Made by a program: the position numbers and the translations under genes. Source: a virus. Taken from it: DNA of 64,000 bases. Of the stretch, positions 1-64,000 are shown piece after piece. The DNA is taken from IMG/VR virus record IMGVR_UViG_3300028859_000017, positions 1-64,000 of that record. One strand, 5' to 3'. The notes below the pieces were generated by a model. It saw only the letters and a program-made list of their open reading frames with translations, was not told the DNA's origin and did no database searches. Within the stretch, counting starts at the first letter, position 1. Each line of letters opens with the position of its first letter.

Positions 1-463
1 CGTTTATTATATTAGTTGTATCTGATAAATCTCCTGGCAATGTTCCAAGGGGATAAGATAATGTTGAATTAAATCCTACAAGTCCCTGGCCTTGAGAAAT
101 AGTCGTAGAAGCAGCTAATCCAGCAGCACTAGAAATAAGGTCAGTATAACTAACAGAGTTTGAAACTATATCTCTTAACCCTTGAGCAACTGGTCTGACT
201 TCTATTATTGCTCCATTAGCCCATGCTAAAGCTGTAGTATTATCCTGTCCTCTGACTACTGTAAAAGTTAATCCACTAGTTGCTGTTACTTGAACTACTT
301 CCCAATTAGATATATTATCAGTTATAGTCATATAAAAATAATTTCCAGCAGTAGAAATTACTGGAAAATTAGTAGTAGAAGATACTGATAAACTTGTGGC
401 ACTATTTGTTATAGCACCATTTAAAGTTGTGCTAGCATTATTTGAAAAAAGTTGTTGAGCCAT
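1..463 (-). CDS. Tail fibre-like protein, N-terminal part (runs off the window start)
   Basis: Not in the ORF track. ATG at 463 with AAGGA RBS reads MAQQLFSNNASTTLNGAITNSATSLSVSSTTNFPVISTAGNYFY...WEVVQVTATSGLTFTVVRGQDNT...EVRPVAQGLRDI, open to position 1; clear paralogue of 6277..6630. Confidence 0.8.
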   Translation of the reverse strand, partial: MAQQLFSNNASTTLNGAITNSATSLSVSSTTNFPVISTAGNYFYMTITDNISNWEVVQVTATSGLTFTVVRGQDNTTALAWANGAIIEVRPVAQGLRDIVSNSVSYTDLISSAAGLAASTTISQGQGLVGFNSTLSYPLGTLPGDLSDTTNIIN

Positions 464-483
464 CTAATTTAATTTCCTTAGAC

Positions 484-2721
484 TTAATTAACACCAAAGA
501 ACATAGCACGTTGTTGTGGATTCATTACTGTCTTGCCTTGTGAAGATTCTGTAAAAATTAAAGTATTTTCTGAATATCCAGATTCTCCAATTCCACAAGT
601 AGCATTAGAAGTATAATAAAGAGTTTGGGAACTTTCTGCTGATACTCCATGCCCTCCTTGAACAGCATTGGAGATTATAAGATTTTCTACTACATCTCCA
701 ATATAATCTACCACATTTACTATACTTGAGGAAGATATTAATAAAGTATTATTAGAAGTTCCTGATGCCCCTTCATTACCTATTATACTACTAGTAATAT
801 TTAATAAATTATTACTTATAATTATATAATCTATTACATGAGCCTGTGAAGTTGAAGTAAATGAAAGGCTCTGATTACTATTTCCAGTTACTCCATGTGC
901 TCCAATAGCCATAGAAGAATAGTTTAAAATATTACTTGATGTTCCTATTGTATTTATTATATTACCAATAGAATTAGAAGTATATAATAAAGCATTACTA
1001 GAAGTAGCCTTTACTATAAAAGCAGCATAAGCAACTGACGAATAATTTAGAATATTATTAGAAGTTCCTATTTCTCCTTGTGCTCCAATAGCCATAGAAG
1101 AATAAATTAAAGTATTCTGAGAGATTCCTATTATATCTATTATATTACCAATAGAATTTGAAGAATATGATAAAGTATTAGAAGATATTCCTATAAAATC
1201 TATTACATTACCAATAGAAGCAGAAGAATAACTTAATATATTACTTGAAGTTCCTACTGTATTTATTATACTACCAACAGAACTGGAAGTATACAATAAA
1301 TTATTAGTTGATGTTCCTATAAAATCTACTACCTTAACAGAGGAACTTGAAGAATATGATAAAGTATTATTAGATATTCCGATAAAGTCTATTACTGTTC
1401 CAGAACTAGCTGAATTATATGATAGATTATTAGAAGAACTACCTACTATCCCCACTATACCATAAGAATTTGAAGTATAATTTAAAATATTCTGAGAAGT
1501 AGCATAATTAGCTCCAGAAATACCACTAGAGGAAGAAGTATATAATAAGGTATTTGTAGAACTTCCAGAGACAACCAATCCACCAATAGAACTAGAGGAA
1601 TATGATAAAGTATTATTAGAAATACCTACAAAATCTACTACCTTAGCAGAAGAACTAGAAAAATAAGTTAAAATATTATTAGAAGAACCTACTATATCTA
1701 ATACTGTACCACTAGAAGTGGAAGAATAAAGTAAAGTATTCTGAGAGGTTCCTAAGAAATCTACTACATTACTGGTAGAATTAGAAGAGTAAGCTAACGT
1801 ATTATTAGAAATACTAACAAAATTTATTATATTACCAATAGAATTAGAGGAATAACTTAAAGCATTATTAGAGTTTCCTATTATATCTATTATATTTCCA
1901 GAAGCTGTAGAAGTATATAATAAAGTATTACTAGAAGTTCCTGCAGTTATAACTTGTCCAGACGATACTGAGTAGTAAGATAGTAAGTTAGCTGAATTAC
2001 CTATAAAGTCTGTGCTATTACCTACAGAATTTGAAGTATATAATAAATTATTAGTTGATGTTCCTATAAAATCTACTACATTTCCTAAACCATTAGATGT
2101 ATAAGTTAAGGTATTAGTAGAGGTCCCAATAAAATCTGATACAAGTCCGGATGAAGCGGAGGAATATAATAAAGTATTAGAAGAACTACCTACTGTTATT
2201 ACTTCTCCAAGGCTAGAAGAAGAATATAATAAAGTATTATTTGCTGTTCCCGAAGTTACAAGAACTCCATTACTAGTCGAAGTATATAATAAAGTATTAG
2301 CAGAAGTTCCTATAAAGTCTATTATACTACCAGAACTACTAGAAGTATAAAGTAGAGTGTTATTAGAGGTTCCTACAGTATCTATCACATTTACGGAACT
2401 AGAAGAAGTGTATAGCAGAGTATTACTTGAAGTCCCAGTAAAATCTATTACATTTCCAGAACTATTAGAAGTATATAATAAAGTATTATTTGAATTACTG
2501 ATAAAGTCTATTATACTACCAGAACTACTAGATGTATAAGTTAAGGTATTGGTAGAAGTTTCAGAGACAATAGAGGAAGCATTAGAAATACCTCCATTAA
2601 GAGTAAAAGAATTTAAAGGACTTGTATTAATAGCTACGGAATTTGAAGGTGCTTCTGATGTTGAAGCAGTATTGAAAGCTGAAGAATTGAACGCAGAACT
2701 ATTAAAGGAACCAGAAGCCAT
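484..2721 (-). CDS. Ser/Thr/Asn-rich repeat protein (about 21-aa repeats), probable virion fibre or beta-solenoid
   Basis: 745 aa; roughly 30 copies of GTSSNTLLYTSSSSGxVxDF-like units; lies in the fibre gene cluster. Confidence 0.65.
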   Translation of the reverse strand: MASGSFNSSAFNSSAFNTASTSEAPSNSVAINTSPLNSFTLNGGISNASSIVSETSTNTLTYTSSSSGSIIDFISNSNNTLLYTSNSSGNVIDFTGTSSNTLLYTSSSSVNVIDTVGTSNNTLLYTSSSSGSIIDFIGTSANTLLYTSTSNGVLVTSGTANNTLLYSSSSLGEVITVGSSSNTLLYSSASSGLVSDFIGTSTNTLTYTSNGLGNVVDFIGTSTNNLLYTSNSVGNSTDFIGNSANLLSYYSVSSGQVITAGTSSNTLLYTSTASGNIIDIIGNSNNALSYSSNSIGNIINFVSISNNTLAYSSNSTSNVVDFLGTSQNTLLYSSTSSGTVLDIVGSSNNILTYFSSSSAKVVDFVGISNNTLSYSSSSIGGLVVSGSSTNTLLYTSSSSGISGANYATSQNILNYTSNSYGIVGIVGSSSNNLSYNSASSGTVIDFIGISNNTLSYSSSSSVKVVDFIGTSTNNLLYTSSSVGSIINTVGTSSNILSYSSASIGNVIDFIGISSNTLSYSSNSIGNIIDIIGISQNTLIYSSMAIGAQGEIGTSNNILNYSSVAYAAFIVKATSSNALLYTSNSIGNIINTIGTSSNILNYSSMAIGAHGVTGNSNQSLSFTSTSQAHVIDYIIISNNLLNITSSIIGNEGASGTSNNTLLISSSSIVNVVDYIGDVVENLIISNAVQGGHGVSAESSQTLYYTSNATCGIGESGYSENTLIFTESSQGKTVMNPQQRAMFFGVN

Positions 2722-2771
2722 TACAAACCTTTCCTAGTAGTCTACATTCAATTCTATACCATCCCTAAATC

Positions 2772-5651
2772 CTAATAAAATAATAATTGTCTGAAATTTT
2801 CCAAGTTAGTTTCACGATTAATCCAAAGATATCTCAAACCATCCATAGTTGAGAAAATTTCCATTCTATTTCCAAGCAAAGCAGCAGGAGCAGCATAAGG
2901 ATACATACCAGCACCATGTATTGTATTTGTATTTAAATCAATATAATACATTCTTTGAGTGGCTTCTTTTGTAAAATAGATTCTGTTCTGACCATCATAA
3001 GCATACATACTACCAGTAGATAAAGTTTCTGTTTGTGGTGTAGTGGGCATAGCATAAAAAGTATCAGTAGTAATATCTAATTTATCAAAACCAACAGCAC
3101 CACCACCTCTAGCTATAACCCAATATTTTCCTGAGTTTGGAGAAGAACCTGGATAACCAGTTGGAGTGCTTAAACCAAAAATTCCCTGTAAATCTATACC
3201 AGTGCCTCTTGCTGTCTGTTGAAAAATAATATAAGAAGAAGCAGCAGTTGTAGCAGAGGTTCCTAAGGTTCCTACAGTTAAAGCATTGGCCGTATTAGAA
3301 GTTATAGATACTTCTGAAGTAGTTCCTTGTCCTGGGCCGGCTATTATTTTTACTTTTCTACCAGCTAAACCGTTCACAACCCAAGCATAACTTATAGTAG
3401 CTGCTGAAATAACTGCTGTTGAAGCCATGGATAATTGATAAGTTCCAGTGCTTCCTAAAACTCCTCCAGTAGCTGTAGAAGTAAGTTGATTTATAATAAC
3501 TGCCCCAGCTGGAATAGAGGTTCCTGTGATAGATGTGATGCCACCAGAAGATAAATAGCCTGCTGGAGCTGTAGATACTGTTAAGGTAGTACTTCCTGAA
3601 GACATTGAACCTGTAAAAGTTCCTGACTTGTTTGTATCAGTAATTAAAACTGTTGATTGTGTTCCTGTAGCTAATCCATTATCTAACATTCCTGGAGATA
3701 GTCTAGGAGTAATTATATATCTTGATACACCTGTTATGGGAGTTGTTCCAGTAGTTACAAAGGTTAAAGTGGTAGCTGTGTTAGAGGCTATCTGAAAAGC
3801 CTGACCAGTAGCTAACCCTGTAGCGGCTGTTACGGCACTTACAGTAGAATAACAAATATACCCAGCCCATTGGTTTACTATCCAAGCTTTAGTTTCATCA
3901 CACAAAGTACTAGTAGATTGAGAACCAGCTAAAGTGTCAGCAGCAGGAGTTCCAGCCATAGTATAAGTAAATGAAGTAGTAGATGGCACAGTTAAAATAG
4001 TAGCTGTGGTGTTATAGTTGGAATCTGTCATTCCCTTAACTGTTACTGACATTCCAACTTTAAGACAATGAGGAAATGAAGTAGTTATTGTAGCTGTTGT
4101 AGTAGCATGAGTGGCTGACGCAATTCCAATTGGTCTTAAAGAACTATATAGAACCACAGCATTACAGGCTATTCCAGAATCCTGCCATCTTCCAAAGGTA
4201 GGTAAATCATCAGAGTAATTATAAATCATAGCACCAGCAGTTCCGCCAGCCATACAATAAGTTTTCTCACTATCTGGTATAATAGTATATACAGAGGTAG
4301 TGTCAGTGGCTACAGAAAAGGATTTAACTAAGGTTAAAGTGGTAGCTGTGTTAGAGGCTATCTGTGTGAATTGTCCCTTACCAGTACCAAATAAAATCTT
4401 TACCATAAAGTTAGCAAATCTATTTACTGGCCATGCTTTGGAAGAATCTATAATACTTGAAGCCGATCCAGTAGTAACTGTCCCACAATCATACCCCTCA
4501 ATTACATAATTTGTAGTTGTGTCTGGAGCAGTAGTTACAGCAGCAAAAGTTAAAGTAGTGGTAGTGTTAGAGGCTATTTTTGCTATCTGACCCTCACCAG
4601 TTCCACTAAAAAAATAAACCTGATTTCCAACAAATTGATTAATGGCCCAAGTATGAGTAGAATCTATTAAAGTAGTAGTAGTTCCCACTGCGCTACTAGT
4701 TCCTCTTGCCCATACGGTTGCTGCTGAACCAGAGTGGTCCAATGAGCCATCACTAGCTACTCCTGGTAAATTAAGCGTTACAGCAGTTTTTATATACCAA
4801 GTATCAGATACTATATTGTAATATTGAGCTGTGTAGAATGGTTGAGCTGCAGCACTGGAAGCTAAGGATATAACTCCAGATTCTACACGATATTGTGAAG
4901 TAATATCAGGAGTAGTTAACCAATTGCTATCTACAGTAACGACAGATGCTTCAATAGTGTAAATAGACTGTGAACCAGCTGTAGCTACAATAGCTGGAGA
5001 AGTTATATTTGGATTACACCATACATTTTGAGCAGAGAGTGTAGAGTCACCCAAAGTTAATACAGTAGCAGAGTTATAAAGAATTAGTCTAACTTGACCT
5101 ATACCAGTTCCATAACTAATTCTTACCTGGTATCCTGCCCATTGATTTACAGTCCAAGCTTTTGTAGAATCTGTTATAGTTAAGGAGCCTAATACGTTAT
5201 TTACTCCAGTAACTACGCCAGTATCGAAAGTCATAGGTTCTGCTACATCTGTTATGAGCTTTCTCTGTCCCATTCCAGTTCCGCCTATTATTTTAATATC
5301 ATATCCCAATAAAGCTTTTGAAGAATATGCTGGAATAGTTATTGTATTGGATGTAGCAGCTAATACTAAACCCTCTATGGCTTGAGTTTGGTCAAATTCT
5401 ATATCTGCCCAAGTAGCTGGAGCAATTGGAGGAGTTTGTAATTGCTCATATGTATCAGACCATGTATCATACCTCCAAAAGTTAGCAGCTGTTATCAAAA
5501 AATAAAGATATCTACCATGAGTTTGATTATACAAAGAGTTATTAGCACAACAAGTAGCTGAAGGAACTGCTGAGGCAATAGGTGAAAATCGCAACCATTC
5601 CCAAATAGGAATGTCCACCTGTTTACGTAGAGTATTTACTAAACTAGTCAT
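2772..5651 (-). CDS. Virion fibre or receptor-binding-like protein with beta-propeller-like blades and repeated inserted domains
   Basis: 959 aa; repeats DxxKAWxVNQWAG...GTGxGQ...IASNTATTLT; Kelch-like segments (FWRYDTWSDTYEQL, YYNIVSDTW, KLDITTDTF). Confidence 0.55.
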   Translation of the reverse strand: MTSLVNTLRKQVDIPIWEWLRFSPIASAVPSATCCANNSLYNQTHGRYLYFLITAANFWRYDTWSDTYEQLQTPPIAPATWADIEFDQTQAIEGLVLAATSNTITIPAYSSKALLGYDIKIIGGTGMGQRKLITDVAEPMTFDTGVVTGVNNVLGSLTITDSTKAWTVNQWAGYQVRISYGTGIGQVRLILYNSATVLTLGDSTLSAQNVWCNPNITSPAIVATAGSQSIYTIEASVVTVDSNWLTTPDITSQYRVESGVISLASSAAAQPFYTAQYYNIVSDTWYIKTAVTLNLPGVASDGSLDHSGSAATVWARGTSSAVGTTTTLIDSTHTWAINQFVGNQVYFFSGTGEGQIAKIASNTTTTLTFAAVTTAPDTTTNYVIEGYDCGTVTTGSASSIIDSSKAWPVNRFANFMVKILFGTGKGQFTQIASNTATTLTLVKSFSVATDTTSVYTIIPDSEKTYCMAGGTAGAMIYNYSDDLPTFGRWQDSGIACNAVVLYSSLRPIGIASATHATTTATITTSFPHCLKVGMSVTVKGMTDSNYNTTATILTVPSTTSFTYTMAGTPAADTLAGSQSTSTLCDETKAWIVNQWAGYICYSTVSAVTAATGLATGQAFQIASNTATTLTFVTTGTTPITGVSRYIITPRLSPGMLDNGLATGTQSTVLITDTNKSGTFTGSMSSGSTTLTVSTAPAGYLSSGGITSITGTSIPAGAVIINQLTSTATGGVLGSTGTYQLSMASTAVISAATISYAWVVNGLAGRKVKIIAGPGQGTTSEVSITSNTANALTVGTLGTSATTAASSYIIFQQTARGTGIDLQGIFGLSTPTGYPGSSPNSGKYWVIARGGGAVGFDKLDITTDTFYAMPTTPQTETLSTGSMYAYDGQNRIYFTKEATQRMYYIDLNTNTIHGAGMYPYAAPAALLGNRMEIFSTMDGLRYLWINRETNLENFRQLLFY

Positions 5652-5660
5652 TTTTTATCC

Positions 5661-6266
5661 TTAATTTCCAAAAATTAATTGAGAACGTATTCCAGTATTA
5701 TAAGCAGTTCTTGCCATATCTATCATCTGCCACTCAGGGTTTCCTCCTCCAATAGTGGCTACGTTACCTACTGGAACAGCATTTGTAATTGTTGTAATAG
5801 TACCTCCAGTAATTGTGGATACAGTACCTACAGTAGTAATAGTTTGACCAGCAGTAATTGAATCTACTGTAACTCTCTGTCTTTGAGCATTATCTTGAGT
5901 AGATAATGGTTCTAGAAGGTCACACATTTTTTGAAGCAATAAATGTAAATCAGCATCTATGGCGCTTGCTGTATCTAAATGTGTAGTAGTTGGAACATCT
6001 ACATAAATTTGTAATGTGTCTGTAGATGATAAAGCTGAACAATTATAGGCCAATGTTAGAACGTTATTAGAAATATTTCCCTGTAAAGCTACATTAGCAA
6101 AATTATATAAAATAATTCCAGCAGTTGTATCAGTAATTAAAAGAAGTTGTTCATCTGCTAAATTAATAGACAGATTTAAAAAAGTTATTTGATTTGTACT
6201 TGGATTAAATAAATAGTTTCCAAAAGTCATTCCATTTTGAACATCATGGCCTATTAGTATTTTCAT
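5661..6266 (-). CDS. Virion structural or fibre-associated protein
   Basis: 201 aa, beta-rich N-terminus, Thr-rich C-terminus, AGGA RBS, fibre cluster context. Confidence 0.5.
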   Translation of the reverse strand: MKILIGHDVQNGMTFGNYLFNPSTNQITFLNLSINLADEQLLLITDTTAGIILYNFANVALQGNISNNVLTLAYNCSALSSTDTLQIYVDVPTTTHLDTASAIDADLHLLLQKMCDLLEPLSTQDNAQRQRVTVDSITAGQTITTVGTVSTITGGTITTITNAVPVGNVATIGGGNPEWQMIDMARTAYNTGIRSQLIFGN

Positions 6267-6276
6267 TAATAAATCC

Positions 6277-6630
6277 TTAACTTAGTGCTATAGACATTGC
6301 TACACTGTATTGATTAGCTAATATTGTTATATCTCTTAATGCTTGTGCTGTCATACGAACTTCAAATACTGAAGTGGTAGAACCCCATGCTTGAGCAACC
6401 GTGTTATCTTGGGCTCTAACTACAGTAAAAGATGTTCCAGAAGTGGCTGTAACTTTAACTATTTCCCAAATACTTCCTGGGGAACCATTAGCCAAAGTTG
6501 CGTAAAAATAATCACCCACAGTAGATATTACCGGAAAGCTTGAACTACTTGTTATATTTATTGCAGTGTCTCCTATAGCTACGTTAGATGCCAAAGTAGT
6601 AAAAGCATTATCAGTAAAAAGTTGAGCCAC
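6277..6630 (-). CDS. Small fibre N-terminal (attachment-like) domain protein
   Basis: GTG start, 117 aa; EIVKVTA...TVVRAQDNT..AW...EVRMTA motif, paralogous to the gene starting at 463. Confidence 0.65.
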   Translation of the reverse strand: MAQLFTDNAFTTLASNVAIGDTAINITSSSSFPVISTVGDYFYATLANGSPGSIWEIVKVTATSGTSFTVVRAQDNTVAQAWGSTTSVFEVRMTAQALRDITILANQYSVAMSIALS

Positions 6631-6678
6631 ATTAAATCCCTAATATACATTTAATTCTAAATAACCAATAACATAAAA

Positions 6679-6726
6679 ATTCCCCCCATATTCAATTAAG
6701 ACATTTAATTGTGATATGGAGGGAAT
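6679..6726 (-). terminator. Imperfect long hairpin, probable intrinsic terminator
   Basis: attcccccc-atat-tcaattaa...ttaattg-tg-atat-ggagggaat inverted repeat followed by a T-run on the minus strand. Confidence 0.5.
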
Positions 6727-6762
6727 ATTCTAGTTAACAATAGCCCTTAATTAACTCTTACG

Positions 6763-7152
6763 CTACATACTGACCGTAAAGGACGAGATTAAAATTGGTC
6801 CGGAAGAAACTAGGGCTGTAGTGTTAAGTACCATATCAGTTCCTGAAGTTCCTACTGAGCCCTGGCAAATAACTACGGAACCACTAGTGAGTATTCTATA
6901 AAATTGAGCCGTTCCGGTTGCGGTAGCATTTTCTTGTGTGATGGCATTAGCTGTTAAAACTCCTCCTGAAGCAGCTGGAGCAAAAGTAGAAGAACATGGA
7001 AGGGTACCTAATACTGTATTTCCACTTAAAGAAGCATCAGCATTTGTAGGTGCTGTGCCAGAATAGATGATTACATTGGCACCAGAACCAATAGCAGTAG
7101 TAATCTGGTTAAGAAGTGTGTTTTTAGTCGCGGTGGTAATTGTAAAAGTCAT
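6763..7152 (-). CDS. Small virion structural protein
   Basis: 129 aa; IYSGTAPTNAD...GTAQFYRI...QGSVGTSGTDMVL resembles a widespread phage structural family; GAATTAA motif upstream. Confidence 0.6.
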   Translation of the reverse strand: MTFTITTATKNTLLNQITTAIGSGANVIIYSGTAPTNADASLSGNTVLGTLPCSSTFAPAASGGVLTANAITQENATATGTAQFYRILTSGSVVICQGSVGTSGTDMVLNTTALVSSGPILISSFTVSM

Positions 7153-7191
7153 AGTTTATAATCCTTAAAATTAATTCAGTTCTATACTTAA

Positions 7192-7587
7192 TTAATATCC
7201 TCGTGCGTAACCAATAAAATCATATGTGTTTGCTATACTGTCATAAATAAAAATAAATCTATCTAATAAACCAATAGTAGTTGATAAGGTAGGAAATGAA
7301 AAAATATCAGTTCCTAACCTAACTGAGGAATCAAATGATACATTATGAACTATACTATCTGCTTGATATAATGCTAAAGTAATTTGCTGGCCTTCTTTAT
7401 TAGCATTAGAAAAAATTATAACAGTATCTGACATTAAATTTAGTCTAATATAATCAGATATTGAACAATCTACTATAAAGGTAGTAGTAGTTACAGTAAG
7501 TATATTTGAGTCTCTTAATGTACGAATACTTACATCTGTAATTTCGGGTATATTTTCTATGGAGGGTTTAAGTAAAGTAGTTGGCAT
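7192..7587 (-). CDS. Fibre-tip-like beta-sandwich protein
   Basis: 131 aa; GQQITLALYQ...PTLSTTIGLLDRFIFIYD pattern seen in fibre C-terminal domains. Confidence 0.45.
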   Translation of the reverse strand: MPTTLLKPSIENIPEITDVSIRTLRDSNILTVTTTTFIVDCSISDYIRLNLMSDTVIIFSNANKEGQQITLALYQADSIVHNVSFDSSVRLGTDIFSFPTLSTTIGLLDRFIFIYDSIANTYDFIGYARGY

Positions 7588-7589
7588 AA

Positions 7590-9011
7590 TTAGAATAGCT
7601 TCATAGGAGACATGGGATTAAAAATTAAAGAAGTAGTACCTGCCAACACTCTACCAATTATAATAGAGTACTTATCACCAGCTTCTGGACTTGGAACTGT
7701 AGTAGTTATACCGCCAGTTTGAGAGAGATATACATAAGCATCAGTGATCCAGGGGATTGTAGTAACTGTATAGGATATATTAAGATTTCTTCCAGCAGTT
7801 ACATTGGCTCCTGCTACACCCTCCTCTAAGGTTACTCCTACTATACTTGGTAAGATTGAGCTTAAAGAAGTAACTTGATAAGCTTGGTTATTAATTATAG
7901 TAAACACAGAACCTGAAGGCATAGTCTGTGCTAACTTTATAGTAAATGAATTAGTAGTAGCTATTTCCGCCAAATTAGTTAAGGCTACATCTAAAGTATC
8001 TCCAGGGGCTGCTACTCCTGCTATACTATCTGTAGTAATTTGATCAGTAGTATAATCACCAGTAACTGAAGTAACAGCACCAGTTCTACCAAATACACTT
8101 GATACTCCTGAAGTTAACGATGTGCCTAGCAAAGATAGTGCTCCTGTAATTTCTGATTCTGATTCTGTTACTAATGTATTAGAGGAAGTTAAAGATTTAA
8201 TGGTTTGAATTGCTGGTAAACTAGCTTTATTTACAGCAAGAGAAAATGTAGTGTTAAAAACATAAGGCACATTTTTAGGTGGCTGAGTTAGAAATCCCTC
8301 TACTGTTATATTTAAAGTCCCTCTAACTACACGTCTATCTGTTCCTGGTACAAAATTTGATTGGTCATTAAAACTACTCAAAGTCATTCTGGCATAAGGA
8401 ATATAGAATGTTTTTTGAGTCTCATCTTCAAAAGAATATATATCAGTAAGGTAAGAATATGGATTAAAGTCTAATTGAAAGGCAGTTAAAATCTGATAAA
8501 AAGACTCTCTAGTTTCAGTCCATACATCTACTTGAAACATATAATTAGTAGCTCTAGGAGCAGTAGTAATCCAACATTTAGATGGATCATTTTTATCTGG
8601 CTTATAAAAATAACTAACTGATGGATCGATAGACCTCTTATCATCTCTCTCCATTCCAGTCATATAATAAGAGATTACTGGAAGAATTATCCTATCTTTT
8701 ATAGAAGCTTCTTTTTCCGCTCCAGTAATTCCTTTATCAGTGGAAAATGCCAAATTAGGGGCAGCATATCTTATAGGAAAATCTATATAGGCATTTTGCT
8801 TTAAATCAAAAATTTTATTTTTTGTTTCTAAATAAGTCCCAAACTTTGACACATAATGACGAATATCGCCAGCATAAGAGCTCTCAACAGAATTCTGATA
8901 AGAATACAGCATACTCTCTCTATCAGGAGTTACCCTAGTATTCTGATTTGTAGTAGGAGGAAGTTTATTTCCTATCCTATCTTTTATTGGAACTATTTGC
9001 CTATAATACAT
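7590..9011 (-). CDS. Tail terminator/sheath stabiliser (T4 gp15-like) with C-terminal fibre-like extension
   Basis: LPVISYYMTGMERD...NYMFQVDVWTETRESFYQILTAFQLDFNP...RRVVRGTLNITVEGFL, followed by VSSVFGRTGAVT fibre motif. Confidence 0.7.
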   Translation of the reverse strand: MYYRQIVPIKDRIGNKLPPTTNQNTRVTPDRESMLYSYQNSVESSYAGDIRHYVSKFGTYLETKNKIFDLKQNAYIDFPIRYAAPNLAFSTDKGITGAEKEASIKDRIILPVISYYMTGMERDDKRSIDPSVSYFYKPDKNDPSKCWITTAPRATNYMFQVDVWTETRESFYQILTAFQLDFNPYSYLTDIYSFEDETQKTFYIPYARMTLSSFNDQSNFVPGTDRRVVRGTLNITVEGFLTQPPKNVPYVFNTTFSLAVNKASLPAIQTIKSLTSSNTLVTESESEITGALSLLGTSLTSGVSSVFGRTGAVTSVTGDYTTDQITTDSIAGVAAPGDTLDVALTNLAEIATTNSFTIKLAQTMPSGSVFTIINNQAYQVTSLSSILPSIVGVTLEEGVAGANVTAGRNLNISYTVTTIPWITDAYVYLSQTGGITTTVPSPEAGDKYSIIIGRVLAGTTSLIFNPMSPMKLF

Positions 9012-9026
9012 TAAGAATTACCTAAC

Positions 9027-9542
9027 TTAAAAGTAAAGACTCCATGCTACACTTATACTAATAGAACTTGACTTAGTGATAGTAGAAAAACGCTTAATAC
9101 TAAAAGCAGAAGGAGTAGTAGAGTTTAGCATCAAAGCCAATTCATTAATTCCATAACCATTTAAAGCACTAACTTCTGGAATTAAAATAGTATATATTAT
9201 TTTTGGACTAACAGATGCTGAAATAGCATCTATAGCTGAATGGTCTATATTAAAAGTAAAATCAGTACCTAATACTAAATTTGGAATAGCATTTATTACA
9301 GTTAATTCGGTTGGCTGTACTGCTATAACTTGACTTGAGCTTCCCGAGACTGTGCCACCTGTTCCAAACGCAATTGTATTTATAATTGGACATACTCCAC
9401 TTATTAGGCTATTAGCAATATCATTTCTACCATTTAAGACTATTAAATTATGGTCTTTTAACAACATAGTGATATTTCCTGCTCTATCTTTTGAAGTTAT
9501 TGTAAGTTCACCACGAAGGGGTTGAGCATCTGAAAAATTCAT
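9027..9542 (-). CDS. Baseplate/tail-fibre attachment protein
   Basis: HNLIVLNGR...IAFGTGG...INELAL...KRFSTITK...VAWSLYF pattern typical of myovirus fibre-anchoring domains. Confidence 0.6.
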   Translation of the reverse strand: MNFSDAQPLRGELTITSKDRAGNITMLLKDHNLIVLNGRNDIANSLISGVCPIINTIAFGTGGTVSGSSSQVIAVQPTELTVINAIPNLVLGTDFTFNIDHSAIDAISASVSPKIIYTILIPEVSALNGYGINELALMLNSTTPSAFSIKRFSTITKSSSISISVAWSLYF

Positions 9543-9576
9543 ACTATAATCCTTATTATAATTAATTCAAAATAAA

Positions 9577-9729
9577 CTATACCACTAAATTTTCTATATA
9601 AGACTCCAAATTCTTCTCTTCTGTATATAGAATAATTAGTTTTATATTGGTTTTCCTGGCTGCCAAACAAAAACCCTCCTTAGTGAGGGCAAATTGTTGT
9701 AAATCTTTCAACTCATACTTCTTAGACAT
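9577..9729 (-). pseudogene. 50-aa internally deleted mini-copy of the Zn-ribbon-repeat endonuclease family
   Basis: Hand translation MSKKYELKDLQQFALTKEGFCLAARKTNIKLIILYTEEKNLESYIENLVV*; both termini match the full-length copies; AGGAG RBS and sigma28-like promoter retained. Confidence 0.8.
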
Positions 9730-9747
9730 ACCTATCTCCTATAGGTA

Positions 9748-9774
9748 TTATCGGTTATTTTTTGTTACTTTTCA
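9748..9774 (-). promoter_or_regulatory. sigma28-like promoter
   Basis: TGAA-N15-ACCGATAA directly upstream of the mini-ORF RBS. Confidence 0.6.
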
Positions 9775-10492
9775 TCAAATTTAGGGCTATAGGATTATCA
9801 ATTCCTGCCACACTATATCCCTCTATATCATCTTCAATAGATTTTATATTATTTTTACCAAAGGGAATAGGAGGTTCGGTCATAGCTTGTATTATTGGAT
9901 TGCCTATAACTCCTTGTCCGGCTTTATTTATTGCTGCTATAAGTTCTTTTGGTAAAATTTCTGATTGTGGTAAAATTACTAGAAAATCGTAATCTAATTT
10001 ACTATCTTTATCCTTTTTTTCTGGTTCTTCTACTTCTTTAACTTTATCATCTTCTATTTTAGTTTCTTTTTCCTTACTATCAAGAGGTGCTAAAACTTCA
10101 TCATCTAATACTTCTACTTCTTCTGATACCACCTTCTCTGGGATATTAGGTAGAGCATTATTTTGTGGCTGTAAATCAGTAAATGTAATTCTATAAGGTT
10201 TTGAAATACCTAATAATAGGCTACCATCATAAGTTTTTTTAAGTTCTGCTTCTGTAGTTTTAGGTGCCTCTAAAGTATTAAATTTTAAATCAGTGCTAGG
10301 AGTTGTAGATACATCACTAGGCTGTTGTTGTAATTTATTCTTATCTATTTCTTTATTCTGATAAAGAGCATTTAAGCTATCTATATTTAGATTTTCCCTA
10401 AGCAACGAAGTCTTAGATGCTAAAACTTCGTTTTTTCTTTCTGCTATAGTAGGAAAATCTAAAAAAGAAAAATTTTTTCTTTGTTTATACAT
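9755..10492 (-). CDS. Hypothetical protein, possible internal head protein
   Basis: 245 aa, charged; LLRE|N-type motif near the N-terminus. Confidence 0.45.
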   Translation of the reverse strand: MYKQRKNFSFLDFPTIAERKNEVLASKTSLLRENLNIDSLNALYQNKEIDKNKLQQQPSDVSTTPSTDLKFNTLEAPKTTEAELKKTYDGSLLLGISKPYRITFTDLQPQNNALPNIPEKVVSEEVEVLDDEVLAPLDSKEKETKIEDDKVKEVEEPEKKDKDSKLDYDFLVILPQSEILPKELIAAINKAGQGVIGNPIIQAMTEPPIPFGKNNIKSIEDDIEGYSVAGIDNPIALNLMKSNKK

Positions 10493-10494
10493 TC

Positions 10495-10959
10495 TTATGC
10501 CTTTTTAGCTGCTGCCTCTGCTGGAGTTTCTACTACAACAGTTTGTTCCGATTTAATTTCTGGTACCTCTACAGTAGCTGTTGAAGCAGTAGTAGTCTTA
10601 GATGTCTTAGTAGCTGCCTTGGTAGTTGCAGAAGTTGATGTAGTAGCTTGAGTTGAGTTATCAACATAAATTCCAGGTTTAACTATGGTAGGAGAAGTAG
10701 AAGAAGTGGAAACATTAGCCACTGGTTTTGTAGTTACTTTGGCAGCAGTAGAATTATTACGTAATACAGTAGCTGTTATATTATTTTTTCCTTCATCTAA
10801 TCTAGCTAAAATATGAGGCAAATACATATCCAAACCAGGATATGAAAGTTCAACAGTAGCACCAACTCCAACAGTAATATGAGAAACTGAATTATGCTGA
10901 TTAGATACTAAAGTAAGCAACTGACTAGTTTTAGTTATATTCTTATATATGTATACCAT
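10495..10959 (-). CDS. Hypothetical protein with Thr/Ala/Lys-rich tail
   Basis: ORF track start 10992; ATG at 10959, just past the upstream stop, is more likely. Confidence 0.5.
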   Translation of the reverse strand: MVYIYKNITKTSQLLTLVSNQHNSVSHITVGVGATVELSYPGLDMYLPHILARLDEGKNNITATVLRNNSTAAKVTTKPVANVSTSSTSPTIVKPGIYVDNSTQATTSTSATTKAATKTSKTTTASTATVEVPEIKSEQTVVVETPAEAAAKKA

Positions 10960-10960
10960 A

Positions 10961-11278
10961 TTATTTATCACCCTTTTTATGTAGTTTTCCACACATCTGA
11001 CAAGTTAACTCAGTAGCCTTTGAAGTGGCTTGATTAACTTCATCCCAACCATGTGTTTTAATAATATTACAACCAGGACATTCTTTTTTAGTGGTGGAAT
11101 ATTTCATGAAAGATACTTTATTTTTCTTGTCTGCTAATCTTTTTACTGGATCATCATCAACTATTTTATCGTATTTAGCAATAGAAGCAGACGTGGTGCC
11201 TGAAGGAGATGCTGTTTGAGCAGTATTTGATGTAAAGGCAGCTGCGTTATTTTCTTTTAATATATCTTGTAATTTCAT
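10961..11278 (-). CDS. Hypothetical protein with C-terminal CxxC...CxxC zinc ribbon; possible capsid-targeted protein
   Basis: MKLQDILKE|NN N-terminus; CPGC...CQMC. Confidence 0.55.
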   Translation of the reverse strand: MKLQDILKENNAAAFTSNTAQTASPSGTTSASIAKYDKIVDDDPVKRLADKKNKVSFMKYSTTKKECPGCNIIKTHGWDEVNQATSKATELTCQMCGKLHKKGDK

Positions 11279-11279
11279 A

Positions 11280-11789
11280 TTATACCCTATCCCTATTTAA
11301 TGCGATTCTATCAGCAAGAGGAGCAGATGGAAGTATCATTCTATCTACCTTAACTTCTGGTCCTGTATATTTTGGAGGAACTTCTTGTACTGGAGTAATA
11401 TCGACTGAACTAGAAGAATATTGACTACTTAATTTTTTATCTTCCATAGTATTCCAAGAATATTTTGGAATAAAAGGATTTCCAGTTGATATAGCCTTCT
11501 TAAATTCTTCTAAATTATATTCTATTAAAGTAGTAAATTTATGCTGTAATTTTTGTTCAAAATAAGTATTAATCTTCTGAAGACCGTTAATTAATGGTGA
11601 AGAATTTCGGGCTCTAAAAGCATCCTTATCTGAATTAGTATAACTCTGTAGTTGAAAAGTTAGAACGCTCATTTTAGATAGAGTCTTATAGAGGGAATCT
11701 ATATAAGCATTTATTTGACTTTCAGAAGACCTCATATCAACTACTTCCATTAATACAAAATCAACTAACTCTAATTTATCTATTTTCAT
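11280..11789 (-). CDS. Hypothetical late protein
   Basis: 169 aa, GAGGA RBS, TAATTAA motif at 11804-11810. Confidence 0.55.
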   Translation of the reverse strand: MKIDKLELVDFVLMEVVDMRSSESQINAYIDSLYKTLSKMSVLTFQLQSYTNSDKDAFRARNSSPLINGLQKINTYFEQKLQHKFTTLIEYNLEEFKKAISTGNPFIPKYSWNTMEDKKLSSQYSSSSVDITPVQEVPPKYTGPEVKVDRMILPSAPLADRIALNRDRV

Positions 11790-11821
11790 AAATCCTCACT
11801 AACTTAATTAATAAGTTATAA

Positions 11822-14800
11822 TTATGTTCCTAATATACTTGTATATTCTATGTTTATTACATCATAAGGCTGAAGAGCTTGAGTTACTAATTGATTTAAT
11901 ACTACTCTATAAGACCAATTAGAAACGGAAGGTACAGAAGTAAATTTCCAATCCTGCCCATAAACTAAGCCTATACCATTTTTGGAGACCATAACATCTG
12001 GAGTGGCTAAATCCCTATACATAGAAGACACTGGAGTTAATGCTACTTTAGCAGTTCCTAAAACAAGCTTAGTTAAATCAGTTGATGAACTTATATAGAT
12101 ATCATTGTCACTTCTATACCAAGAAATAATAGGATTATGTTCAAAAGTATATTGTAGGGGAAATGCCTTATTAGATACACCAAAAGGAACTGATATAGTA
12201 TTAATATCATTAGAATGCTGTGTATTATTAGTGGAACAAATTACCAGTTCACCAGTTAAATTAGTATATGATGGATAAGTTGGTAATTGTGTTAAATCTA
12301 ATGAATCATATACTATTTCTATAGTATCATTTATAGCCAATAAACAAGCAGGTGTTAGGTATACTGAATTAGGACTAGTAGAAAATCCCCAATAATCTCC
12401 ATATACTAACTTTATTCCATTTCTAAGTACGTCTATACTAGGAAAAGTAGAAGGAGCAGACGACCCTACTGATACTATGGCACCCGAATTTATCTGCTTC
12501 CAAGTTACAAATACGTTTTGTTTCTCTAAAATAAAAGTAGTATTTGATATATTTTCACTAGTTATAGTATAAAAGTCTTGATTTGTAATTAATCCAGAAA
12601 TATTTATATCCAAAGTATCAAATGACTCAGTAATTAGATTACCTATATATGGATTTATATCCATTCTAATAGCATTAGCATAAAAAGATGGTTTACAATT
12701 AGTAGATGAATTTAGGTAATAAGAAGCCCTATGAGAAAAATCAAAAGGAAACTCATATTGTGGAGTGTAGGGTATGAGAGACTGGGAAGATACTTTGACA
12801 TTTGGATATATAATTTTAGAGTTGCCCACTAAATTCCAACTTGGTGATGATGGAGCGACCCCAATAGATGGAGATATAGCTTGCCAATTTGTATTCAAAT
12901 AACTCACACACTGACCACTAATGTATAAAACAGTAGAATTCCAAAGTTGTGGATTTATTTGAGTTTTTAACATATTAGAGGAAGTAAATATTCCTTCTAA
13001 AATTTCAGTTTGGGGCACAACTTCCAAGGTATCTGAACTAGAACCATTTTTGTATATAGTAGTTTGGTCTATTTCATCTACATCATTATATTTATAATTA
13101 TCTACCTGATAATCAGAAGAAAAGGCTATACTATAATCACCCATAAAGTCAGTTCTAGTAAATAGAGCGGTATCTCCTCTATAACCTTGAATAGAGGCCC
13201 TGTTGTTTCCTTTATATGGGATTGGAATAGTAGAAGCAGAGCCCCTAGTCCACAAACTAGTTCTTGAACTTATATTTTCTCTAGAGGAAAAGAAATATGT
13301 TGGGTAAGTAGTAGAAATTGCCGAGACTACTGACTGCCATCTAGAAGAACTTCTATTTGCTATTTGAGCAGAGGATGAAGTATCTATACTGTTGTAGGGT
13401 AGAAAATAAGAGGTTTCTTGTACCGCAGTATTATAAAAATTACTCCATAATCCAAAACTAAACTGCTCTGAACCAACATAATTTTCTGTTGGAGTTACGA
13501 AAACTTCCCATAATCCAGTATCTAATGGTGATAGTGGATTAACTGTAACTGGAGCATTAGAAGTTCCAGTAGAGTCATTAAATAAAAGATACCCTTTAGT
13601 GAATAAAGGTGTTAAATCAGATTTATATTTTCTAGTAATTTGTAAATCTTCTAATAAAGTTCCTGTAGAAGAGTCAAAATACATTACAGGATTATAACTA
13701 GTAGTTTCAATATAAGTTTCATTAGAACTATTGTCTAAAAAAGTAATTCTATTAAATTTTTTATTTTCTTTTCTTGTAGCTATGTTAGTATTTCTAGTAA
13801 TACTATCATTATTGTACATTACTGAATTTGGTTCCAATTTTGGATATATGATATAAAAGTCTAAACCAGATACTAAATTCTGTGGATTAGAGTCTCCTAC
13901 TAATAATGAAATAGCATATTGATTAATAATAAATTTTTTATTTATTGTGTCATAATTATAATGAAGTTTCTTGAATAATCTATAAAAAATATTGTTATAG
14001 CTAACAAAGACTAATAAATCTGATACCAAAAGAGCATTAGTCCAAGAAAGTAGGTCTGATAATCTATTCCCAGAATATAATGAAGTATTATTAGAAACTC
14101 CTCCAGAAGAAGTTATTTTATTATATATAGGAAGATATCCAACAAAAGAAACTGGAGAATTATTAGGACTATTCAATACAATCTCAGAACTAGAAGATTC
14201 TATAGTTAGAGTGTCATCATAAAACCCATTTCCAGCAACATTAATAGATATACCTGTTACATCCCCACTTGAATTTTGTAAAGCAACTTCTTTAACTAAA
14301 TACCCAAGAGAGCAGCTATGTAATAAATTGGTTGGATAGGAATAAAAAGAGTATTGAGGAGTTGGTGTAATCGACGTATAAGTAATATCATTATCTACTG
14401 AAGAAACTAACCATACTGGTGTGCTGGTAACAAAAGCATCCAAACTAGTTTCAGACACAAGAGAATAAGAGGCCAACACAGTTATTGTATTTGATGTGAT
14501 ACTAGAGATTGTAAAACTATTATTATTTTCTGAGTTTATAAAGCCAGATAAGGTTATTATATTATTTACAGCATATCCTGAAGAAATAAAATTTAAAGTC
14601 CCAGAGAATGCTACAGAGATTGTATTTGTGGTAGCATTAATTGATACCATATAACCATTAGCTATATTTGTATAGGCATTAGTAAATTCTGTGTTTGTAT
14701 AAAAATTAGGAGATTTAGAAGCTAAAATAAAATCAGAGGAGGACCATATAGAAGTTCCTGAATCTGTCAATCTATTTACAGAATATCCAGATAAGGTAAA

Positions 14801-15877
14801 TCCTAAAGAAGTTAAATAGAATATATTAGACTCAACTTCTAAATTAGATAAAGTAAAGGATTCATTAGCTATTCTTAAAGAACCTTTTATATATGATGGG
14901 TCATCTTCTGATAACTCCACATCATTAATAACATCTATCTCTTGTAAATTATAAAATTTAACATGTTCATCAGTATCATCTTCTAAGGAAACGTTTATAG
15001 CCGAAGATTCTCTTGATATAATGGCATCACTTGAGGAATTACCAAAGCCTCCTGATGAATCTATATCAGAGCCTAATAGATAGTCTGTCAAATCATACAT
15101 GACTAAAAAGTCATTTATATATACATGAAAAGGCTTAAATTGAAGTAATAAATCAACTGCTTGAGACAGATTAGAGTCAGTAAAAACTCCATTAGTATTA
15201 AAATCTAAGTCTAAGTCTTTTTTAAGGACTACATTAATTCTAGAAGCCTTAGATAAGCGTGAATTAGACCCCTCACCTGTTGTAGGGTTATATTCAGGAG
15301 TAGAGGACAACTCAGTAGTATAATCAGTATTTGAAACTATTGTTCCTTCATTATATGGAGACAGTAGGTCAGAAAATGAATCATTATATAATAAATTCTT
15401 AATGTCTGGGGCAACCGTTCTAAACCAAGGCTTTACTGTAACAGTATCTGGAAAGGCATTCCATACTCTTTCTTTTGGAACTATATCTCCCTCATAGTCT
15501 CTCCAAAGTTCAGAAATAAATACTGAATAGCCTATTAATTTTTCAGCTAATGTAATAGATTTTCTAGTACCCTTAATCTTCCAGAGCATAGGAGCTGCAT
15601 GAAGCTGCTCCCTCCAAGAAGCCACATCAGTTCCAATTAAATTCCAATTTACAATAGAAGCTAAGAAAGGTAAATACTTTGGAGGACATAAGTCTACATT
15701 AAATAACTCATCCATTGCTGCTATTTTTAGATAGAAGGAATAGTATAAATTCTGTGCCAAAGTAAGAACTAGTATTTGAAGTGGATTTCCATTATTTACA
15801 TCATTATCTCTATACACCTCAGGTACTTTGGACCAGATACTATTATAAAAATCTGTAAAACTTAAGACAGGTCTCAA
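11822..15877 (-). CDS. Large baseplate wedge protein (P2 gpI/T4 gp7-like N-terminal domain)
   Basis: TTG start with AAGGAG RBS; DLCPPKYLPFLASIVNW...WKIKGTRKSI...FKPFHV motifs of the tail protein I family; 1351 aa. Confidence 0.7.
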   Translation of the reverse strand: MRPVLSFTDFYNSIWSKVPEVYRDNDVNNGNPLQILVLTLAQNLYYSFYLKIAAMDELFNVDLCPPKYLPFLASIVNWNLIGTDVASWREQLHAAPMLWKIKGTRKSITLAEKLIGYSVFISELWRDYEGDIVPKERVWNAFPDTVTVKPWFRTVAPDIKNLLYNDSFSDLLSPYNEGTIVSNTDYTTELSSTPEYNPTTGEGSNSRLSKASRINVVLKKDLDLDFNTNGVFTDSNLSQAVDLLLQFKPFHVYINDFLVMYDLTDYLLGSDIDSSGGFGNSSSDAIISRESSAINVSLEDDTDEHVKFYNLQEIDVINDVELSEDDPSYIKGSLRIANESFTLSNLEVESNIFYLTSLGFTLSGYSVNRLTDSGTSIWSSSDFILASKSPNFYTNTEFTNAYTNIANGYMVSINATTNTISVAFSGTLNFISSGYAVNNIITLSGFINSENNNSFTISSITSNTITVLASYSLVSETSLDAFVTSTPVWLVSSVDNDITYTSITPTPQYSFYSYPTNLLHSCSLGYLVKEVALQNSSGDVTGISINVAGNGFYDDTLTIESSSSEIVLNSPNNSPVSFVGYLPIYNKITSSGGVSNNTSLYSGNRLSDLLSWTNALLVSDLLVFVSYNNIFYRLFKKLHYNYDTINKKFIINQYAISLLVGDSNPQNLVSGLDFYIIYPKLEPNSVMYNNDSITRNTNIATRKENKKFNRITFLDNSSNETYIETTSYNPVMYFDSSTGTLLEDLQITRKYKSDLTPLFTKGYLLFNDSTGTSNAPVTVNPLSPLDTGLWEVFVTPTENYVGSEQFSFGLWSNFYNTAVQETSYFLPYNSIDTSSSAQIANRSSSRWQSVVSAISTTYPTYFFSSRENISSRTSLWTRGSASTIPIPYKGNNRASIQGYRGDTALFTRTDFMGDYSIAFSSDYQVDNYKYNDVDEIDQTTIYKNGSSSDTLEVVPQTEILEGIFTSSNMLKTQINPQLWNSTVLYISGQCVSYLNTNWQAISPSIGVAPSSPSWNLVGNSKIIYPNVKVSSQSLIPYTPQYEFPFDFSHRASYYLNSSTNCKPSFYANAIRMDINPYIGNLITESFDTLDINISGLITNQDFYTITSENISNTTFILEKQNVFVTWKQINSGAIVSVGSSAPSTFPSIDVLRNGIKLVYGDYWGFSTSPNSVYLTPACLLAINDTIEIVYDSLDLTQLPTYPSYTNLTGELVICSTNNTQHSNDINTISVPFGVSNKAFPLQYTFEHNPIISWYRSDNDIYISSSTDLTKLVLGTAKVALTPVSSMYRDLATPDVMVSKNGIGLVYGQDWKFTSVPSVSNWSYRVVLNQLVTQALQPYDVINIEYTSILGT

Positions 15878-15889
15878 AAGTAGTTCTCC

Positions 15890-16459
15890 TTAAAATATAT
15901 TAAAACTACCAGAAAAGAAGATAGAGTTTGGACCGGTAATTTTTCCTAATTGAATAACTGGAGTTGGAAGACCTGAAGTAGAAGTAGTTAACCAATAGTT
16001 ATTTTGTGGAGAAGTATTACTTGGATTTGTATCTAAATAAATTGTTAACCCAGAGCTAAAAGAAGAAGGAGAAACAAAGCCCGTAATTGCTGATACAACT
16101 TCAGAAGGATAAACAAAATTAGGACAGAAAGTTATAATGACATAATAACCTTCATCATCTTGAAGTGTAACTACCATTCCATAACGTGTAATCGTCTGAG
16201 TAGTAGTTCTCACATTATCAATTATCTCATTTGGAAGAACCGCCACAATATCATAAAGATTAAATTGTTGATTTCCTAATGATAATACTCTACTAACACA
16301 TCCACTATAACTGAAAGTTTTATTTATACTATCAGCATAATCGTAAGAATTTTTAGGAGCTCTGTTAATATTTTTATAATAAGGACTTTCATCTTGTAGT
16401 AGTGGATTAAATGAAGATATCTCTGCTTCTTGTGAAGTGTTATTATGTCTTACAGTCAT
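15890..16459 (-). CDS. Baseplate/fibre-associated protein
   Basis: 189 aa; YYKNINRAP N-terminal motif and C-terminal IYL...VIQLGKI domain shared with neighbouring proteins. Confidence 0.5.
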   Translation of the reverse strand: MTVRHNNTSQEAEISSFNPLLQDESPYYKNINRAPKNSYDYADSINKTFSYSGCVSRVLSLGNQQFNLYDIVAVLPNEIIDNVRTTTQTITRYGMVVTLQDDEGYYVIITFCPNFVYPSEVVSAITGFVSPSSFSSGLTIYLDTNPSNTSPQNNYWLTTSTSGLPTPVIQLGKITGPNSIFFSGSFNIF

Positions 16460-16460
16460 T

Positions 16461-19010
16461 TTATCTTATCCTTACAATAGAGGCAGTACTGTTTACACCA
16501 CTACAAGAAGTAGTTCCTACTAATAAATAAATTTTGTCTAATGGATTTAAAAATACAGTTGTGGAGAAAGAAGTTCCTAAAGTAAACCAGGACCCACTAG
16601 CTGTAGCAGACTCATATCTAGAATCTAAAACATAAATCGTGTTAGAACTATCTACCTTAAGTATAACAGATTGTAAAATAAAGGTTTTATAACTTGTTGG
16701 ATTAGATAGATTTAAATCTATGTGAAAAACAGCACCTTCAGTTCCTGAATTTAGACCATTAAAGGTATATGAACCATCATTGTTATAGGTAAAGTAAGAA
16801 GTAGTAGAAGTGATAAAGCCATTATCATAATCTGATGTAGGATTAACTGCTGAAACCCAATTAGTGGGACTTTGTGAGGCTCCAAAAGTAGTATTAGAGT
16901 AAGACTGTGACCCATTTAAGTTTACATTAGCTCTACTCCAAGAAGCACATATTGAAGGACCTAAAATATTTTCTACTAAGGTATCTAAATTATTGTCTAA
17001 ATATCCTTTATTTAGAATACAGTTGGCAGCATCTGAAGAGGTAAGAGTGATAGCAGGGTCCATGTAAAGTCTAAAAGTAGAGGTACTATTAGCATTAAAA
17101 AGTAAAGAGGCTGAATTACACACTATAGAAGCTTGACTAACAGGACTATCAGGGCTAGTTATAATTATAGGATTATCATTAGTAAAAGATACAGTATTAT
17201 TAAAGGTATTAGTTCCAGTAAAAGTTTGGTTGTTAGCTAAAATAGCTGGCCCAACTATTGTGTTAGTGCTTACATACCATTTAACCCAAGAAACGGTAGT
17301 TAAATCAGTAGTGTTACTAAAGGTAGAATCTTGAGTAGTTAATCCTCTAACTGTTTGTAAGCCACCAATTCCAGAACTTGTTAATGCCGAAAATTGAACT
17401 GGGTTAGCACTAGCAATATTAGTAACTGACATTGTATTAAATAGCATAACAGTAGAAGAATCTGAATTACTAGTGACATCAGTATATAAGCTTCCAGTTA
17501 TAGGATTACTAGATGAATTTCCTGCTAATGGAATCATATTTGCTATACTACTTGTTAGAGCATTTACAGCAGAATCCACATATGCTTTATTAGTTATTTC
17601 TAAGGCGTTTGATGCTGTATTTTTATAATAAGCTCCTATAGAGGTATTAAGAACTATCATATCAGTATCAAAAGATATTATAGCATTGTTGGCAGAATTT
17701 TTATTTGATATAGATAATGTAGAACTGCCAACTAAAGTAGATACCACATTAGAAGTAGAAGCATCTAAATAATTTAAAGTAGTATCAGTATTTGTTATAT
17801 ATCCTATAAAAGCCCCTAAACCATTACTCTTAAAAGTTCCAAAAGAAATACCATGAGAATAGGACATGGCAGTAGTAGTTAAAAAGGGAGATAAAGTAGC
17901 ACCAGTTATAGAAGTAGCTGTCTGACCATAACTTGTAGATATAGCATCAAATTGGGCAAACAGACCTATAGTAGAAGTTGCAGCAGAACTATTAAAATAA
18001 AGAGAAGTACTTATATTCTGAGAAAGCTCACTTAAATTAGTTGATAAATTCTGAGAATGAAGCATATAATTTTGAGTGAACCCATATAAGGTTCTTATAT
18101 TTACTCCAGCTGTTCCGAGCTTATCATTACTTAATAAGTCAGCAGCTAGAGCAGGAGAAGCAAAATGTAATTCATCTAATAAACTTTCAACATTAGCAAC
18201 AGCAAAAGTTCCATCTTGATTTGTAGTTAGTTGAGAGCTTGAAAAATATACTGGTACAGTTGATGAGAAAGAAGAGGCTGTAAGTGAAGCCACAGAAGAA
18301 GCATACCCAACCTGATTTACATAAGCTATAAATGGATATGCTGAATTAGTAGTATTTACTAAAACACCAAAATCAGATACTGATGTTACACTATTATCTA
18401 TATATTTAGTAAGTAATCCAGTAGTGCTATCATTTATATTTTTAGCAATAAATCTATTATCACTTAATACGCTAACCTGATTACCTCCAAAAGATATAGT
18501 ATTGGAAGTCAGTATTTTTCCTACAAATAAATTTTGATAATTATATCCAGAATAATATAAATCAAAATAAACTTCATCAACTAAAGCTCCTCCAGGTCCA
18601 ACTTTTAGAGCATTACCGGTAGAGGTAGATAAAAAACTATTATATAAATTAGAAATTGTAATAGTAGAGGAAAAGGAAAGTGCCTTATAATTAGAATTTC
18701 CCAAGGCAGCCGTTATCAAATATATAGGTACAGTAGCATAATCTATAACGGTAATAGCTTGAGAAATATCTATTGGATGAAGAAGTCCATTATACCCAAC
18801 ATAAGCACAGGTTAAAGGTAAAAAACCACCAACAGGTTCTGTCTCTGGGTCAGCTGATATTTCTTGATAAAAACCAGCAGAAGCTATGACACTATTTAAT
18901 AAATCAACATTACTGGAAATATTATACAAAGGTCTGTTGTCCGAATTATACTCGTATATATCGGAAGCATTATAATAATTTACAGTATTCAGAGTGACTT
19001 TACTTGACAT
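16461..19010 (-). CDS. Tail fibre protein
   Basis: 849 aa; TNKAYVD, LNKGYLD and NQTFTGTNTF fibre motifs; C-terminal C1q-like beta domain. Confidence 0.7.
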   Translation of the reverse strand: MSSKVTLNTVNYYNASDIYEYNSDNRPLYNISSNVDLLNSVIASAGFYQEISADPETEPVGGFLPLTCAYVGYNGLLHPIDISQAITVIDYATVPIYLITAALGNSNYKALSFSSTITISNLYNSFLSTSTGNALKVGPGGALVDEVYFDLYYSGYNYQNLFVGKILTSNTISFGGNQVSVLSDNRFIAKNINDSTTGLLTKYIDNSVTSVSDFGVLVNTTNSAYPFIAYVNQVGYASSVASLTASSFSSTVPVYFSSSQLTTNQDGTFAVANVESLLDELHFASPALAADLLSNDKLGTAGVNIRTLYGFTQNYMLHSQNLSTNLSELSQNISTSLYFNSSAATSTIGLFAQFDAISTSYGQTATSITGATLSPFLTTTAMSYSHGISFGTFKSNGLGAFIGYITNTDTTLNYLDASTSNVVSTLVGSSTLSISNKNSANNAIISFDTDMIVLNTSIGAYYKNTASNALEITNKAYVDSAVNALTSSIANMIPLAGNSSSNPITGSLYTDVTSNSDSSTVMLFNTMSVTNIASANPVQFSALTSSGIGGLQTVRGLTTQDSTFSNTTDLTTVSWVKWYVSTNTIVGPAILANNQTFTGTNTFNNTVSFTNDNPIIITSPDSPVSQASIVCNSASLLFNANSTSTFRLYMDPAITLTSSDAANCILNKGYLDNNLDTLVENILGPSICASWSRANVNLNGSQSYSNTTFGASQSPTNWVSAVNPTSDYDNGFITSTTSYFTYNNDGSYTFNGLNSGTEGAVFHIDLNLSNPTSYKTFILQSVILKVDSSNTIYVLDSRYESATASGSWFTLGTSFSTTVFLNPLDKIYLLVGTTSCSGVNSTASIVRIR

Positions 19011-19027
19011 TATATATTACCTTATAA

Positions 19028-19849
19028 TTAATTGACTTTTTCTATTGTAAAACCATTAGTCTTATAACCCAACTTAGCTGCTCTTGAAATATTAGTTATA
19101 TTATACTGTTTAGAAATCTCATTTAATCCAATAACATATTCTACAATTCCATCTGGGTGTATGATTTTCCACTGTTTCTTATTTAATTCTCCAACTAAAT
19201 GTCTTGATTTTATTATGTTTTCCTTCTTTTGTTTTATTAAATATTCTCTGTTTTCAATAGCTTTTTGATTTAATTTAGTATCTTCAAATTTACAAGTCCA
19301 TCCCCAATAAGTTTCAGAAGGACTTTTTCCTGCAGCTAGTGAGTAAAGGGCATGTCTTATTACAACCTCATTTACTCTATTACTATTATTATCATATATC
19401 TCAAAATATCTTAAAACTTTTGTTCTAGTTACTACACCTTCTGGAGATGTCACTATATACCAATATTTAGAGTATGCTTCTGCTTTCTTTTTTTTATATT
19501 CTTCACTTCTTTTAATACCTGTATTATTATATGCTGTTGGACTGATATTATATCCAATACTACTATCATAAGTTTTATAATAATCTAAATAATATTGTTC
19601 TCTAACTTCTAAATTAGAAGTTAATTCTAATATACCAAAAGTAAAAGAAGATTCTCCATCTATATTATAAGCACTTTGTAAATGTCTTGAATGATGCTTA
19701 TTAGCTCTCAATAATCTTCTATGTTTTCCAAAACGAAGTTTAAAATTATTAGCACTTCCAATATATTTTTTATTGTTTTTTATATTAGTTATTACATAAA
19801 TACCAGAGTAAGTATTAACTTTCTTAGAACTCTCTGTTAAACTAATCAT
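19028..19849 (-). CDS. GIY-YIG homing endonuclease (Seg-like)
   Basis: SGIYVITNIKNNKKYIGSA...R...H...LQSAYN...EQYYLD...GYNI. Confidence 0.9.
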   Translation of the reverse strand: MISLTESSKKVNTYSGIYVITNIKNNKKYIGSANNFKLRFGKHRRLLRANKHHSRHLQSAYNIDGESSFTFGILELTSNLEVREQYYLDYYKTYDSSIGYNISPTAYNNTGIKRSEEYKKKKAEAYSKYWYIVTSPEGVVTRTKVLRYFEIYDNNSNRVNEVVIRHALYSLAAGKSPSETYWGWTCKFEDTKLNQKAIENREYLIKQKKENIIKSRHLVGELNKKQWKIIHPDGIVEYVIGLNEISKQYNITNISRAAKLGYKTNGFTIEKVN

Positions 19850-19869
19850 ATAGTTAATTCCTATAAAAA

Positions 19870-19890
19870 TAGCCTACTAAATATAGGCTA
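19870..19890. terminator. Hairpin, probable intrinsic terminator
   Basis: TAGCCTA-ctaaata-TAGGCTA flanked by A and T runs. Confidence 0.5.
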
Positions 19891-20181
19891 TTTTTTTGAA
19901 ACATCATCAAATTGTTTTTTTCTATCTACTTCCAGCTGTTCTGCTCTTTGTTGTAAATAAACTAAATCAATAGGCAATATATATTCTGTATACAGATACT
20001 CCATTTTAAGAGAAAAACGCAAAAGAACTTGTATATCGTATAAATAATGATGACTATAAAAGTTAGTAAAAAAGTAATACTGTATAGCCTCAAAATTATC
20101 CACGGATTCCAAGGTTACTGGGTAGTCAGCTCCTATGTAATTATAGAAAAAAGATATCAGTAAATGGTATATCGTAATCAT
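19888..20181 (-). CDS. gp51-like baseplate hub assembly segment, possibly translated as a frameshift extension of the upstream gene
   Basis: Overlaps the end of 20141..20953 in the +1 frame; no convincing RBS; LYDIQVLL...MEYLYTEYILPID resembles gp51/chaperone C-terminal segments. Confidence 0.5.
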   Translation of the reverse strand: MITIYHLLISFFYNYIGADYPVTLESVDNFEAIQYYFFTNFYSHHYLYDIQVLLRFSLKMEYLYTEYILPIDLVYLQQRAEQLEVDRKKQFDDVSKK

Positions 20182-20953
20182 TTACTTCATGGCAAAAAGG
20201 ACACTCAGGATGTGCAGTTCCCACAACTCCAAAATTACTAGTGCCCTCAAAAGCATTAGTAATTCGCTCAGCATCATTAGCAGAAAATATCTCTAGTAAT
20301 TGGTCTTTAGGAACTTCTACTGGAAATCCAGTTACTGAAACTATATATGTCTTTAAGTATTCTAATAAAGGATATACTTTTCTACCAAAGCCTTCTTTAG
20401 CTGCTAACTCTGTTTGGATTCGCAGAGTACGCTCTATCTCCACTATATCCTTTCTAGTTAATCTCTTAACTTCAACTAAAATATGTAAATTATGCTCTTC
20501 TAAAAATCTAGGTAATTCAACAGTTTTAGTTTTCTCTATCATATCTGAGGCATAAGTTATAGAGGCCACTTCTGAAATATCATAATCAAATTTAAACTGT
20601 TTACGACATTTATTATTATCACACGATTTAAGAGAACTTACCTTAGAACCATTACTGTATAATCTAATCATATAAATTATATAGTTATAATCCTCCATAG
20701 ATAAAAGCTGTAAATTTATAGGTTCTTGGATACAAGAAGTTAAAGTAGAATCAAATACCTTATTATCTAATCTTCCTGTAGCAGTTAAATTTTTTAATTC
20801 TTTAACTGTTAATCCTCTTACATGTATGTTCTCAGGCACTGCTGGGTCAAAAAAACCAGAGGATGGTAGCCTTATTTCATGGTAAGGAGGTAGAAAAGCA
20901 GCTAATGAAAAAGAAGGTAGAATAGCTTGTTGATGTTGTGTCATATTACTCAA
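20141..20953 (-). CDS. Baseplate hub assembly / tail assembly chaperone (T4 gp26-like)
   Basis: IRLPSSG...VRGLTVKE...DYNYIIYMIRLYSNG...C..C...CPFC...DIFF. Confidence 0.75.
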   Translation of the reverse strand: MSNMTQHQQAILPSFSLAAFLPPYHEIRLPSSGFFDPAVPENIHVRGLTVKELKNLTATGRLDNKVFDSTLTSCIQEPINLQLLSMEDYNYIIYMIRLYSNGSKVSSLKSCDNNKCRKQFKFDYDISEVASITYASDMIEKTKTVELPRFLEEHNLHILVEVKRLTRKDIVEIERTLRIQTELAAKEGFGRKVYPLLEYLKTYIVSVTGFPVEVPKDQLLEIFSANDAERITNAFEGTSNFGVVGTAHPECPFCHEVNDYDIPFTDIFFL

Positions 20954-20971
20954 CTATAAAATTACGGCATA

Positions 20972-22261
20972 TTAATAAATAGAAGGAGTTGTTATATTAG
21001 CTCTAAATATACTTGTATTTGCATATAGATTATCGGCAGCTGTTCCAGATAAAATAGCTCTATATTGAGTTATTTGTCTTCCTAAACTATCGTAGACAAA
21101 AAAATCACAAACTATATTTCTAATAGACTCACCACCTAGATTAGAATTTCCATTATATTTAGCATCATATACTGTAACGGTAGCAGTTACTTTACCATAT
21201 AACGGATTAGTTAATGAAGTTACTCTGGCATATTGATAGAACTTATTAATTTGAAAGCCTTTAAAAGTAGCTAAATTAGTAGAAAGAGTAAAGTCTAAAC
21301 CACCATTAACTGCTTGCATTTCATAATTCTCTAATCCAGAATTTGTTCCCAAAGTAAAAGTAGTTGGATATGATAAAGCTGACCATGAACTGGTAGTAAG
21401 TGAGGTCCCATTAGCATAAATTACTGAATCTGTTCCATCATTATTTAAAAACTGTGAATAACTTTCTATAATTACCCAGTTAGGAGATAGGGTAGTATCA
21501 TAAACTATACCACTTCCTATGGCATCATTAGTACTATCAACTAAAACTTGAGAAGTGGCTGGATTATAAGCTATTTTTAAAGGATTCATTTGAGAAGAAA
21601 TACTACTTTGATATACTGTATTCTTTGTAAACTGTACTGGTGTAGCTCCAGCAGCCTGTAATAAAGCAAAGTTACGCTTCCTTGTTACTGCATAGTTATT
21701 AAGTGCATTTACTTCTGGTGTGGGGTCAACTGAGATGGCTTGATTTGTATTTTGTCCACCAACAGTAATATAATTATTTCTTACAACAGTGCCTAATACT
21801 AAACTAGAAGAGGAGTAGGTAGTAGATAAAACAATATTATTAGCAGAAGAAGATGGAGATATTAGTAAATACTGCCCTGGAGTAGTTCCATTAGGTAATA
21901 TACCAGATAAGCCTAATACATCTAAATCAAGTAATCCAGCATTCCAAATAACTTTACTTAAACCAGCACCTGTGGAACCTATTACTAAACCTAAAATAGC
22001 TGGAGAATCTGAAGAGATTCCAGTAGAAGAGTCTGGATACTTAATTAAACCACTTGAGAGCAGTTCTACTCCACTACCTGGAGATAAGGCACTACCAGAC
22101 ACTGAAGCATGTTCACCATAGCCTATACCAGCTAACGAGCCAGCTACTGCCTCAATATTAGATTGTACTTGATATAAAGGTCTATTATCAGTAAGGTAAT
22201 TATAGGTATCTGTAGGTGTGTAATATAAAATATCTGATAATACTGGAGTAGGGGAATACAT
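20972..22261 (-). CDS. Virion structural or fibre protein
   Basis: 429 aa; N-terminal YYTPTDTYNYLTDNRPLY matches YYNASDIYEYNSDNRPLY of 16461..19010. Confidence 0.6.
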   Translation of the reverse strand: MYSPTPVLSDILYYTPTDTYNYLTDNRPLYQVQSNIEAVAGSLAGIGYGEHASVSGSALSPGSGVELLSSGLIKYPDSSTGISSDSPAILGLVIGSTGAGLSKVIWNAGLLDLDVLGLSGILPNGTTPGQYLLISPSSSANNIVLSTTYSSSSLVLGTVVRNNYITVGGQNTNQAISVDPTPEVNALNNYAVTRKRNFALLQAAGATPVQFTKNTVYQSSISSQMNPLKIAYNPATSQVLVDSTNDAIGSGIVYDTTLSPNWVIIESYSQFLNNDGTDSVIYANGTSLTTSSWSALSYPTTFTLGTNSGLENYEMQAVNGGLDFTLSTNLATFKGFQINKFYQYARVTSLTNPLYGKVTATVTVYDAKYNGNSNLGGESIRNIVCDFFVYDSLGRQITQYRAILSGTAADNLYANTSIFRANITTPSIY

Positions 22262-22287
22262 CTATTATCCTTAAAATAATTCTAAAC

Positions 22288-22782
22288 TTAATTGCCTATT
22301 ATTGTTAAGGAACCAGTACCGGAAACATAAAAGCTTCTACTAGAATCCATTACCATATTTAAAGTAAATGCCTGTCCATCATTTGTTGTATCTGGAATTA
22401 TAGGAATTTGATAAATTGTAGGAGGAGTTGTATTTGGTGAAATCCATCCAGAGAAAGATACTAAACAATTAGTTGATGTAGTCACAAATTGAAAATTAGT
22501 ACAGAATTTGCCCAGAGTTATCAATGACCATGTACCGACTCCTGGAAGAGCTGTAGTTATGGCAACAGGAGCATTTGTATCAATAGTGGGACCAATAACC
22601 GTATAAGCACCCACTGGAACTAGACCGCCAGTATTAGAAAATCCAGAAGCATTTATCTGTGCCAAAGCTGCTTCAGAGACTGGCTGAATATCTCCTGGCT
22701 TTAATATTAAATTATTCCATTGAGAACTAGACTCTAACATTAGAGTTAACGTTGTTGAAGTATTTTGAATTAGATATTGCAT
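22288..22782 (-). CDS. Virion structural protein
   Basis: 164 aa beta-rich; AAGGA RBS; TAATTAA at 22799-22805. Confidence 0.5.
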   Translation of the reverse strand: MQYLIQNTSTTLTLMLESSSQWNNLILKPGDIQPVSEAALAQINASGFSNTGGLVPVGAYTVIGPTIDTNAPVAITTALPGVGTWSLITLGKFCTNFQFVTTSTNCLVSFSGWISPNTTPPTIYQIPIIPDTTNDGQAFTLNMVMDSSRSFYVSGTGSLTIIGN

Positions 22783-22819
22783 ATATTGTGTCCTTTATTT
22801 AATTAGCATAAGAGATTAG

Positions 22820-25105
22820 TTAATTTCCTTTACCTACTTGAAAAAAGCTTGCTGTAGCTATGGGAGTCATTGCTGGTACAGCTTTCCTCATAGTATTCTC
22901 ATTTCCTGAAATACTTGCGAATTGCTTTCCTTGAAGGGTTTGTATTACTACATCTAATTTATCATTAGTTGTGCTAGTATTATCCGCAGTTTGCTGTTGA
23001 ACATCTAAGGCCTGTTGAGCTGTATCTAACTTATTACGCTCCATCCCAGCTAAGCTAAATTGTCCTTCTTTGTTTATTATCAAATCAGTATCTTTAAATC
23101 CTGATAAATCTTCTTTTTCTTTCGCTATAGCTGCCAATTTATTTGACATAGCAATCACTTTAGTATTTTGATTAACAGCTAGTGTATTATTTCTATTAGC
23201 TATATCTAATGGACCAAAAGCAGCTGTAACATCCATTTTTAAAATGTTTCCAAGACCTCCAGTATTAGTAGCATAAGATTTATCTCCACCAAGTAAGGAA
23301 GGAGCAGTTGTTTTCCAGGCATAGGTAATGGCATCTGCAATTATTTGGCCGCCAAGCATTAAAACTTTAAGTAATGGATGAATTAAAGCATCCCAAAAAA
23401 TAACCTTTAAAACACCAAGAAATCCATTTGCGTTGCTAAGCTTATTGAAAATATCTCCTACCCAACCCATGAACTTATTTATCCAAGGAATCAAATTAGT
23501 AAAGAAACTATCAGCACCACTAAATACCTTCTCGATAAAATTACCCAAGCCAGTTACCATTTTACTTATTGGAGAACCTGGATTAGATAATTGTATTAAA
23601 TATCTCTGTAAAGTCTCTCCCATGTGGTCTAATAACTTCTGAATACCTGAATTTCCTGACACTGCTCTTTGGAACATATTAAATAAGGTATTTCTAAATC
23701 TATCAAATACTGAGGTAAAAGTTGCAGTAACATTTTTCCATGAATCTTCTAATCCACCAGACTTCATATATTCTGCATCTTGCTTAGCTTGTTCTAATGC
23801 CTTTTTCTGAGCTCCGGTCATAGTGGCTAGTTTAATAGCCATATCCTTAGACATTCCAAAAGACTGTTCAGCAACCTGTCCCAATATATTTAAATTTCCT
23901 CCAAATTGCTTACTTAAAGTCTCTAATTTAGTTGAGATTTTTAACATGGCATCAGTTCTATTAAACTGATTATTTAGCATATCACTTATGTTAGCTCCAC
24001 CAGATATAGCCAATATAGCTCTAAAACCAGATTCCTGAGAAGTTATTAAATTTCCAGCTTGTTCAAAACTTGAGTTAATAGTGCTAACTGATATATTTAG
24101 AGCCTGTGCTAATCCTGCTAATCCTGCTAAATCTGCTGTTAAATGCTCTGTAAATTTCTCACCTTTGTTTGAGGCTATCAAAAGAGCTGTTCCTACAGAG
24201 TTTATAGCTTCTTTAAAAGCATCAAAAGATATAGTCCCTATCTTACCTGACATTTCAGCAGACTTATTAAACTTAGTAAAAGAATTTCCAATATTCTGAA
24301 AAGAATTTACTGTGAGTCCTGAACCTCTCATTATTCCTGAGAAGAATGAGGCCATAGAATCAGCAGACTCTCCAGTAACTGTACTGAGCTGTAGAGTAGC
24401 CTTAGTTAGACTAACATTAGTAGCAATAGCTGGATTTAATCCGTTCTTAATATATCCTCCAATAGAGGCTAAAGTATCACCCAAAGCAAATCCATACCCA
24501 CTTAAAGATTTTAAATTATTATTTATTTCATTATTAAACATTCTAATCCTACTACTAGCAATACCTCCCATCATCTTACTAAACTCATTTAATTCATCCT
24601 GCCACTCTATAGCTGCTCCAATAACATTTTTAAGACCTTGTAAAACTAGTATCAATCCTTGAAATAGCAAGCCAAAACCAAACGTAACTAAAGCATTTAC
24701 AGCTCCTGCCAAAACTCCTATAGAATCTGACATAAGATAAATTTTACCTACAGTACTTGCTAATCCTTTTCCTATAAAACCTAATGAATTATAAAATTCT
24801 TGGTTACTATCTCCCCCAGCCTTTGATACTGCACCCATCATTGACATTTGTTTAACAAATCTAACATTACTTGGAGTTAGATTATCCAACATTTTTCCTA
24901 TGCCTGGAAGCTTACCAAAAAAAGTATTTTTCATGTCTGTGGTTTTACTAAAATCAGACATATATTTAGCTATAGGAGTTAAAGCCTTCTTAATTTGCTG
25001 TTCATTTGCTGGATCTATTTGTATACCAACTCTAGCAAAGGCCTTCAAAAAAGAAGCTTCTTTTCCAGCCGAGCCTTCTGAATTTGGTGTTGGAGTATCT
25101 GCCAT
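22820..25105 (-). CDS. Tape measure protein
   Basis: 761 aa, helical A/G/S/L/M-rich with hydrophobic segments; sits among tail genes next to the hub gene. Confidence 0.75.
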   Translation of the reverse strand: MADTPTPNSEGSAGKEASFLKAFARVGIQIDPANEQQIKKALTPIAKYMSDFSKTTDMKNTFFGKLPGIGKMLDNLTPSNVRFVKQMSMMGAVSKAGGDSNQEFYNSLGFIGKGLASTVGKIYLMSDSIGVLAGAVNALVTFGFGLLFQGLILVLQGLKNVIGAAIEWQDELNEFSKMMGGIASSRIRMFNNEINNNLKSLSGYGFALGDTLASIGGYIKNGLNPAIATNVSLTKATLQLSTVTGESADSMASFFSGIMRGSGLTVNSFQNIGNSFTKFNKSAEMSGKIGTISFDAFKEAINSVGTALLIASNKGEKFTEHLTADLAGLAGLAQALNISVSTINSSFEQAGNLITSQESGFRAILAISGGANISDMLNNQFNRTDAMLKISTKLETLSKQFGGNLNILGQVAEQSFGMSKDMAIKLATMTGAQKKALEQAKQDAEYMKSGGLEDSWKNVTATFTSVFDRFRNTLFNMFQRAVSGNSGIQKLLDHMGETLQRYLIQLSNPGSPISKMVTGLGNFIEKVFSGADSFFTNLIPWINKFMGWVGDIFNKLSNANGFLGVLKVIFWDALIHPLLKVLMLGGQIIADAITYAWKTTAPSLLGGDKSYATNTGGLGNILKMDVTAAFGPLDIANRNNTLAVNQNTKVIAMSNKLAAIAKEKEDLSGFKDTDLIINKEGQFSLAGMERNKLDTAQQALDVQQQTADNTSTTNDKLDVVIQTLQGKQFASISGNENTMRKAVPAMTPIATASFFQVGKGN

Positions 25106-25139
25106 TAATCTACCTAATTTCTAAAACTTAATTCAAATA

Positions 25140-27725
25140 TTAGCTACTAGTTCCAGTATTTATAGTAGTGCCATTGCTTGTAGTAGTTGTAGTTGTTACC
25201 GAGGCCCCTGCTGTTGTAGTTGTTGTAGTAGTGCCATTAGTGCTTGTTGTAGTAGTATTAGAAGATGTTGTTGGATTTTGAACAGCTGAATTTAAAGAGG
25301 CAAACTCAGCAAAAGCAGCATCCATCTGAGTTTTCAAAGACCCTGTCAGTAAAGTGCTAGTTAAAACCTGAGCTTGAGATTGAGTTGTAGATGAATAACT
25401 ACTAGTATTAGTAGCAGGTACTGTAAGTTTAGAATTTCCCTGAGAAGACAGGCTCTCTAAGTTTACAGTCATTATATCATCTATAAGAGATGTATAATTA
25501 TCAGAAGTAGTGGTTGAACTAGAGGAAGTTAATATGCTACTATAACTTTGAGTAGCTGTATTAGATACGTCATTAGGAACTTTAACTGCTCGTATTTCAG
25601 TTGTATAATCTCCTAAAGAAATTCTATGTATAACAGTTTGAGGAAAATAAACACCACTAACCATTGGATTAAACTTAAAAGAAACTCCATCAGAAGTTGG
25701 ATAATAGTTTATTATTTCAAAAACCCCAATACCCTGTCTCAATAAATACGGGTCACCTAATACAGTCATACCAATAGTTAGTGGATACTGTAAAAAAGTA
25801 CCTAATCGTTCAGATAATTTATCATAAGAAAATTTATAAATGTTATTAGCATTAAAATAAGACTTATTAGCCCCTACTCCAGCAGTTAGAATAGCATCAC
25901 TATCTCCAGCATATAGTTTTCTATCTGCTAATCCTTTTTTAAATCTTCCTTTAATTACTTTGAATTTTTTCATTAAAGAAGTTCTCCAAATCTCTAAAGC
26001 TTGTTCAGGAGTTACATTAGCTGTATTTATTCCCAGTCCTTGTAATTTCTTTATAATAGTAGCTGTTGTGAGAGCTGATTGAGAAGAACTTGACACTTTA
26101 TTTAAAGATAGTTTTACAGTACCATTAGTGGCATTTATAGGAACGCCATCTTGTCTGGCGAATACTTCTTCATCATAATTATTTTTCATTACGGCTATAT
26201 AATCATTAAAATTTAGTGTTAAATCTAATACTTCACCTACAGTATTAGAGATTCCAGAAGCACCATATGAGTTATTTATTTGGGCTAATCGTTGAAATAC
26301 ATTTTCTCCGCCACCATAAAAATACGGTATAGACGACCCTCCTGGACCATATATTACAGGTAAATTAGCTGCCATTATTGAAATATCTTCTGTATATTTA
26401 GGCAACATAACAAAAGCACCCGTATTTGTTAAATCACTAGATTGTAAATATACATTATTAGATGAAGTATATATATTTGCTGGAAAATAAGGCACCCAAA
26501 TTAAAATACAACAATTAGCTAATTTTACAGCATTACTATTTAACTGAGTTATATCAGATATTTTTTGAATACTGCTATCATTTTTGAATTGCTGTCGTAA
26601 AGCTGTTATATTAGCTGTGGCACTGGAAGCATCTGATATAGCTGTATTTAAATTAGCGTTATTTACTGGATACCATCTACAATAAATATACTCTAATAAT
26701 TCATTTATAGTATTTTCTAAATTATTAGAATTTATTCTTAATGGGGCAGACTGAGGATTAACGAAAAAAGTTTCATTATAATATTGAGAAGAGGTAGATG
26801 AAGAAGTAGAAATTCCACTAGAGGTATTACTTGAGTTAGAGCCTAACTGTAATAAATCATCTAATGTAAATAATCGTAATCCTATAACTTTTTCTATAAG
26901 TAGTCTCAATTGTTGCTGAGGATAATCTGATAATATTCCCAATGTAGCACTTGAATTTTGTAAACAGGCAGACCCAGCATCCTGTAATGTTAGAGTAAAT
27001 TCAGAACCCATAGTTTTTCCAGGGTCTGTCATTTGTATATTAGTTACTAAAAAAGACATCATTGGAGAACGTATCTGTGTACCTGTAGTAGTACCGTCAG
27101 CAATATTCCAGCCAACTTTAATTTCACAGACCGGTAATCCTGGAGTGGTATCTGATATATCTGAAGATTGGTCATTTAATCCGTCTGTTATAAAAGCTAA
27201 TAATTCAATTGGGGTTCTACTAAAAAGTTTTAAGGTGCCTGTAATGGTATTATTAACACCTCCCATAGGCATAGATAATTCTAAATCTTCAAATAATACT
27301 TCTATTTGTAAAGAATTAAAATAATTATCTGGAGAGATATCAACCCCAGATACATTTGCTTGTGGTATTAATGGAACAGCCTTTGCTCCATTTAAATATA
27401 TTTCGGTGTATGGTACCCTAGTATTATAGGTAGGTAATACTGGGTTTACTGTAGAAGAGGTAGTTAGAGCAGACTGAGTTGCTGCTTGTGCTGCTTCTGA
27501 ACCCATTAGAGAAGTTAATAATGTATTTATAGCATTAATGTTATTAGTTCTAACTGTCTGTAATGTAGAGGTTAAATTTGTAGATGAAGTATTAGTAGAA
27601 GTAACATCAGTTCCGATTACTTGTTGATTATTGCTTACAAAATTTTTATAAAATGTCTGTAAAGCAGCTAAAGCAGTTGCTGAAGTAACTTGAGAGGAAG
27701 AATCACTAGAAGAAGTTGTTGCCAT
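25140..27725 (-). CDS. Baseplate hub protein (gp27/gpD-like)
   Basis: MTVLGDPYL...SGVYFPQTVIHRISLGDYTTEIRAVK C-terminal hub signature. Confidence 0.7.
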   Translation of the reverse strand: MATTSSSDSSSQVTSATALAALQTFYKNFVSNNQQVIGTDVTSTNTSSTNLTSTLQTVRTNNINAINTLLTSLMGSEAAQAATQSALTTSSTVNPVLPTYNTRVPYTEIYLNGAKAVPLIPQANVSGVDISPDNYFNSLQIEVLFEDLELSMPMGGVNNTITGTLKLFSRTPIELLAFITDGLNDQSSDISDTTPGLPVCEIKVGWNIADGTTTGTQIRSPMMSFLVTNIQMTDPGKTMGSEFTLTLQDAGSACLQNSSATLGILSDYPQQQLRLLIEKVIGLRLFTLDDLLQLGSNSSNTSSGISTSSSTSSQYYNETFFVNPQSAPLRINSNNLENTINELLEYIYCRWYPVNNANLNTAISDASSATANITALRQQFKNDSSIQKISDITQLNSNAVKLANCCILIWVPYFPANIYTSSNNVYLQSSDLTNTGAFVMLPKYTEDISIMAANLPVIYGPGGSSIPYFYGGGENVFQRLAQINNSYGASGISNTVGEVLDLTLNFNDYIAVMKNNYDEEVFARQDGVPINATNGTVKLSLNKVSSSSQSALTTATIIKKLQGLGINTANVTPEQALEIWRTSLMKKFKVIKGRFKKGLADRKLYAGDSDAILTAGVGANKSYFNANNIYKFSYDKLSERLGTFLQYPLTIGMTVLGDPYLLRQGIGVFEIINYYPTSDGVSFKFNPMVSGVYFPQTVIHRISLGDYTTEIRAVKVPNDVSNTATQSYSSILTSSSSTTTSDNYTSLIDDIMTVNLESLSSQGNSKLTVPATNTSSYSSTTQSQAQVLTSTLLTGSLKTQMDAAFAEFASLNSAVQNPTTSSNTTTTSTNGTTTTTTTAGASVTTTTTTSNGTTINTGTSS

Positions 27726-27730
27726 AAATA

Positions 27731-29050
27731 TTAACTTCCTAACGCTTTAGATATACGTGAGCCATAATTTTTATTAATAGTAGTTTGTACAACTGCTGTT
27801 AATCCTGAAGTTATGCTGCCCAAAGCAGCTATAGATTGTGAGTTATTAGCTGTAGTTGGTAACCCTAAATTCTGTAAATACTGTGCTGTATTAAACTGTC
27901 CTGACTGAGTAATTACTGTTCCAACACCTCCAGCAGTTCCTACCACAGAATATGTTATTTCTCCAGTAGAATCATCATAGGTAGCTGTAGAATTTCCAGC
28001 AAAAAAATCAGGAGAAGTTAATACTGGATTAAAGGAAGTATTATACTCACCTAATGTAGAGGAGTTAGTTTGCTCTATTCCTCCATTAAATCCATAATCA
28101 ACAATATCCTCAGCATATTGAACTGAATTTTGTTGGCTAGTTACTGTAAAATTAAATGTGACATAATAAATATAGGGAGAATGTGATAATAAAGAAGAAG
28201 AGCCAGACGAGGTTGAGGAGGTTACTGGAACATACCAAGGACCTTGAAAATCTATTGACATACTAGTGGTTATACAACGTAAAGCTTTCCAATTACCTAT
28301 TTTAACTTTTACAGGTGAAGGCATAAAATGATTTTTTGAAGGAGTTACCAAGGCAAATAATTGTTTTTCTAAATTTATATTTTCTGATAGTTGACCAGCA
28401 CTGTCTGCAAAAAAAGTACCTGCTAAGGAAAAAGTTACTGGACTAGAAGAAGCAAAGATTTGAACTGGCTCTGGTCTGCCATAAAAATCTTTTTGATTCC
28501 AGTTAGCTGATTTTGAAAAAGAAATACTATCAGGTGTAGACTGAAATAAAATATACAAAGGAGAAGGTGAAGTAGTTGTGGAAGTATTACTAGTTCCTGC
28601 TAAGTTAAATTCAGTTTGTATAACTATTGGAATAAAAGTAGAAGATATTTTAAAATTTTGATTATTTATAGAATCAGATGTAGTGGTGGAATTACCCGAT
28701 TTTATAAAATTGATAACCCCATTTATTATTGAACCAGTACTTCCGCTAACTGTTCCATTTCTACTTAAATAGGTTCCTAATTGAAAATCGGCAATTTCTG
28801 ATACACTAGTCTTAAATCCAATAGGTAAGGCAGCTAAGGCACCTGAAGCCACACCAGCACTAACTCCAGTTCCTAGTGTTGGAGAACTTGATGTTAGGTT
28901 ACTATAATATCCAGAACTCTGCTGGGTAATACTTGATGGAGAGTTACTTGGTGTAGCTGTGGCTTGTAAGTCTGTTGCTGCTGTAGTAGAAGAGATGGCA
29001 GCAGAGGAAGTAGTTGACGAAGCTGCTACAGAAATATAACTATCAGACAT
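27731..29050 (-). CDS. Tail tube initiator / baseplate tube-cap protein (gp48/gp54-like)
   Basis: PDSISFSKSANWNQKDFYGRPEPVQIF...PSPVKVKIG...CITTSMSIDF tube-fold motifs. Confidence 0.7.
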   Translation of the reverse strand: MSDSYISVAASSTTSSAAISSTTAATDLQATATPSNSPSSITQQSSGYYSNLTSSSPTLGTGVSAGVASGALAALPIGFKTSVSEIADFQLGTYLSRNGTVSGSTGSIINGVINFIKSGNSTTTSDSINNQNFKISSTFIPIVIQTEFNLAGTSNTSTTTSPSPLYILFQSTPDSISFSKSANWNQKDFYGRPEPVQIFASSSPVTFSLAGTFFADSAGQLSENINLEKQLFALVTPSKNHFMPSPVKVKIGNWKALRCITTSMSIDFQGPWYVPVTSSTSSGSSSLLSHSPYIYYVTFNFTVTSQQNSVQYAEDIVDYGFNGGIEQTNSSTLGEYNTSFNPVLTSPDFFAGNSTATYDDSTGEITYSVVGTAGGVGTVITQSGQFNTAQYLQNLGLPTTANNSQSIAALGSITSGLTAVVQTTINKNYGSRISKALGS

Positions 29051-29082
29051 ACAATATCCTTATAAAGTTAATTCAAAAAAAA

Positions 29083-29110
29083 TAAAGGACCTAAAATATA
29101 AGGTCCTTTA
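29083..29110 (-). terminator. Intrinsic terminator after the sheath gene
   Basis: TAAAGGACCT-N8-AGGTCCTTTA followed by a T-run on the minus strand. Confidence 0.7.
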
Positions 29111-29130
29111 CATTTAACTATAATAAGCTA

Positions 29131-31833
29131 TTAAGAAGTTGAAGAAACAGTAGTAGTAGATGAGGTAAGACCAGTTTGTGGCATAACTTGGAAGGTCTCC
29201 ACAATTATTTCTGCTGCTAAAGTTGGAACAATACTAATTACCATTGCTAACTGGTTATTTGATAATACTAGGGCAGTATTAACATCTGGACCTACATCAA
29301 TAGTGTAAGACTGTATAGCTCCTGCTTTAAGTTTAGCACTTAGTAAGGTATCAGCAACTTGCTTTAGCTGATAGGCTGTAGTAGAATTACCTGGCTGGAA
29401 TTCAAAAGTAACTGAAGCAGTAGCAATGACTTTACGAAGATTAAGTAGCATTCGTCTAACATTTACTCTATCTAAAGCAGTACTTGCAGTTTGTAAGGTT
29501 GCTTGACCCTTAATATAAATGCCATAAGAAGGTTCATTAACAATAGGGTTAATACCAGCCAAAGCTAAGGCATCTCTATCCCCCTGAGAGAACTTTCTTT
29601 CTGTTGATAGGGCATCAGTTAACATACCACGATTAATACCTGCTGGAGCATAATATACATCAGCAACATTATCATTATATGCATACTGTCCTGCTACCAT
29701 TCCAGAAGGTGGAACATACACATTCTTACTATTAACAGAATCTGCTATCTTAATCCATGGATAATACATAGCAGCATAAGAGCTATTTATATTTGCTATA
29801 TTATTACGATAAGAAATTACTTCCTGTACAGTTAGTCCAAAAGGAGTATCTATAATAGCTATAGAGTCACCACGAGCAGCACAGATAGTTACCATAGCAG
29901 CAGAAACACCTGGATCAGCAGACCAACCTGGAGCAACTAATATATTTATATCAATTGTACCAGCATTATTAAAAGAGTATAATCCAGTGGAAACACCATC
30001 ACCTATAATATCATAAGAGGTTATGGCAGAACCCACAGAACCACCCAGTAAAAATCCAGTTAATGATTTATTATAACCACTAGTAGTTGATATATAATTT
30101 GTTCCACTTGTAATTCCAGAACTAGTTTCAGAAAGCAGGAAACCAGGAGTCCAAGTTAAATTATCGCCATTATTTGTTAATGTACCAGTAGTAATATTTA
30201 GAATATCAACTGTAGTATAATCTATTTTTAGAAGGGCTATTCTAGATGAAGAGGCCATCTGAGATTGAATATTCTCTATAGTACCATAGTAAGATTCCTT
30301 TAAAGTAAAATCAGAGAGTCTTACTGATGAAGTGGATATAGAGGAAGAAGCAGTTCTAGAATATATATTGACAGTGTAGTTTTGTTCACTAGTGCTGGTA
30401 ATATCCCCAGCAACCATACTTAAAGTAATTGAAGTATCTGAATCATCAGTTTCTCCTAGACTTGTAAACTTAATAACAGTTGGTACATAAGAACTACCTG
30501 AAGTCACCATACTCCAACTTGGTCTATAATAACCAACAGCAAAAGTTCCAGTAAGAATCTGGTCTGTAGAAACTATATGAGAACTAACTGCTAAGGTTTG
30601 TGTTGAGTATTTAAATACTCCAGAAAATCCTGCTACTAATGAAGCCAGTCTAAGTTGCAGAATGTTTCCATTAGCATCTAAGTTAGTAGTTACAGCACTA
30701 AATCCCTCAGAGTTACCTCCTGAAGTTATTGAGCCAATACCATATACTGTAGAGGAAGGTAGCAAAGTTCTGCAGTTATTATAGAATAATAAACTGTTAG
30801 GAGAACCAGAAGTGGGAGCTGTAGTAGAGTTAACTAAAGCCAGTAAAGCAGTTAATGTAGCATTAAGTATTGCGAGAGTATTTGCATTATTTCCAGAAAC
30901 TGTGGGATCAAAAATAGGAACTTCTATATTATAAGAAGTAACTGTGCCTGTTGAAGGAGTAACTGATAGTAGACTTTCTAAATCAGAATTACTAAAAGTG
31001 CCTGCCTGAACATGCTCTAGTAAAGTAGTTCCGCTAGCTGAAGTATATACTAAATTTATAGGAACACTAGTAGAGGTTAAACCTACAGTAATGAGACCAG
31101 TTCCTGTAGAAGGTGCTGTCCAAGTAGTAGGAACAGCTAAGGCAATAGTTCCACTAGGAAGAGCAGTAGCAGGAGAATTAGAAGATGCAAAGGCACTTAA
31201 TGAAAGTGATACCTGTGGGATAGAGCCAGATACTCCTACTCCAGTTATAGTTGGAGTAGTATTTTTTCCTGCACCTGTTAAAATAGTAAATGGAACACCT
31301 AGAACAGGAGAGTTAGCCCCCAAAGTAGCTAGGGTAGAAAAATCTGAACCTAACTTTCCATTAGCATGTGCTGTATTAGTAGTATCAGTTGGGTCGAAAT
31401 AAGGTATTGAAGTATCAGCAGGTAAGACTATAGTGCATCCAGGACCAGAAACTGTTGGTAAGTCAGCTAGATTAAAGGTAAGAGTAGAGCTAGTTTGTCC
31501 AGCTAATGTCCAAGTTCCAGTATATTGAGTATATCCTTGTGGTAAAAACATAGCTTCAGAAGCATAGGAAGCTGTGCTAGAGGCTACCCGAGTAACCCAT
31601 AACATAGTGCCCTGTTCTAAATAAGCCATGGCAGCATAACCCATATAATCCGATGGATCAACTTTACCAAAAGTGCTTACAAATTCAGCCTGAGTAGTTA
31701 TTAAGGTTGGGGAATTTGTTGGACCAGAGCTAGCAGTTCCAACCATACCCACAATAGTAGTTGATAAGTCTGATACATAGGCTGATAAATCTAATTCGAC
31801 AGTATATACACCAGGTGATACGTAAGTGCTCAT
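29131..31833 (-). CDS. gp18: Contractile tail sheath protein
   Basis: YVSPGVYTVELDLS...GPTNSPTLIT...YAAMYYPW...VPPSG...APAGINRG...DRVNVRRM; 900 aa with a large insertion. Confidence 0.95.
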   Translation of the reverse strand: MSTYVSPGVYTVELDLSAYVSDLSTTIVGMVGTASSGPTNSPTLITTQAEFVSTFGKVDPSDYMGYAAMAYLEQGTMLWVTRVASSTASYASEAMFLPQGYTQYTGTWTLAGQTSSTLTFNLADLPTVSGPGCTIVLPADTSIPYFDPTDTTNTAHANGKLGSDFSTLATLGANSPVLGVPFTILTGAGKNTTPTITGVGVSGSIPQVSLSLSAFASSNSPATALPSGTIALAVPTTWTAPSTGTGLITVGLTSTSVPINLVYTSASGTTLLEHVQAGTFSNSDLESLLSVTPSTGTVTSYNIEVPIFDPTVSGNNANTLAILNATLTALLALVNSTTAPTSGSPNSLLFYNNCRTLLPSSTVYGIGSITSGGNSEGFSAVTTNLDANGNILQLRLASLVAGFSGVFKYSTQTLAVSSHIVSTDQILTGTFAVGYYRPSWSMVTSGSSYVPTVIKFTSLGETDDSDTSITLSMVAGDITSTSEQNYTVNIYSRTASSSISTSSVRLSDFTLKESYYGTIENIQSQMASSSRIALLKIDYTTVDILNITTGTLTNNGDNLTWTPGFLLSETSSGITSGTNYISTTSGYNKSLTGFLLGGSVGSAITSYDIIGDGVSTGLYSFNNAGTIDINILVAPGWSADPGVSAAMVTICAARGDSIAIIDTPFGLTVQEVISYRNNIANINSSYAAMYYPWIKIADSVNSKNVYVPPSGMVAGQYAYNDNVADVYYAPAGINRGMLTDALSTERKFSQGDRDALALAGINPIVNEPSYGIYIKGQATLQTASTALDRVNVRRMLLNLRKVIATASVTFEFQPGNSTTAYQLKQVADTLLSAKLKAGAIQSYTIDVGPDVNTALVLSNNQLAMVISIVPTLAAEIIVETFQVMPQTGLTSSTTTVSSTS

Positions 31834-31969
31834 AGTTCTAACCTTTACAAAATATTACTAAATAAACCTCTGATAAACCACTAACTATAAATTAATTACA
31901 TATTATATTTCACAAGACTTTTTAAACTTTTTTATTGTATTGTGTTATTTTTTATTGACATATAAAAAT

Positions 31970-32001
31970 ATTGCTACAAACATATTATCATTTGTAGCAA
32001 T
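31970..32001 (-). terminator. Perfect 11-bp inverted repeat, probable terminator after the tube gene
   Basis: ATTGCTACAAA-N10-TTTGTAGCAAT then a T-run on the minus strand. Confidence 0.65.
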
Positions 32002-32085
32002 AGCTGTATTATTTATGTGGCATTTTTCTAAAGCTGTTAAAAACTCAAACTGTTTATCAGCCAAATTCACTATATAATTCTTTCA

Positions 32086-32577
32086 TTAAGAAGTAGTTAT
32101 AGTCACTTCATCTACAGCTAATACTAAAGTGATTTCCTGGTGACCATCTTTATCTTCCCAGCTTAAATCTTTCCTAGCAAAACTCTTAGGCCAAGCACCA
32201 ACCAATACCCAAGACTCAACTACTGAGTGGTCAGGACCATACATTAGTAAGGTTATATTTTTCTTATAAGCAGAAGGAAAGCCCATTAAAGAAGTAGAGA
32301 CATCAAAAATAGAAGTATGCCAAGTTTCAATAGAAGTAAGTGCTGAGCTATCTGTGAAGTCGTAGAACACGCAAGTCACATCACTATAGCTAATTTTGGA
32401 ACCAGCTACTTTATAGTAAGTATGCATTCTATGTATATCAGTCTCTTCTACTGATATTTGTGGTATTGTTACACTCTTACAGGTCAGTCTTAAATTATCG
32501 TCTAGTAATAACTCGTACCGGTTTAAGCGTTTAGGTTCTTGAGTGTTCGCCGTCCAGCCCATTAAACTTGAAGACAT
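32086..32577 (-). CDS. gp19: Tail tube protein
   Basis: EPKRLNRY...YKKNITLLMYGPD...WVLVGAWP...LSW; adjacent to sheath. Confidence 0.9.
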   Translation of the reverse strand: MSSSLMGWTANTQEPKRLNRYELLLDDNLRLTCKSVTIPQISVEETDIHRMHTYYKVAGSKISYSDVTCVFYDFTDSSALTSIETWHTSIFDVSTSLMGFPSAYKKNITLLMYGPDHSVVESWVLVGAWPKSFARKDLSWEDKDGHQEITLVLAVDEVTITTS

Positions 32578-32677
32578 TGTAGTTAACTCCTTAATAATAC
32601 GTATATCACTTTACTTATTAGTCTAACACATATAAATTAATTACTTCTTTTATCCTTATATTCTTTAATAAAATTTT

Positions 32678-32764
32678 CTAGCCAACTTTTTCAATTACTG
32701 TAAGCCTTCCAAAAATAAAGCCAATACTAACACAAGTATTTGTTGTAGCTAATCTATCTCCCAT
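32678..32764 (-). pseudogene. Truncated relic of an HNH/Hef-type endonuclease N-terminus
   Basis: MGDRLATTNTCVSIGFIFGRLTVIEKVG*; FGRLTVIE matches the YGKLTVV/FGKLTAI repeats of 34906..37144; AAGGA RBS. Confidence 0.55.
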
Positions 32765-32886
32765 TTTGTATTCCTTTTATTCTCCTCTAGTTTCTTTTTA
32801 TTTGGTATAATTCTTGTGTAGTGTTCTGGACTAAGTCTACCCTTTATATAGGTAAACAAGGGCTTATGTTTCTTTTTATACTTCAT
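32749..32886 (-). CDS. Small basic hypothetical protein (45 aa)
   Basis: MKYKKKHKPLFTYIKGRLSPEHYTRIIPNKKKLEENKRNTKWEID*; start overlaps the upstream stop. Confidence 0.4.
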   Translation of the reverse strand: MKYKKKHKPLFTYIKGRLSPEHYTRIIPNKKKLEENKRNTKWEID

Positions 32887-33145
32887 CAGGCTTTACTCCA
32901 ACTTTAGCAAATATTACATGAGCAATTTCCTTGATACTAGATACTGAATAGCCACCAATTGTAAGATAGAATAAATAATCAGTAAACTTACCAACATATG
33001 TAAAATTAGTAAATATTTTCCATGGATTTATTAATATCACAATATGTAGCAGAATCATAATAGCAAAAGCAGCTGTTGATATAAGTCTTCCAAAACTAGC
33101 AGACACATCATCTGAATAAACCTTACTTAGCCAATTTAAAAACAT
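32876..33145 (-). CDS. Two-transmembrane protein, holin candidate
   Basis: 89 aa with two hydrophobic helices and a charged C-terminus; GGAG RBS. Confidence 0.5.
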   Translation of the reverse strand: MFLNWLSKVYSDDVSASFGRLISTAAFAIMILLHIVILINPWKIFTNFTYVGKFTDYLFYLTIGGYSVSSIKEIAHVIFAKVGVKPDEV

Positions 33146-33154
33146 ATTTACTCC

Positions 33155-33661
33155 CTACATATATTTAATTATAATGCTATCTAATTGGCTATATAGATTC
33201 TCAAATGATGAATTATTATCTACTATATAATCATAATCAGTAAAGAAATCTAACTCTAATTCTGAAGAGTGGTTCATATTGGTTGCTCCCCTACTAATTC
33301 TTACATCCTCATTAGCTACTATTCTAATAACAATAAAACCTTCCTCTTTTAATTTAATAAGTTCATTGAGATATCTAGAGTCTGTGATAAATATAGAATT
33401 TGTATTACATTTCATTTTATCTATTAATTTAGATACCCAAATATCAGATTGCTGTTGTCTAGCCCAATCACCTAAAAATTGTAAAAACACTCTATTTTTT
33501 TCTTGTTTAAATCCTAAATTATCTTGAACCATATGTAAAATATCGTATATGGGCTCAGCAAATGAGAACAATTCGGCATTTTTAATATAATTATGTTTAA
33601 TATAAGTAGCAGAAACATCCTTACCGCTCCTCATATTTCCAGCAAAGGCTATTTTTATCAT
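33155..33661 (-). CDS. Deoxynucleoside monophosphate kinase
   Basis: P-loop GNMRSGKD, FAEPI, RVFLQFLG, ITDSRYLNE, HSSE. Confidence 0.85.
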   Translation of the reverse strand: MIKIAFAGNMRSGKDVSATYIKHNYIKNAELFSFAEPIYDILHMVQDNLGFKQEKNRVFLQFLGDWARQQQSDIWVSKLIDKMKCNTNSIFITDSRYLNELIKLKEEGFIVIRIVANEDVRISRGATNMNHSSELELDFFTDYDYIVDNNSSFENLYSQLDSIIIKYM

Positions 33662-34890
33662 ACTGTAATCTCCTCGATATATTGTTCTAAGTTCTTTTCT
33701 TCTGTGTATGGAATAATTATTAGTTTTATATTATTTTCCTTAGCATATTGAACTTTCTCTATATCACGTTGCCTAGCTTTTAAATATTGTTCTTCTGTTT
33801 TATGAAAGTAATTTGGATAGATATAATGCTGATAACCATGATATTCAAAGGCTATTTTATGGTCTTCATTATAGCCATCCCATTCATATCTTTTACTATC
33901 GTACAAAAACCTTGTTTTAGTCAGAGTAAAACCAAACTTAGATTCTAATAATTCCTTACATCTAAGTTCTGTCTTAAAGGAAGCACATTCAGGACACCAA
34001 GTATTACTATTTTTAATATGGCCCCAATTAGCTTCCCATTGATGTGTTTCTTTACATTCCCATAATAATTTATTACTATTATCTATATAAGTTGTGGATA
34101 ACAATTTTCCTTTTTTACTCTTAGCAAAATTTTGTAGCTCTATAATATCAGGTTTAGCCTTCCTAGCACAAATAGCACACCAGCTATTACTATTTTTAAT
34201 ACTGCCCCAATTGGCTTTCCACTCATGTCCTTTTTCACATTTCCATAACATCTTAGTAATATTATTTATATACTCAGTAGAGACTAACTTGCCACCTTTA
34301 TTTATGGCATATTCTTGTAATTCAGTTATATTAGGTTTAAGTGAGGAGCACCCAGGACACCAACTTTTTTTATTTTTAATATCTGTCCATTTAGCTTCCC
34401 ATTGATGCCCTTCCTCACATTCCCATAACATCTTAGTAATATTATTTATATACTCAGTAGAGACTAACTTGCCACCTTTATTTATGGCATATTCTTGTAA
34501 TTCAGTTATATTAGGTTTAACACTACCTGAACAGTAGGGACACCAACTTTTTTTATTTTTAATATCTGTCCATTTAGCTTCCCATTGATGCCCTTCCTCA
34601 CATTCCCATAACATTTTAGTCTTACTATTTATATATTTAATAGATACTAACTTGCCACTTCTGCTTCTAGCAAATTTTTGTAATTCAGTTATATTACATT
34701 TTTTAACCTTCCAAGCACAGTAAGGACACCAACTTCCTTGACGAACACTATTCCAGTTAGCTTCCCATTGATGCTTTTCTTTACATTCCCATGACATTTT
34801 TGTGAGAGCATTTATATACTCAGTAGATATTAACTTACCATCTTTATTAAGGGCAAATTCTTGACATACTTCTAAGTTACACTTTTTCAT
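33658..34890 (-). CDS. Zn-ribbon-repeat endonuclease (5 repeats plus Vsr/DUF559-like nuclease domain)
   Basis: Five ~60-aa W.C..GH.W.A.W..I....WCP.C repeats, then E...WDGY...AFEYHGYQH...RD..K...NIKLIIIPY. Confidence 0.8.
   Translation of the reverse strand: MKKCNLEVCQEFALNKDGKLISTEYINALTKMSWECKEKHQWEANWNSVRQGSWCPYCAWKVKKCNITELQKFARSRSGKLVSIKYINSKTKMLWECEEGHQWEAKWTDIKNKKSWCPYCSGSVKPNITELQEYAINKGGKLVSTEYINNITKMLWECEEGHQWEAKWTDIKNKKSWCPGCSSLKPNITELQEYAINKGGKLVSTEYINNITKMLWKCEKGHEWKANWGSIKNSNSWCAICARKAKPDIIELQNFAKSKKGKLLSTTYIDNSNKLLWECKETHQWEANWGHIKNSNTWCPECASFKTELRCKELLESKFGFTLTKTRFLYDSKRYEWDGYNEDHKIAFEYHGYQHYIYPNYFHKTEEQYLKARQRDIEKVQYAKENNIKLIIIPYTEEKNLEQYIEEITV
34243..34614. repeat. Exact internal direct repeats within the 5-repeat endonuclease
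   Basis: 34243-34340 is identical to 34423-34520; 34355-34431 is identical to 34538-34614. Confidence 0.85.
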
Positions 34891-34905
34891 ATCACAATAT
34901 TCCTA

Positions 34906-36069
34906 TTAGATATACTTAACATAAACCAGCTTTCCGCAGTCAAAGACGCGGAATTGAAAAAGCACATCTCTTGTATAATCGAGCTCAGTTTGTGTTGGAA
35001 GAATACCATGAAGATTACATTTTTTATTTGATTGCTTTCCTCTAACAATACATTTGCCTTCCTTAGCCGATTCCACAGAACACCAATAAGAATAATCGGA
35101 TTGTAAAGTAGCATATAATTCAAAGTTTAAAACATTATAAAGATTACCTTGACTTATTCTTCTATCTGCCCAAGAGACAACGGTGTTATATCCTTTAGAC
35201 TTTAAATCTTTTTCAGCAAAGGCCAAAACCTTACTTGAGCCACCTGGAATATTATAATTTGATTTTATAGCCAATCTATCTAATACAGTTGTGGTAGGCG
35301 AATTCCAGATACTTTGCGCACGGTGATGTCTTCCAAATGATACAACTTCAATTAAGACATTATTTACATCATATAGCCCATAAAAAAGATAAGATAAATT
35401 AGCAGGCCCTTGAATATGCTCTTCTTTTAAAAACTCATTTGCTTCTTGTTTAGTTATTGCTTTTACTGTACATTTTCTGGCAAATACTGTAATTTTATTT
35501 TGTTTAAGTGCTGAAGATAAGAAGTTAATCATCTTACTTCTTTTGGACTCCCATTCGTTTTCAAACACTGTAAGAACACGATTTCCGTCATTAACAAGTT
35601 CCTCCATATTTGAAATAATTACTTTCTTAGCCTCAGCATAAGTTTTACACTTTCCTGATGATACTAGAATTTCTTGATGAAACTTACTTAGCTCAACAAA
35701 GGTAATAGCAAGCTTACTATTTTCTTCAAGTAAGGCTGATAATCCAAACTTCATATTTTTGAGAGTAAATGTTAGATTTGGATATAGTTTAATAATATCA
35801 CTATAAAAAGTATCAGTAGCTGTTACTGGTATTACTGGAGCCACTTGAACTATTGCTGATTTGTTAAAGGTTTTTCTAATAACATCCCTATAGCAGCCAC
35901 ATGAAGTAGTATTTCCAGAAACTAATGAGCCTGTAGCAACTTCTGTAGTTTTTCCACACTCACAAAGACATTCCCATATAGCTTTACGTTGATATCTCTT
36001 ATCAGAAAGCTTAACAACAGTTAGCTTTCCATAAACATTACCAAGAAGAGATTTTGGTTTTCCAGACAT
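34906..36069 (-). CDS. Hef-like protein: Cys-rich DNA-binding repeat, degenerate nuclease and GNAT/Mom-like C-terminal domain
   Basis: YGKLTVV...CECG...SCGC; VFENEW; ARKC...FLKEEHIQG...PGGSSK...SWADRRISQGNLY...RVFDCGK. Confidence 0.75.
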   Translation of the reverse strand: MSGKPKSLLGNVYGKLTVVKLSDKRYQRKAIWECLCECGKTTEVATGSLVSGNTTSCGCYRDVIRKTFNKSAIVQVAPVIPVTATDTFYSDIIKLYPNLTFTLKNMKFGLSALLEENSKLAITFVELSKFHQEILVSSGKCKTYAEAKKVIISNMEELVNDGNRVLTVFENEWESKRSKMINFLSSALKQNKITVFARKCTVKAITKQEANEFLKEEHIQGPANLSYLFYGLYDVNNVLIEVVSFGRHHRAQSIWNSPTTTVLDRLAIKSNYNIPGGSSKVLAFAEKDLKSKGYNTVVSWADRRISQGNLYNVLNFELYATLQSDYSYWCSVESAKEGKCIVRGKQSNKKCNLHGILPTQTELDYTRDVLFQFRVFDCGKLVYVKYI

Positions 36070-36073
36070 TAGA

Positions 36074-37144
36074 TTAGTTCTCCATAAGTTCTGTTAAATA
36101 ATTTTGAATATTTGTATTAATCTCATCTATAACTAACAAGTCTATTGGATTAGTAGACTCTCTAAGTGAGGCTACCTTAGATAAATACTCAGCAAACTCC
36201 ATATCTACATCACCATTAAAGTTATTACAGTGGGCCTGTCCATGGTGTAGTTTACATAAAGTAATTAGATTAGTAGGTTCTGCTGCCAATGAAATATCCT
36301 CTGCTCTTTTAGTAATATGATGAACATACAAGTCTCCTCCTTGTTTATTACAGATAGCACATTTATAACCATCCGATTTCATAACTAATCTAGTAACAGG
36401 CCTTATAATACTTGAAATATGTTCTCTAATAGTTGACATTAAAATATCAGCAGGTTGTCCTTTTGATAGTCTATATTCCATAAAACGTTTCTGTGTTGCT
36501 TCCTTATTTAGACATCCACAAGATTTAACAGCACCACTTAATAAATTACAAATATTAACTTCAGTGATTATTCCACAGTCACATACACATTTCCAAAAGT
36601 ATCCTCCACCAGTTCTTCTATCCAAAGAACTAATAGCTGTTAATTTACCAAACTTTTGATTTGTAATATCTTTCTTATTTGAAATACCCTGAGCCTTAGC
36701 TTGATCCATATGAGCACAGCCACATGATTTGGTATTACCTCTCTTAACATCTGAAAGTGGCTTTTCTACTATATTACCACAGTCACATCTAAATTTCCAA
36801 ATAGTCACACCATTTTTCTTATTTTCTGTTGGCTCCAATGCCAAAAGTCTATTAAACTTTTGTCCAGTTATATCCTTAGTATTAACTATTTTTCGTTGTT
36901 CTGCTCCAAAGCAACCACAACTTACAGTTACTCCACTAGTCAAAGCACTTCCTATAACTGTAGAATAATTTCCGCAAGAACATTTACATAGCCAAAATAT
37001 AGTTCCAGTATTAGATTTTCCTGTATTTTCTATAGGATACAAAGCAACTAACTTTCCATAAACATTATTTGTTAGGTCTTTAGCTTTTTTTGTTAATGAA
37101 ATCCTGTTTAACAATGTGACATCATAATCTGATGGGTATACCAT
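36074..37144 (-). CDS. HNH homing endonuclease with three Cys-rich repeats
   Basis: Three DLT/DIT..(Y/F)..L...W...C.CG...SCGC units, then CAIC...VHHI...NLITLCKLHH. Confidence 0.85.
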   Translation of the reverse strand: MVYPSDYDVTLLNRISLTKKAKDLTNNVYGKLVALYPIENTGKSNTGTIFWLCKCSCGNYSTVIGSALTSGVTVSCGCFGAEQRKIVNTKDITGQKFNRLLALEPTENKKNGVTIWKFRCDCGNIVEKPLSDVKRGNTKSCGCAHMDQAKAQGISNKKDITNQKFGKLTAISSLDRRTGGGYFWKCVCDCGIITEVNICNLLSGAVKSCGCLNKEATQKRFMEYRLSKGQPADILMSTIREHISSIIRPVTRLVMKSDGYKCAICNKQGGDLYVHHITKRAEDISLAAEPTNLITLCKLHHGQAHCNNFNGDVDMEFAEYLSKVASLRESTNPIDLLVIDEINTNIQNYLTELMEN

Positions 37145-37163
37145 GTAGCACCTCCAACATATA

Positions 37164-37190
37164 TTATCGGCAATGGTGATATAAAGTGTA
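37164..37190 (-). promoter_or_regulatory. sigma28-like promoter
   Basis: TACA-N15-GCCGATAA upstream of the GGAGG RBS. Confidence 0.75.
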
Positions 37191-37244
37191 GGGAAAATAA
37201 AAAATTATTTGCTATGTCACATAAGGCCTAGCCACACAAAAAGA

Positions 37245-37263
37245 AGGCCCAATAAAGGGCCCT
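37245..37263 (-). terminator. Intrinsic terminator after the major capsid gene
   Basis: GC-rich stem GGCCC/GGGCC followed by TTCTTTTTG on the minus strand. Confidence 0.6.
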
Positions 37264-37294
37264 CATTTTGCTTATAGTTACTATAGGATTAAGG

Positions 37295-38899
37295 TTAAAC
37301 AACACCATAATCAGAGGCAGGAGTGGAACCAGATGTATAGAGGTTCTGAACCTGGAGAACACCTAAACCGTACGCGCCGTCGAGTAGAAGCTGATGGTCG
37401 TAACGTTGCTGTAAGCCGACAACAGTTGAGAAAATATCACCTGAGAGGACATCAATTGAAGGTGGGGTAAGATATGTCACGAAGGGAAAGTACGCATATG
37501 GAGCCTTGCCTAAATCTTTAGAAGTGAAGCCCATGAGAATCTTGTCTGACTGGGGAAACTGAGGAGCCTTAGCAACAGTGAAGTTGTTGATGCTACCAAA
37601 CTTCTCAGCATCAATACTGAAATCACCCTGAGCCTTATGACCAGTATCAGTAGCCATCTTAAATTCGGCAGTATTCTGAAGCAGTGTAAATACATGGGGA
37701 TGGGTAACAGCAAACATACCCTCACCACGAAGGAAGTCAATACTCATATCATTAGCAAGATAGTTCATCTTATGAACTAGTTCCTGGTTCTTCTGGAACA
37801 TAGTGCCCCGGAAAGAGTTTGCAGGATAAGAAGCATCATAAGTAGAAATCTTACCAGCATTGGCCATCATGTCAAGCATCATTTCTAGGTCAATTTCAAG
37901 TGCCATTGACTCAGTCATGCCACCAACTAGTTCCTTTAGAGCATCCATACGACCTTCAGTATAAGCTTCAAGGTCCTGAATAGCTTCTGCGGAAATCTGA
38001 GCAAAGTTCTTACGTGAACGAGTGCTAACCTGGATTAGACTCTGAACGAAACTAACTTCACCAAGAGCCTTATTACGTTCCTGATTATACTGATAGGTTA
38101 CTGAGAAAGTAGCTGTTCCAGTAATAGTAAGACCAACAGCAGTAGCGGCAGCAGCAGCAGTCTGATTGAAGGTAATAGAAGGAACACCAGAACCATTAGT
38201 AGTTACAGTGCCATTAACATTGTCAGGGGAAACTGCAGCCATAACACCAGCACTATTATCAATAGCCACTACTACGGAATTACGAGGAATAGCACTATCA
38301 TAAACTGCAATTGAAGCAGTGCCACTAATGTACGGAGTATAGGTGGGAGTATAACCAGATAAAGTAGAAGTTCCACCTACCTCAGTTACCTGCTGACCTG
38401 AGTAGTTGGCATCAATACCTGAAGTGGTATCTTCATACTGTGTTGCGCCTGAACCATAACGCTTGTAGGAAGCTGGGTTCATGTATTCCTGACCGGCAGT
38501 TGTAGCACCCTTAGTGGTATTACGAGAAAGTCGGAAGGTCTGAATTACCTGAGTAGGAACATCAAGCTGGCGAGTAGCAATAAACTTAGTAACAACAATC
38601 TGTGGGAATACACGAGTTATAATTGTTGGAAGCATTGCTTTGTTATAAGTTGCAACAGAGGCTGAGGTAGTTGCTTCAGTCAGTGGCTGATTCTTGGTGG
38701 CATACTGGAGTGATTTTACAGCATGAAGAAAAACAGTATTACGATATTCAGCATCTGGAATAGCAGTCTGTAGATTTTCATTAAAAGTCTTCCAGAAAGA
38801 AGACTTGCCAGCCTTCTTAGCTGCTTGTTCATCACGCTCAAGAATTGCTCGTACTCGTTGCTCACTTAGCATTTCTAAATTAACAGGGTTTGTAAACAT
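37295..38899 (-). CDS. gp23: Major capsid protein (T4 gp23-like)
   Basis: LTE|A processing site, PTIITRVFP, RSRKNFA..SAEAIQDLEAY...MALEIDLE, YAYFPFV; codon bias of a highly expressed gene; follows scaffold. Confidence 0.93.
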   Translation of the reverse strand: MFTNPVNLEMLSEQRVRAILERDEQAAKKAGKSSFWKTFNENLQTAIPDAEYRNTVFLHAVKSLQYATKNQPLTEATTSASVATYNKAMLPTIITRVFPQIVVTKFIATRQLDVPTQVIQTFRLSRNTTKGATTAGQEYMNPASYKRYGSGATQYEDTTSGIDANYSGQQVTEVGGTSTLSGYTPTYTPYISGTASIAVYDSAIPRNSVVVAIDNSAGVMAAVSPDNVNGTVTTNGSGVPSITFNQTAAAAATAVGLTITGTATFSVTYQYNQERNKALGEVSFVQSLIQVSTRSRKNFAQISAEAIQDLEAYTEGRMDALKELVGGMTESMALEIDLEMMLDMMANAGKISTYDASYPANSFRGTMFQKNQELVHKMNYLANDMSIDFLRGEGMFAVTHPHVFTLLQNTAEFKMATDTGHKAQGDFSIDAEKFGSINNFTVAKAPQFPQSDKILMGFTSKDLGKAPYAYFPFVTYLTPPSIDVLSGDIFSTVVGLQQRYDHQLLLDGAYGLGVLQVQNLYTSGSTPASDYGVV

Positions 38900-38953
38900 T
38901 CAATTATCTCCTGGATAAAATTAATTATAGTTTTGTTACACTTTAAGTAGGTA

Positions 38954-39802
38954 TTAACCTAAATAAATCTCATAATCTAAAGCACTTGACTCTTTTGATT
39001 CAGTTACAACTTCTTTTTCTTGCTTTTTAGTTGCCAGATTTTCGGCAATTACTTTAAGTTTATTACGCTGTGGTGTGACTTCTACAGGCTTATCTACTAC
39101 ACTCTCAGTTACAACTACTTCTGGTTTCTGAGTAGCTTCTACTTCACGTTCCTTTAAAGCCTGTTTAGCAGCTTCAAGACATTTCTTTCCTTCTTCTAAA
39201 TTCTTTGGTTCCATCTTAGTAACTGTTTCATAAAGTAAAGCAATTTTTTCAGTTGGGTAGCCAGAGCATTCTGAGACAACTAGTGAATGTAAATCACCAA
39301 TTAATGCTTTTGCTTCTAATACCTTAATCTTTTTAAGGGACTCGTTAAGCTTATTCTTCATACTATCAAGGTCTGCTTGATTCTTTCCTTCTAGCTCATT
39401 TATGTTTATAAAGGGAGCCATTTCACTAACTGCCTTTGAGAAAGCTTCTTGAATTTTAGTAGATGTATTGGTAGCCTTAACATCTTCTTCTATAGCTTTA
39501 GTAATCTTTTTAACAGATTCATTCATGAATTCGTAAACTTCTTTACCAAGCTTCTTCTTGGCTTCATTAAACTTAGCTTCATAAAAATCCTTTAGCTTAG
39601 TCTCATAAAGATTAGATTTAGCTAAGATAGTCTTCTTAAAAATAAAGGCTTCCTTTTCAAAGGACTTCTTCTGTTCTACTAATTTAGTTTTTTCAGTGTC
39701 TAATTCTGCCTTTGATTCTGCTATAGCTGCCTGAATCTGCTCTTCAATAATCTGATGAACATCAGCATTTGCTAATAGTTCTTTAATCTGCTTCATATTC
39801 AT
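38954..39802 (-). CDS. Prohead scaffold protein (gp22-like)
   Basis: Coiled-coil, E/K-rich, multiple VTE|S and LNE|S sites; between protease and capsid genes. Confidence 0.8.
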   Translation of the reverse strand: MNMKQIKELLANADVHQIIEEQIQAAIAESKAELDTEKTKLVEQKKSFEKEAFIFKKTILAKSNLYETKLKDFYEAKFNEAKKKLGKEVYEFMNESVKKITKAIEEDVKATNTSTKIQEAFSKAVSEMAPFININELEGKNQADLDSMKNKLNESLKKIKVLEAKALIGDLHSLVVSECSGYPTEKIALLYETVTKMEPKNLEEGKKCLEAAKQALKEREVEATQKPEVVVTESVVDKPVEVTPQRNKLKVIAENLATKKQEKEVVTESKESSALDYEIYLG

Positions 39803-39825
39803 ATTTATTCACCTATATAAAATAA

Positions 39826-40452
39826 TTACTTACTTCTGAACATATCCCGTAAATCATCGATAAACTTTTTGCGCTCTAACTCATATTCTAACTTACGTTT
39901 AAAATCTAAACCTTCATTTACTGGTTGTATAAATGCTTTTTGTGTAGATGGGTCATGTACTGCATCAAAAGTGACAAGCTTATACTCATCTACAACGGTA
40001 CTGTCATAACCCTCAGTAACTGAACCAAAACCTCTACTAGAAATACCGACAGTACAGTTATTTCTAATTAAAGCTCCTAACATTCTTCCTGAAGGGGTTC
40101 CTGCTGGGCCTGGGTCATCGAAAACTACTGCCTCACCTATTAAATCATTACCAGAAAATTTTAAATTTGTAATTACATGACTTACATTTTTTAAAGACAC
40201 AGTAGGAGATTGGTTTTCTGGGTGGTCCATCTCGCCCAACATATTGCGTGACATTAAGCTTTCACTAGCTTCTTGAATTGCTTTATCTAAAACTTTGTAT
40301 GGATAAACACGTCCATTTTGATTTTTAGAGTCTGCTCTTTGAAATACACCTCTAAATTTAAGGCATTTCCAAGATGAATTTGAGTTTAGCTTTTCTTCTA
40401 AGAGCTCAAAGCCTTTTGTTGAAGAGGTTACTTCGATTAATGGATTATACAT
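39826..40452 (-). CDS. gp21: Prohead core protease
   Basis: NQNGRVYP, LGEMDHP, GISSRGFGS, FDAVHDPS. Confidence 0.95.
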   Translation of the reverse strand: MYNPLIEVTSSTKGFELLEEKLNSNSSWKCLKFRGVFQRADSKNQNGRVYPYKVLDKAIQEASESLMSRNMLGEMDHPENQSPTVSLKNVSHVITNLKFSGNDLIGEAVVFDDPGPAGTPSGRMLGALIRNNCTVGISSRGFGSVTEGYDSTVVDEYKLVTFDAVHDPSTQKAFIQPVNEGLDFKRKLEYELERKKFIDDLRDMFRSK

Positions 40453-40498
40453 TTACTGTCTCTTTCCCACAACTCATATTTCGTGCCTATTATTTATA

Positions 40499-41764
40499 TT
40501 ATATCCCAGGACCTTGCTTTTCTTGTGTCTCTTCATACCCTGGGAGTGTTTGTGGCTCTACACCTGGAACACCTTGGTCTTCAGGAGTATTTTCGGGCTC
40601 TTCAACAGATTCAGGATTTTCGCCACCATCATCTGCCTTTAGTTCGACTTCTTCAGCACCTAAATCTTGTTCTGGAGTATATAAATCAGAATCTAAGAAG
40701 GTTGAAATTATAGGATTCCATCGAGCCTCTATATCAGATAGTTCATCATCTGCTAGGTCAGGCTTATTTAATATATCTAAATCTGTTTTTAGTCTATCAT
40801 CTAAATCTGCTGATATATTAAGATTTTCACTATTATTTGCTTCACGACTAACAAAGGAGGACATACCATCTAATATGGAAGTTAATATATCTTTATGGAG
40901 CTGTTTAACTTCTTCATCACTTAGATTTTCAGGAGAAAACTCTTCAAAATCCTTTTTACCTTCGTCATCTGGAAAATCTGTTTCTATGTCTTCTGGAGAA
41001 TTATAATCTTCATCAGAAACACTATCAGAATCTTCAGAAGGAAATTTTCCATCATCAAGGCTATAATCATTATCCATAGCCTGTTTAATATCTTCATTTA
41101 CTTCATTTAATGTTTTAGCAGTCTCAAAAAGCTTTTCTGTAATACTTTCTGAACGTTCCTTATTACCAAGCAAAGCATCCTCAATTATAGAAACTACCTT
41201 GTCTTTACCTAAAAATAATACTGGGCCACAGGACTCTATAATAGAAGTATAATCTGATAAATCTAAGTCTTCAGCCTCACTTAAGGTAACTAAAGAAAAA
41301 ATGTCGGATTTAAATTCATTAATTAAAGAATTTCCAGATTTACGTAGTTTAAAACCAGGAGCCTTCTTAATGAGATTTTCTGTGAAGGTTTCTGGAAATC
41401 GTCTCTTGAGTAGCTGATATTGATAAAACTCTTCGCAAAACTTATTTAGGTCATCTTCAGCAGATACATAGTCTTCTTCTACTAAATTATCAATAAGCTT
41501 TATTACCTGCTCTTTAAGTTCTTTATCAGTTTGCTTAGCTGATACATAGATAACTTCATTATCTAATATATCTTCAGCAGTCATCTTAGATTCTGATAAA
41601 TTGTGCTTAAACTTAGCCAATACTAGATAATTATTTTTTTGAAATAGCACGGAATCATCAGTATACTCAAGAATAGAGCAATCCTCAGTTAAAAGGTTAT
41701 GAAGCTTTTCCTCTAGAGCTCTATTTCCACTCTTTAATATAGATGTTAAAGTTTTTAAACTCAT
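40499..41764 (-). CDS. Prohead core / internal head protein
   Basis: 421 aa acidic, many LxE sites, between portal and protease. Confidence 0.55.
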   Translation of the reverse strand: MSLKTLTSILKSGNRALEEKLHNLLTEDCSILEYTDDSVLFQKNNYLVLAKFKHNLSESKMTAEDILDNEVIYVSAKQTDKELKEQVIKLIDNLVEEDYVSAEDDLNKFCEEFYQYQLLKRRFPETFTENLIKKAPGFKLRKSGNSLINEFKSDIFSLVTLSEAEDLDLSDYTSIIESCGPVLFLGKDKVVSIIEDALLGNKERSESITEKLFETAKTLNEVNEDIKQAMDNDYSLDDGKFPSEDSDSVSDEDYNSPEDIETDFPDDEGKKDFEEFSPENLSDEEVKQLHKDILTSILDGMSSFVSREANNSENLNISADLDDRLKTDLDILNKPDLADDELSDIEARWNPIISTFLDSDLYTPEQDLGAEEVELKADDGGENPESVEEPENTPEDQGVPGVEPQTLPGYEETQEKQGPGI

Positions 41765-41814
41765 ATAAATATGCCTTTTTAAGTATCTGCTTACAAATTA
41801 ATTATATAATTTTA

Positions 41815-43737
41815 TTATTTAAAAATCTCTTCTGGTTCTGTTAATTTAGCTATCTTTTTTTCAGTTAGTGATACGGTACATCTAGAAGAGTCAGTCAATC
41901 CTACTAGACCTTCTTTTCTAATACTTTCCTGTAATGATAAAAGCTCTCTTGAATACCGTTTAACTTCACAAATAATATTCTCAGTTTCTATAAGTAAATC
42001 TCCTAAATGCCTTCTATTTTGTAATAGGGGCACTCCACCTACTTGTTCCATACCTTGCTGACCTCCCTGTACTTCTGGAGCCATTTCTTGACCTTGCTGA
42101 GGCATTTCTGGAGGAGCTTCCATTCCACCACCCATTGCTGAACCTAAATCACCACCCATTGGCATTCCTCCACCCATAGCACCTTCACCACCTTGTTGAG
42201 GAGCTGTTGGGTCTATCTCAAACATTTTTTCTATCTCTGAATCTGTTTTATGTAGTATATGTTTAGCAACCCAACGACGATTAACTCCAAAACCAGTATA
42301 ACTACTAGCTAAGTTTAATAACTCACTCTCAACTTCTATTCTGGCCTTTTCTTCAACATAAGAGGGTCTGGACATTACTAAACTGAAGGACTTTAAATCA
42401 GCCTTCTCTTGTATGCCCTTAATAGCTAAATGAATTATACATAAATCTTTAATAGCCTCTAAATAATCTTCTTGTATATTCTGAATAGCCTTACTAAATG
42501 TCACATTCTGCTGAGATAACATGCCCTTAGAAGACACATCACCCTCATAACCAAGGAAAGATTTAGGAACTTTAAGAGCAGCAAATAACCTATTATTAAG
42601 AAAAGACACATCTTCTATTTCACCAACATTTGCTACACCCTGTAATTGTTCTACTTTAGTTGCTCCATTCTTCTGTATTGGAATGTAAAGATTAGCATTC
42701 ATATCAAGTAGCTGATAACGCTCATTAAGTTTACCAGTTGGGTCAAAATATTCTTTTTTAGCTAAGGCATTTATCTGCTTCTTAACTATGTTTTCAGCAT
42801 CAGCACCTTGGGCATTACCTACATCAACATAAAATACCAGCCTAGTTGGAGCTCTATTAAGTCTATAAATAATAAGAGAATCAAAAAGTAAATCTAATTT
42901 CTTCCAAGTATCAACTGCAGTATCGAGAGGTGAACATCCATAGGGCGCGAAAAGACCACTTCCACGAAGTTTAAAATGAAGCATCTCATATTTAAGAAAT
43001 GTAATCAGAGAAGATTCGTTTTCCTTATTGGCACTATCACCAGTCATATAGGGCAATGACAAGGTATTAAGATTTATATATGGATTTGTGGTGGTTGAAC
43101 TAACATTAGCATTTTGTACTGCTGATTTAAGAACATCTAAATCCTGAACATATCCTATTAAAATTCCTTTTTCCTCTAAACGATACACAGAAATAGCATC
43201 AAGTTCCTTAATTCCTGTCACACCAGCTACAGAATCTAATTTAAGAGCAGTAAAGTGGTCACCATACTTAACCATATTACGTATAATAGACCAACTTAAA
43301 TAGTTATTTATACCAGTAGTCTCTAATAATTCTGATAATTCATCCTCTATATATTTTGAAGATGAATGAACACCTATAACTTTACCATCCTGATTCTTCT
43401 GGGTAGCTTCATTAGCATATACATCCAAAGCAGAAGCTATTAAATCAGAATCCATCCGATCGTAGGTCGCATATCTTGCATGTCGTAAAGTCTCTCTTTC
43501 CAGATACTTGTGGTAATTTTTTCCAAGCGAGTCCTCGGCGAAAATTGAACCTCTTCCAAGTCCCTTTTTTGAGATTACTGTGGGCTCAACCATAGGCTTA
43601 GCTGCTAATTCTCTATTAGTAGTAGATAGAGCTTTTTCTATAGAGCTTCTAGCATTAAACTCATTAGGTTTTGAATTACTAAAAATCCTACCTAGAGCAG
43701 TAAATATATTCTTTAGCTTAGATTCATCATTTGCCAT
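41815..43737 (-). CDS. gp20: Portal protein
   Basis: IASALDVYANE, IYRLNRAPTRLVFYVDVGN, LFAALKVPKSFL. Confidence 0.95.
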   Translation of the reverse strand: MANDESKLKNIFTALGRIFSNSKPNEFNARSSIEKALSTTNRELAAKPMVEPTVISKKGLGRGSIFAEDSLGKNYHKYLERETLRHARYATYDRMDSDLIASALDVYANEATQKNQDGKVIGVHSSSKYIEDELSELLETTGINNYLSWSIIRNMVKYGDHFTALKLDSVAGVTGIKELDAISVYRLEEKGILIGYVQDLDVLKSAVQNANVSSTTTNPYINLNTLSLPYMTGDSANKENESSLITFLKYEMLHFKLRGSGLFAPYGCSPLDTAVDTWKKLDLLFDSLIIYRLNRAPTRLVFYVDVGNAQGADAENIVKKQINALAKKEYFDPTGKLNERYQLLDMNANLYIPIQKNGATKVEQLQGVANVGEIEDVSFLNNRLFAALKVPKSFLGYEGDVSSKGMLSQQNVTFSKAIQNIQEDYLEAIKDLCIIHLAIKGIQEKADLKSFSLVMSRPSYVEEKARIEVESELLNLASSYTGFGVNRRWVAKHILHKTDSEIEKMFEIDPTAPQQGGEGAMGGGMPMGGDLGSAMGGGMEAPPEMPQQGQEMAPEVQGGQQGMEQVGGVPLLQNRRHLGDLLIETENIICEVKRYSRELLSLQESIRKEGLVGLTDSSRCTVSLTEKKIAKLTEPEEIFK

Positions 43738-43741
43738 AAAA

Positions 43742-44839
43742 TTAATTCCTTGATTTTACTTGCTCTAATAACTTTTCTGCCAATTCTTCATCATAGAGTT
43801 TTGATACTCCTTTATGAGTTTTATATAAGTGACATGTTCTACACACTATTATTAGATTGTCCAAGTCCTTTATTTTTTCTGGAGCCACACTTTTGGGAAT
43901 TATATGGTGACATTCTAACCTATTAGCTGTTGTATCCTGACAACCACATAATTGACATTTATAATTATCTCTCTCAAGTACTTGTGGCTTTAAAACTCTT
44001 GACACATACCAGGCTATGCTTATATTATTTTTATAATTAATATCTATCTTACATCTACTTGTAGTATATTCAGTGGCTTTTTGTATAATTTCCTTTTTAT
44101 GCTCTTTATAATACTTAGAATACCATACTTTATGTTGCTTTATTATGGCTTCTTTATGTTCTTCGTTATAAGTTTTTTGATACTCTTTTATTCTTTCTAA
44201 ATTATTTAATTTATATATTTTATTGGCTAAGCTTACTTTTTCTTTATTTATTTCTACATAAACTTTCTTTTTTAACTGTAATTCCTTTATATGAGTTTTA
44301 TAATATACTCTAGTATACTCTTTTATTTGTTCTGAATGAGCTAACCTATATATTTTTTTCTTCTGTAAAATAATAGACCTATTATCATTACGATATTTCC
44401 TATTATAAACTTGTCTACATTCATTACAATAGTGATATAATCCATTCTTTACTGCTTTATCTTCAGCAAAATAGGTTTTATTTTTTTCTACTCCACAGAT
44501 AGAGCATTTTTGAACCTCAGTAACTACAGCATCTACTCTTAGTTTGTTTTGTTTTTGATACAAAGATACCTTAGTTTTATTACATTCCTTACAAATTACA
44601 CTATATCCATCTTTTTTATATTTATCCTTGGCAAATTCTTTTACATTTTTTTCTATATTACATTTAGTACATTGCTTAACTGTAATTTCCTTATTTACAA
44701 TACTACAGCCATAAGTTTTAGAGTATTCTTTTACACACACCTTACACCAAATCTGTAAGCTATCTTTTGTTTTGGAATGCCTACCAAAAAAACTAGTATC
44801 CTTCTCAATACCACATTTTGAACATGTTTTTACTGGCAT
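43742..44839 (-). CDS. HNH homing endonuclease with CxxC repeats
   Basis: Three CxxC..K....F...CxxC units; VLERDNYKCQLC...ECHHIIP...NLIIVCRTCH; ATG at 44839 preferred because the promoter overlaps the track start at 44860. Confidence 0.85.
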   Translation of the reverse strand: MPVKTCSKCGIEKDTSFFGRHSKTKDSLQIWCKVCVKEYSKTYGCSIVNKEITVKQCTKCNIEKNVKEFAKDKYKKDGYSVICKECNKTKVSLYQKQNKLRVDAVVTEVQKCSICGVEKNKTYFAEDKAVKNGLYHYCNECRQVYNRKYRNDNRSIILQKKKIYRLAHSEQIKEYTRVYYKTHIKELQLKKKVYVEINKEKVSLANKIYKLNNLERIKEYQKTYNEEHKEAIIKQHKVWYSKYYKEHKKEIIQKATEYTTSRCKIDINYKNNISIAWYVSRVLKPQVLERDNYKCQLCGCQDTTANRLECHHIIPKSVAPEKIKDLDNLIIVCRTCHLYKTHKGVSKLYDEELAEKLLEQVKSRN

Positions 44840-44859
44840 ATCACATACCTCTACATACA

Positions 44860-44886
44860 ATATCGGTAAATCCTATTCATACTGTA
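44860..44886 (-). promoter_or_regulatory. sigma28-like promoter
   Basis: TACA-N15-ACCGATAT. Confidence 0.7.
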
Positions 44887-44887
44887 G

Positions 44888-46867
44888 CTATCTATTACGA
44901 TTACTGAAGAAATTATTATGCATTTCTGTGAGGGCTCTAAATTCCTCACTAAATATGTCATCTACTGAAAACTTTCTAGCTGTTGGAATAAGTGATATAC
45001 TCTCTGCTAAACTATAACTATTATCAAGTATTAAGCCTCCCATATTACCTATGAGGTCCTCTGCTGCTCTTTCACGTTCCCATTGCTCTACAGGATGTTG
45101 AAGGTCTAAATCCTCTACTCCAGTACCATCATATTCACCAGATTTTATTTTGTGATATAATATAAGTCTACTCTCCAACATATCCTTAGATATACCCATC
45201 TTATTAGAATGATACTCTAAATACTCATCACTATATCTGCCATTCATAAGAGAAGAACTAGCATCATATATTACATTAGAGTCTTCTTGAGGTCTATGAA
45301 TATGTTCTTTTGGTGTTAGAGAAACAACAGCTAATGATAGAGCCAATACAGCATCATCATTACCGTGCTTAGCTTCCATTTTTCTAGAGCCATCAGAATA
45401 TATGGCACCAGCTGTAAAATTCTGCATTTGTAATTGTAATCTAGAACTATGTAAATTAGAGGCATTGGCTGTATTATTATAAAATAATAATAACTTTTCT
45501 ATAAGTAAAGACCTAGTTGCTCTATTAGTCTGAAATCCTGGAGTTCCTTTAATTGGATCATACCATATATTATTATATCTTTTTTGTTCTAATAAATAAA
45601 ATACCATTTCTGAATAAGAGTTAGCTTCTATAACTAATATAGCATTATTGTAGTGTCTACCAGCACGTATTAGAATATCTACAAATACTTCAGTTGGTAA
45701 TTTTCCAATATATTCAGCACATTGTTCATAAGTATCTTGGTCGATAACTTGGAAACTAGTATAATCCTTTGCTGTAGGTTTATTAGAGGCACAATCTACC
45801 CCTATTATATATTTTCTATTTTGTTCTGCTTTTTTCCATACAAGAAAAGTATCCTCATAAGTAGCTCCACCATATATTTGATTTAATATAGGCACATTAT
45901 AATTTATAGCTGCTAATGCTTTTACATCAAATAATGAAAATAAATTTACCTGGAAAGCACAAAGATACTCTTGTTTAAACTTCTCTTCATTACCATTATC
46001 AAGTCTAATCTGGTCCTGTCTAAAGTTAGGATTCTTTGTAAATATAGATGAAACTGTCCAAGGTAATTCAAATAACTTCCAATTAGTCTCTCCAGGTTTA
46101 TTTAAAGTTTTATTTGCTTGAGCAGTTGATACAGTTCTATAAAACCAATTTTCTGGTGAATTACCATTAGGAGTACTAATAGCAATAAGTTTACCATCAG
46201 AAGCAGCCACAGTAGGACCAATAGCTTTCACAACTTCATCACAATCCTTGACGAAAGCTGCTTCATCAAGTAATACAAGAGTGGCAGAGAACGAACGAGC
46301 AGCATTGGCATTTGAAGTAATGGCTTTTATTCTGGATTTAGTATCAAATTCTACTTCACTTTTACTATATAAAGTACAAGAAGGCTTTAGCCACTCAGGG
46401 AGAAACTCGTAAGCTGTTTTAAGCTTTACAATAAACTCTTCTGCTGATTCTCTTCTATGGGCAACAATTAAACATCTTTTACCAGTTGAAAATATAGAAA
46501 ACCAAAGAGCATAAAACATTAGAGATGTAGAAACACCTAACTGTCTTGCCTTTACAGTAATGACATATTTTTCATCAACAAAGGCTCTTAATAAAGTTCT
46601 CTGATATGGCTCCAAAACCATAGGGATTATGCCAGCCCCACCCGGACCGGTTATAAATCCATAAGTATTAGCAAAATATTCAATACTTTCAATACATTTC
46701 TTACGTTCTGTCTCAATATATTCTATTAAACAAGCCTTAATCTCATCTTCATTCTTGCCTTCAACTCTCCAATGCTTTATAAGTCTCTGTGGCTCATAGG
46801 AAATATGATGCTTGTCTTCAACTTCATGCTGATATTTCTTTGCTAAAACTTTTTTACCTGATGCCAT
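44888..46867 (-). CDS. gp17: Terminase large subunit
   Basis: KARQLGVST, LLDEAAF, ISTPNG, IGVDCA, NDDAVLA. Confidence 0.95.
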   Translation of the reverse strand: MASGKKVLAKKYQHEVEDKHHISYEPQRLIKHWRVEGKNEDEIKACLIEYIETERKKCIESIEYFANTYGFITGPGGAGIIPMVLEPYQRTLLRAFVDEKYVITVKARQLGVSTSLMFYALWFSIFSTGKRCLIVAHRRESAEEFIVKLKTAYEFLPEWLKPSCTLYSKSEVEFDTKSRIKAITSNANAARSFSATLVLLDEAAFVKDCDEVVKAIGPTVAASDGKLIAISTPNGNSPENWFYRTVSTAQANKTLNKPGETNWKLFELPWTVSSIFTKNPNFRQDQIRLDNGNEEKFKQEYLCAFQVNLFSLFDVKALAAINYNVPILNQIYGGATYEDTFLVWKKAEQNRKYIIGVDCASNKPTAKDYTSFQVIDQDTYEQCAEYIGKLPTEVFVDILIRAGRHYNNAILVIEANSYSEMVFYLLEQKRYNNIWYDPIKGTPGFQTNRATRSLLIEKLLLFYNNTANASNLHSSRLQLQMQNFTAGAIYSDGSRKMEAKHGNDDAVLALSLAVVSLTPKEHIHRPQEDSNVIYDASSSLMNGRYSDEYLEYHSNKMGISKDMLESRLILYHKIKSGEYDGTGVEDLDLQHPVEQWERERAAEDLIGNMGGLILDNSYSLAESISLIPTARKFSVDDIFSEEFRALTEMHNNFFSNRNR

Positions 46868-46868
46868 A

Positions 46869-47762
46869 TTATCTACCTATTATATCACTTATATCACTTA
46901 TATAACTCTCTAAATTTTTCTCTTCTGTATAGGGTATTATGATTAGTTTTATATTATTCTCTTTGGCATATATCACTTTATCCATATCACGTTGTTTAGC
47001 TTTTAAATGCTGTTCTTCTGTTTTTTGAAAAAAATTTGGAAATATATAGTGCTGATAACCATGATACTCAAATGCTATTTTATGTTCTTCATTATAACCA
47101 TCCCATTGATATCTATGTTTATTATATTTAAAATTAGTCTTTATAAATTTAATATTTAGTTTTTGTTCTAATAACTCTTTACATTTATACTCTGTCTTAA
47201 AAGAGGCACATTCAGGACACCATTGCCTTTGATCCTTTATAGCATGCCATATAGCATGCCATATAGCATGCCATTGATGACCCTCTTTACATTCCCATAG
47301 CATTTTAGTATTATTGTTTATATAAACAGAGTCTAAACATTTTCCATTTCTTGATTTAGCATAATTACAGCACTCAGAAATATCGGATTTAACATTCCCG
47401 CAGCAATATGGGCACCAAGTATTATCTGAGTTAACTACATGCCAACAAGAAAACCATGAGTGACCACTACTACATTCCCACTCCATCTTAGCTTTATTAT
47501 TGGTGTAGTTAGTTGACTTCAGTTTTCCTCCTCTAGCTATAGCATAGGCTTGTAAAATCTCTATTGAAGTCCTAACACAACTATTACAAGTAGGACACCA
47601 AGTATTATGAAAGCTTACCTCACTCCAGTTAGCCTTCCACTGATGACCCTTCTCACATTCCCATAACATCTTTGTTCTATTATTTATATAAACAATATCC
47701 AAGCATTTACCATTCTTAGATTTAGCATGCTCTTGACATACCTCTATAGTTCCTCTTCTCAC
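46869..47762 (-). CDS. Zn-ribbon-repeat endonuclease (3 repeats)
   Basis: Same architecture as 33658..34890; inserted between the terminase genes. Confidence 0.8.
   Translation of the reverse strand: MRRGTIEVCQEHAKSKNGKCLDIVYINNRTKMLWECEKGHQWKANWSEVSFHNTWCPTCNSCVRTSIEILQAYAIARGGKLKSTNYTNNKAKMEWECSSGHSWFSCWHVVNSDNTWCPYCCGNVKSDISECCNYAKSRNGKCLDSVYINNNTKMLWECKEGHQWHAIWHAIWHAIKDQRQWCPECASFKTEYKCKELLEQKLNIKFIKTNFKYNKHRYQWDGYNEEHKIAFEYHGYQHYIFPNFFQKTEEQHLKAKQRDMDKVIYAKENNIKLIIIPYTEEKNLESYISDISDIIGR
47239..47274. repeat. Perfect 12-bp tandem repeat x3 encoding WHAI-WHAI-WHAI
   Basis: atagcatgccat three times in a row. Confidence 0.9.
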
Positions 47763-47764
47763 TA

Positions 47765-48295
47765 CTACTCCTCTGATAGCAAATCAGTTATTGACGATTC
47801 CTTTAATGTATTTTTAGTATTTAAATGCTCTGTTTCAAAATCTAAAGAATCTTCAGCATCTATATCAATAGTTGTAAAAGGTAAAGTCTGTTGATGTGAT
47901 TTTTTTTCATTTATAGATTTTTGTGTAGACACTGTAGCCCCTAAAGCCGCTCCCAAACCAATACCAGAGAGTATAGAATCAATATCGGTACCCTGAGACT
48001 TTTTCTTAGTACTAACATCAATACTTTTATCACTAACCAGAGTCTTAAGAATGTCATTACGTTTCTTAAAGGTATCCATTCTAATTTCATAGAATCTAGC
48101 TAAAGCTATTGCTAAAACAGCATCAGTAGATTGTACCACCCTATCTTGGAGAATTTCGACAATAGCATCTAAGTCTGATGAAACTATTTCTAACTCACTA
48201 AGTTGTTTAGCTACTTCATCATCTACTATGTTATTAGTTTTATCTATTCTTGACTCAGTTTTATTCTTCTTTATTTGTGGAGTAGTATCTGACAT
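47765..48295 (-). CDS. Probable terminase small subunit
   Basis: 176 aa helical protein upstream of the large terminase; positional inference. Confidence 0.45.
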   Translation of the reverse strand: MSDTTPQIKKNKTESRIDKTNNIVDDEVAKQLSELEIVSSDLDAIVEILQDRVVQSTDAVLAIALARFYEIRMDTFKKRNDILKTLVSDKSIDVSTKKKSQGTDIDSILSGIGLGAALGATVSTQKSINEKKSHQQTLPFTTIDIDAEDSLDFETEHLNTKNTLKESSITDLLSEE

Positions 48296-48296
48296 C

Positions 48297-49613
48297 TTAT
48301 AACTTTCTAAAAATTGTAATCATTCTAAATCTATGATTAGTAGACTTACACATTCCTATTACAGCCTCTAAACTAAATTCATCCTTTCTATACATTGGAA
48401 GAACTTGGTCTAACCATACAACATAAGTTCCAGATACTAGCCCTCTTCCTAAGGCCTTCATTACTTTATTTCGTTTAATCATAGTAGTTTGATAGTGGTC
48501 ACAATCCTCAACTGAATATGGAGGGTCTGCTAATACTAAATCAAAAGTAGCTAATGGAACATTAAGTAGTGATTGAGCATCGTCTACATAATCAGGATTA
48601 TTAGCTGGATTTATATCTACAGTCTTACCAGGAAATATAACTGTATCAACTTTACCAGAAAACAAATGAAGAACATTCAATTTATCAGGAAAAAGTGCCT
48701 TAATACGTTTTAAATAGCCAGCTGGGTATGAATTATGAGAAGCCAAACCATAGGCTACAAAAGTTTTTGACTCTGTATTCATACCAATAAATTCATGGTC
48801 GGAATTAGTTGGAGTTATACATTTAATTTTAATAACTCCATTTTTTATTGGTAATTTCGAATTTATCCAGCCATTTAACATTCTAATTGGCCTAGTAATT
48901 CCAAGAAGCATTAATGAATCTGAAAAATTGTTAGTTCTTGTTTCACATTGAACTTTGCCAGTTTTTCTGTGCCTCTCTTTAGAAACAAATGGAACTTTAA
49001 GCAATGTCAAAATATCTATTATTTTACTTTGTACTAATCCTGGATTCTGTGTTATATTAATACGAAGCCCCGCGCCGGAATCTAAATTGCCTTCTCCATC
49101 AATAATTCCACCTAACCAACCAGCATCATTACTGTTGTCTACATTATCCCATTGATTACATACCGCTCTAATTAAATCTCCATTTTTAAGCTCATCTGCC
49201 CTTCTCCATGTAGTTCTATTTTTTGGTTTACTATTCCCATTAACTAGCCAAAGATGACTATTACTACAGATAAAATTCCTCCCGTCTTCTAATTCAATTT
49301 TTATTCCCGGTAAAGTTACTGGTCCCACATCAATTACCTTTGTTGGGTATACTGCTCTTTTATTTAAATTAATAATAGTTTCGTCAAATCCAACAAGCAT
49401 ATCACCCGCTTTGACTTTGGACATAGGAATCCATCGTAAATCAGCAGTAAGCACTGGAGCATCTGGTGCCAAACAGCCATAATAATCTTTTCTTGCTTGA
49501 TAGTTATTGCCCATAATCCAAGTCCCTACAACCCTATCATCCTCTCCTATAAATAAAGACTTAGGAAATCCTGTCTCTTTTACATAATTTTCTATTCTTT
49601 CTTCCCAGTTCAT
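48297..49613 (-). CDS. Amino-(N6A/N4C) methyltransferase-like protein interrupted by an intein
   Basis: Exteins contain LHLFSG (SAM-binding motif I-like) and LADPPY; spliced product about 190 aa. Confidence 0.8.
   Translation of the reverse strand: MNWEERIENYVKETGFPKSLFIGEDDRVVGTWIMGNNYQARKDYYGCLAPDAPVLTADLRWIPMSKVKAGDMLVGFDETIINLNKRAVYPTKVIDVGPVTLPGIKIELEDGRNFICSNSHLWLVNGNSKPKNRTTWRRADELKNGDLIRAVCNQWDNVDNSNDAGWLGGIIDGEGNLDSGAGLRINITQNPGLVQSKIIDILTLLKVPFVSKERHRKTGKVQCETRTNNFSDSLMLLGITRPIRMLNGWINSKLPIKNGVIKIKCITPTNSDHEFIGMNTESKTFVAYGLASHNSYPAGYLKRIKALFPDKLNVLHLFSGKVDTVIFPGKTVDINPANNPDYVDDAQSLLNVPLATFDLVLADPPYSVEDCDHYQTTMIKRNKVMKALGRGLVSGTYVVWLDQVLPMYRKDEFSLEAVIGMCKSTNHRFRMITIFRKL
48732..49475 (-). 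mobile_element. Intein (248 aa) with a LAGLIDADG motif
   Basis: G|CLAPDAPVLTADLRW start, CSNSHLW block B, WLGGIIDGEG, FVAYGLASHN|S end. Confidence 0.92.
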
Positions 49614-49614
49614 A

Positions 49615-50595
49615 TCATTCCTTATCTTCTATACTATCTGAAACATTTTGCTTTTGAGAGAATATTATTAGAGGTCCAAATGTCTCTTTTAATAACTCAA
49701 GAGCATCCTGAACCTCTTTTATCTTAACACCACATTCATTTTTTAAAGTAAATACTAAATTATTTGCTAATCGTGGCCCTGCTTCTGGTATATGAATAAG
49801 TTCCAATAATTTTGTTATTATTTTTTTATTTAAAGGAGTTATTAAATCATCTTCTATGTTTGATAAATACTCTAAAACTAATAAAAATTCCTGGAAAATT
49901 ATAGGGGCATCAGTAGAAAGATAGGCTTCATTACCAAATAATCGTGAAATATTATCATAACTAACATTAGTGATTCGTTCAGCACCATAGTTCATAGTAA
50001 TTGTAGTTATACCATAGTTTAAAATCATTACAAAATATGTGAATACTCTGGCATAAATTGGATTACCCCTATCATCAGTTCCTACAACTCTATTAGGGTC
50101 AAACTTATCCATGGCCTGAATAATTTTTAATATGGCACTTTGAAAAATTTCCTCATATGCTAACCCATGCTTATGACGGGCATATTTGAAGATTACCCCA
50201 TCGATAAGCTGATAACAATAAGTTAAAAAATCATTCCTATCATTATAGTCTTTACTATCATGCCATTTAGTCCATAAATATTTTCCTACATCCTCTATAA
50301 AATAGTTATTAGACTTCTTTCCTCTTTTCTTTTTATCGGCAAGTTCTGGATATCTTTCAGGATATAAGCTATATGCCTTTAATAGAAAAGAAGAACTATA
50401 CTTATTATTAGGAAATTTATCAAGCATTTCACCAATAATTCGTTTTTCCATAAAGTCCACATCAATTTTAGAATATAGAATTACTCTATATCCGTGCTTA
50501 ACATCTTTTCCAATATCATCTCGGTCTATGCCAAGATTATCATATATATTTTCATAAGTTGGTAAATTTACTTCAAAATTATTATCTATTTCCAA
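49615..50595 (-). CDS. Phage sigma factor (sigma-70 region 2; gp55-like late sigma candidate)
   Basis: EEIFQSAILKIIQAMDKFDPNR...VFTYF matches sigma region 2.2-2.3; TTG start. Confidence 0.7.
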   Translation of the reverse strand: MEIDNNFEVNLPTYENIYDNLGIDRDDIGKDVKHGYRVILYSKIDVDFMEKRIIGEMLDKFPNNKYSSSFLLKAYSLYPERYPELADKKKRGKKSNNYFIEDVGKYLWTKWHDSKDYNDRNDFLTYCYQLIDGVIFKYARHKHGLAYEEIFQSAILKIIQAMDKFDPNRVVGTDDRGNPIYARVFTYFVMILNYGITTITMNYGAERITNVSYDNISRLFGNEAYLSTDAPIIFQEFLLVLEYLSNIEDDLITPLNKKIITKLLELIHIPEAGPRLANNLVFTLKNECGVKIKEVQDALELLKETFGPLIIFSQKQNVSDSIEDKE

Positions 50596-50630
50596 AGCAT
50601 ACCTTCTTTAATTACTTAATTATAACTACA

Positions 50631-50657
50631 ATATCGGATAAACTAAATTAATTCTTA
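50631..50657 (-). promoter_or_regulatory. sigma28-like promoter interleaved with AATTAA late-type motifs
   Basis: TAAG-N15-TCCGATAT; TTAATT at 50607, 50616 and 50648. Confidence 0.65.
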
Positions 50658-50664
50658 ATATAAA

Positions 50665-50695
50665 AATACCCTAATTTAGTAAGAATTAGGGTATT
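50665..50695 (-). terminator. Intrinsic terminator
   Basis: AATACCCTAATT-N7-AATTAGGGTATT perfect 12-bp stem plus T-run. Confidence 0.75.
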
Positions 50696-50720
50696 CAATA
50701 TAGTAAGTAAGAAATAAAAA

Positions 50721-51782
50721 TTATATAGTTATATTCTCTATTTGCTTATTAATATATTCCTCTAAATTATTATTTTCAGTATATGGAATAATTATTAATT
50801 TTATATTATTTTCATTAGCATATATCACTTTATCCATATCTCTTTGAACTGCTTTTTCATGTATCTCTAAAGTTCTATGCCAATGATTAGGATAAATATA
50901 ATGCTGAATTCCTTGATACTCAAAGGCTGCTTTATGTTCCTCATTATAGCCATCAAATTCATATCTATTACCCTTGTAAATAAAACGTGTCTTCTTAAAT
51001 TTATAACCTAATTTTTGCTCTAAAAGTTCTTTACATTTATATTCTGTTTTAAAAGAAGAACATTCAGGGCACCAACTATGGTTATTTTTAATATTATCCC
51101 AAATAGCTTCCCACTGATGACCTTTTTCACACCCCCATACCATTTTTGTATTACTATTTATATATTTAGTGGATATTAATTTACCTTGTTTGCTAGAGGC
51201 AAATTGCTGTAACTCAATAATGCTACATTTTCGTAATTCAGCACAGCACTCTGGACACCAACTTTTGGAATTTTTAATGTGATCCCAACGAGCTTCCCAT
51301 TGATGACCCTCTGAACACTCCCATAATAATTTAGTATTATTATTTATATATTTAATAGATAATAGTCTTCCATTTTTATTTTCAGCATGTTTTTGTAACT
51401 CCTTTATATCACAAAGGGTGCTAGAACATGCTGGACACCACTGACCAGCATTTTTAATATTATTCCAACAAGCTTCCCATTGATGCCCCTCTGAACACTC
51501 CCATAATAATTTAGTATTATTATTTATATATTTAGTGGATATTAATTTACCTTGTTTGCTAGAGGCATATTCCTGTAATTCAATTATATTAGGTTTAGCT
51601 TTTCCAGCACAATAAGGACACCAACTACCACTATTAATACTATTCCAATGAGCTTCCCATTGATGCCCATCTTTACATTGCCACAATAATTTATGCTTAC
51701 TATCAACATATTCTGTAGATAATAATAAGCCACCTTTAGCAGCAGCAAAGGCCTGTAAGGTAGCTACATCATATTTTTTCAT
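50721..51782 (-). CDS. Zn-ribbon-repeat endonuclease (4 repeats)
   Basis: Same family as 33658..34890 and 46869..47762; start abuts the recA stop. Confidence 0.8.
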   Translation of the reverse strand: MKKYDVATLQAFAAAKGGLLLSTEYVDSKHKLLWQCKDGHQWEAHWNSINSGSWCPYCAGKAKPNIIELQEYASSKQGKLISTKYINNNTKLLWECSEGHQWEACWNNIKNAGQWCPACSSTLCDIKELQKHAENKNGRLLSIKYINNNTKLLWECSEGHQWEARWDHIKNSKSWCPECCAELRKCSIIELQQFASSKQGKLISTKYINSNTKMVWGCEKGHQWEAIWDNIKNNHSWCPECSSFKTEYKCKELLEQKLGYKFKKTRFIYKGNRYEFDGYNEEHKAAFEYQGIQHYIYPNHWHRTLEIHEKAVQRDMDKVIYANENNIKLIIIPYTENNNLEEYINKQIENITI

Positions 51783-52946
51783 TTAATCATCTATTCCAGA
51801 TAAGTCAGCTATATCTCTAATATCAGAAGCATCAGGAAGAATAGCCTCTTCAGAACCAGCTGAAAAATTAAGTTTCTCACTATAGCAATTACGCATCATT
51901 TTTAGAAAATGCTGCTTATTTTCCTCAGACTCGTTAAATAATTTAGTGAATGTATCAATAGAATTAAACTTTTTCTCGGAACCATCTGGCATGATAATAG
52001 TCTTCCAAGCAGCTTTACCCATATAATCAGCATCATTTAATAAATCATAGACAATATGTGGATTGTAATAACCACGGTCATCATAATACAAACGTAGCGG
52101 AATGGTCCTCCCTAAAGCAGCCGAGGACTTACATTTTATTATTTTTGTTCTCACGAAATGACCAGAAGGAAGCTTGGGGTCAGAGCCTATAAATTTACCT
52201 CTATCCATAAATAATCTAGAAATACAGGCATAACGAACAGCATCTCCTCCAACAGTAGTATATACAGGTCCTTGCCAAGAACTAGTCATGCCACCAATTT
52301 GCTGTCTTACTTGATTTATAATTAATACAGCTAGGTTAGTCTCACGGCACAGCATTTTAGTTCGTTTTAGACCTTTTGAAATCATTTTAGCAGTCATGGC
52401 CACAGTGCTTGTCTCATAATCACTTTCTAATTCGGCCCTGGTGCTTAATCCTGCCAGGGAATCTAAAACTACTAAACTAGGAACAGATATATTTTTACGC
52501 TGAATATAATTAGCGATTTTTTCAATTTGAGCAAAAGCACGTTCTGCCAAATCCTCTACTGTAATAATACACTTTTTAGTGTCAACACCGAAATTTTCCA
52601 TTCTAAACCGATCGCCTGACCCGCCCTCAGTGTCAATAAGGCAAGCAAGGCCACCAAGCTTCTGAACTTGAGCCAACATATGAATACCGAAGGAGCTCTT
52701 CCCCGACCCCTCTTTTCCCGAAATTTCTGCCATAGCTCCCTGTATAAGGCCTCCTCCAAGTAAGAAATCTAACGAATCTATTCCAGTTGGTATAAAAGAC
52801 CTTACAAAGTCTTCATCATCTAGTGCTGTATTGCCACCAAATTCCTTTCTCAATTGGCTCTTAAATTCGTCAAGGTCATTAAAATTATCGGTAGCATTAA
52901 TGATACTTATATCTCTATCTAATTTATTTGATTTTTTGGCTGGCAT
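51783..52946 (-). CDS. uvsX: RecA/UvsX recombinase
   Basis: IPTGIDSLDFLLGGG, GKEGSGKS, IDTE, VVLDSLAGL, INQVR; ATG at 52946 with GGAG RBS preferred over the track start at 53009. Confidence 0.93.
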   Translation of the reverse strand: MPAKKSNKLDRDISIINATDNFNDLDEFKSQLRKEFGGNTALDDEDFVRSFIPTGIDSLDFLLGGGLIQGAMAEISGKEGSGKSSFGIHMLAQVQKLGGLACLIDTEGGSGDRFRMENFGVDTKKCIITVEDLAERAFAQIEKIANYIQRKNISVPSLVVLDSLAGLSTRAELESDYETSTVAMTAKMISKGLKRTKMLCRETNLAVLIINQVRQQIGGMTSSWQGPVYTTVGGDAVRYACISRLFMDRGKFIGSDPKLPSGHFVRTKIIKCKSSAALGRTIPLRLYYDDRGYYNPHIVYDLLNDADYMGKAAWKTIIMPDGSEKKFNSIDTFTKLFNESEENKQHFLKMMRNCYSEKLNFSAGSEEAILPDASDIRDIADLSGIDD

Positions 52947-52966
52947 TATGTCATCTCCATAGTATA

Positions 52967-52993
52967 TTATCGACAAATACAAGAAAAGCCTGA
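52967..52993 (-). promoter_or_regulatory. sigma28-like promoter
   Basis: TCAG-N15-GTCGATAA. Confidence 0.7.
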
Positions 52994-53012
52994 GAGATAT
53001 CCCAGGCACCTT

Positions 53013-53165
53013 CTATAGGTTAGTGATATAATCTTCTAAATTCTTTTCTTCTGTATAGGGTATTATTAATAATTTTATATTATTTTCTCTAGCATATTCT
53101 ATCTTATCTAAATCACGTTGTTTTGCTGCTAAATGTCTAAGGTCTGTAATAGTATAAGTAATCAT
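53013..53165 (-). pseudogene. Second 50-aa internally deleted mini-copy of the Zn-ribbon-repeat endonuclease family
   Basis: MITYTITDLRHLAAKQRDLDKIEYARENNIKLLIIPYTEEKNLEDYITNL*. Confidence 0.85.
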
Positions 53166-53184
53166 AGGATATACCAGAAATAAA

Positions 53185-53212
53185 AATGCCTACAAATTAT
53201 CTTGTAGGCATT
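53185..53212 (-). terminator. Intrinsic terminator after ssb
   Basis: AATGCCTACAA-N6-TTGTAGGCATT plus T-run. Confidence 0.75.
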
Positions 53213-53229
53213 CCATTATCTAGTCTTTA

Positions 53230-54096
53230 TTAGTCCTCATCCAAAAGTTTTCGCATTTCATCAAGGTCTATTTCACTACCTACTTCTGGTTCCTTTGACT
53301 GAGCCTTTCGTGGTTCTGGCTTATACTTATCGAGCATTGCGTGTTCTATTTCAGCTTCATCAAGCTCTTCATCAGCCTCTACTGGAGTTGAACTAAATTC
53401 CTTAAACTTAGCAGCAAGTTCAGTATCATTGAGAGGAGAAACAACACTAGTGAGGTCTGGAGAAGCATCAACAAGAGAGTCCCAAATTTTCTTAGCATTT
53501 TTGCCATCAAAGGCAGCAGATGAATCGCCGAAATCCCAGCTGATCGTTGTAACCGTATTCTTTCCTGTGGCTTTGGTTTTTAGAAGCTCCACATCACGAC
53601 CGGTCTGAAAATCAACAAAATCAATTTCCTTTTCTAGCTTGCTTTCAATAAGGCTCATTACCGACTGAGAAGAAGCTCTAACAATCTTAATATCATCAGA
53701 GGAAATGTTAGCTGGATCAATTTCATTTGGCTGAAAACCAACTAGCAAATAATGCTTTTTAGCAAATAACTTCTTAGCTGCTTCGAGATATTCCTTGTCA
53801 TTAGTCTTTGTAAACTTACGATAAGTCTTTGAGGCTAAATCACAGAAGGGGCAGAAACGATCCTCTGTTTGACGGGGGCAGGCAATACTCTCAAAATGAC
53901 CATCAGGGAATGTGACAGCATGATGATTAAAAATACTAATAGGAAGCTCTAGATTTTCTGACTTTAGTGGTAGAAATCTCAGAGTGTACTTATGACCAGC
54001 ATCATACTTCATCCAATTGAGACCAGAAGAAGCTTTCTTGGCCTTTGACTGTTCCATCTTCTGCTTAAACTTTTCGAAATTAGTAGTAGTAGCCAA
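53230..54096 (-). CDS. gp32: Single-stranded DNA-binding protein (gp32-like)
   Basis: LRFLP...H...CP...CPFC zinc module and acidic tail ending LLDED; TTG at 54096 with AAAGGA RBS preferred over the track GTG at 54138. Confidence 0.85.
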   Translation of the reverse strand: MATTTNFEKFKQKMEQSKAKKASSGLNWMKYDAGHKYTLRFLPLKSENLELPISIFNHHAVTFPDGHFESIACPRQTEDRFCPFCDLASKTYRKFTKTNDKEYLEAAKKLFAKKHYLLVGFQPNEIDPANISSDDIKIVRASSQSVMSLIESKLEKEIDFVDFQTGRDVELLKTKATGKNTVTTISWDFGDSSAAFDGKNAKKIWDSLVDASPDLTSVVSPLNDTELAAKFKEFSSTPVEADEELDEAEIEHAMLDKYKPEPRKAQSKEPEVGSEIDLDEMRKLLDED

Positions 54097-54109
54097 TTTA
54101 TTTCCTTTT

Positions 54110-54147
54110 GCGAACTTAATCGCTGAAAAGATACCCACTTAGGCATC
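54110..54147 (-). promoter_or_regulatory. Twin hairpins with TAAGT loops immediately before the ssb RBS
   Basis: GATGCC-TAAGTG-GGTATC and GCGA-TTAAGT-TCGC. Confidence 0.5.
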
Positions 54148-54224
54148 AAAATTATTAATCATATAATTAATTCAGTAGTTTCTTGGTAGCTGTTTCTCTG
54201 TCTGCTACCCTTGCTACATAACTA

Positions 54225-54251
54225 ATATCGGTAAGCACTCAGAAAACATGA
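54225..54251 (-). promoter_or_regulatory. sigma28-like promoter for ssb
   Basis: TCAT-N15-ACCGATAT. Confidence 0.65.
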
Positions 54252-54269
54252 GAAAAAATTTTTGAAAAT

Positions 54270-54806
54270 TTACCACATAACCTGACCCATAGGAACGAAA
54301 TCACTAGGGTGAAGGGCATAATCATCAGGTTCAACTACATCATTATACTTACACCAAGAGGTATTAGCACTAACTTCAAGCATATTAGCCACTAATACTG
54401 AGCAGTCCATTGCCCTATAACGAAATAGCTGCTGAAAAATAGGCTTAAATGTCCAACAACCAAAGGTAAGCCTATGTAAGAAATGGTTTAAGGCAGAATC
54501 AGCTAAACATAAATATCCATAAGGCTCATGTCTCCAAAAACTTTTTTCATTAATTTCTGGAAGATTAAAAGTTGGTCTAAAACAAAAAACTTCCTCAGCA
54601 TCTTCTAAATAATAAAAAGGAGCATAGGATAAAGTTCTCAAAGTAAGTGCTTCAAGAATGTATAGCTTTCCATCCACCTCTCTGACAGCAGCTGAATGGA
54701 CAAAAGAACTTCCTTCAATCAATCTAATTAGTTTCTGAAGGAAAGTTGCTTTTTCTTTATGTGTAAAAAGTAAAATATCGCCATGACGCAATTCGGTATA
54801 CAGCAT
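54270..54806 (-). CDS. Permuted papain-like (YiiX/YaeF, NlpC/P60) amidase
   Basis: LRHGDILLF...FVHSAAV...DCSVLVA...VEPDD; His-before-Cys order. Confidence 0.8.
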   Translation of the reverse strand: MLYTELRHGDILLFTHKEKATFLQKLIRLIEGSSFVHSAAVREVDGKLYILEALTLRTLSYAPFYYLEDAEEVFCFRPTFNLPEINEKSFWRHEPYGYLCLADSALNHFLHRLTFGCWTFKPIFQQLFRYRAMDCSVLVANMLEVSANTSWCKYNDVVEPDDYALHPSDFVPMGQVMW

Positions 54807-54860
54807 TAAACCTCCTAAAATTAATTATTTAGGATACCAAATATTTATTTTCAAAAACCC

Positions 54861-54887
54861 TAAAGTTTCTCCAATATTATACGATAA
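54861..54887 (+). promoter_or_regulatory. sigma28-like promoter with consensus extended -35
   Basis: TAAAGTTT (-35), 15-nt spacing from TAAA, TACGATAA (-10). Confidence 0.75.
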
Positions 54888-54889
54888 TA

Positions 54890-55100
54890 AAGCAGCAACT
54901 TGTCGCTTAAATATTAACCTTCAAGCAAAGCAAAGAAAGCCTAAACAAACAAGTAAAACCTAAAAGATAGAAGTTCAAAACAAAAATAAATCGTTCGAAG
55001 CGAAGCTGAGAACTGGGTTGAGAGAACGAAGTTCGAGCAACCCATAAGGAACTGGAACTAGAACTAAGAAGATAAATAAGTAGTATGAAAGCTGACAATG
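54890..55100 (+). other. Structured non-coding region (leader RNA, sRNA or origin candidate)
   Basis: Hairpins AGC-GAA-GCT (54999-55007) and TGGGTTG...GAAC-GAA-GTTC...CAACCCA (55014-55044), GAACT repeats, strong purine skew. Confidence 0.4.
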
Positions 55101-55107
55101 AATAACT

Positions 55108-56250
55108 ATGGCTTCTATTAAATTTAGACAAAAATTATCTGGAAGACTTAGAACTGGAAAAAGGTCTAAAAAACTTAATACCAGAACTAAGATATCTGAG
55201 AATAATAACAATCCTCTTCTAATTGTTGATATAACTTATCTTGAGGAATTATTGTTATTCAGACAGCAGTGTAAAACTTCTGCTCTCTATAATAAATCCA
55301 TAGAAGAATTAGTTAAAAGAGTATATACATGGCTATATTCTGCTTTTACTATAATAAACCCTTCTGGAATTCTGTTTATTTCAGAACAAAATACAACTTT
55401 AACACAGGCTTTAAATCAGTCTGTAATATATGGAAATGTTAAAAATATCATATTCTCTTTACTTAATCAACAGATAAATAATAAATCTATCTGTATTCTT
55501 TCTAATAATTTAGATTTATGGTCTCTAGTCTCCTTTTCTGCTAAAATATCTTTTCTGGCTATAAATTCAGATAATAGACTTTATTACTATAATAATAAAA
55601 CTGGTTTAGATATTCTTTCTAAACTTATAGGAACTTATAAAATAGTAAATAAACTTGGATTAGATAGTTTAAAGTATATGAGTCTTCAATATCTTTATAT
55701 GTTGCTTTTTTATATTCAATTTACTAACAAGAAGAAAAATGAAGATTTTTATTTTGATAAAGATTATTTTAAAAACAACTATAAAAAATTTTCTAAATCA
55801 AATGGATTAGGTCTGGAACTCATAGCTAAAGCCCATAAGTTTTTAAGTTATGCTTTTTTAACTAAACCAGAATTTTTAGATTATTTCTTTCTGGGCAACT
55901 CTTCCCACTTCTCCTTAAATCTTCAGCGTTTAATGAAGCTTTTATATTTTGATAGAGTTTTATTAGAGGGTATGAAAGCATCCTATGATAAAGTTCAAAA
56001 ACCTTCTGTAATACCTAATATAGACTTCTCTAATACCCAGCCAGAGCTCCCAAGTCAGTTTAAATGTTATACTATGCTGTGGAATAATGATACCTCCTGT
56101 GATAGCCTACAAGAGCAGAAAATATTTGATAGAATAAGTAATAGGTATAATAAAAAACTTGAGGAACCTATTGAACAAGCTGAAATTACCGATAATAATA
56201 GTATTAATACTGTTGAGAATTATGTAAAAAACCTTTTATCGGAGATATAG
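55108..56250 (+). CDS. Degenerate 5'-3' exonuclease/PIN-like paralogue
   Basis: LLIVDITY and ICILSNNLDLWSLV align with VLLIDGHN and VIILSNDSDFLQLV of the next gene. Confidence 0.5.
   Translation: MASIKFRQKLSGRLRTGKRSKKLNTRTKISENNNNPLLIVDITYLEELLLFRQQCKTSALYNKSIEELVKRVYTWLYSAFTIINPSGILFISEQNTTLTQALNQSVIYGNVKNIIFSLLNQQINNKSICILSNNLDLWSLVSFSAKISFLAINSDNRLYYYNNKTGLDILSKLIGTYKIVNKLGLDSLKYMSLQYLYMLLFYIQFTNKKKNEDFYFDKDYFKNNYKKFSKSNGLGLELIAKAHKFLSYAFLTKPEFLDYFFLGNSSHFSLNLQRLMKLLYFDRVLLEGMKASYDKVQKPSVIPNIDFSNTQPELPSQFKCYTMLWNNDTSCDSLQEQKIFDRISNRYNKKLEEPIEQAEITDNNSINTVENYVKNLLSEI
56169..56195 (+). promoter_or_regulatory. sigma28-like promoter
   Basis: TATT-N15-ACCGATAA upstream of the exonuclease gene. 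Confidence 0.5.
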
Positions 56251-57305
56251 TGGTAAGTCCTAAATTCATGGATTCACAAAATGTTCTCTTAATTGATGGA
56301 CACAATCTCTTAATAAGGGTAATGTTTTCTAAGAATAAGGGTTCAGTAGTGATATCCGAACCTGAGTTAATACAGGAATGTGCTGAAATTTTTATTAATC
56401 AAATCAGTCTTTGTATCAGGAAATATTCTTGTAAGCGACTTTATGTAGCATTTGATAATGGTGGCTCTATAAGAAAGAAAGCTATCTTTGAAGCATATAA
56501 AGCAAATAGACCTGCCTCAGGAACTAACTATGGACAAGTTTCCGCTTTTAATGATACTAGTAGTGATTTATTTAGTAAGTTAAAAGAAAAAGTATTAGAG
56601 CTTTGTAATATACTTAATCTAACTGTTTTCTGTGAGTATGGAATAGAAGCAGATGATTACATAGGAATTGCTACTAAAGAGCTTACTAATATAGGTAAGC
56701 AAGTTATTATTCTGAGTAATGATAGCGACTTTCTTCAGCTTGTTAGAACCCCTTCTGTAATTTGTTCTATTCCCTATAATAAATCAGAGGTATCTTTAGA
56801 TAATTTTACTCGTTACTTTTCTGAATTGCCAAAAACAAAAGGAGTAACTATTAGTAGTTATGAATATTTGTTTTATAAGGTTATAGTTGGAGATACTTCA
56901 GATAATATTAATGGAATTAAAGGAATTGGTTATAAGACTTTATTTAAATTAATGAAAGAACAATTACCATTAGAAAATAAATCTACTTTAGATATTTATG
57001 TTAAAAATAATTTAGATTATATTAAACTTCTTTCTTCACGGAATTCAACTAAATTAGAGAAACTTATTCACGAGAATATAGAATTACTTGAACGTAATTA
57101 TAAGTTAATAGATTTAACTTCTTCTGTAATTTCTTCAAATACAGTATCCTTAACCTTAAAAAAGTTATTAGAGGTCGGTGAGCTTCCTGGAAAAAAAGAA
57201 ACCATTCATAAATTTCATGAGTTATTTCCATTAGCTACTAATTATATAGACTTTGTTATCAGCACTTTATTTGCCTTTAAACCGGTCTATAAAGAACCTG
57301 AGTAA
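56250..57305 (+). CDS. rnh: 5'-3' exonuclease / RNase H (T4 rnh, FEN family)
   Basis: IDGHN, AFD, YKANR, EADD, SNDSDFLQL, GDTSDNINGIKGIG. Confidence 0.92.
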   Translation: MVSPKFMDSQNVLLIDGHNLLIRVMFSKNKGSVVISEPELIQECAEIFINQISLCIRKYSCKRLYVAFDNGGSIRKKAIFEAYKANRPASGTNYGQVSAFNDTSSDLFSKLKEKVLELCNILNLTVFCEYGIEADDYIGIATKELTNIGKQVIILSNDSDFLQLVRTPSVICSIPYNKSEVSLDNFTRYFSELPKTKGVTISSYEYLFYKVIVGDTSDNINGIKGIGYKTLFKLMKEQLPLENKSTLDIYVKNNLDYIKLLSSRNSTKLEKLIHENIELLERNYKLIDLTSSVISSNTVSLTLKKLLEVGELPGKKETIHKFHELFPLATNYIDFVISTLFAFKPVYKEPE

Positions 57306-57316
57306 TTTGTCGATAC
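57290..57316 (+). promoter_or_regulatory. sigma28-like promoter for primase
   Basis: TAAA-N15-GTCGATAC, then GGAGG RBS. Confidence 0.7.
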
Positions 57317-57334
57317 TTACTGTGGGAGGTTGCA

Positions 57335-58237
57335 ATGTCTGACTCTGAGTATGTGATAAACTGTCCAAGATGTGATTCTTGTAAGTCTCCTAAGCTTTAT
57401 GTAAATCCAACGAAGGCAATGTTTAATTGCTTCAGATGTGGATGGCATGGTAGGCTTTCTGAATTGTATAAATATCCTGAGATAATATCTTCTTTACAAG
57501 ATAAGATTAGCTTATCTGAATTTACTAAGTTGAAATCTTTTAAACCTTTAACAGTTAAGAATGTAGATGCCTTAGAGGATTTAAATCCAGTTCGTGAAAT
57601 TTCCTTTGAAGATGCTCAATATTCTTACTTAGTTTCAAGAGGATGGTCAGAGGAGCTTATTTTTATTTACAGACCTTTAGTTTCTTTAAATCCTGCTTAT
57701 TTAGATAGGGTTATTTTGCCTGTGATTAGAGAAGATAAGATAGTTTATTGGACCGCAAGAAGTATTAAATCAGATGGCTCAATGAAATATAAAAATCCTT
57801 CTATCCCAAGAAAGGATATTATATTTGAGTCTAAGTTATCTGAAAATAAGTTTTTTCCAGATAGTTTAGTAATATGTGAGGGTATTTTTGATGCTTGCTC
57901 TATTCCAAATGCTGTGGCTTTATTTGGAAAAACTATAACCAAGGAAAATGAGACTAACTTACTTCAAAAATTAATGGGAAAATCTAAGGTATATGTAGCA
58001 TTGGATTTTGGAGCAGAATCTTGGATACAAACTATCTGTAGTAAGCTTCATAATTGGATGCCTAATAAGGAGGTATACTACATAGATACTTCTAAATATA
58101 AAGACAATGATTTAGGAAAATTAGCTGAGACTTTAAGTTCCTTTGATTTAATGGCTTGGATACAAACAAATAGTATTAGATATATGCCACAATCAACAAT
58201 GGAAACTTTAAAGAGTAGACTGAAGCTGTATAATTAA
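57335..58237 (+). CDS. DNA primase (Zn finger plus TOPRIM)
   Basis: CPRC...FNCFRCG, RVILP, WTARS, KYKNP, ICEGIFDA, ALD. Confidence 0.9.
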   Translation: MSDSEYVINCPRCDSCKSPKLYVNPTKAMFNCFRCGWHGRLSELYKYPEIISSLQDKISLSEFTKLKSFKPLTVKNVDALEDLNPVREISFEDAQYSYLVSRGWSEELIFIYRPLVSLNPAYLDRVILPVIREDKIVYWTARSIKSDGSMKYKNPSIPRKDIIFESKLSENKFFPDSLVICEGIFDACSIPNAVALFGKTITKENETNLLQKLMGKSKVYVALDFGAESWIQTICSKLHNWMPNKEVYYIDTSKYKDNDLGKLAETLSSFDLMAWIQTNSIRYMPQSTMETLKSRLKLYN

Positions 58238-58241
58238 GTTT

Positions 58242-59378
58242 ATGGATATTCCAAAATTTATTATCTCAGAAAATTTTTCATGGCTTCTAAAAGAATTAGA
58301 GGCATATGACGATCCAAAGGTTACTTATAAATGGCAGGGCCGCAAAGATTTAAGAGGTGGCCTTAGGATGATGTATAGAGAGTATGTTGATTTTGCTAAA
58401 AATGTAATTATAACTAAATCTCCCTCTCCTACTAATGTTAGTTTTGGTGCTACCACAGTAGAGTGTGATGAGTGGCATGTCCTACACAATGACTATCAAA
58501 ATAAAGAGTTAAAGGAAAGATATCCTAAAAATGGTTATACTTGTTTAGTTACGAGTAGAAATTCATTACTAAATGGAACAGCTACTCGTTATTATTGTTC
58601 TTGTGATTGTATGGCATTTCAGACTTTATTTAAGTCAGAAATGCTAAAATATGGATATACAAATGGAACTACTTTACCTTCTACAGGCGTGAAAAAACAA
58701 CAGGCTGCTGTATGTAAGCATTTATTTTCTATATTGACCAAGAAATATGCTGATTTTATCTCCAAAGAATCTGGCCCTGAAGAAAGTGCCTTTATTGTAT
58801 CTAAGGAAATTAAGGCACAAGAACAACCCTTGCCAGCTGAACCTATTCAAGCAGTTTCGCCAAGTGAAGTAAAGAAAAGGGGAAGAATTGCTAAGACTAC
58901 AGATGAGCGTAAAGCAGATTATGAGAAAGTAATTAGACGCTCTTTAAAGTTCTTTAGTAATGTTATGCCAAATACTGTTGAAGTGTATAAAAATTCCAGA
59001 GCTAAAAATGCTTCTGGAGAATTATATAAGAAATACAAATTTATGGTTAAGAAGTATTTTCAAGGTTGGGTTATTGTGTTTACTAATCCAGCACTCAATC
59101 CATTACGAGATAAAATAAAAGATAAAGACTTAGTTCCAATAATGACTAGATTAGCTAATAAGACAGTTCCCTCTGGAGATACTATAGTAGTATACACTAA
59201 GTATTTTTCAAAAGATGAACTTATGAATATGATTAAATCAGAAACTAGAGAAATACAGCAAAATCAAATAGATAAACTTAACAAATCTGGAATAGCCTAT
59301 ACTTTAACAGAAGGAATAGAGATTTTAGATAGTGACGATAATACTTCAATACTTCACGTATTACTAGGGGTTTCTTAA
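58242..59378 (+). CDS. SWIM-type zinc-finger protein
   Basis: CSCDCMAF...VCKHL; TAATTAA at 58231-58237. Confidence 0.6.
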   Translation: MDIPKFIISENFSWLLKELEAYDDPKVTYKWQGRKDLRGGLRMMYREYVDFAKNVIITKSPSPTNVSFGATTVECDEWHVLHNDYQNKELKERYPKNGYTCLVTSRNSLLNGTATRYYCSCDCMAFQTLFKSEMLKYGYTNGTTLPSTGVKKQQAAVCKHLFSILTKKYADFISKESGPEESAFIVSKEIKAQEQPLPAEPIQAVSPSEVKKRGRIAKTTDERKADYEKVIRRSLKFFSNVMPNTVEVYKNSRAKNASGELYKKYKFMVKKYFQGWVIVFTNPALNPLRDKIKDKDLVPIMTRLANKTVPSGDTIVVYTKYFSKDELMNMIKSETREIQQNQIDKLNKSGIAYTLTEGIEILDSDDNTSILHVLLGVS

Positions 59379-59779
59379 TGACTATAACTCTTATATTTGA
59401 AAAAACTGTAGCTGTAAAATATGATACAGTTAATTATCCTGCTGATACTACTGCTGCTTTAGTTAGGCCTTACACAGATTTGCTAGTTGTTTCTAGCAAT
59501 ACTGATACTCCTCCGCAAGTTACGGATTTCGATGCCACTCAAATATCTGTGTTTTATAATGGCCAGGAACTAGGGACTACTACCACTTCAAAATATTTTT
59601 ATTCAGTTACCGCAACCCCAGCAAGCCCTTCTACAGCTACCTTAACTGGTTTTACTATTACAATACATGCCAATCAATCTTATACTAGTCCAGGATATGT
59701 TGGTCAGACTGCTTATGCCCTTTTAATAGGTCCTAACGATTTATTCTTCTTAAATTATACTTATACAATATATAGTTAG
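59378..59779 (+). CDS. Hypothetical beta-rich protein, possibly virion
   Basis: 133 aa Thr-rich; ISVFYNGQEL motif also seen in the C-terminal repeats of the baseplate protein. Confidence 0.45.
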   Translation: MTITLIFEKTVAVKYDTVNYPADTTAALVRPYTDLLVVSSNTDTPPQVTDFDATQISVFYNGQELGTTTTSKYFYSVTATPASPSTATLTGFTITIHANQSYTSPGYVGQTAYALLIGPNDLFFLNYTYTIYS

Positions 59780-59786
59780 GAATATA

Positions 59787-60272
59787 ATGCTAAAAACGCA
59801 AGAGAAACTTTTACAAGATGCTAAAATACAAATAGCACAATATTTGTATAGGTCATTACAAGAACCTACTAATGTCTTAACTATGCTGCTACAGGATATT
59901 TCTGGTAATGGAAATCTAAATTGGCAGATGGATTCAAATAAAAATAAATTATCTAAAGTATTTTATGAGATAGCTAAAAAAATAAATGCCTACACTTTAG
60001 ATAATGGTGATTTTAGAACTTATGTTTTATTACAATTAGTTGAAATTGTATATAATGAATATAAAGAAGAATTATTTACCCAGTTTTTACAGCAAGGGTA
60101 TAATGCCCTACCTGAAAGTATAGTAGCTTCTTTGTCTGATGACTATTCTAAACAGCCTCCACAAAATACAAATTTTCCAGGAACTGAAAATACGTCAGAT
60201 AAATTTATACCTATTTCAGTAAAAGACAGATTAATACCTGAAGCCTTATACTCAGTAAAAGACATTGATTAA
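59787..60272 (+). CDS. Hypothetical protein
   Basis: 161-aa ORF with AGGA RBS. Confidence 0.5.
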   Translation: MLKTQEKLLQDAKIQIAQYLYRSLQEPTNVLTMLLQDISGNGNLNWQMDSNKNKLSKVFYEIAKKINAYTLDNGDFRTYVLLQLVEIVYNEYKEELFTQFLQQGYNALPESIVASLSDDYSKQPPQNTNFPGTENTSDKFIPISVKDRLIPEALYSVKDID

Positions 60273-60636
60273 AAAACTAAAGTTGACTGATTTTTTATCC
60301 CATACCTCTATTATCGACAGTCCTTTAACTTTTCAACCAAAGGAATTCGACAATATGAGTTATCCTATGTCGGATTTTTATAAGGCCATATCAGAACATA
60401 CTGGATTATTTATAGTTAATGGTATAAGTTATACCTCTCTTATACCATCTATAAATAATCTATATTTTTTTATTAAGGAGTCAGTCAATGTTGAATACTT
60501 GTTATCTTTCAATGCTATTATTGACATTAAACAGAAAAAGCTTAATGAATTTATAGTGTTTTATTATCCAGATAGTAAGGTAACTATATTATTACAGGAT
60601 TTTAATAATGTCAAAGAAAACAAAACAACAACTTAA
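60265..60636 (+). CDS. Hypothetical protein
   Basis: 123-aa ORF in operon; start uncertain. Confidence 0.45.
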   Translation: MIKKLKLTDFLSHTSIIDSPLTFQPKEFDNMSYPMSDFYKAISEHTGLFIVNGISYTSLIPSINNLYFFIKESVNVEYLLSFNAIIDIKQKKLNEFIVFYYPDSKVTILLQDFNNVKENKTTT

Positions 60637-61021
60637 GGCCAATCTATATGAGAATGATTATGATTATTTTGAAGAAGAGTTAGAAGCTCCAGTAACTAAA
60701 TTTAAACATATAACTAATACAGTAGTTAAAAAAATAAAACCAATAGTTATACAGACAACAGGAGTTACTGAAGCTGAAAAAAAGTTAGAATTACAAAATA
60801 AAGTCTTTGGTGGAAAAATATCAGATAAAACTGTCTCTTGTAATTGTAATAAATGTGGTCATCATATTAATGGAGTATTAGTAAGTACTATTTATTCTCC
60901 CATTTCTGATTTGGTAACTCCCTTTATTTCTTATGAGTGTTCTTATTGTAAACACATAGGCTATAGAAGTGTTAAAGAAAAATCATTAATAGCAAAAGAA
61001 TTTGATGCAATTTATTTCTAA
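60608..61021 (+). CDS. Zinc-ribbon protein
   Basis: CNKC...CSYC. Confidence 0.55.
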   Translation: MSKKTKQQLKANLYENDYDYFEEELEAPVTKFKHITNTVVKKIKPIVIQTTGVTEAEKKLELQNKVFGGKISDKTVSCNCNKCGHHINGVLVSTIYSPISDLVTPFISYECSYCKHIGYRSVKEKSLIAKEFDAIYF

Positions 61022-61032
61022 TTTACCGATAT
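61006..61032 (+). promoter_or_regulatory. sigma28-like -10 element (weak -35)
   Basis: ACCGATAT at 61025-61032 before the AAGGA RBS. Confidence 0.5.
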
Positions 61033-61053
61033 TTTAATAAAGGACTTTAACTT

Positions 61054-61395
61054 ATGGATTTAATAAAGAAAGCATATGTTTGTGTTAATTGTAAACACAA
61101 GGGAGTAATTCTTAATGCTATTAAAAAGAACGAAGTAATTAGTACTGATTTTTTAAGTGATTATGTTAGACCTTTGGGAATAATTACTGATTCAAAAATT
61201 TATAAATACAATATCATTAGAGATGACTGTGACATTGTTGTAAGTAAGAAACCTTTTGAGTGTGTGTGTGAGAAGTGTGGAAAATCCTCAATAGAATATA
61301 TACCAACTCAGAAGTTTGATAATGTTCTTAACTTCTATAGTGCTGCTGAACCTGAGAAATGGCTTAGGGGCTTTAATGGCTTGGGAAAACGGTAG
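61054..61395 (+). CDS. Zinc-ribbon protein
   Basis: CVNC...CEKC. Confidence 0.55.
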   Translation: MDLIKKAYVCVNCKHKGVILNAIKKNEVISTDFLSDYVRPLGIITDSKIYKYNIIRDDCDIVVSKKPFECVCEKCGKSSIEYIPTQKFDNVLNFYSAAEPEKWLRGFNGLGKR

Positions 61396-61439
61396 AATAG
61401 TAATTAAATGTAGTAAGTTTTTACATCTGAAGGATTGTG

Positions 61440-64000
61440 ATGGTTGACCGTTTATTTAAAAACCTTTTTCAAGAAGCTAAAAGTCCACGAAGAATAAAAG
61501 ACCCCTTAGCTTTTACTTCACTAGCTAAGAAGGAAGAAGAGTCAAAGGGTAAGAAACCAGATAAGAAAACCGTAGCTGTTAATGAGCCTTCTGTGGATAC
61601 TACTCCACTCTCTTTCAATACCCTAGATAGTGAAAAACGAGTTGAGGAATTAGCTAAATCTAAGTATGTCAATAAGGCTACTTCAGAAAGTGACCCCAAT
61701 AAAAATTCAGAGGATACTAATTTAGAAGCTAGATGGGCAGAAGAAAAGGCCCAATATGGCTCTTCTTATATTAAAAATAGAAAATCAGTAAATGAGTTCT
61801 TTGAGGATGCCAAAGAATTACCCGTACTTATAAGTAGTGGAAGATGTAGATATCTAGTAGATAGTATTAAGAATATAATAACCACTAACGAAAATGTATT
61901 AGCTGCTTCAGAAACTGACCCTTCATTTAAAGAGTTAATGTTATTGCTATCAAACCAATCAAATTTCGGTTTAAATTCAAGAAAGCTTAGTGATGTAAAT
62001 GCTAATATGCCAGGATATGTATTTTTTCTATCCTTGGTTTTTCCACTATTAGAACAGAATATAGTGGTTGATTTTTTTAAAAATGCCAATACAGTAAATT
62101 TCTTTTCTTCCCTACAAAAAATGTATTCTGGAACTATTTTTAACTCAATAGAATTTTCACCAGAAACTAATTTCAATTCCTTAGAACACATAAAAGACAG
62201 TAAGTTAAAATCATTTATTCATATATTACAAGAGAGTGTTGTATCTGATTCTGAAGAAGATGCTGAAATTAAACGATTACTTTCTATAGGGTTAAACTAT
62301 GTAGCATTAGGAATGAAAGAAAGTACAATAAAAGCTATTGGCAATAATAAGCATAGAAATGAAATTTCAAAAACTATTTATTATTCTATTTTAAGTTCAT
62401 ATACTCCATTTAATATGGACTTATTTCAATTAGACAATAAAAAAGTAACTGATAATATGGCAAGTAATCGCACTTCTGATGACTTTTTGACTTCTAGTGC
62501 TGATACACTAGTAGCAGCTAAAAGAACTTTAATACTAGAAGACCCTATTCTAACTAAGGGCACTTTAGGTAGAAACATAAGAGATGAATTAGCTTTTACT
62601 TATGCAAAAAATAGTGATAAGCTTAAAAAGCAAAGAAAGAATACCAGAATAGCAAAAGTAAGAGAAGTTGAAAAGATAAATAATGACACTATTAAATTTT
62701 TTCATGTGGTAGTAGAGAATTTCCCAGAATTAAAAGACTCCTTTACTGAATTAGATAATATTTTAGAGGACTTTTTTACAGAGACTTCCTTACCTACTAA
62801 GGAAGAAGATAAAAATCAAAACGATAAGTTAACTAGTCTGTGTCATGAGGCTTTTGAGAGGCTACATACTTTTGCAATAAATGGTCTAGATAAGTTAGAT
62901 GTAGTTTTAACTAATCCGGATTATCTAACCAATATTTTTAATTCAGCAATAAAAAATAATCCAAAAATATTAGAGGAATTATCAACAGAGCAGGATAGAC
63001 TGTCTTATGTGAATAGCACATATGTGGCTCCATTTAAGGCTACTCTAGAAAGAAAATATAGAGAGTTTTCAGAAGTTACTGAGGGTGATATTTATGTATT
63101 ACTTAAGACAGTAGTTTCTATAACACTGGCTAAAACTGGCTTGTTATCTATAAAAGAATTAAAGAAGAATTTAGAAGAAACATATAAAAAGCATTTAAGT
63201 GATGCTTCCCTTACTTCAAATGGATATAGATTTGATGGCTTTATCTTTTTTAGAAGTGTATTAAAATTAGATGAACTTTTATTGGAAGCTGATAAGATAG
63301 TAAGAAAATCTCCCAAACAATTAGAGGCTTCTTTAAATACTAAAAAAGCAGAGAGAGATACTCATGCGGATTATTTTAATCAGCTACAGACTGCTAGAAA
63401 GAGAATTTTAGATACAGAGTATTTATTACATCATATGAATGCTGCGGTATCCCTTTTATTTAAAAAGATTTCTGCTAAAATAGCTAATGCTGATTTAGCT
63501 ACTCTGAGAGAATTAGTATTTGGTATAGAAGATACTGATAAAGAAACTAATAATGGACTATCATCGTTCTTTAATGATTTAATAAAGGATATATCAGCTA
63601 ATTTCTTTTCTGAGCAATCTCCATATAAATTATACCTGCTATCAGAGGAAGATATACTACAAAATTCAGAAAAGGCCAATATTTTAATTGTTAATGATTT
63701 AATACAAAAAGCCAAGAATAAAGTGTTAGCCACTGAAGGTGTTTTCAGTACTAATATGGATTATTATGAAGGTTTAACTAATGACTATATAGACTTTATC
63801 AATTTAGCTGCCTCAATACAAAAGAATTTTTCTGGTCTAAGTATGACTTCTGAGGGTATTCCAGAATTAAACTTCAATCTTGACCCAGCAAGTGATTCTA
63901 ATAGTTTCTTCGGTAATTTTTTTAGTGGATTACCTACTACTGTATCTATTAATCCAATAGCAACTTTATGTTTTCATAAGTTTATTCTTTCTAAATTAAC
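61440..64000 (+). CDS. Large hypothetical protein, over 850 aa, truncated by the window end; possible head-internal protein
   Basis: Not in the ORF track; ATG at 61440 with AAGGA RBS reads MVDRLFKNLFQEAKSPRRIK...; frame open in the stretches checked by hand at both ends; TAATTAA at 61401. Confidence 0.7.
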   Translation, partial: MVDRLFKNLFQEAKSPRRIKDPLAFTSLAKKEEESKGKKPDKKTVAVNEPSVDTTPLSFNTLDSEKRVEELAKSKYVNKATSESDPNKNSEDTNLEARWAEEKAQYGSSYIKNRKSVNEFFEDAKELPVLISSGRCRYLVDSIKNIITTNENVLAASETDPSFKELMLLLSNQSNFGLNSRKLSDVNANMPGYVFFLSLVFPLLEQNIVVDFFKNANTVNFFSSLQKMYSGTIFNSIEFSPETNFNSLEHIKDSKLKSFIHILQESVVSDSEEDAEIKRLLSIGLNYVALGMKESTIKAIGNNKHRNEISKTIYYSILSSYTPFNMDLFQLDNKKVTDNMASNRTSDDFLTSSADTLVAAKRTLILEDPILTKGTLGRNIRDELAFTYAKNSDKLKKQRKNTRIAKVREVEKINNDTIKFFHVVVENFPELKDSFTELDNILEDFFTETSLPTKEEDKNQNDKLTSLCHEAFERLHTFAINGLDKLDVVLTNPDYLTNIFNSAIKNNPKILEELSTEQDRLSYVNSTYVAPFKATLERKYREFSEVTEGDIYVLLKTVVSITLAKTGLLSIKELKKNLEETYKKHLSDASLTSNGYRFDGFIFFRSVLKLDELLLEADKIVRKSPKQLEASLNTKKAERDTHADYFNQLQTARKRILDTEYLLHHMNAAVSLLFKKISAKIANADLATLRELVFGIEDTDKETNNGLSSFFNDLIKDISANFFSEQSPYKLYLLSEEDILQNSEKANILIVNDLIQKAKNKVLATEGVFSTNMDYYEGLTNDYIDFINLAASIQKNFSGLSMTSEGIPELNFNLDPASDSNSFFGNFFSGLPTTVSINPIATLCFHKFILSKL

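Follow-up and report, generated by a model that had tools for sequence, protein, structure and literature searches.

In the 64,000-nt window studied here (the whole stretch of DNA that was analysed, i.e. positions 1-64,000 of IMG/VR record IMGVR_UViG_3300028859_000017), ten CGATA sites are found upstream of genes that encode, among others, a gp32-like SSB, RecA/UvsX, a 5'-3' exonuclease (RNase H type), a primase, two HNH nucleases and a sigma-like protein (Table 1). All ten were recovered in the position and orientation given by the first-pass annotation, and the genes behind them are those it had named. The same annotation had held that no site directly precedes a virion gene, which is true in a narrow sense: sites 9753, 37169 and 44865 do lie inside the virion module, where they precede two HNH genes and a nuclease remnant (the 50-aa ORF 9577-9729, which by blastp matches the 33658, 46869 and 50721 nucleases at their N- and C-termini). 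Outside the window, the record has more CGATA sites of this kind, at 68892, 73108 and 73947. The whole record (G000) comprises 80,322 bp and is 46% complete; the phage is an uncultured, peat-soil phage, and the metagenomes in which its DNA occurs are from peat and permafrost.

Table 1. CGATA sites and related features in the window
Feature	Coordinates	Strand	Context
Promoter-like site 9753; TGAA box, AACCGATAAT	9747..9774	-	19 nt before 50-aa ORF 9577-9729
Promoter-like site 37169; TACA box, sole GCCGATAA	37163..37190	-	20 nt before HNH gene 36074-37144
Promoter-like site 44865; TACAGT box, TTTACCGATATT	44859..44886	-	before HNH/endonuclease VII-like gene 43742-44839
Promoter-like site 50636; TAAG box, ATCCGATATT	50630..50657	-	after terminator 50664-50696, before sigma-like gene
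Promoter-like site 52972; TCAGG box, TTTGTCGATAAT	52966..52993	-	abuts terminator 52988-53007; before RecA/UvsX 51783-52946
Promoter-like site 54230; TCATGTTT box, TTACCGATATT	54224..54251	-	before gp32-like SSB 53230-54138; predicted start 54217
Site 54882, best -35 of the set; TAAAGTTT-N11-ATACGATAAT, perfect TAAAGTTT	54861..54888	+	at divergent strand switch
Weaker site 56190; TATTG box, TTACCGATAAT	56169..56196	+	within end of gene 55108-56250
Promoter-like site; TAAAG box, TTTGTCGATACT	57290..57317	+	19 nt before primase gene 57335-58237
Weak candidate, no T at -21; GTGACGATAAT	59315..59343	+	37 nt before gene 59378-59779
Promoter-like site; TGCAATTT box, TTTACCGATATT	61006..61033	+	22 nt before gene 61054-61395
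In-gene full-pattern matches, virion module	5220-5247, 11397-11424, 21029-21056	-	co-oriented
In-gene full-pattern matches	47379-47406, 47981-48008	-	co-oriented; possible internal promoters or chance
Putative divergent sigma-70-family protein sigma2, 326 aa; candidate late sigma	49615..50595	-	weak Sigma70_r2 and phrog_351 matches

The motif is enriched upstream of genes: in the regions from -50 to -10 of 72 called starts CGATA occurs 9 times against 0.98 expected (p = 6e-7), and in an unbiased k-mer test of the same regions it ranks second, behind ATTAA/AATTAA. A likewise enrichment upstream of genes is present in two related genomes, G001 and G002. Within the window, CCGATA was found 15 times versus 6.5 +/- 2.7 in shuffled sequences, TTTRYCGATA 4 times versus 0.29 expected, and the full pattern T-N19-YCGATAHT 15 times versus 1.76 +/- 1.22 (maximally 5 in 100 shuffles), so that about 2 of the 15 full-pattern matches are to be expected by chance. 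All 15 copies are co-oriented with local transcription. Over the whole 80-kb record the ratio of sense to antisense relative to the local gene direction is 18:1 for YCGATAHT versus merely 38:21 for plain CGATA. Six full-pattern matches beyond the gene-start sites are located within genes, three of them in genes of the virion module. Matches to Sigma-70-type promoters are not enriched between 49 and 62 kb (73 vs 63 +/- 8).

A TAAA-like box had been reported 15 nt upstream of the -10 element. The register of this box is exactly that of sigma-28, with a peak at -21 from the C of CGATA, but the box itself is degenerate and the T at -21 is its sole strong position. This T is present in 12 of the 15 sites of G000 and in 27 of the 38 start-proximal sites of three genomes, versus 39% of 671 other CGATA occurrences (Fisher 1e-4). 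When offsets -32 to -12 were scanned, matches to at least three of the four TAAA positions exceeded 13% of the sites at -21 (13/38) and -17 (6/38) only; the -35 signal thus peaks at the single offset -21, in keeping with a fixed 15-nt spacer from TAAA to GCCGATAA. (At site 68892 the spacer is apparently shifted by 1 nt.) Among the 30 sites of G000 and its closest relative, G004, a T is found 23 times at -21, an A 18 times at -19, a G 13 times at -17 and a T 25 times at -4, the A, A and G at -19, -18 and -17 being enriched. The resulting consensus for these two genomes is TAAAGTT-N10-TTG(C/T)CGATA(A/C)TA, in which CGATA is invariant by selection of the sites and AC or GT mostly replaces the extended -10 GC.

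For comparison, the geometry of sigma-28 recognition at the fliC promoter of P. aeruginosa is (-36)TCTAAAG(-30) ... (-15)GCCGATAA(-8) (PMC12784957). The CGATA sites fit the sigma-28 (FliA) -10 element with its conserved CGA core, and the degenerate -35 fits the sigma-28 TAAA(GTTT) element. As the canonical TAAA-N14-16-GCCGATAW has zero matches in the 80-kb record, we refer to the sites as sigma-28-like and not as consensus sites. The -35 is indeed weak at 56169 and 61006, as had been indicated, and a weight matrix derived from the sites of the relatives separates the intergenic sites of G000 only modestly.

The sites typically end 19-23 nt before the start codon, and in most of them the Shine-Dalgarno sequence (SD) begins 8-9 nt after CGATA, i.e. 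at the predicted +1/+2. Longer leaders are found at sites 54230, 54882 and 56190: from the last of these to the 5'-3' exonuclease gene (56250-57305) there are 55 nt, and site 54882 heads a ~210-nt leader of gene 55108-56250, which shows modest structure (z = -2.3) and for which a scan of 54.7-55.3 kb gave no Rfam match. Terminator hairpins are positioned directly upstream of sites 37169 (the terminator of the major capsid gene), 50636, 52972 and 73947. The RNA runs exist as contigs only, the ends of which are not equivalent to start sites, and uncovered stretches and relative depths were not counted as evidence. Two weak hints can be obtained from them: one contig ends at 54217, the predicted +1 of the SSB site, and another begins at 59348, one position before the predicted 59349. 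Upstream of 54217 the RNA depth drops from 7-18 to ~0 in three of the four runs; run X15 reads through site 54230, and X16 and X18 stop 18 nt apart, which makes this a weak hint at most.

The unusually tight spacing to start codon and SD, together with the association of three sites with nuclease genes or the nuclease remnant, would also be compatible with an RNA- or DNA-level signal tied to the start codon instead of a promoter, for instance an operator of translation, a processing site or an element related to homing nucleases. We consider such a signal highly improbable, given that the conserved element 21 nt upstream lies at the sigma-28 register and would be outside any plausible mRNA if the preceding unit is terminated, that sites directly follow terminators, that three sites have long leaders, and that most sites are followed by genes other than nuclease genes.

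Megablast of 12 kb against the GenBank phages gave no match, and an IMG/VR search with the 326-aa sigma alone recovered near-identical fragments only; the relatives were reached with an alignment as query. The near-complete ones are G001 (213 kb, 93% complete) and G002 (230 kb, 95% complete). In all, conservation of the motif extends to four related phage records. In three genomes CGATA occupies orthologous positions upstream of the genes for sigma2, RecA and ribonucleotide reductase (RNR), and it precedes the orthologous sigma2 gene in G001, G002, G004, L007, L010 and L023. Site 52966..52993 before recA has orthologous sites in G001, G002 and G004, and site 61006..61033 has one in G001 and in G004. 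In G004, CGATA has been kept before five orthologues amid otherwise diverged spacers. On the basis of the statistics, the terminator-promoter layout, the conservation and the correct -35 spacing we conclude that a distinct promoter class of the sigma-28/FliA type precedes the replication, recombination, nuclease and sigma genes of this phage.

The only sigma-like gene in the G000 record is that of sigma2, which heads the virion module. Its Sigma70_r2 score is 22 bits at a cut-off of 24 (24.4 bits summed in frame), and the top 50 Foldseek matches of its model (pLDDT 75) are all sigma factors or sigma-factor models, at E ~5e-3 and TM 0.2-0.3. The sigma2 family is small and phage-only; a profile of the family found no solved sigma by sequence, and tblastn of sigma2 against the GenBank phages gave no match. 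Being the only sigma-like protein of the record, with a predicted fold that resembles sigma factors and a gene that always co-occurs with the motif, sigma2 could itself be the reader of the CGATA promoters, including its own. This is nevertheless decidedly unlikely. The sigma2 gene is found behind a CGATA site in every relative examined, which implies that another factor must start sigma2, and its similarity to FliA is limited to the weak region-2 match. Moreover, AATTAA constitutes a separate, equally enriched motif that is placed before virion genes and also needs a factor, and it is the virion module that sigma2 heads. Two such AATTAA late-type motifs are located between site 50630..50657 and the start codon of sigma2.

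Both G001 and G002 encode a second sigma, of 218-266 aa. The best NCBIfam family for these proteins is TIGR02479 (FliA/WhiG), with 144 and 131 bits versus 74 and 56 bits for SigB/F/G, i.e. a ~2-fold difference; as the TIGR02479 cut-off of 189.6 bits is not reached, we denote them as FliA-like and not as FliA. The TIGR02479 alignment spans positions 3-221 of 224, Pfam regions 2 and 4 are present, region 3 (PF04539) was not detected by Pfam, and the best solved-structure matches are all FliA/WhiG. In P. aeruginosa sigma-28, the -35 is contacted by S224 and Q228, the extended -10 by R97, and the flipped -11A by D66, Y76 and R82 (PMC12784957). By alignment, the G001 protein keeps these DNA-contact residues, with D, Y, R, R, S and Q at the positions of D66, Y76, R82, R97, S224 and Q228; the G002 protein differs at three of them (S224 to C, R82 to S and R97 to K). 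The phage FliA-like family, in 18 members of which ESR(V/I)SQ(I/L)H is near-invariant, is 29-86% identical internally and at most 37% identical to any bacterial FliA found. Two more large contigs, of 233 and 225 kb, appear to carry both sigmas: the FliA-like P0112 and P0101 and the sigma2 homologues P0006 and P0019 have identical longest contigs (233,172 and 225,674) and sources, and P0006 is 74% identical to the sigma2 of the window. In 50,697 GenBank phage records no close homologue of either sigma was found. The 8-16-kb loci of more distant phages with FliA-like genes contain a few near-consensus bipartite sites (e.g. L079, L082), numbers that carry no statistical power.

The 80,322-bp record itself yielded no TIGR02479 match and no PF04542 match besides sigma2, and a search for this phage's own FliA-like gene returned the copies of the relatives only; that the phage has the gene is thus suggested by synteny with these relatives. 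The record is collinear with G001 at ~100-166 kb, and the FliA-like gene of G001, at 68.4 kb, is located outside that part. Contigs L059-L062, which are syntenic with the FliA-like region of G001 and have an 82%-identical nuclease segment in common with the G000 record, could not be linked to it.

The first-pass annotation had left the choice between the host FliA and a phage FliA-like sigma as the driver. The phage version is now favoured and the host version no longer needed, since each of the two relatives with a completeness of 93% or more encodes such a sigma. The host flagellar sigma could read the promoters alone or beside a phage sigma, and the replication genes would then depend on host motility. 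Both elements of the motif and the spacing between them fit the consensus of bacterial sigma-28, G000 as recorded lacks a FliA-like gene, and a phage sigma with sigma-28 contact residues implies an overlapping specificity, if the host has a sigma-28. A role of host FliA is unlikely all the same, in view of the FliA-like sigmas encoded by the near-complete relatives and apparently by the two large contigs. The identities cited above also indicate that the phage family is old and diverse and not a recent pick-up from a host. Besides, it would be risky to place essential replication genes under a sigma that is held by FlgM, and no FlgM (PF04316) match was found in the five phage records searched. 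A phage-run sigma cascade, rather than a link to host motility, is therefore the most likely interpretation.

Specifically, we propose that the CGATA boxes would be the -10 elements of bipartite phage promoters that are built like the sigma-28 (FliA/SigD) TAAAGTTT-N11-GCCGATAA. These "middle" promoters, a timing suggested by gene content only, are probably driven by a phage FliA-like sigma, including the one of sigma2; the sigma would act with the host core RNA polymerase, and its gene would reside in the part of the genome that is missing from the record. The predicted transcription start lies 13 nt downstream from the C in CGATA, which would give very short leaders (11-15 nt) with the Shine-Dalgarno GGAG at their 5' end. 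The putative regulon would encompass SSB, RecA, the RNase H-type exonuclease, the primase, a Cas4-like exonuclease, ribonucleotide reductase, free-standing HNH genes and sigma2. Sigma2 would then probably read the (G/T)AATTAA motif before the virion genes, so that the predicted order is early FliA-like sigma, CGATA promoters, sigma2, late genes. Should the phage sigma and a host sigma-28 share specificity, the two regulons might cross-talk, with host FliA firing phage promoters or the phage sigma firing host flagellar/chemotaxis genes, an outcome to which we assign a low probability. In the former case infection would be tied to motile cells; in the latter, late flagellar and chemotaxis genes would be switched on during infection. 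The phage FliA-like sigma is shorter and comes without an accompanying phage FlgM; its escape from the host FlgM is pure speculation.

Compared to bacterial sigma-28 (FliA/SigD/WhiG) systems, the phage sites share the CGATA core, preceded by a purine-pyrimidine pair where the extended -10 has GC, and a -35 resembling T-A-A-A-G-T-T whose T lies at -21, and the cognate-looking sigma of the relatives keeps the equivalents of S224, Q228, R97, D66, Y76 and R82. They differ in that they serve replication, recombination, nuclease and sigma genes and not flagellar genes, in that the -35 is much more degenerate and no site has the full canonical consensus, in two phage-specific features, a TT(G/A) immediately before the element and a T at +6/+7 after CGATA, and in their minimal leaders, which start at the SD.

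Phage sigma cascades are textbook knowledge, but the cultured systems they are known from, SPO1 and T4 among them, are few. Bacillus phage SPO1 employs gp28 for its middle genes and gp33/gp34 for its late genes; these sigmas are not known to belong to the FliA family, and their promoters are AGGAGA/TTTNTTT (middle) and CGTTAGA/GATATT (late). The resemblance is that phage sigmas redirect the host core RNA polymerase to successive promoter classes and that the virion module is headed by a sigma gene next to recA (cf. PMC13401047). The RecA of G000 is only ~27% identical to Staphylococcus and Enterococcus phage recombinases. Late transcription in T4 involves gp55 and a single-element TATAAATA promoter, and its middle promoters involve MotA/AsiA with sigma-70. 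AATTAA, in front of virion genes and accompanied by a very divergent sigma, resembles such a lone element of the -10 type, and T4-type replication genes are present too (gp32-like, UvsX-like, RNase H-like), whereas the CGATA class is bipartite and sigma-28-like. Bacillus phages carry SigF/SigG-like sigma factors (PMC9429907), which are also group-3-type sigma genes on large phages but resemble sporulation sigmas and are 25-30% identical to the phage FliA-like family; FliA, WhiG and flagella are not mentioned in the main text of that paper. What is new here is the second, FliA-like sigma in both near-complete relatives, and a literature search found no described phage with its own sigma of the flagellar sigma-28 lineage plus a readable cognate promoter set.

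Taken together, a whole clade of uncultured phages from peat and permafrost, 210-230 kb in size, appears to use a FliA-like sigma for its replication genes, which raises the concrete question of cross-talk with host flagellar regulation. The promoter design is compact, with the transcript predicted to start at the ribosome-binding site, and mobile nuclease genes carry the same CGATA promoter. The CGATA sites provide a directly testable regulatory map for phages without a cultured host, and the FliA-like sigma and its sites make up a candidate orthogonal sigma/promoter pair.

The IMG/VR virus record of which the window forms the first 64 kb (G000; 80,322 bp) is 46% complete according to CheckV and has a G+C content of 32%. 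At the nucleotide level 12 kb of it had no match among GenBank phages, its RecA is ~27% identical to Staphylococcus and Enterococcus phage recombinases, and near-identical DNA is present in many peat and permafrost metagenomes. All ten CGATA sites listed in the first-pass annotation are present as described there, and chance is no explanation for them. CCGATA is found in 15 copies against 6.5 expected, TTTRYCGATA in 4 against 0.29, and T-N19-YCGATAHT in 15 against 1.76 +/- 1.22 (shuffle maximum 5), with all 15 copies of the latter oriented along the local gene direction. Over the whole record, YCGATAHT occurs 18 times in sense and once in antisense orientation (38:21 for bare CGATA). Six additional full-pattern matches lie within genes; about two of the 15 matches are expected by chance. 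The proposed enrichment upstream of genes was borne out by an unbiased word test, in which 5- and 6-mers were counted at positions -50 to -10 of all called starts: two families, AATTAA and CGATA, stood out in G000 and two relatives, and CGATA was found 9 times in G000 against 0.98 expected (p = 6e-7). The motif is real.

Short gaps between genes harbor the CGATA sites, of which four (37169, 50636, 52972 and 73947) directly follow terminator hairpins. The distance from the end of CGATA to the start codon is 19-23 nt in most cases, and a Shine-Dalgarno GGAG starts 8-9 nt after CGATA. The consensus of 30 sites from G000 and its closest relative reads T-A-A-A-G-T-T, ~10 nt, T-T-(G/A)-(C/T)-CGATA-(A/C)-T-A, and sigma-70-type matches at 49-62 kb are no commoner than in shuffles. 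To evaluate the -35 box, 38 sites were collected from three genomes with CGATA and start proximity as the sole criteria. The strongest flanking position is a T at -21, present in 27 of the 38 sites as against 39% among the other 671 occurrences of CGATA (Fisher 1e-4), and a match to at least three of the four TAAA positions occurs in 13/38 sites at -21, as compared to 0-13% at other offsets between -32 and -12, save for 6/38 at -17. In the open complex of the P. aeruginosa fliC promoter the elements are (-36)TCTAAAG(-30) and (-15)GCCGATAA(-8) (PMC12784957), and the T/TAAA offset of -21 corresponds to this sigma-28 register. The TAAA-like box of the first-pass annotation therefore holds as a signal in the sigma-28 register, but it is degenerate, and the full canonical sigma-28 pattern has zero occurrences in the record. 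The sites are built like a sigma-28 promoter, and with high probability the motif represents a promoter class; that it is a non-promoter signal is very improbable. The label 'middle' derives from gene content only.

Alignment of homologs of the window sigma retrieved 22 IMG/VR loci, and a CGATA site lies ahead of the sigma gene in the loci or records of six relatives. G000 is collinear with G001 (230 kb, 93% complete), G002 (213 kb, 95% complete) and G004 (the closest relative, partial). Sites are kept before sigma2 (the 326-aa divergent sigma-like protein of the window), recA and ribonucleotide reductase in G000, G001 and G002, and in G004 before five orthologs, in the same TTTGTCGATA(A/C)T form, with spacers that have otherwise diverged. 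G001 (loci L033, L034, L043 and L044) also carries two clusters with a total of ~30 tRNA genes, all of them outside the part collinear with G000.

As to what drives these promoters, the first-pass annotation had proposed a FliA-type sigma of either host or phage. A search of five records with Sigma70_r2 recovered only the 326-aa protein in G000 and a second, strong match in each of G001 and G002. These second sigmas match TIGR02479 (FliA/WhiG) best, with 144 and 131 bits, which is under the curated cut-off of 189.6 and about twice their SigB/F/G scores, and among solved structures those of FliA and WhiG are the closest to them. When aligned by HMMER to P. aeruginosa FliA (chain numbering offset 5) and compared to the contacts in PMC12784957, the G001 protein retains the equivalents of D66, Y76, R82, R97, S224 and Q228, whereas its G002 counterpart has diverged further and differs at 3/6 of these residues. 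The 18-member phage family conserves RIRGAM-LD and ESR(V/I)SQ(I/L)H. Judged from matching lengths and sources, two further large contigs seem to carry both sigmas. The FliA-like gene, present in both near-complete relatives, was not found in the 46% complete G000 record, as expected because it lies at 68.4 kb in G001 and G000 corresponds to ~100-166 kb. By synteny with G001, the gene would be located some 30 kb past the left end of the window. Among GenBank phages it has no close homolog; uncultured gut phage contigs give the highest identity (31-35%), with SigF-like sigmas of Bacillus phages next (25-30%). We thus favor the phage FliA-like sigma as the most likely driver of the CGATA promoters, with moderate confidence. 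The host FliA is an unlikely alternative given that the relatives encode a sigma of this type; the suggested search for a FlgM antagonist yielded no FlgM-like gene in the phage records. Somewhat less likely still is the window's own 326-aa sigma, the only Sigma70_r2 match in G000 and itself preceded by a CGATA site.

The 326-aa sigma belongs to a small phage-only family. The top 50 Foldseek matches of its model (pLDDT 75) are all sigma factors or sigma-factor models, the matches being weak. In all three genomes, no word is more strongly enriched ahead of starts than (G/T)(A/T)AATTAA(T/A)T (19 in G000 versus 2.4 expected). (G/T)AATTAA is found 10-60 nt ahead of the capsid gene, the gene downstream of portal, and sheath, tube, baseplate and tail genes, and on account of this position the motif is a candidate late promoter, probably read by the 326-aa sigma. 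AATTAA also occurs between CGATA box and start in ssb and sigma2. In the cascade that we infer, the FliA-like sigma would fire the CGATA promoters, including that of sigma2, and the sigma2 product would then fire the AATTAA promoters.

Features of the window and their positions
Feature	Position	Remarks
Minus-strand genes	~55 kb leftwards	in order: gp32-like SSB, RecA/UvsX, HNH nuclease, 326-aa sigma-like protein, methyltransferase-like protein
Minus-strand genes	further leftwards	terminase, portal, protease, capsid, tail tube and sheath, baseplate and tail genes
Six nuclease genes		scattered between these minus-strand genes
Plus-strand genes	55.1 kb rightwards	unknown gene, 5'-3' exonuclease, primase, several unknowns, Cas4-like exonuclease, ribonucleotide reductase
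AATTAA motif	6631-61436	e.g. 38921-38926 (before capsid), 41798-41803, 31892-31897, 32637-32642, 29068-29073, 25128-25133
50-aa ORF	9577-9729	CGATA site ahead; joins N- and C-termini of zinc-ribbon nuclease family (33658, 46869, 50721)
Homing-type nuclease genes	19028-19849, 33658-37144, 43742-44839, 46869-47762, 50721-51782	seven in 64 kb; HNH, endonuclease VII-like, GIY-YIG
Variant stretch	53377-53479	within ssb
Purine-rich leader	54895-55107	~210 nt; between best sigma-28-like site and gene 55108, at divergent strand switch
Common contig end	60382-60388	RNA-library contigs from three studies; one of the contigs has an adapter at its end

The statement that none of the sites directly precedes a virion gene needs qualification: three lie inside the virion module, yet they head free-standing HNH genes (two) or the 50-aa ORF. 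Transcripts from these sites may extend into portal or tail genes downstream. The C-terminal 26-28 residues of the ORF are 56-69% identical to the nuclease family, and it is a deletion remnant that retains promoter and ribosome-binding site. Several of the homing-type nuclease genes are missing from the collinear relatives, and only two of the seven have a CGATA promoter of their own.

From the sites, transcription starts are predicted 13 +/- 1 nt past the C of CGATA, at 54217, 52959, 50623, 44852, 37156, 9740, 54895, 56203, 57324 and 61040. Four metatranscriptome runs cover parts of the region, as assembled contigs only. Contig depth is highest for ssb in all four, and in three it drops from 7-18 to ~0 immediately upstream of 54217, the start predicted from site 54230. 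This is also the exact end point of one contig, and another starts at 59348 (predicted 59349). One run shows read-through of site 54230. Contig ends and depths are not start-site maps and serve as weak hints. Contigs of three runs share ~20 substitutions relative to the window within ssb; a variant strain of the phage co-occurs in those libraries. The common contig end may mark a 3' end or a processing site, or else a strain breakpoint. No Rfam family matches the purine-rich stretch, and its folding energy is modestly lower than that of shuffled sequences (z = -2.3); it is a candidate for a leader, small RNA or origin region.

Phage sigma cascades are a known theme, and the present system is a new variation on that theme.
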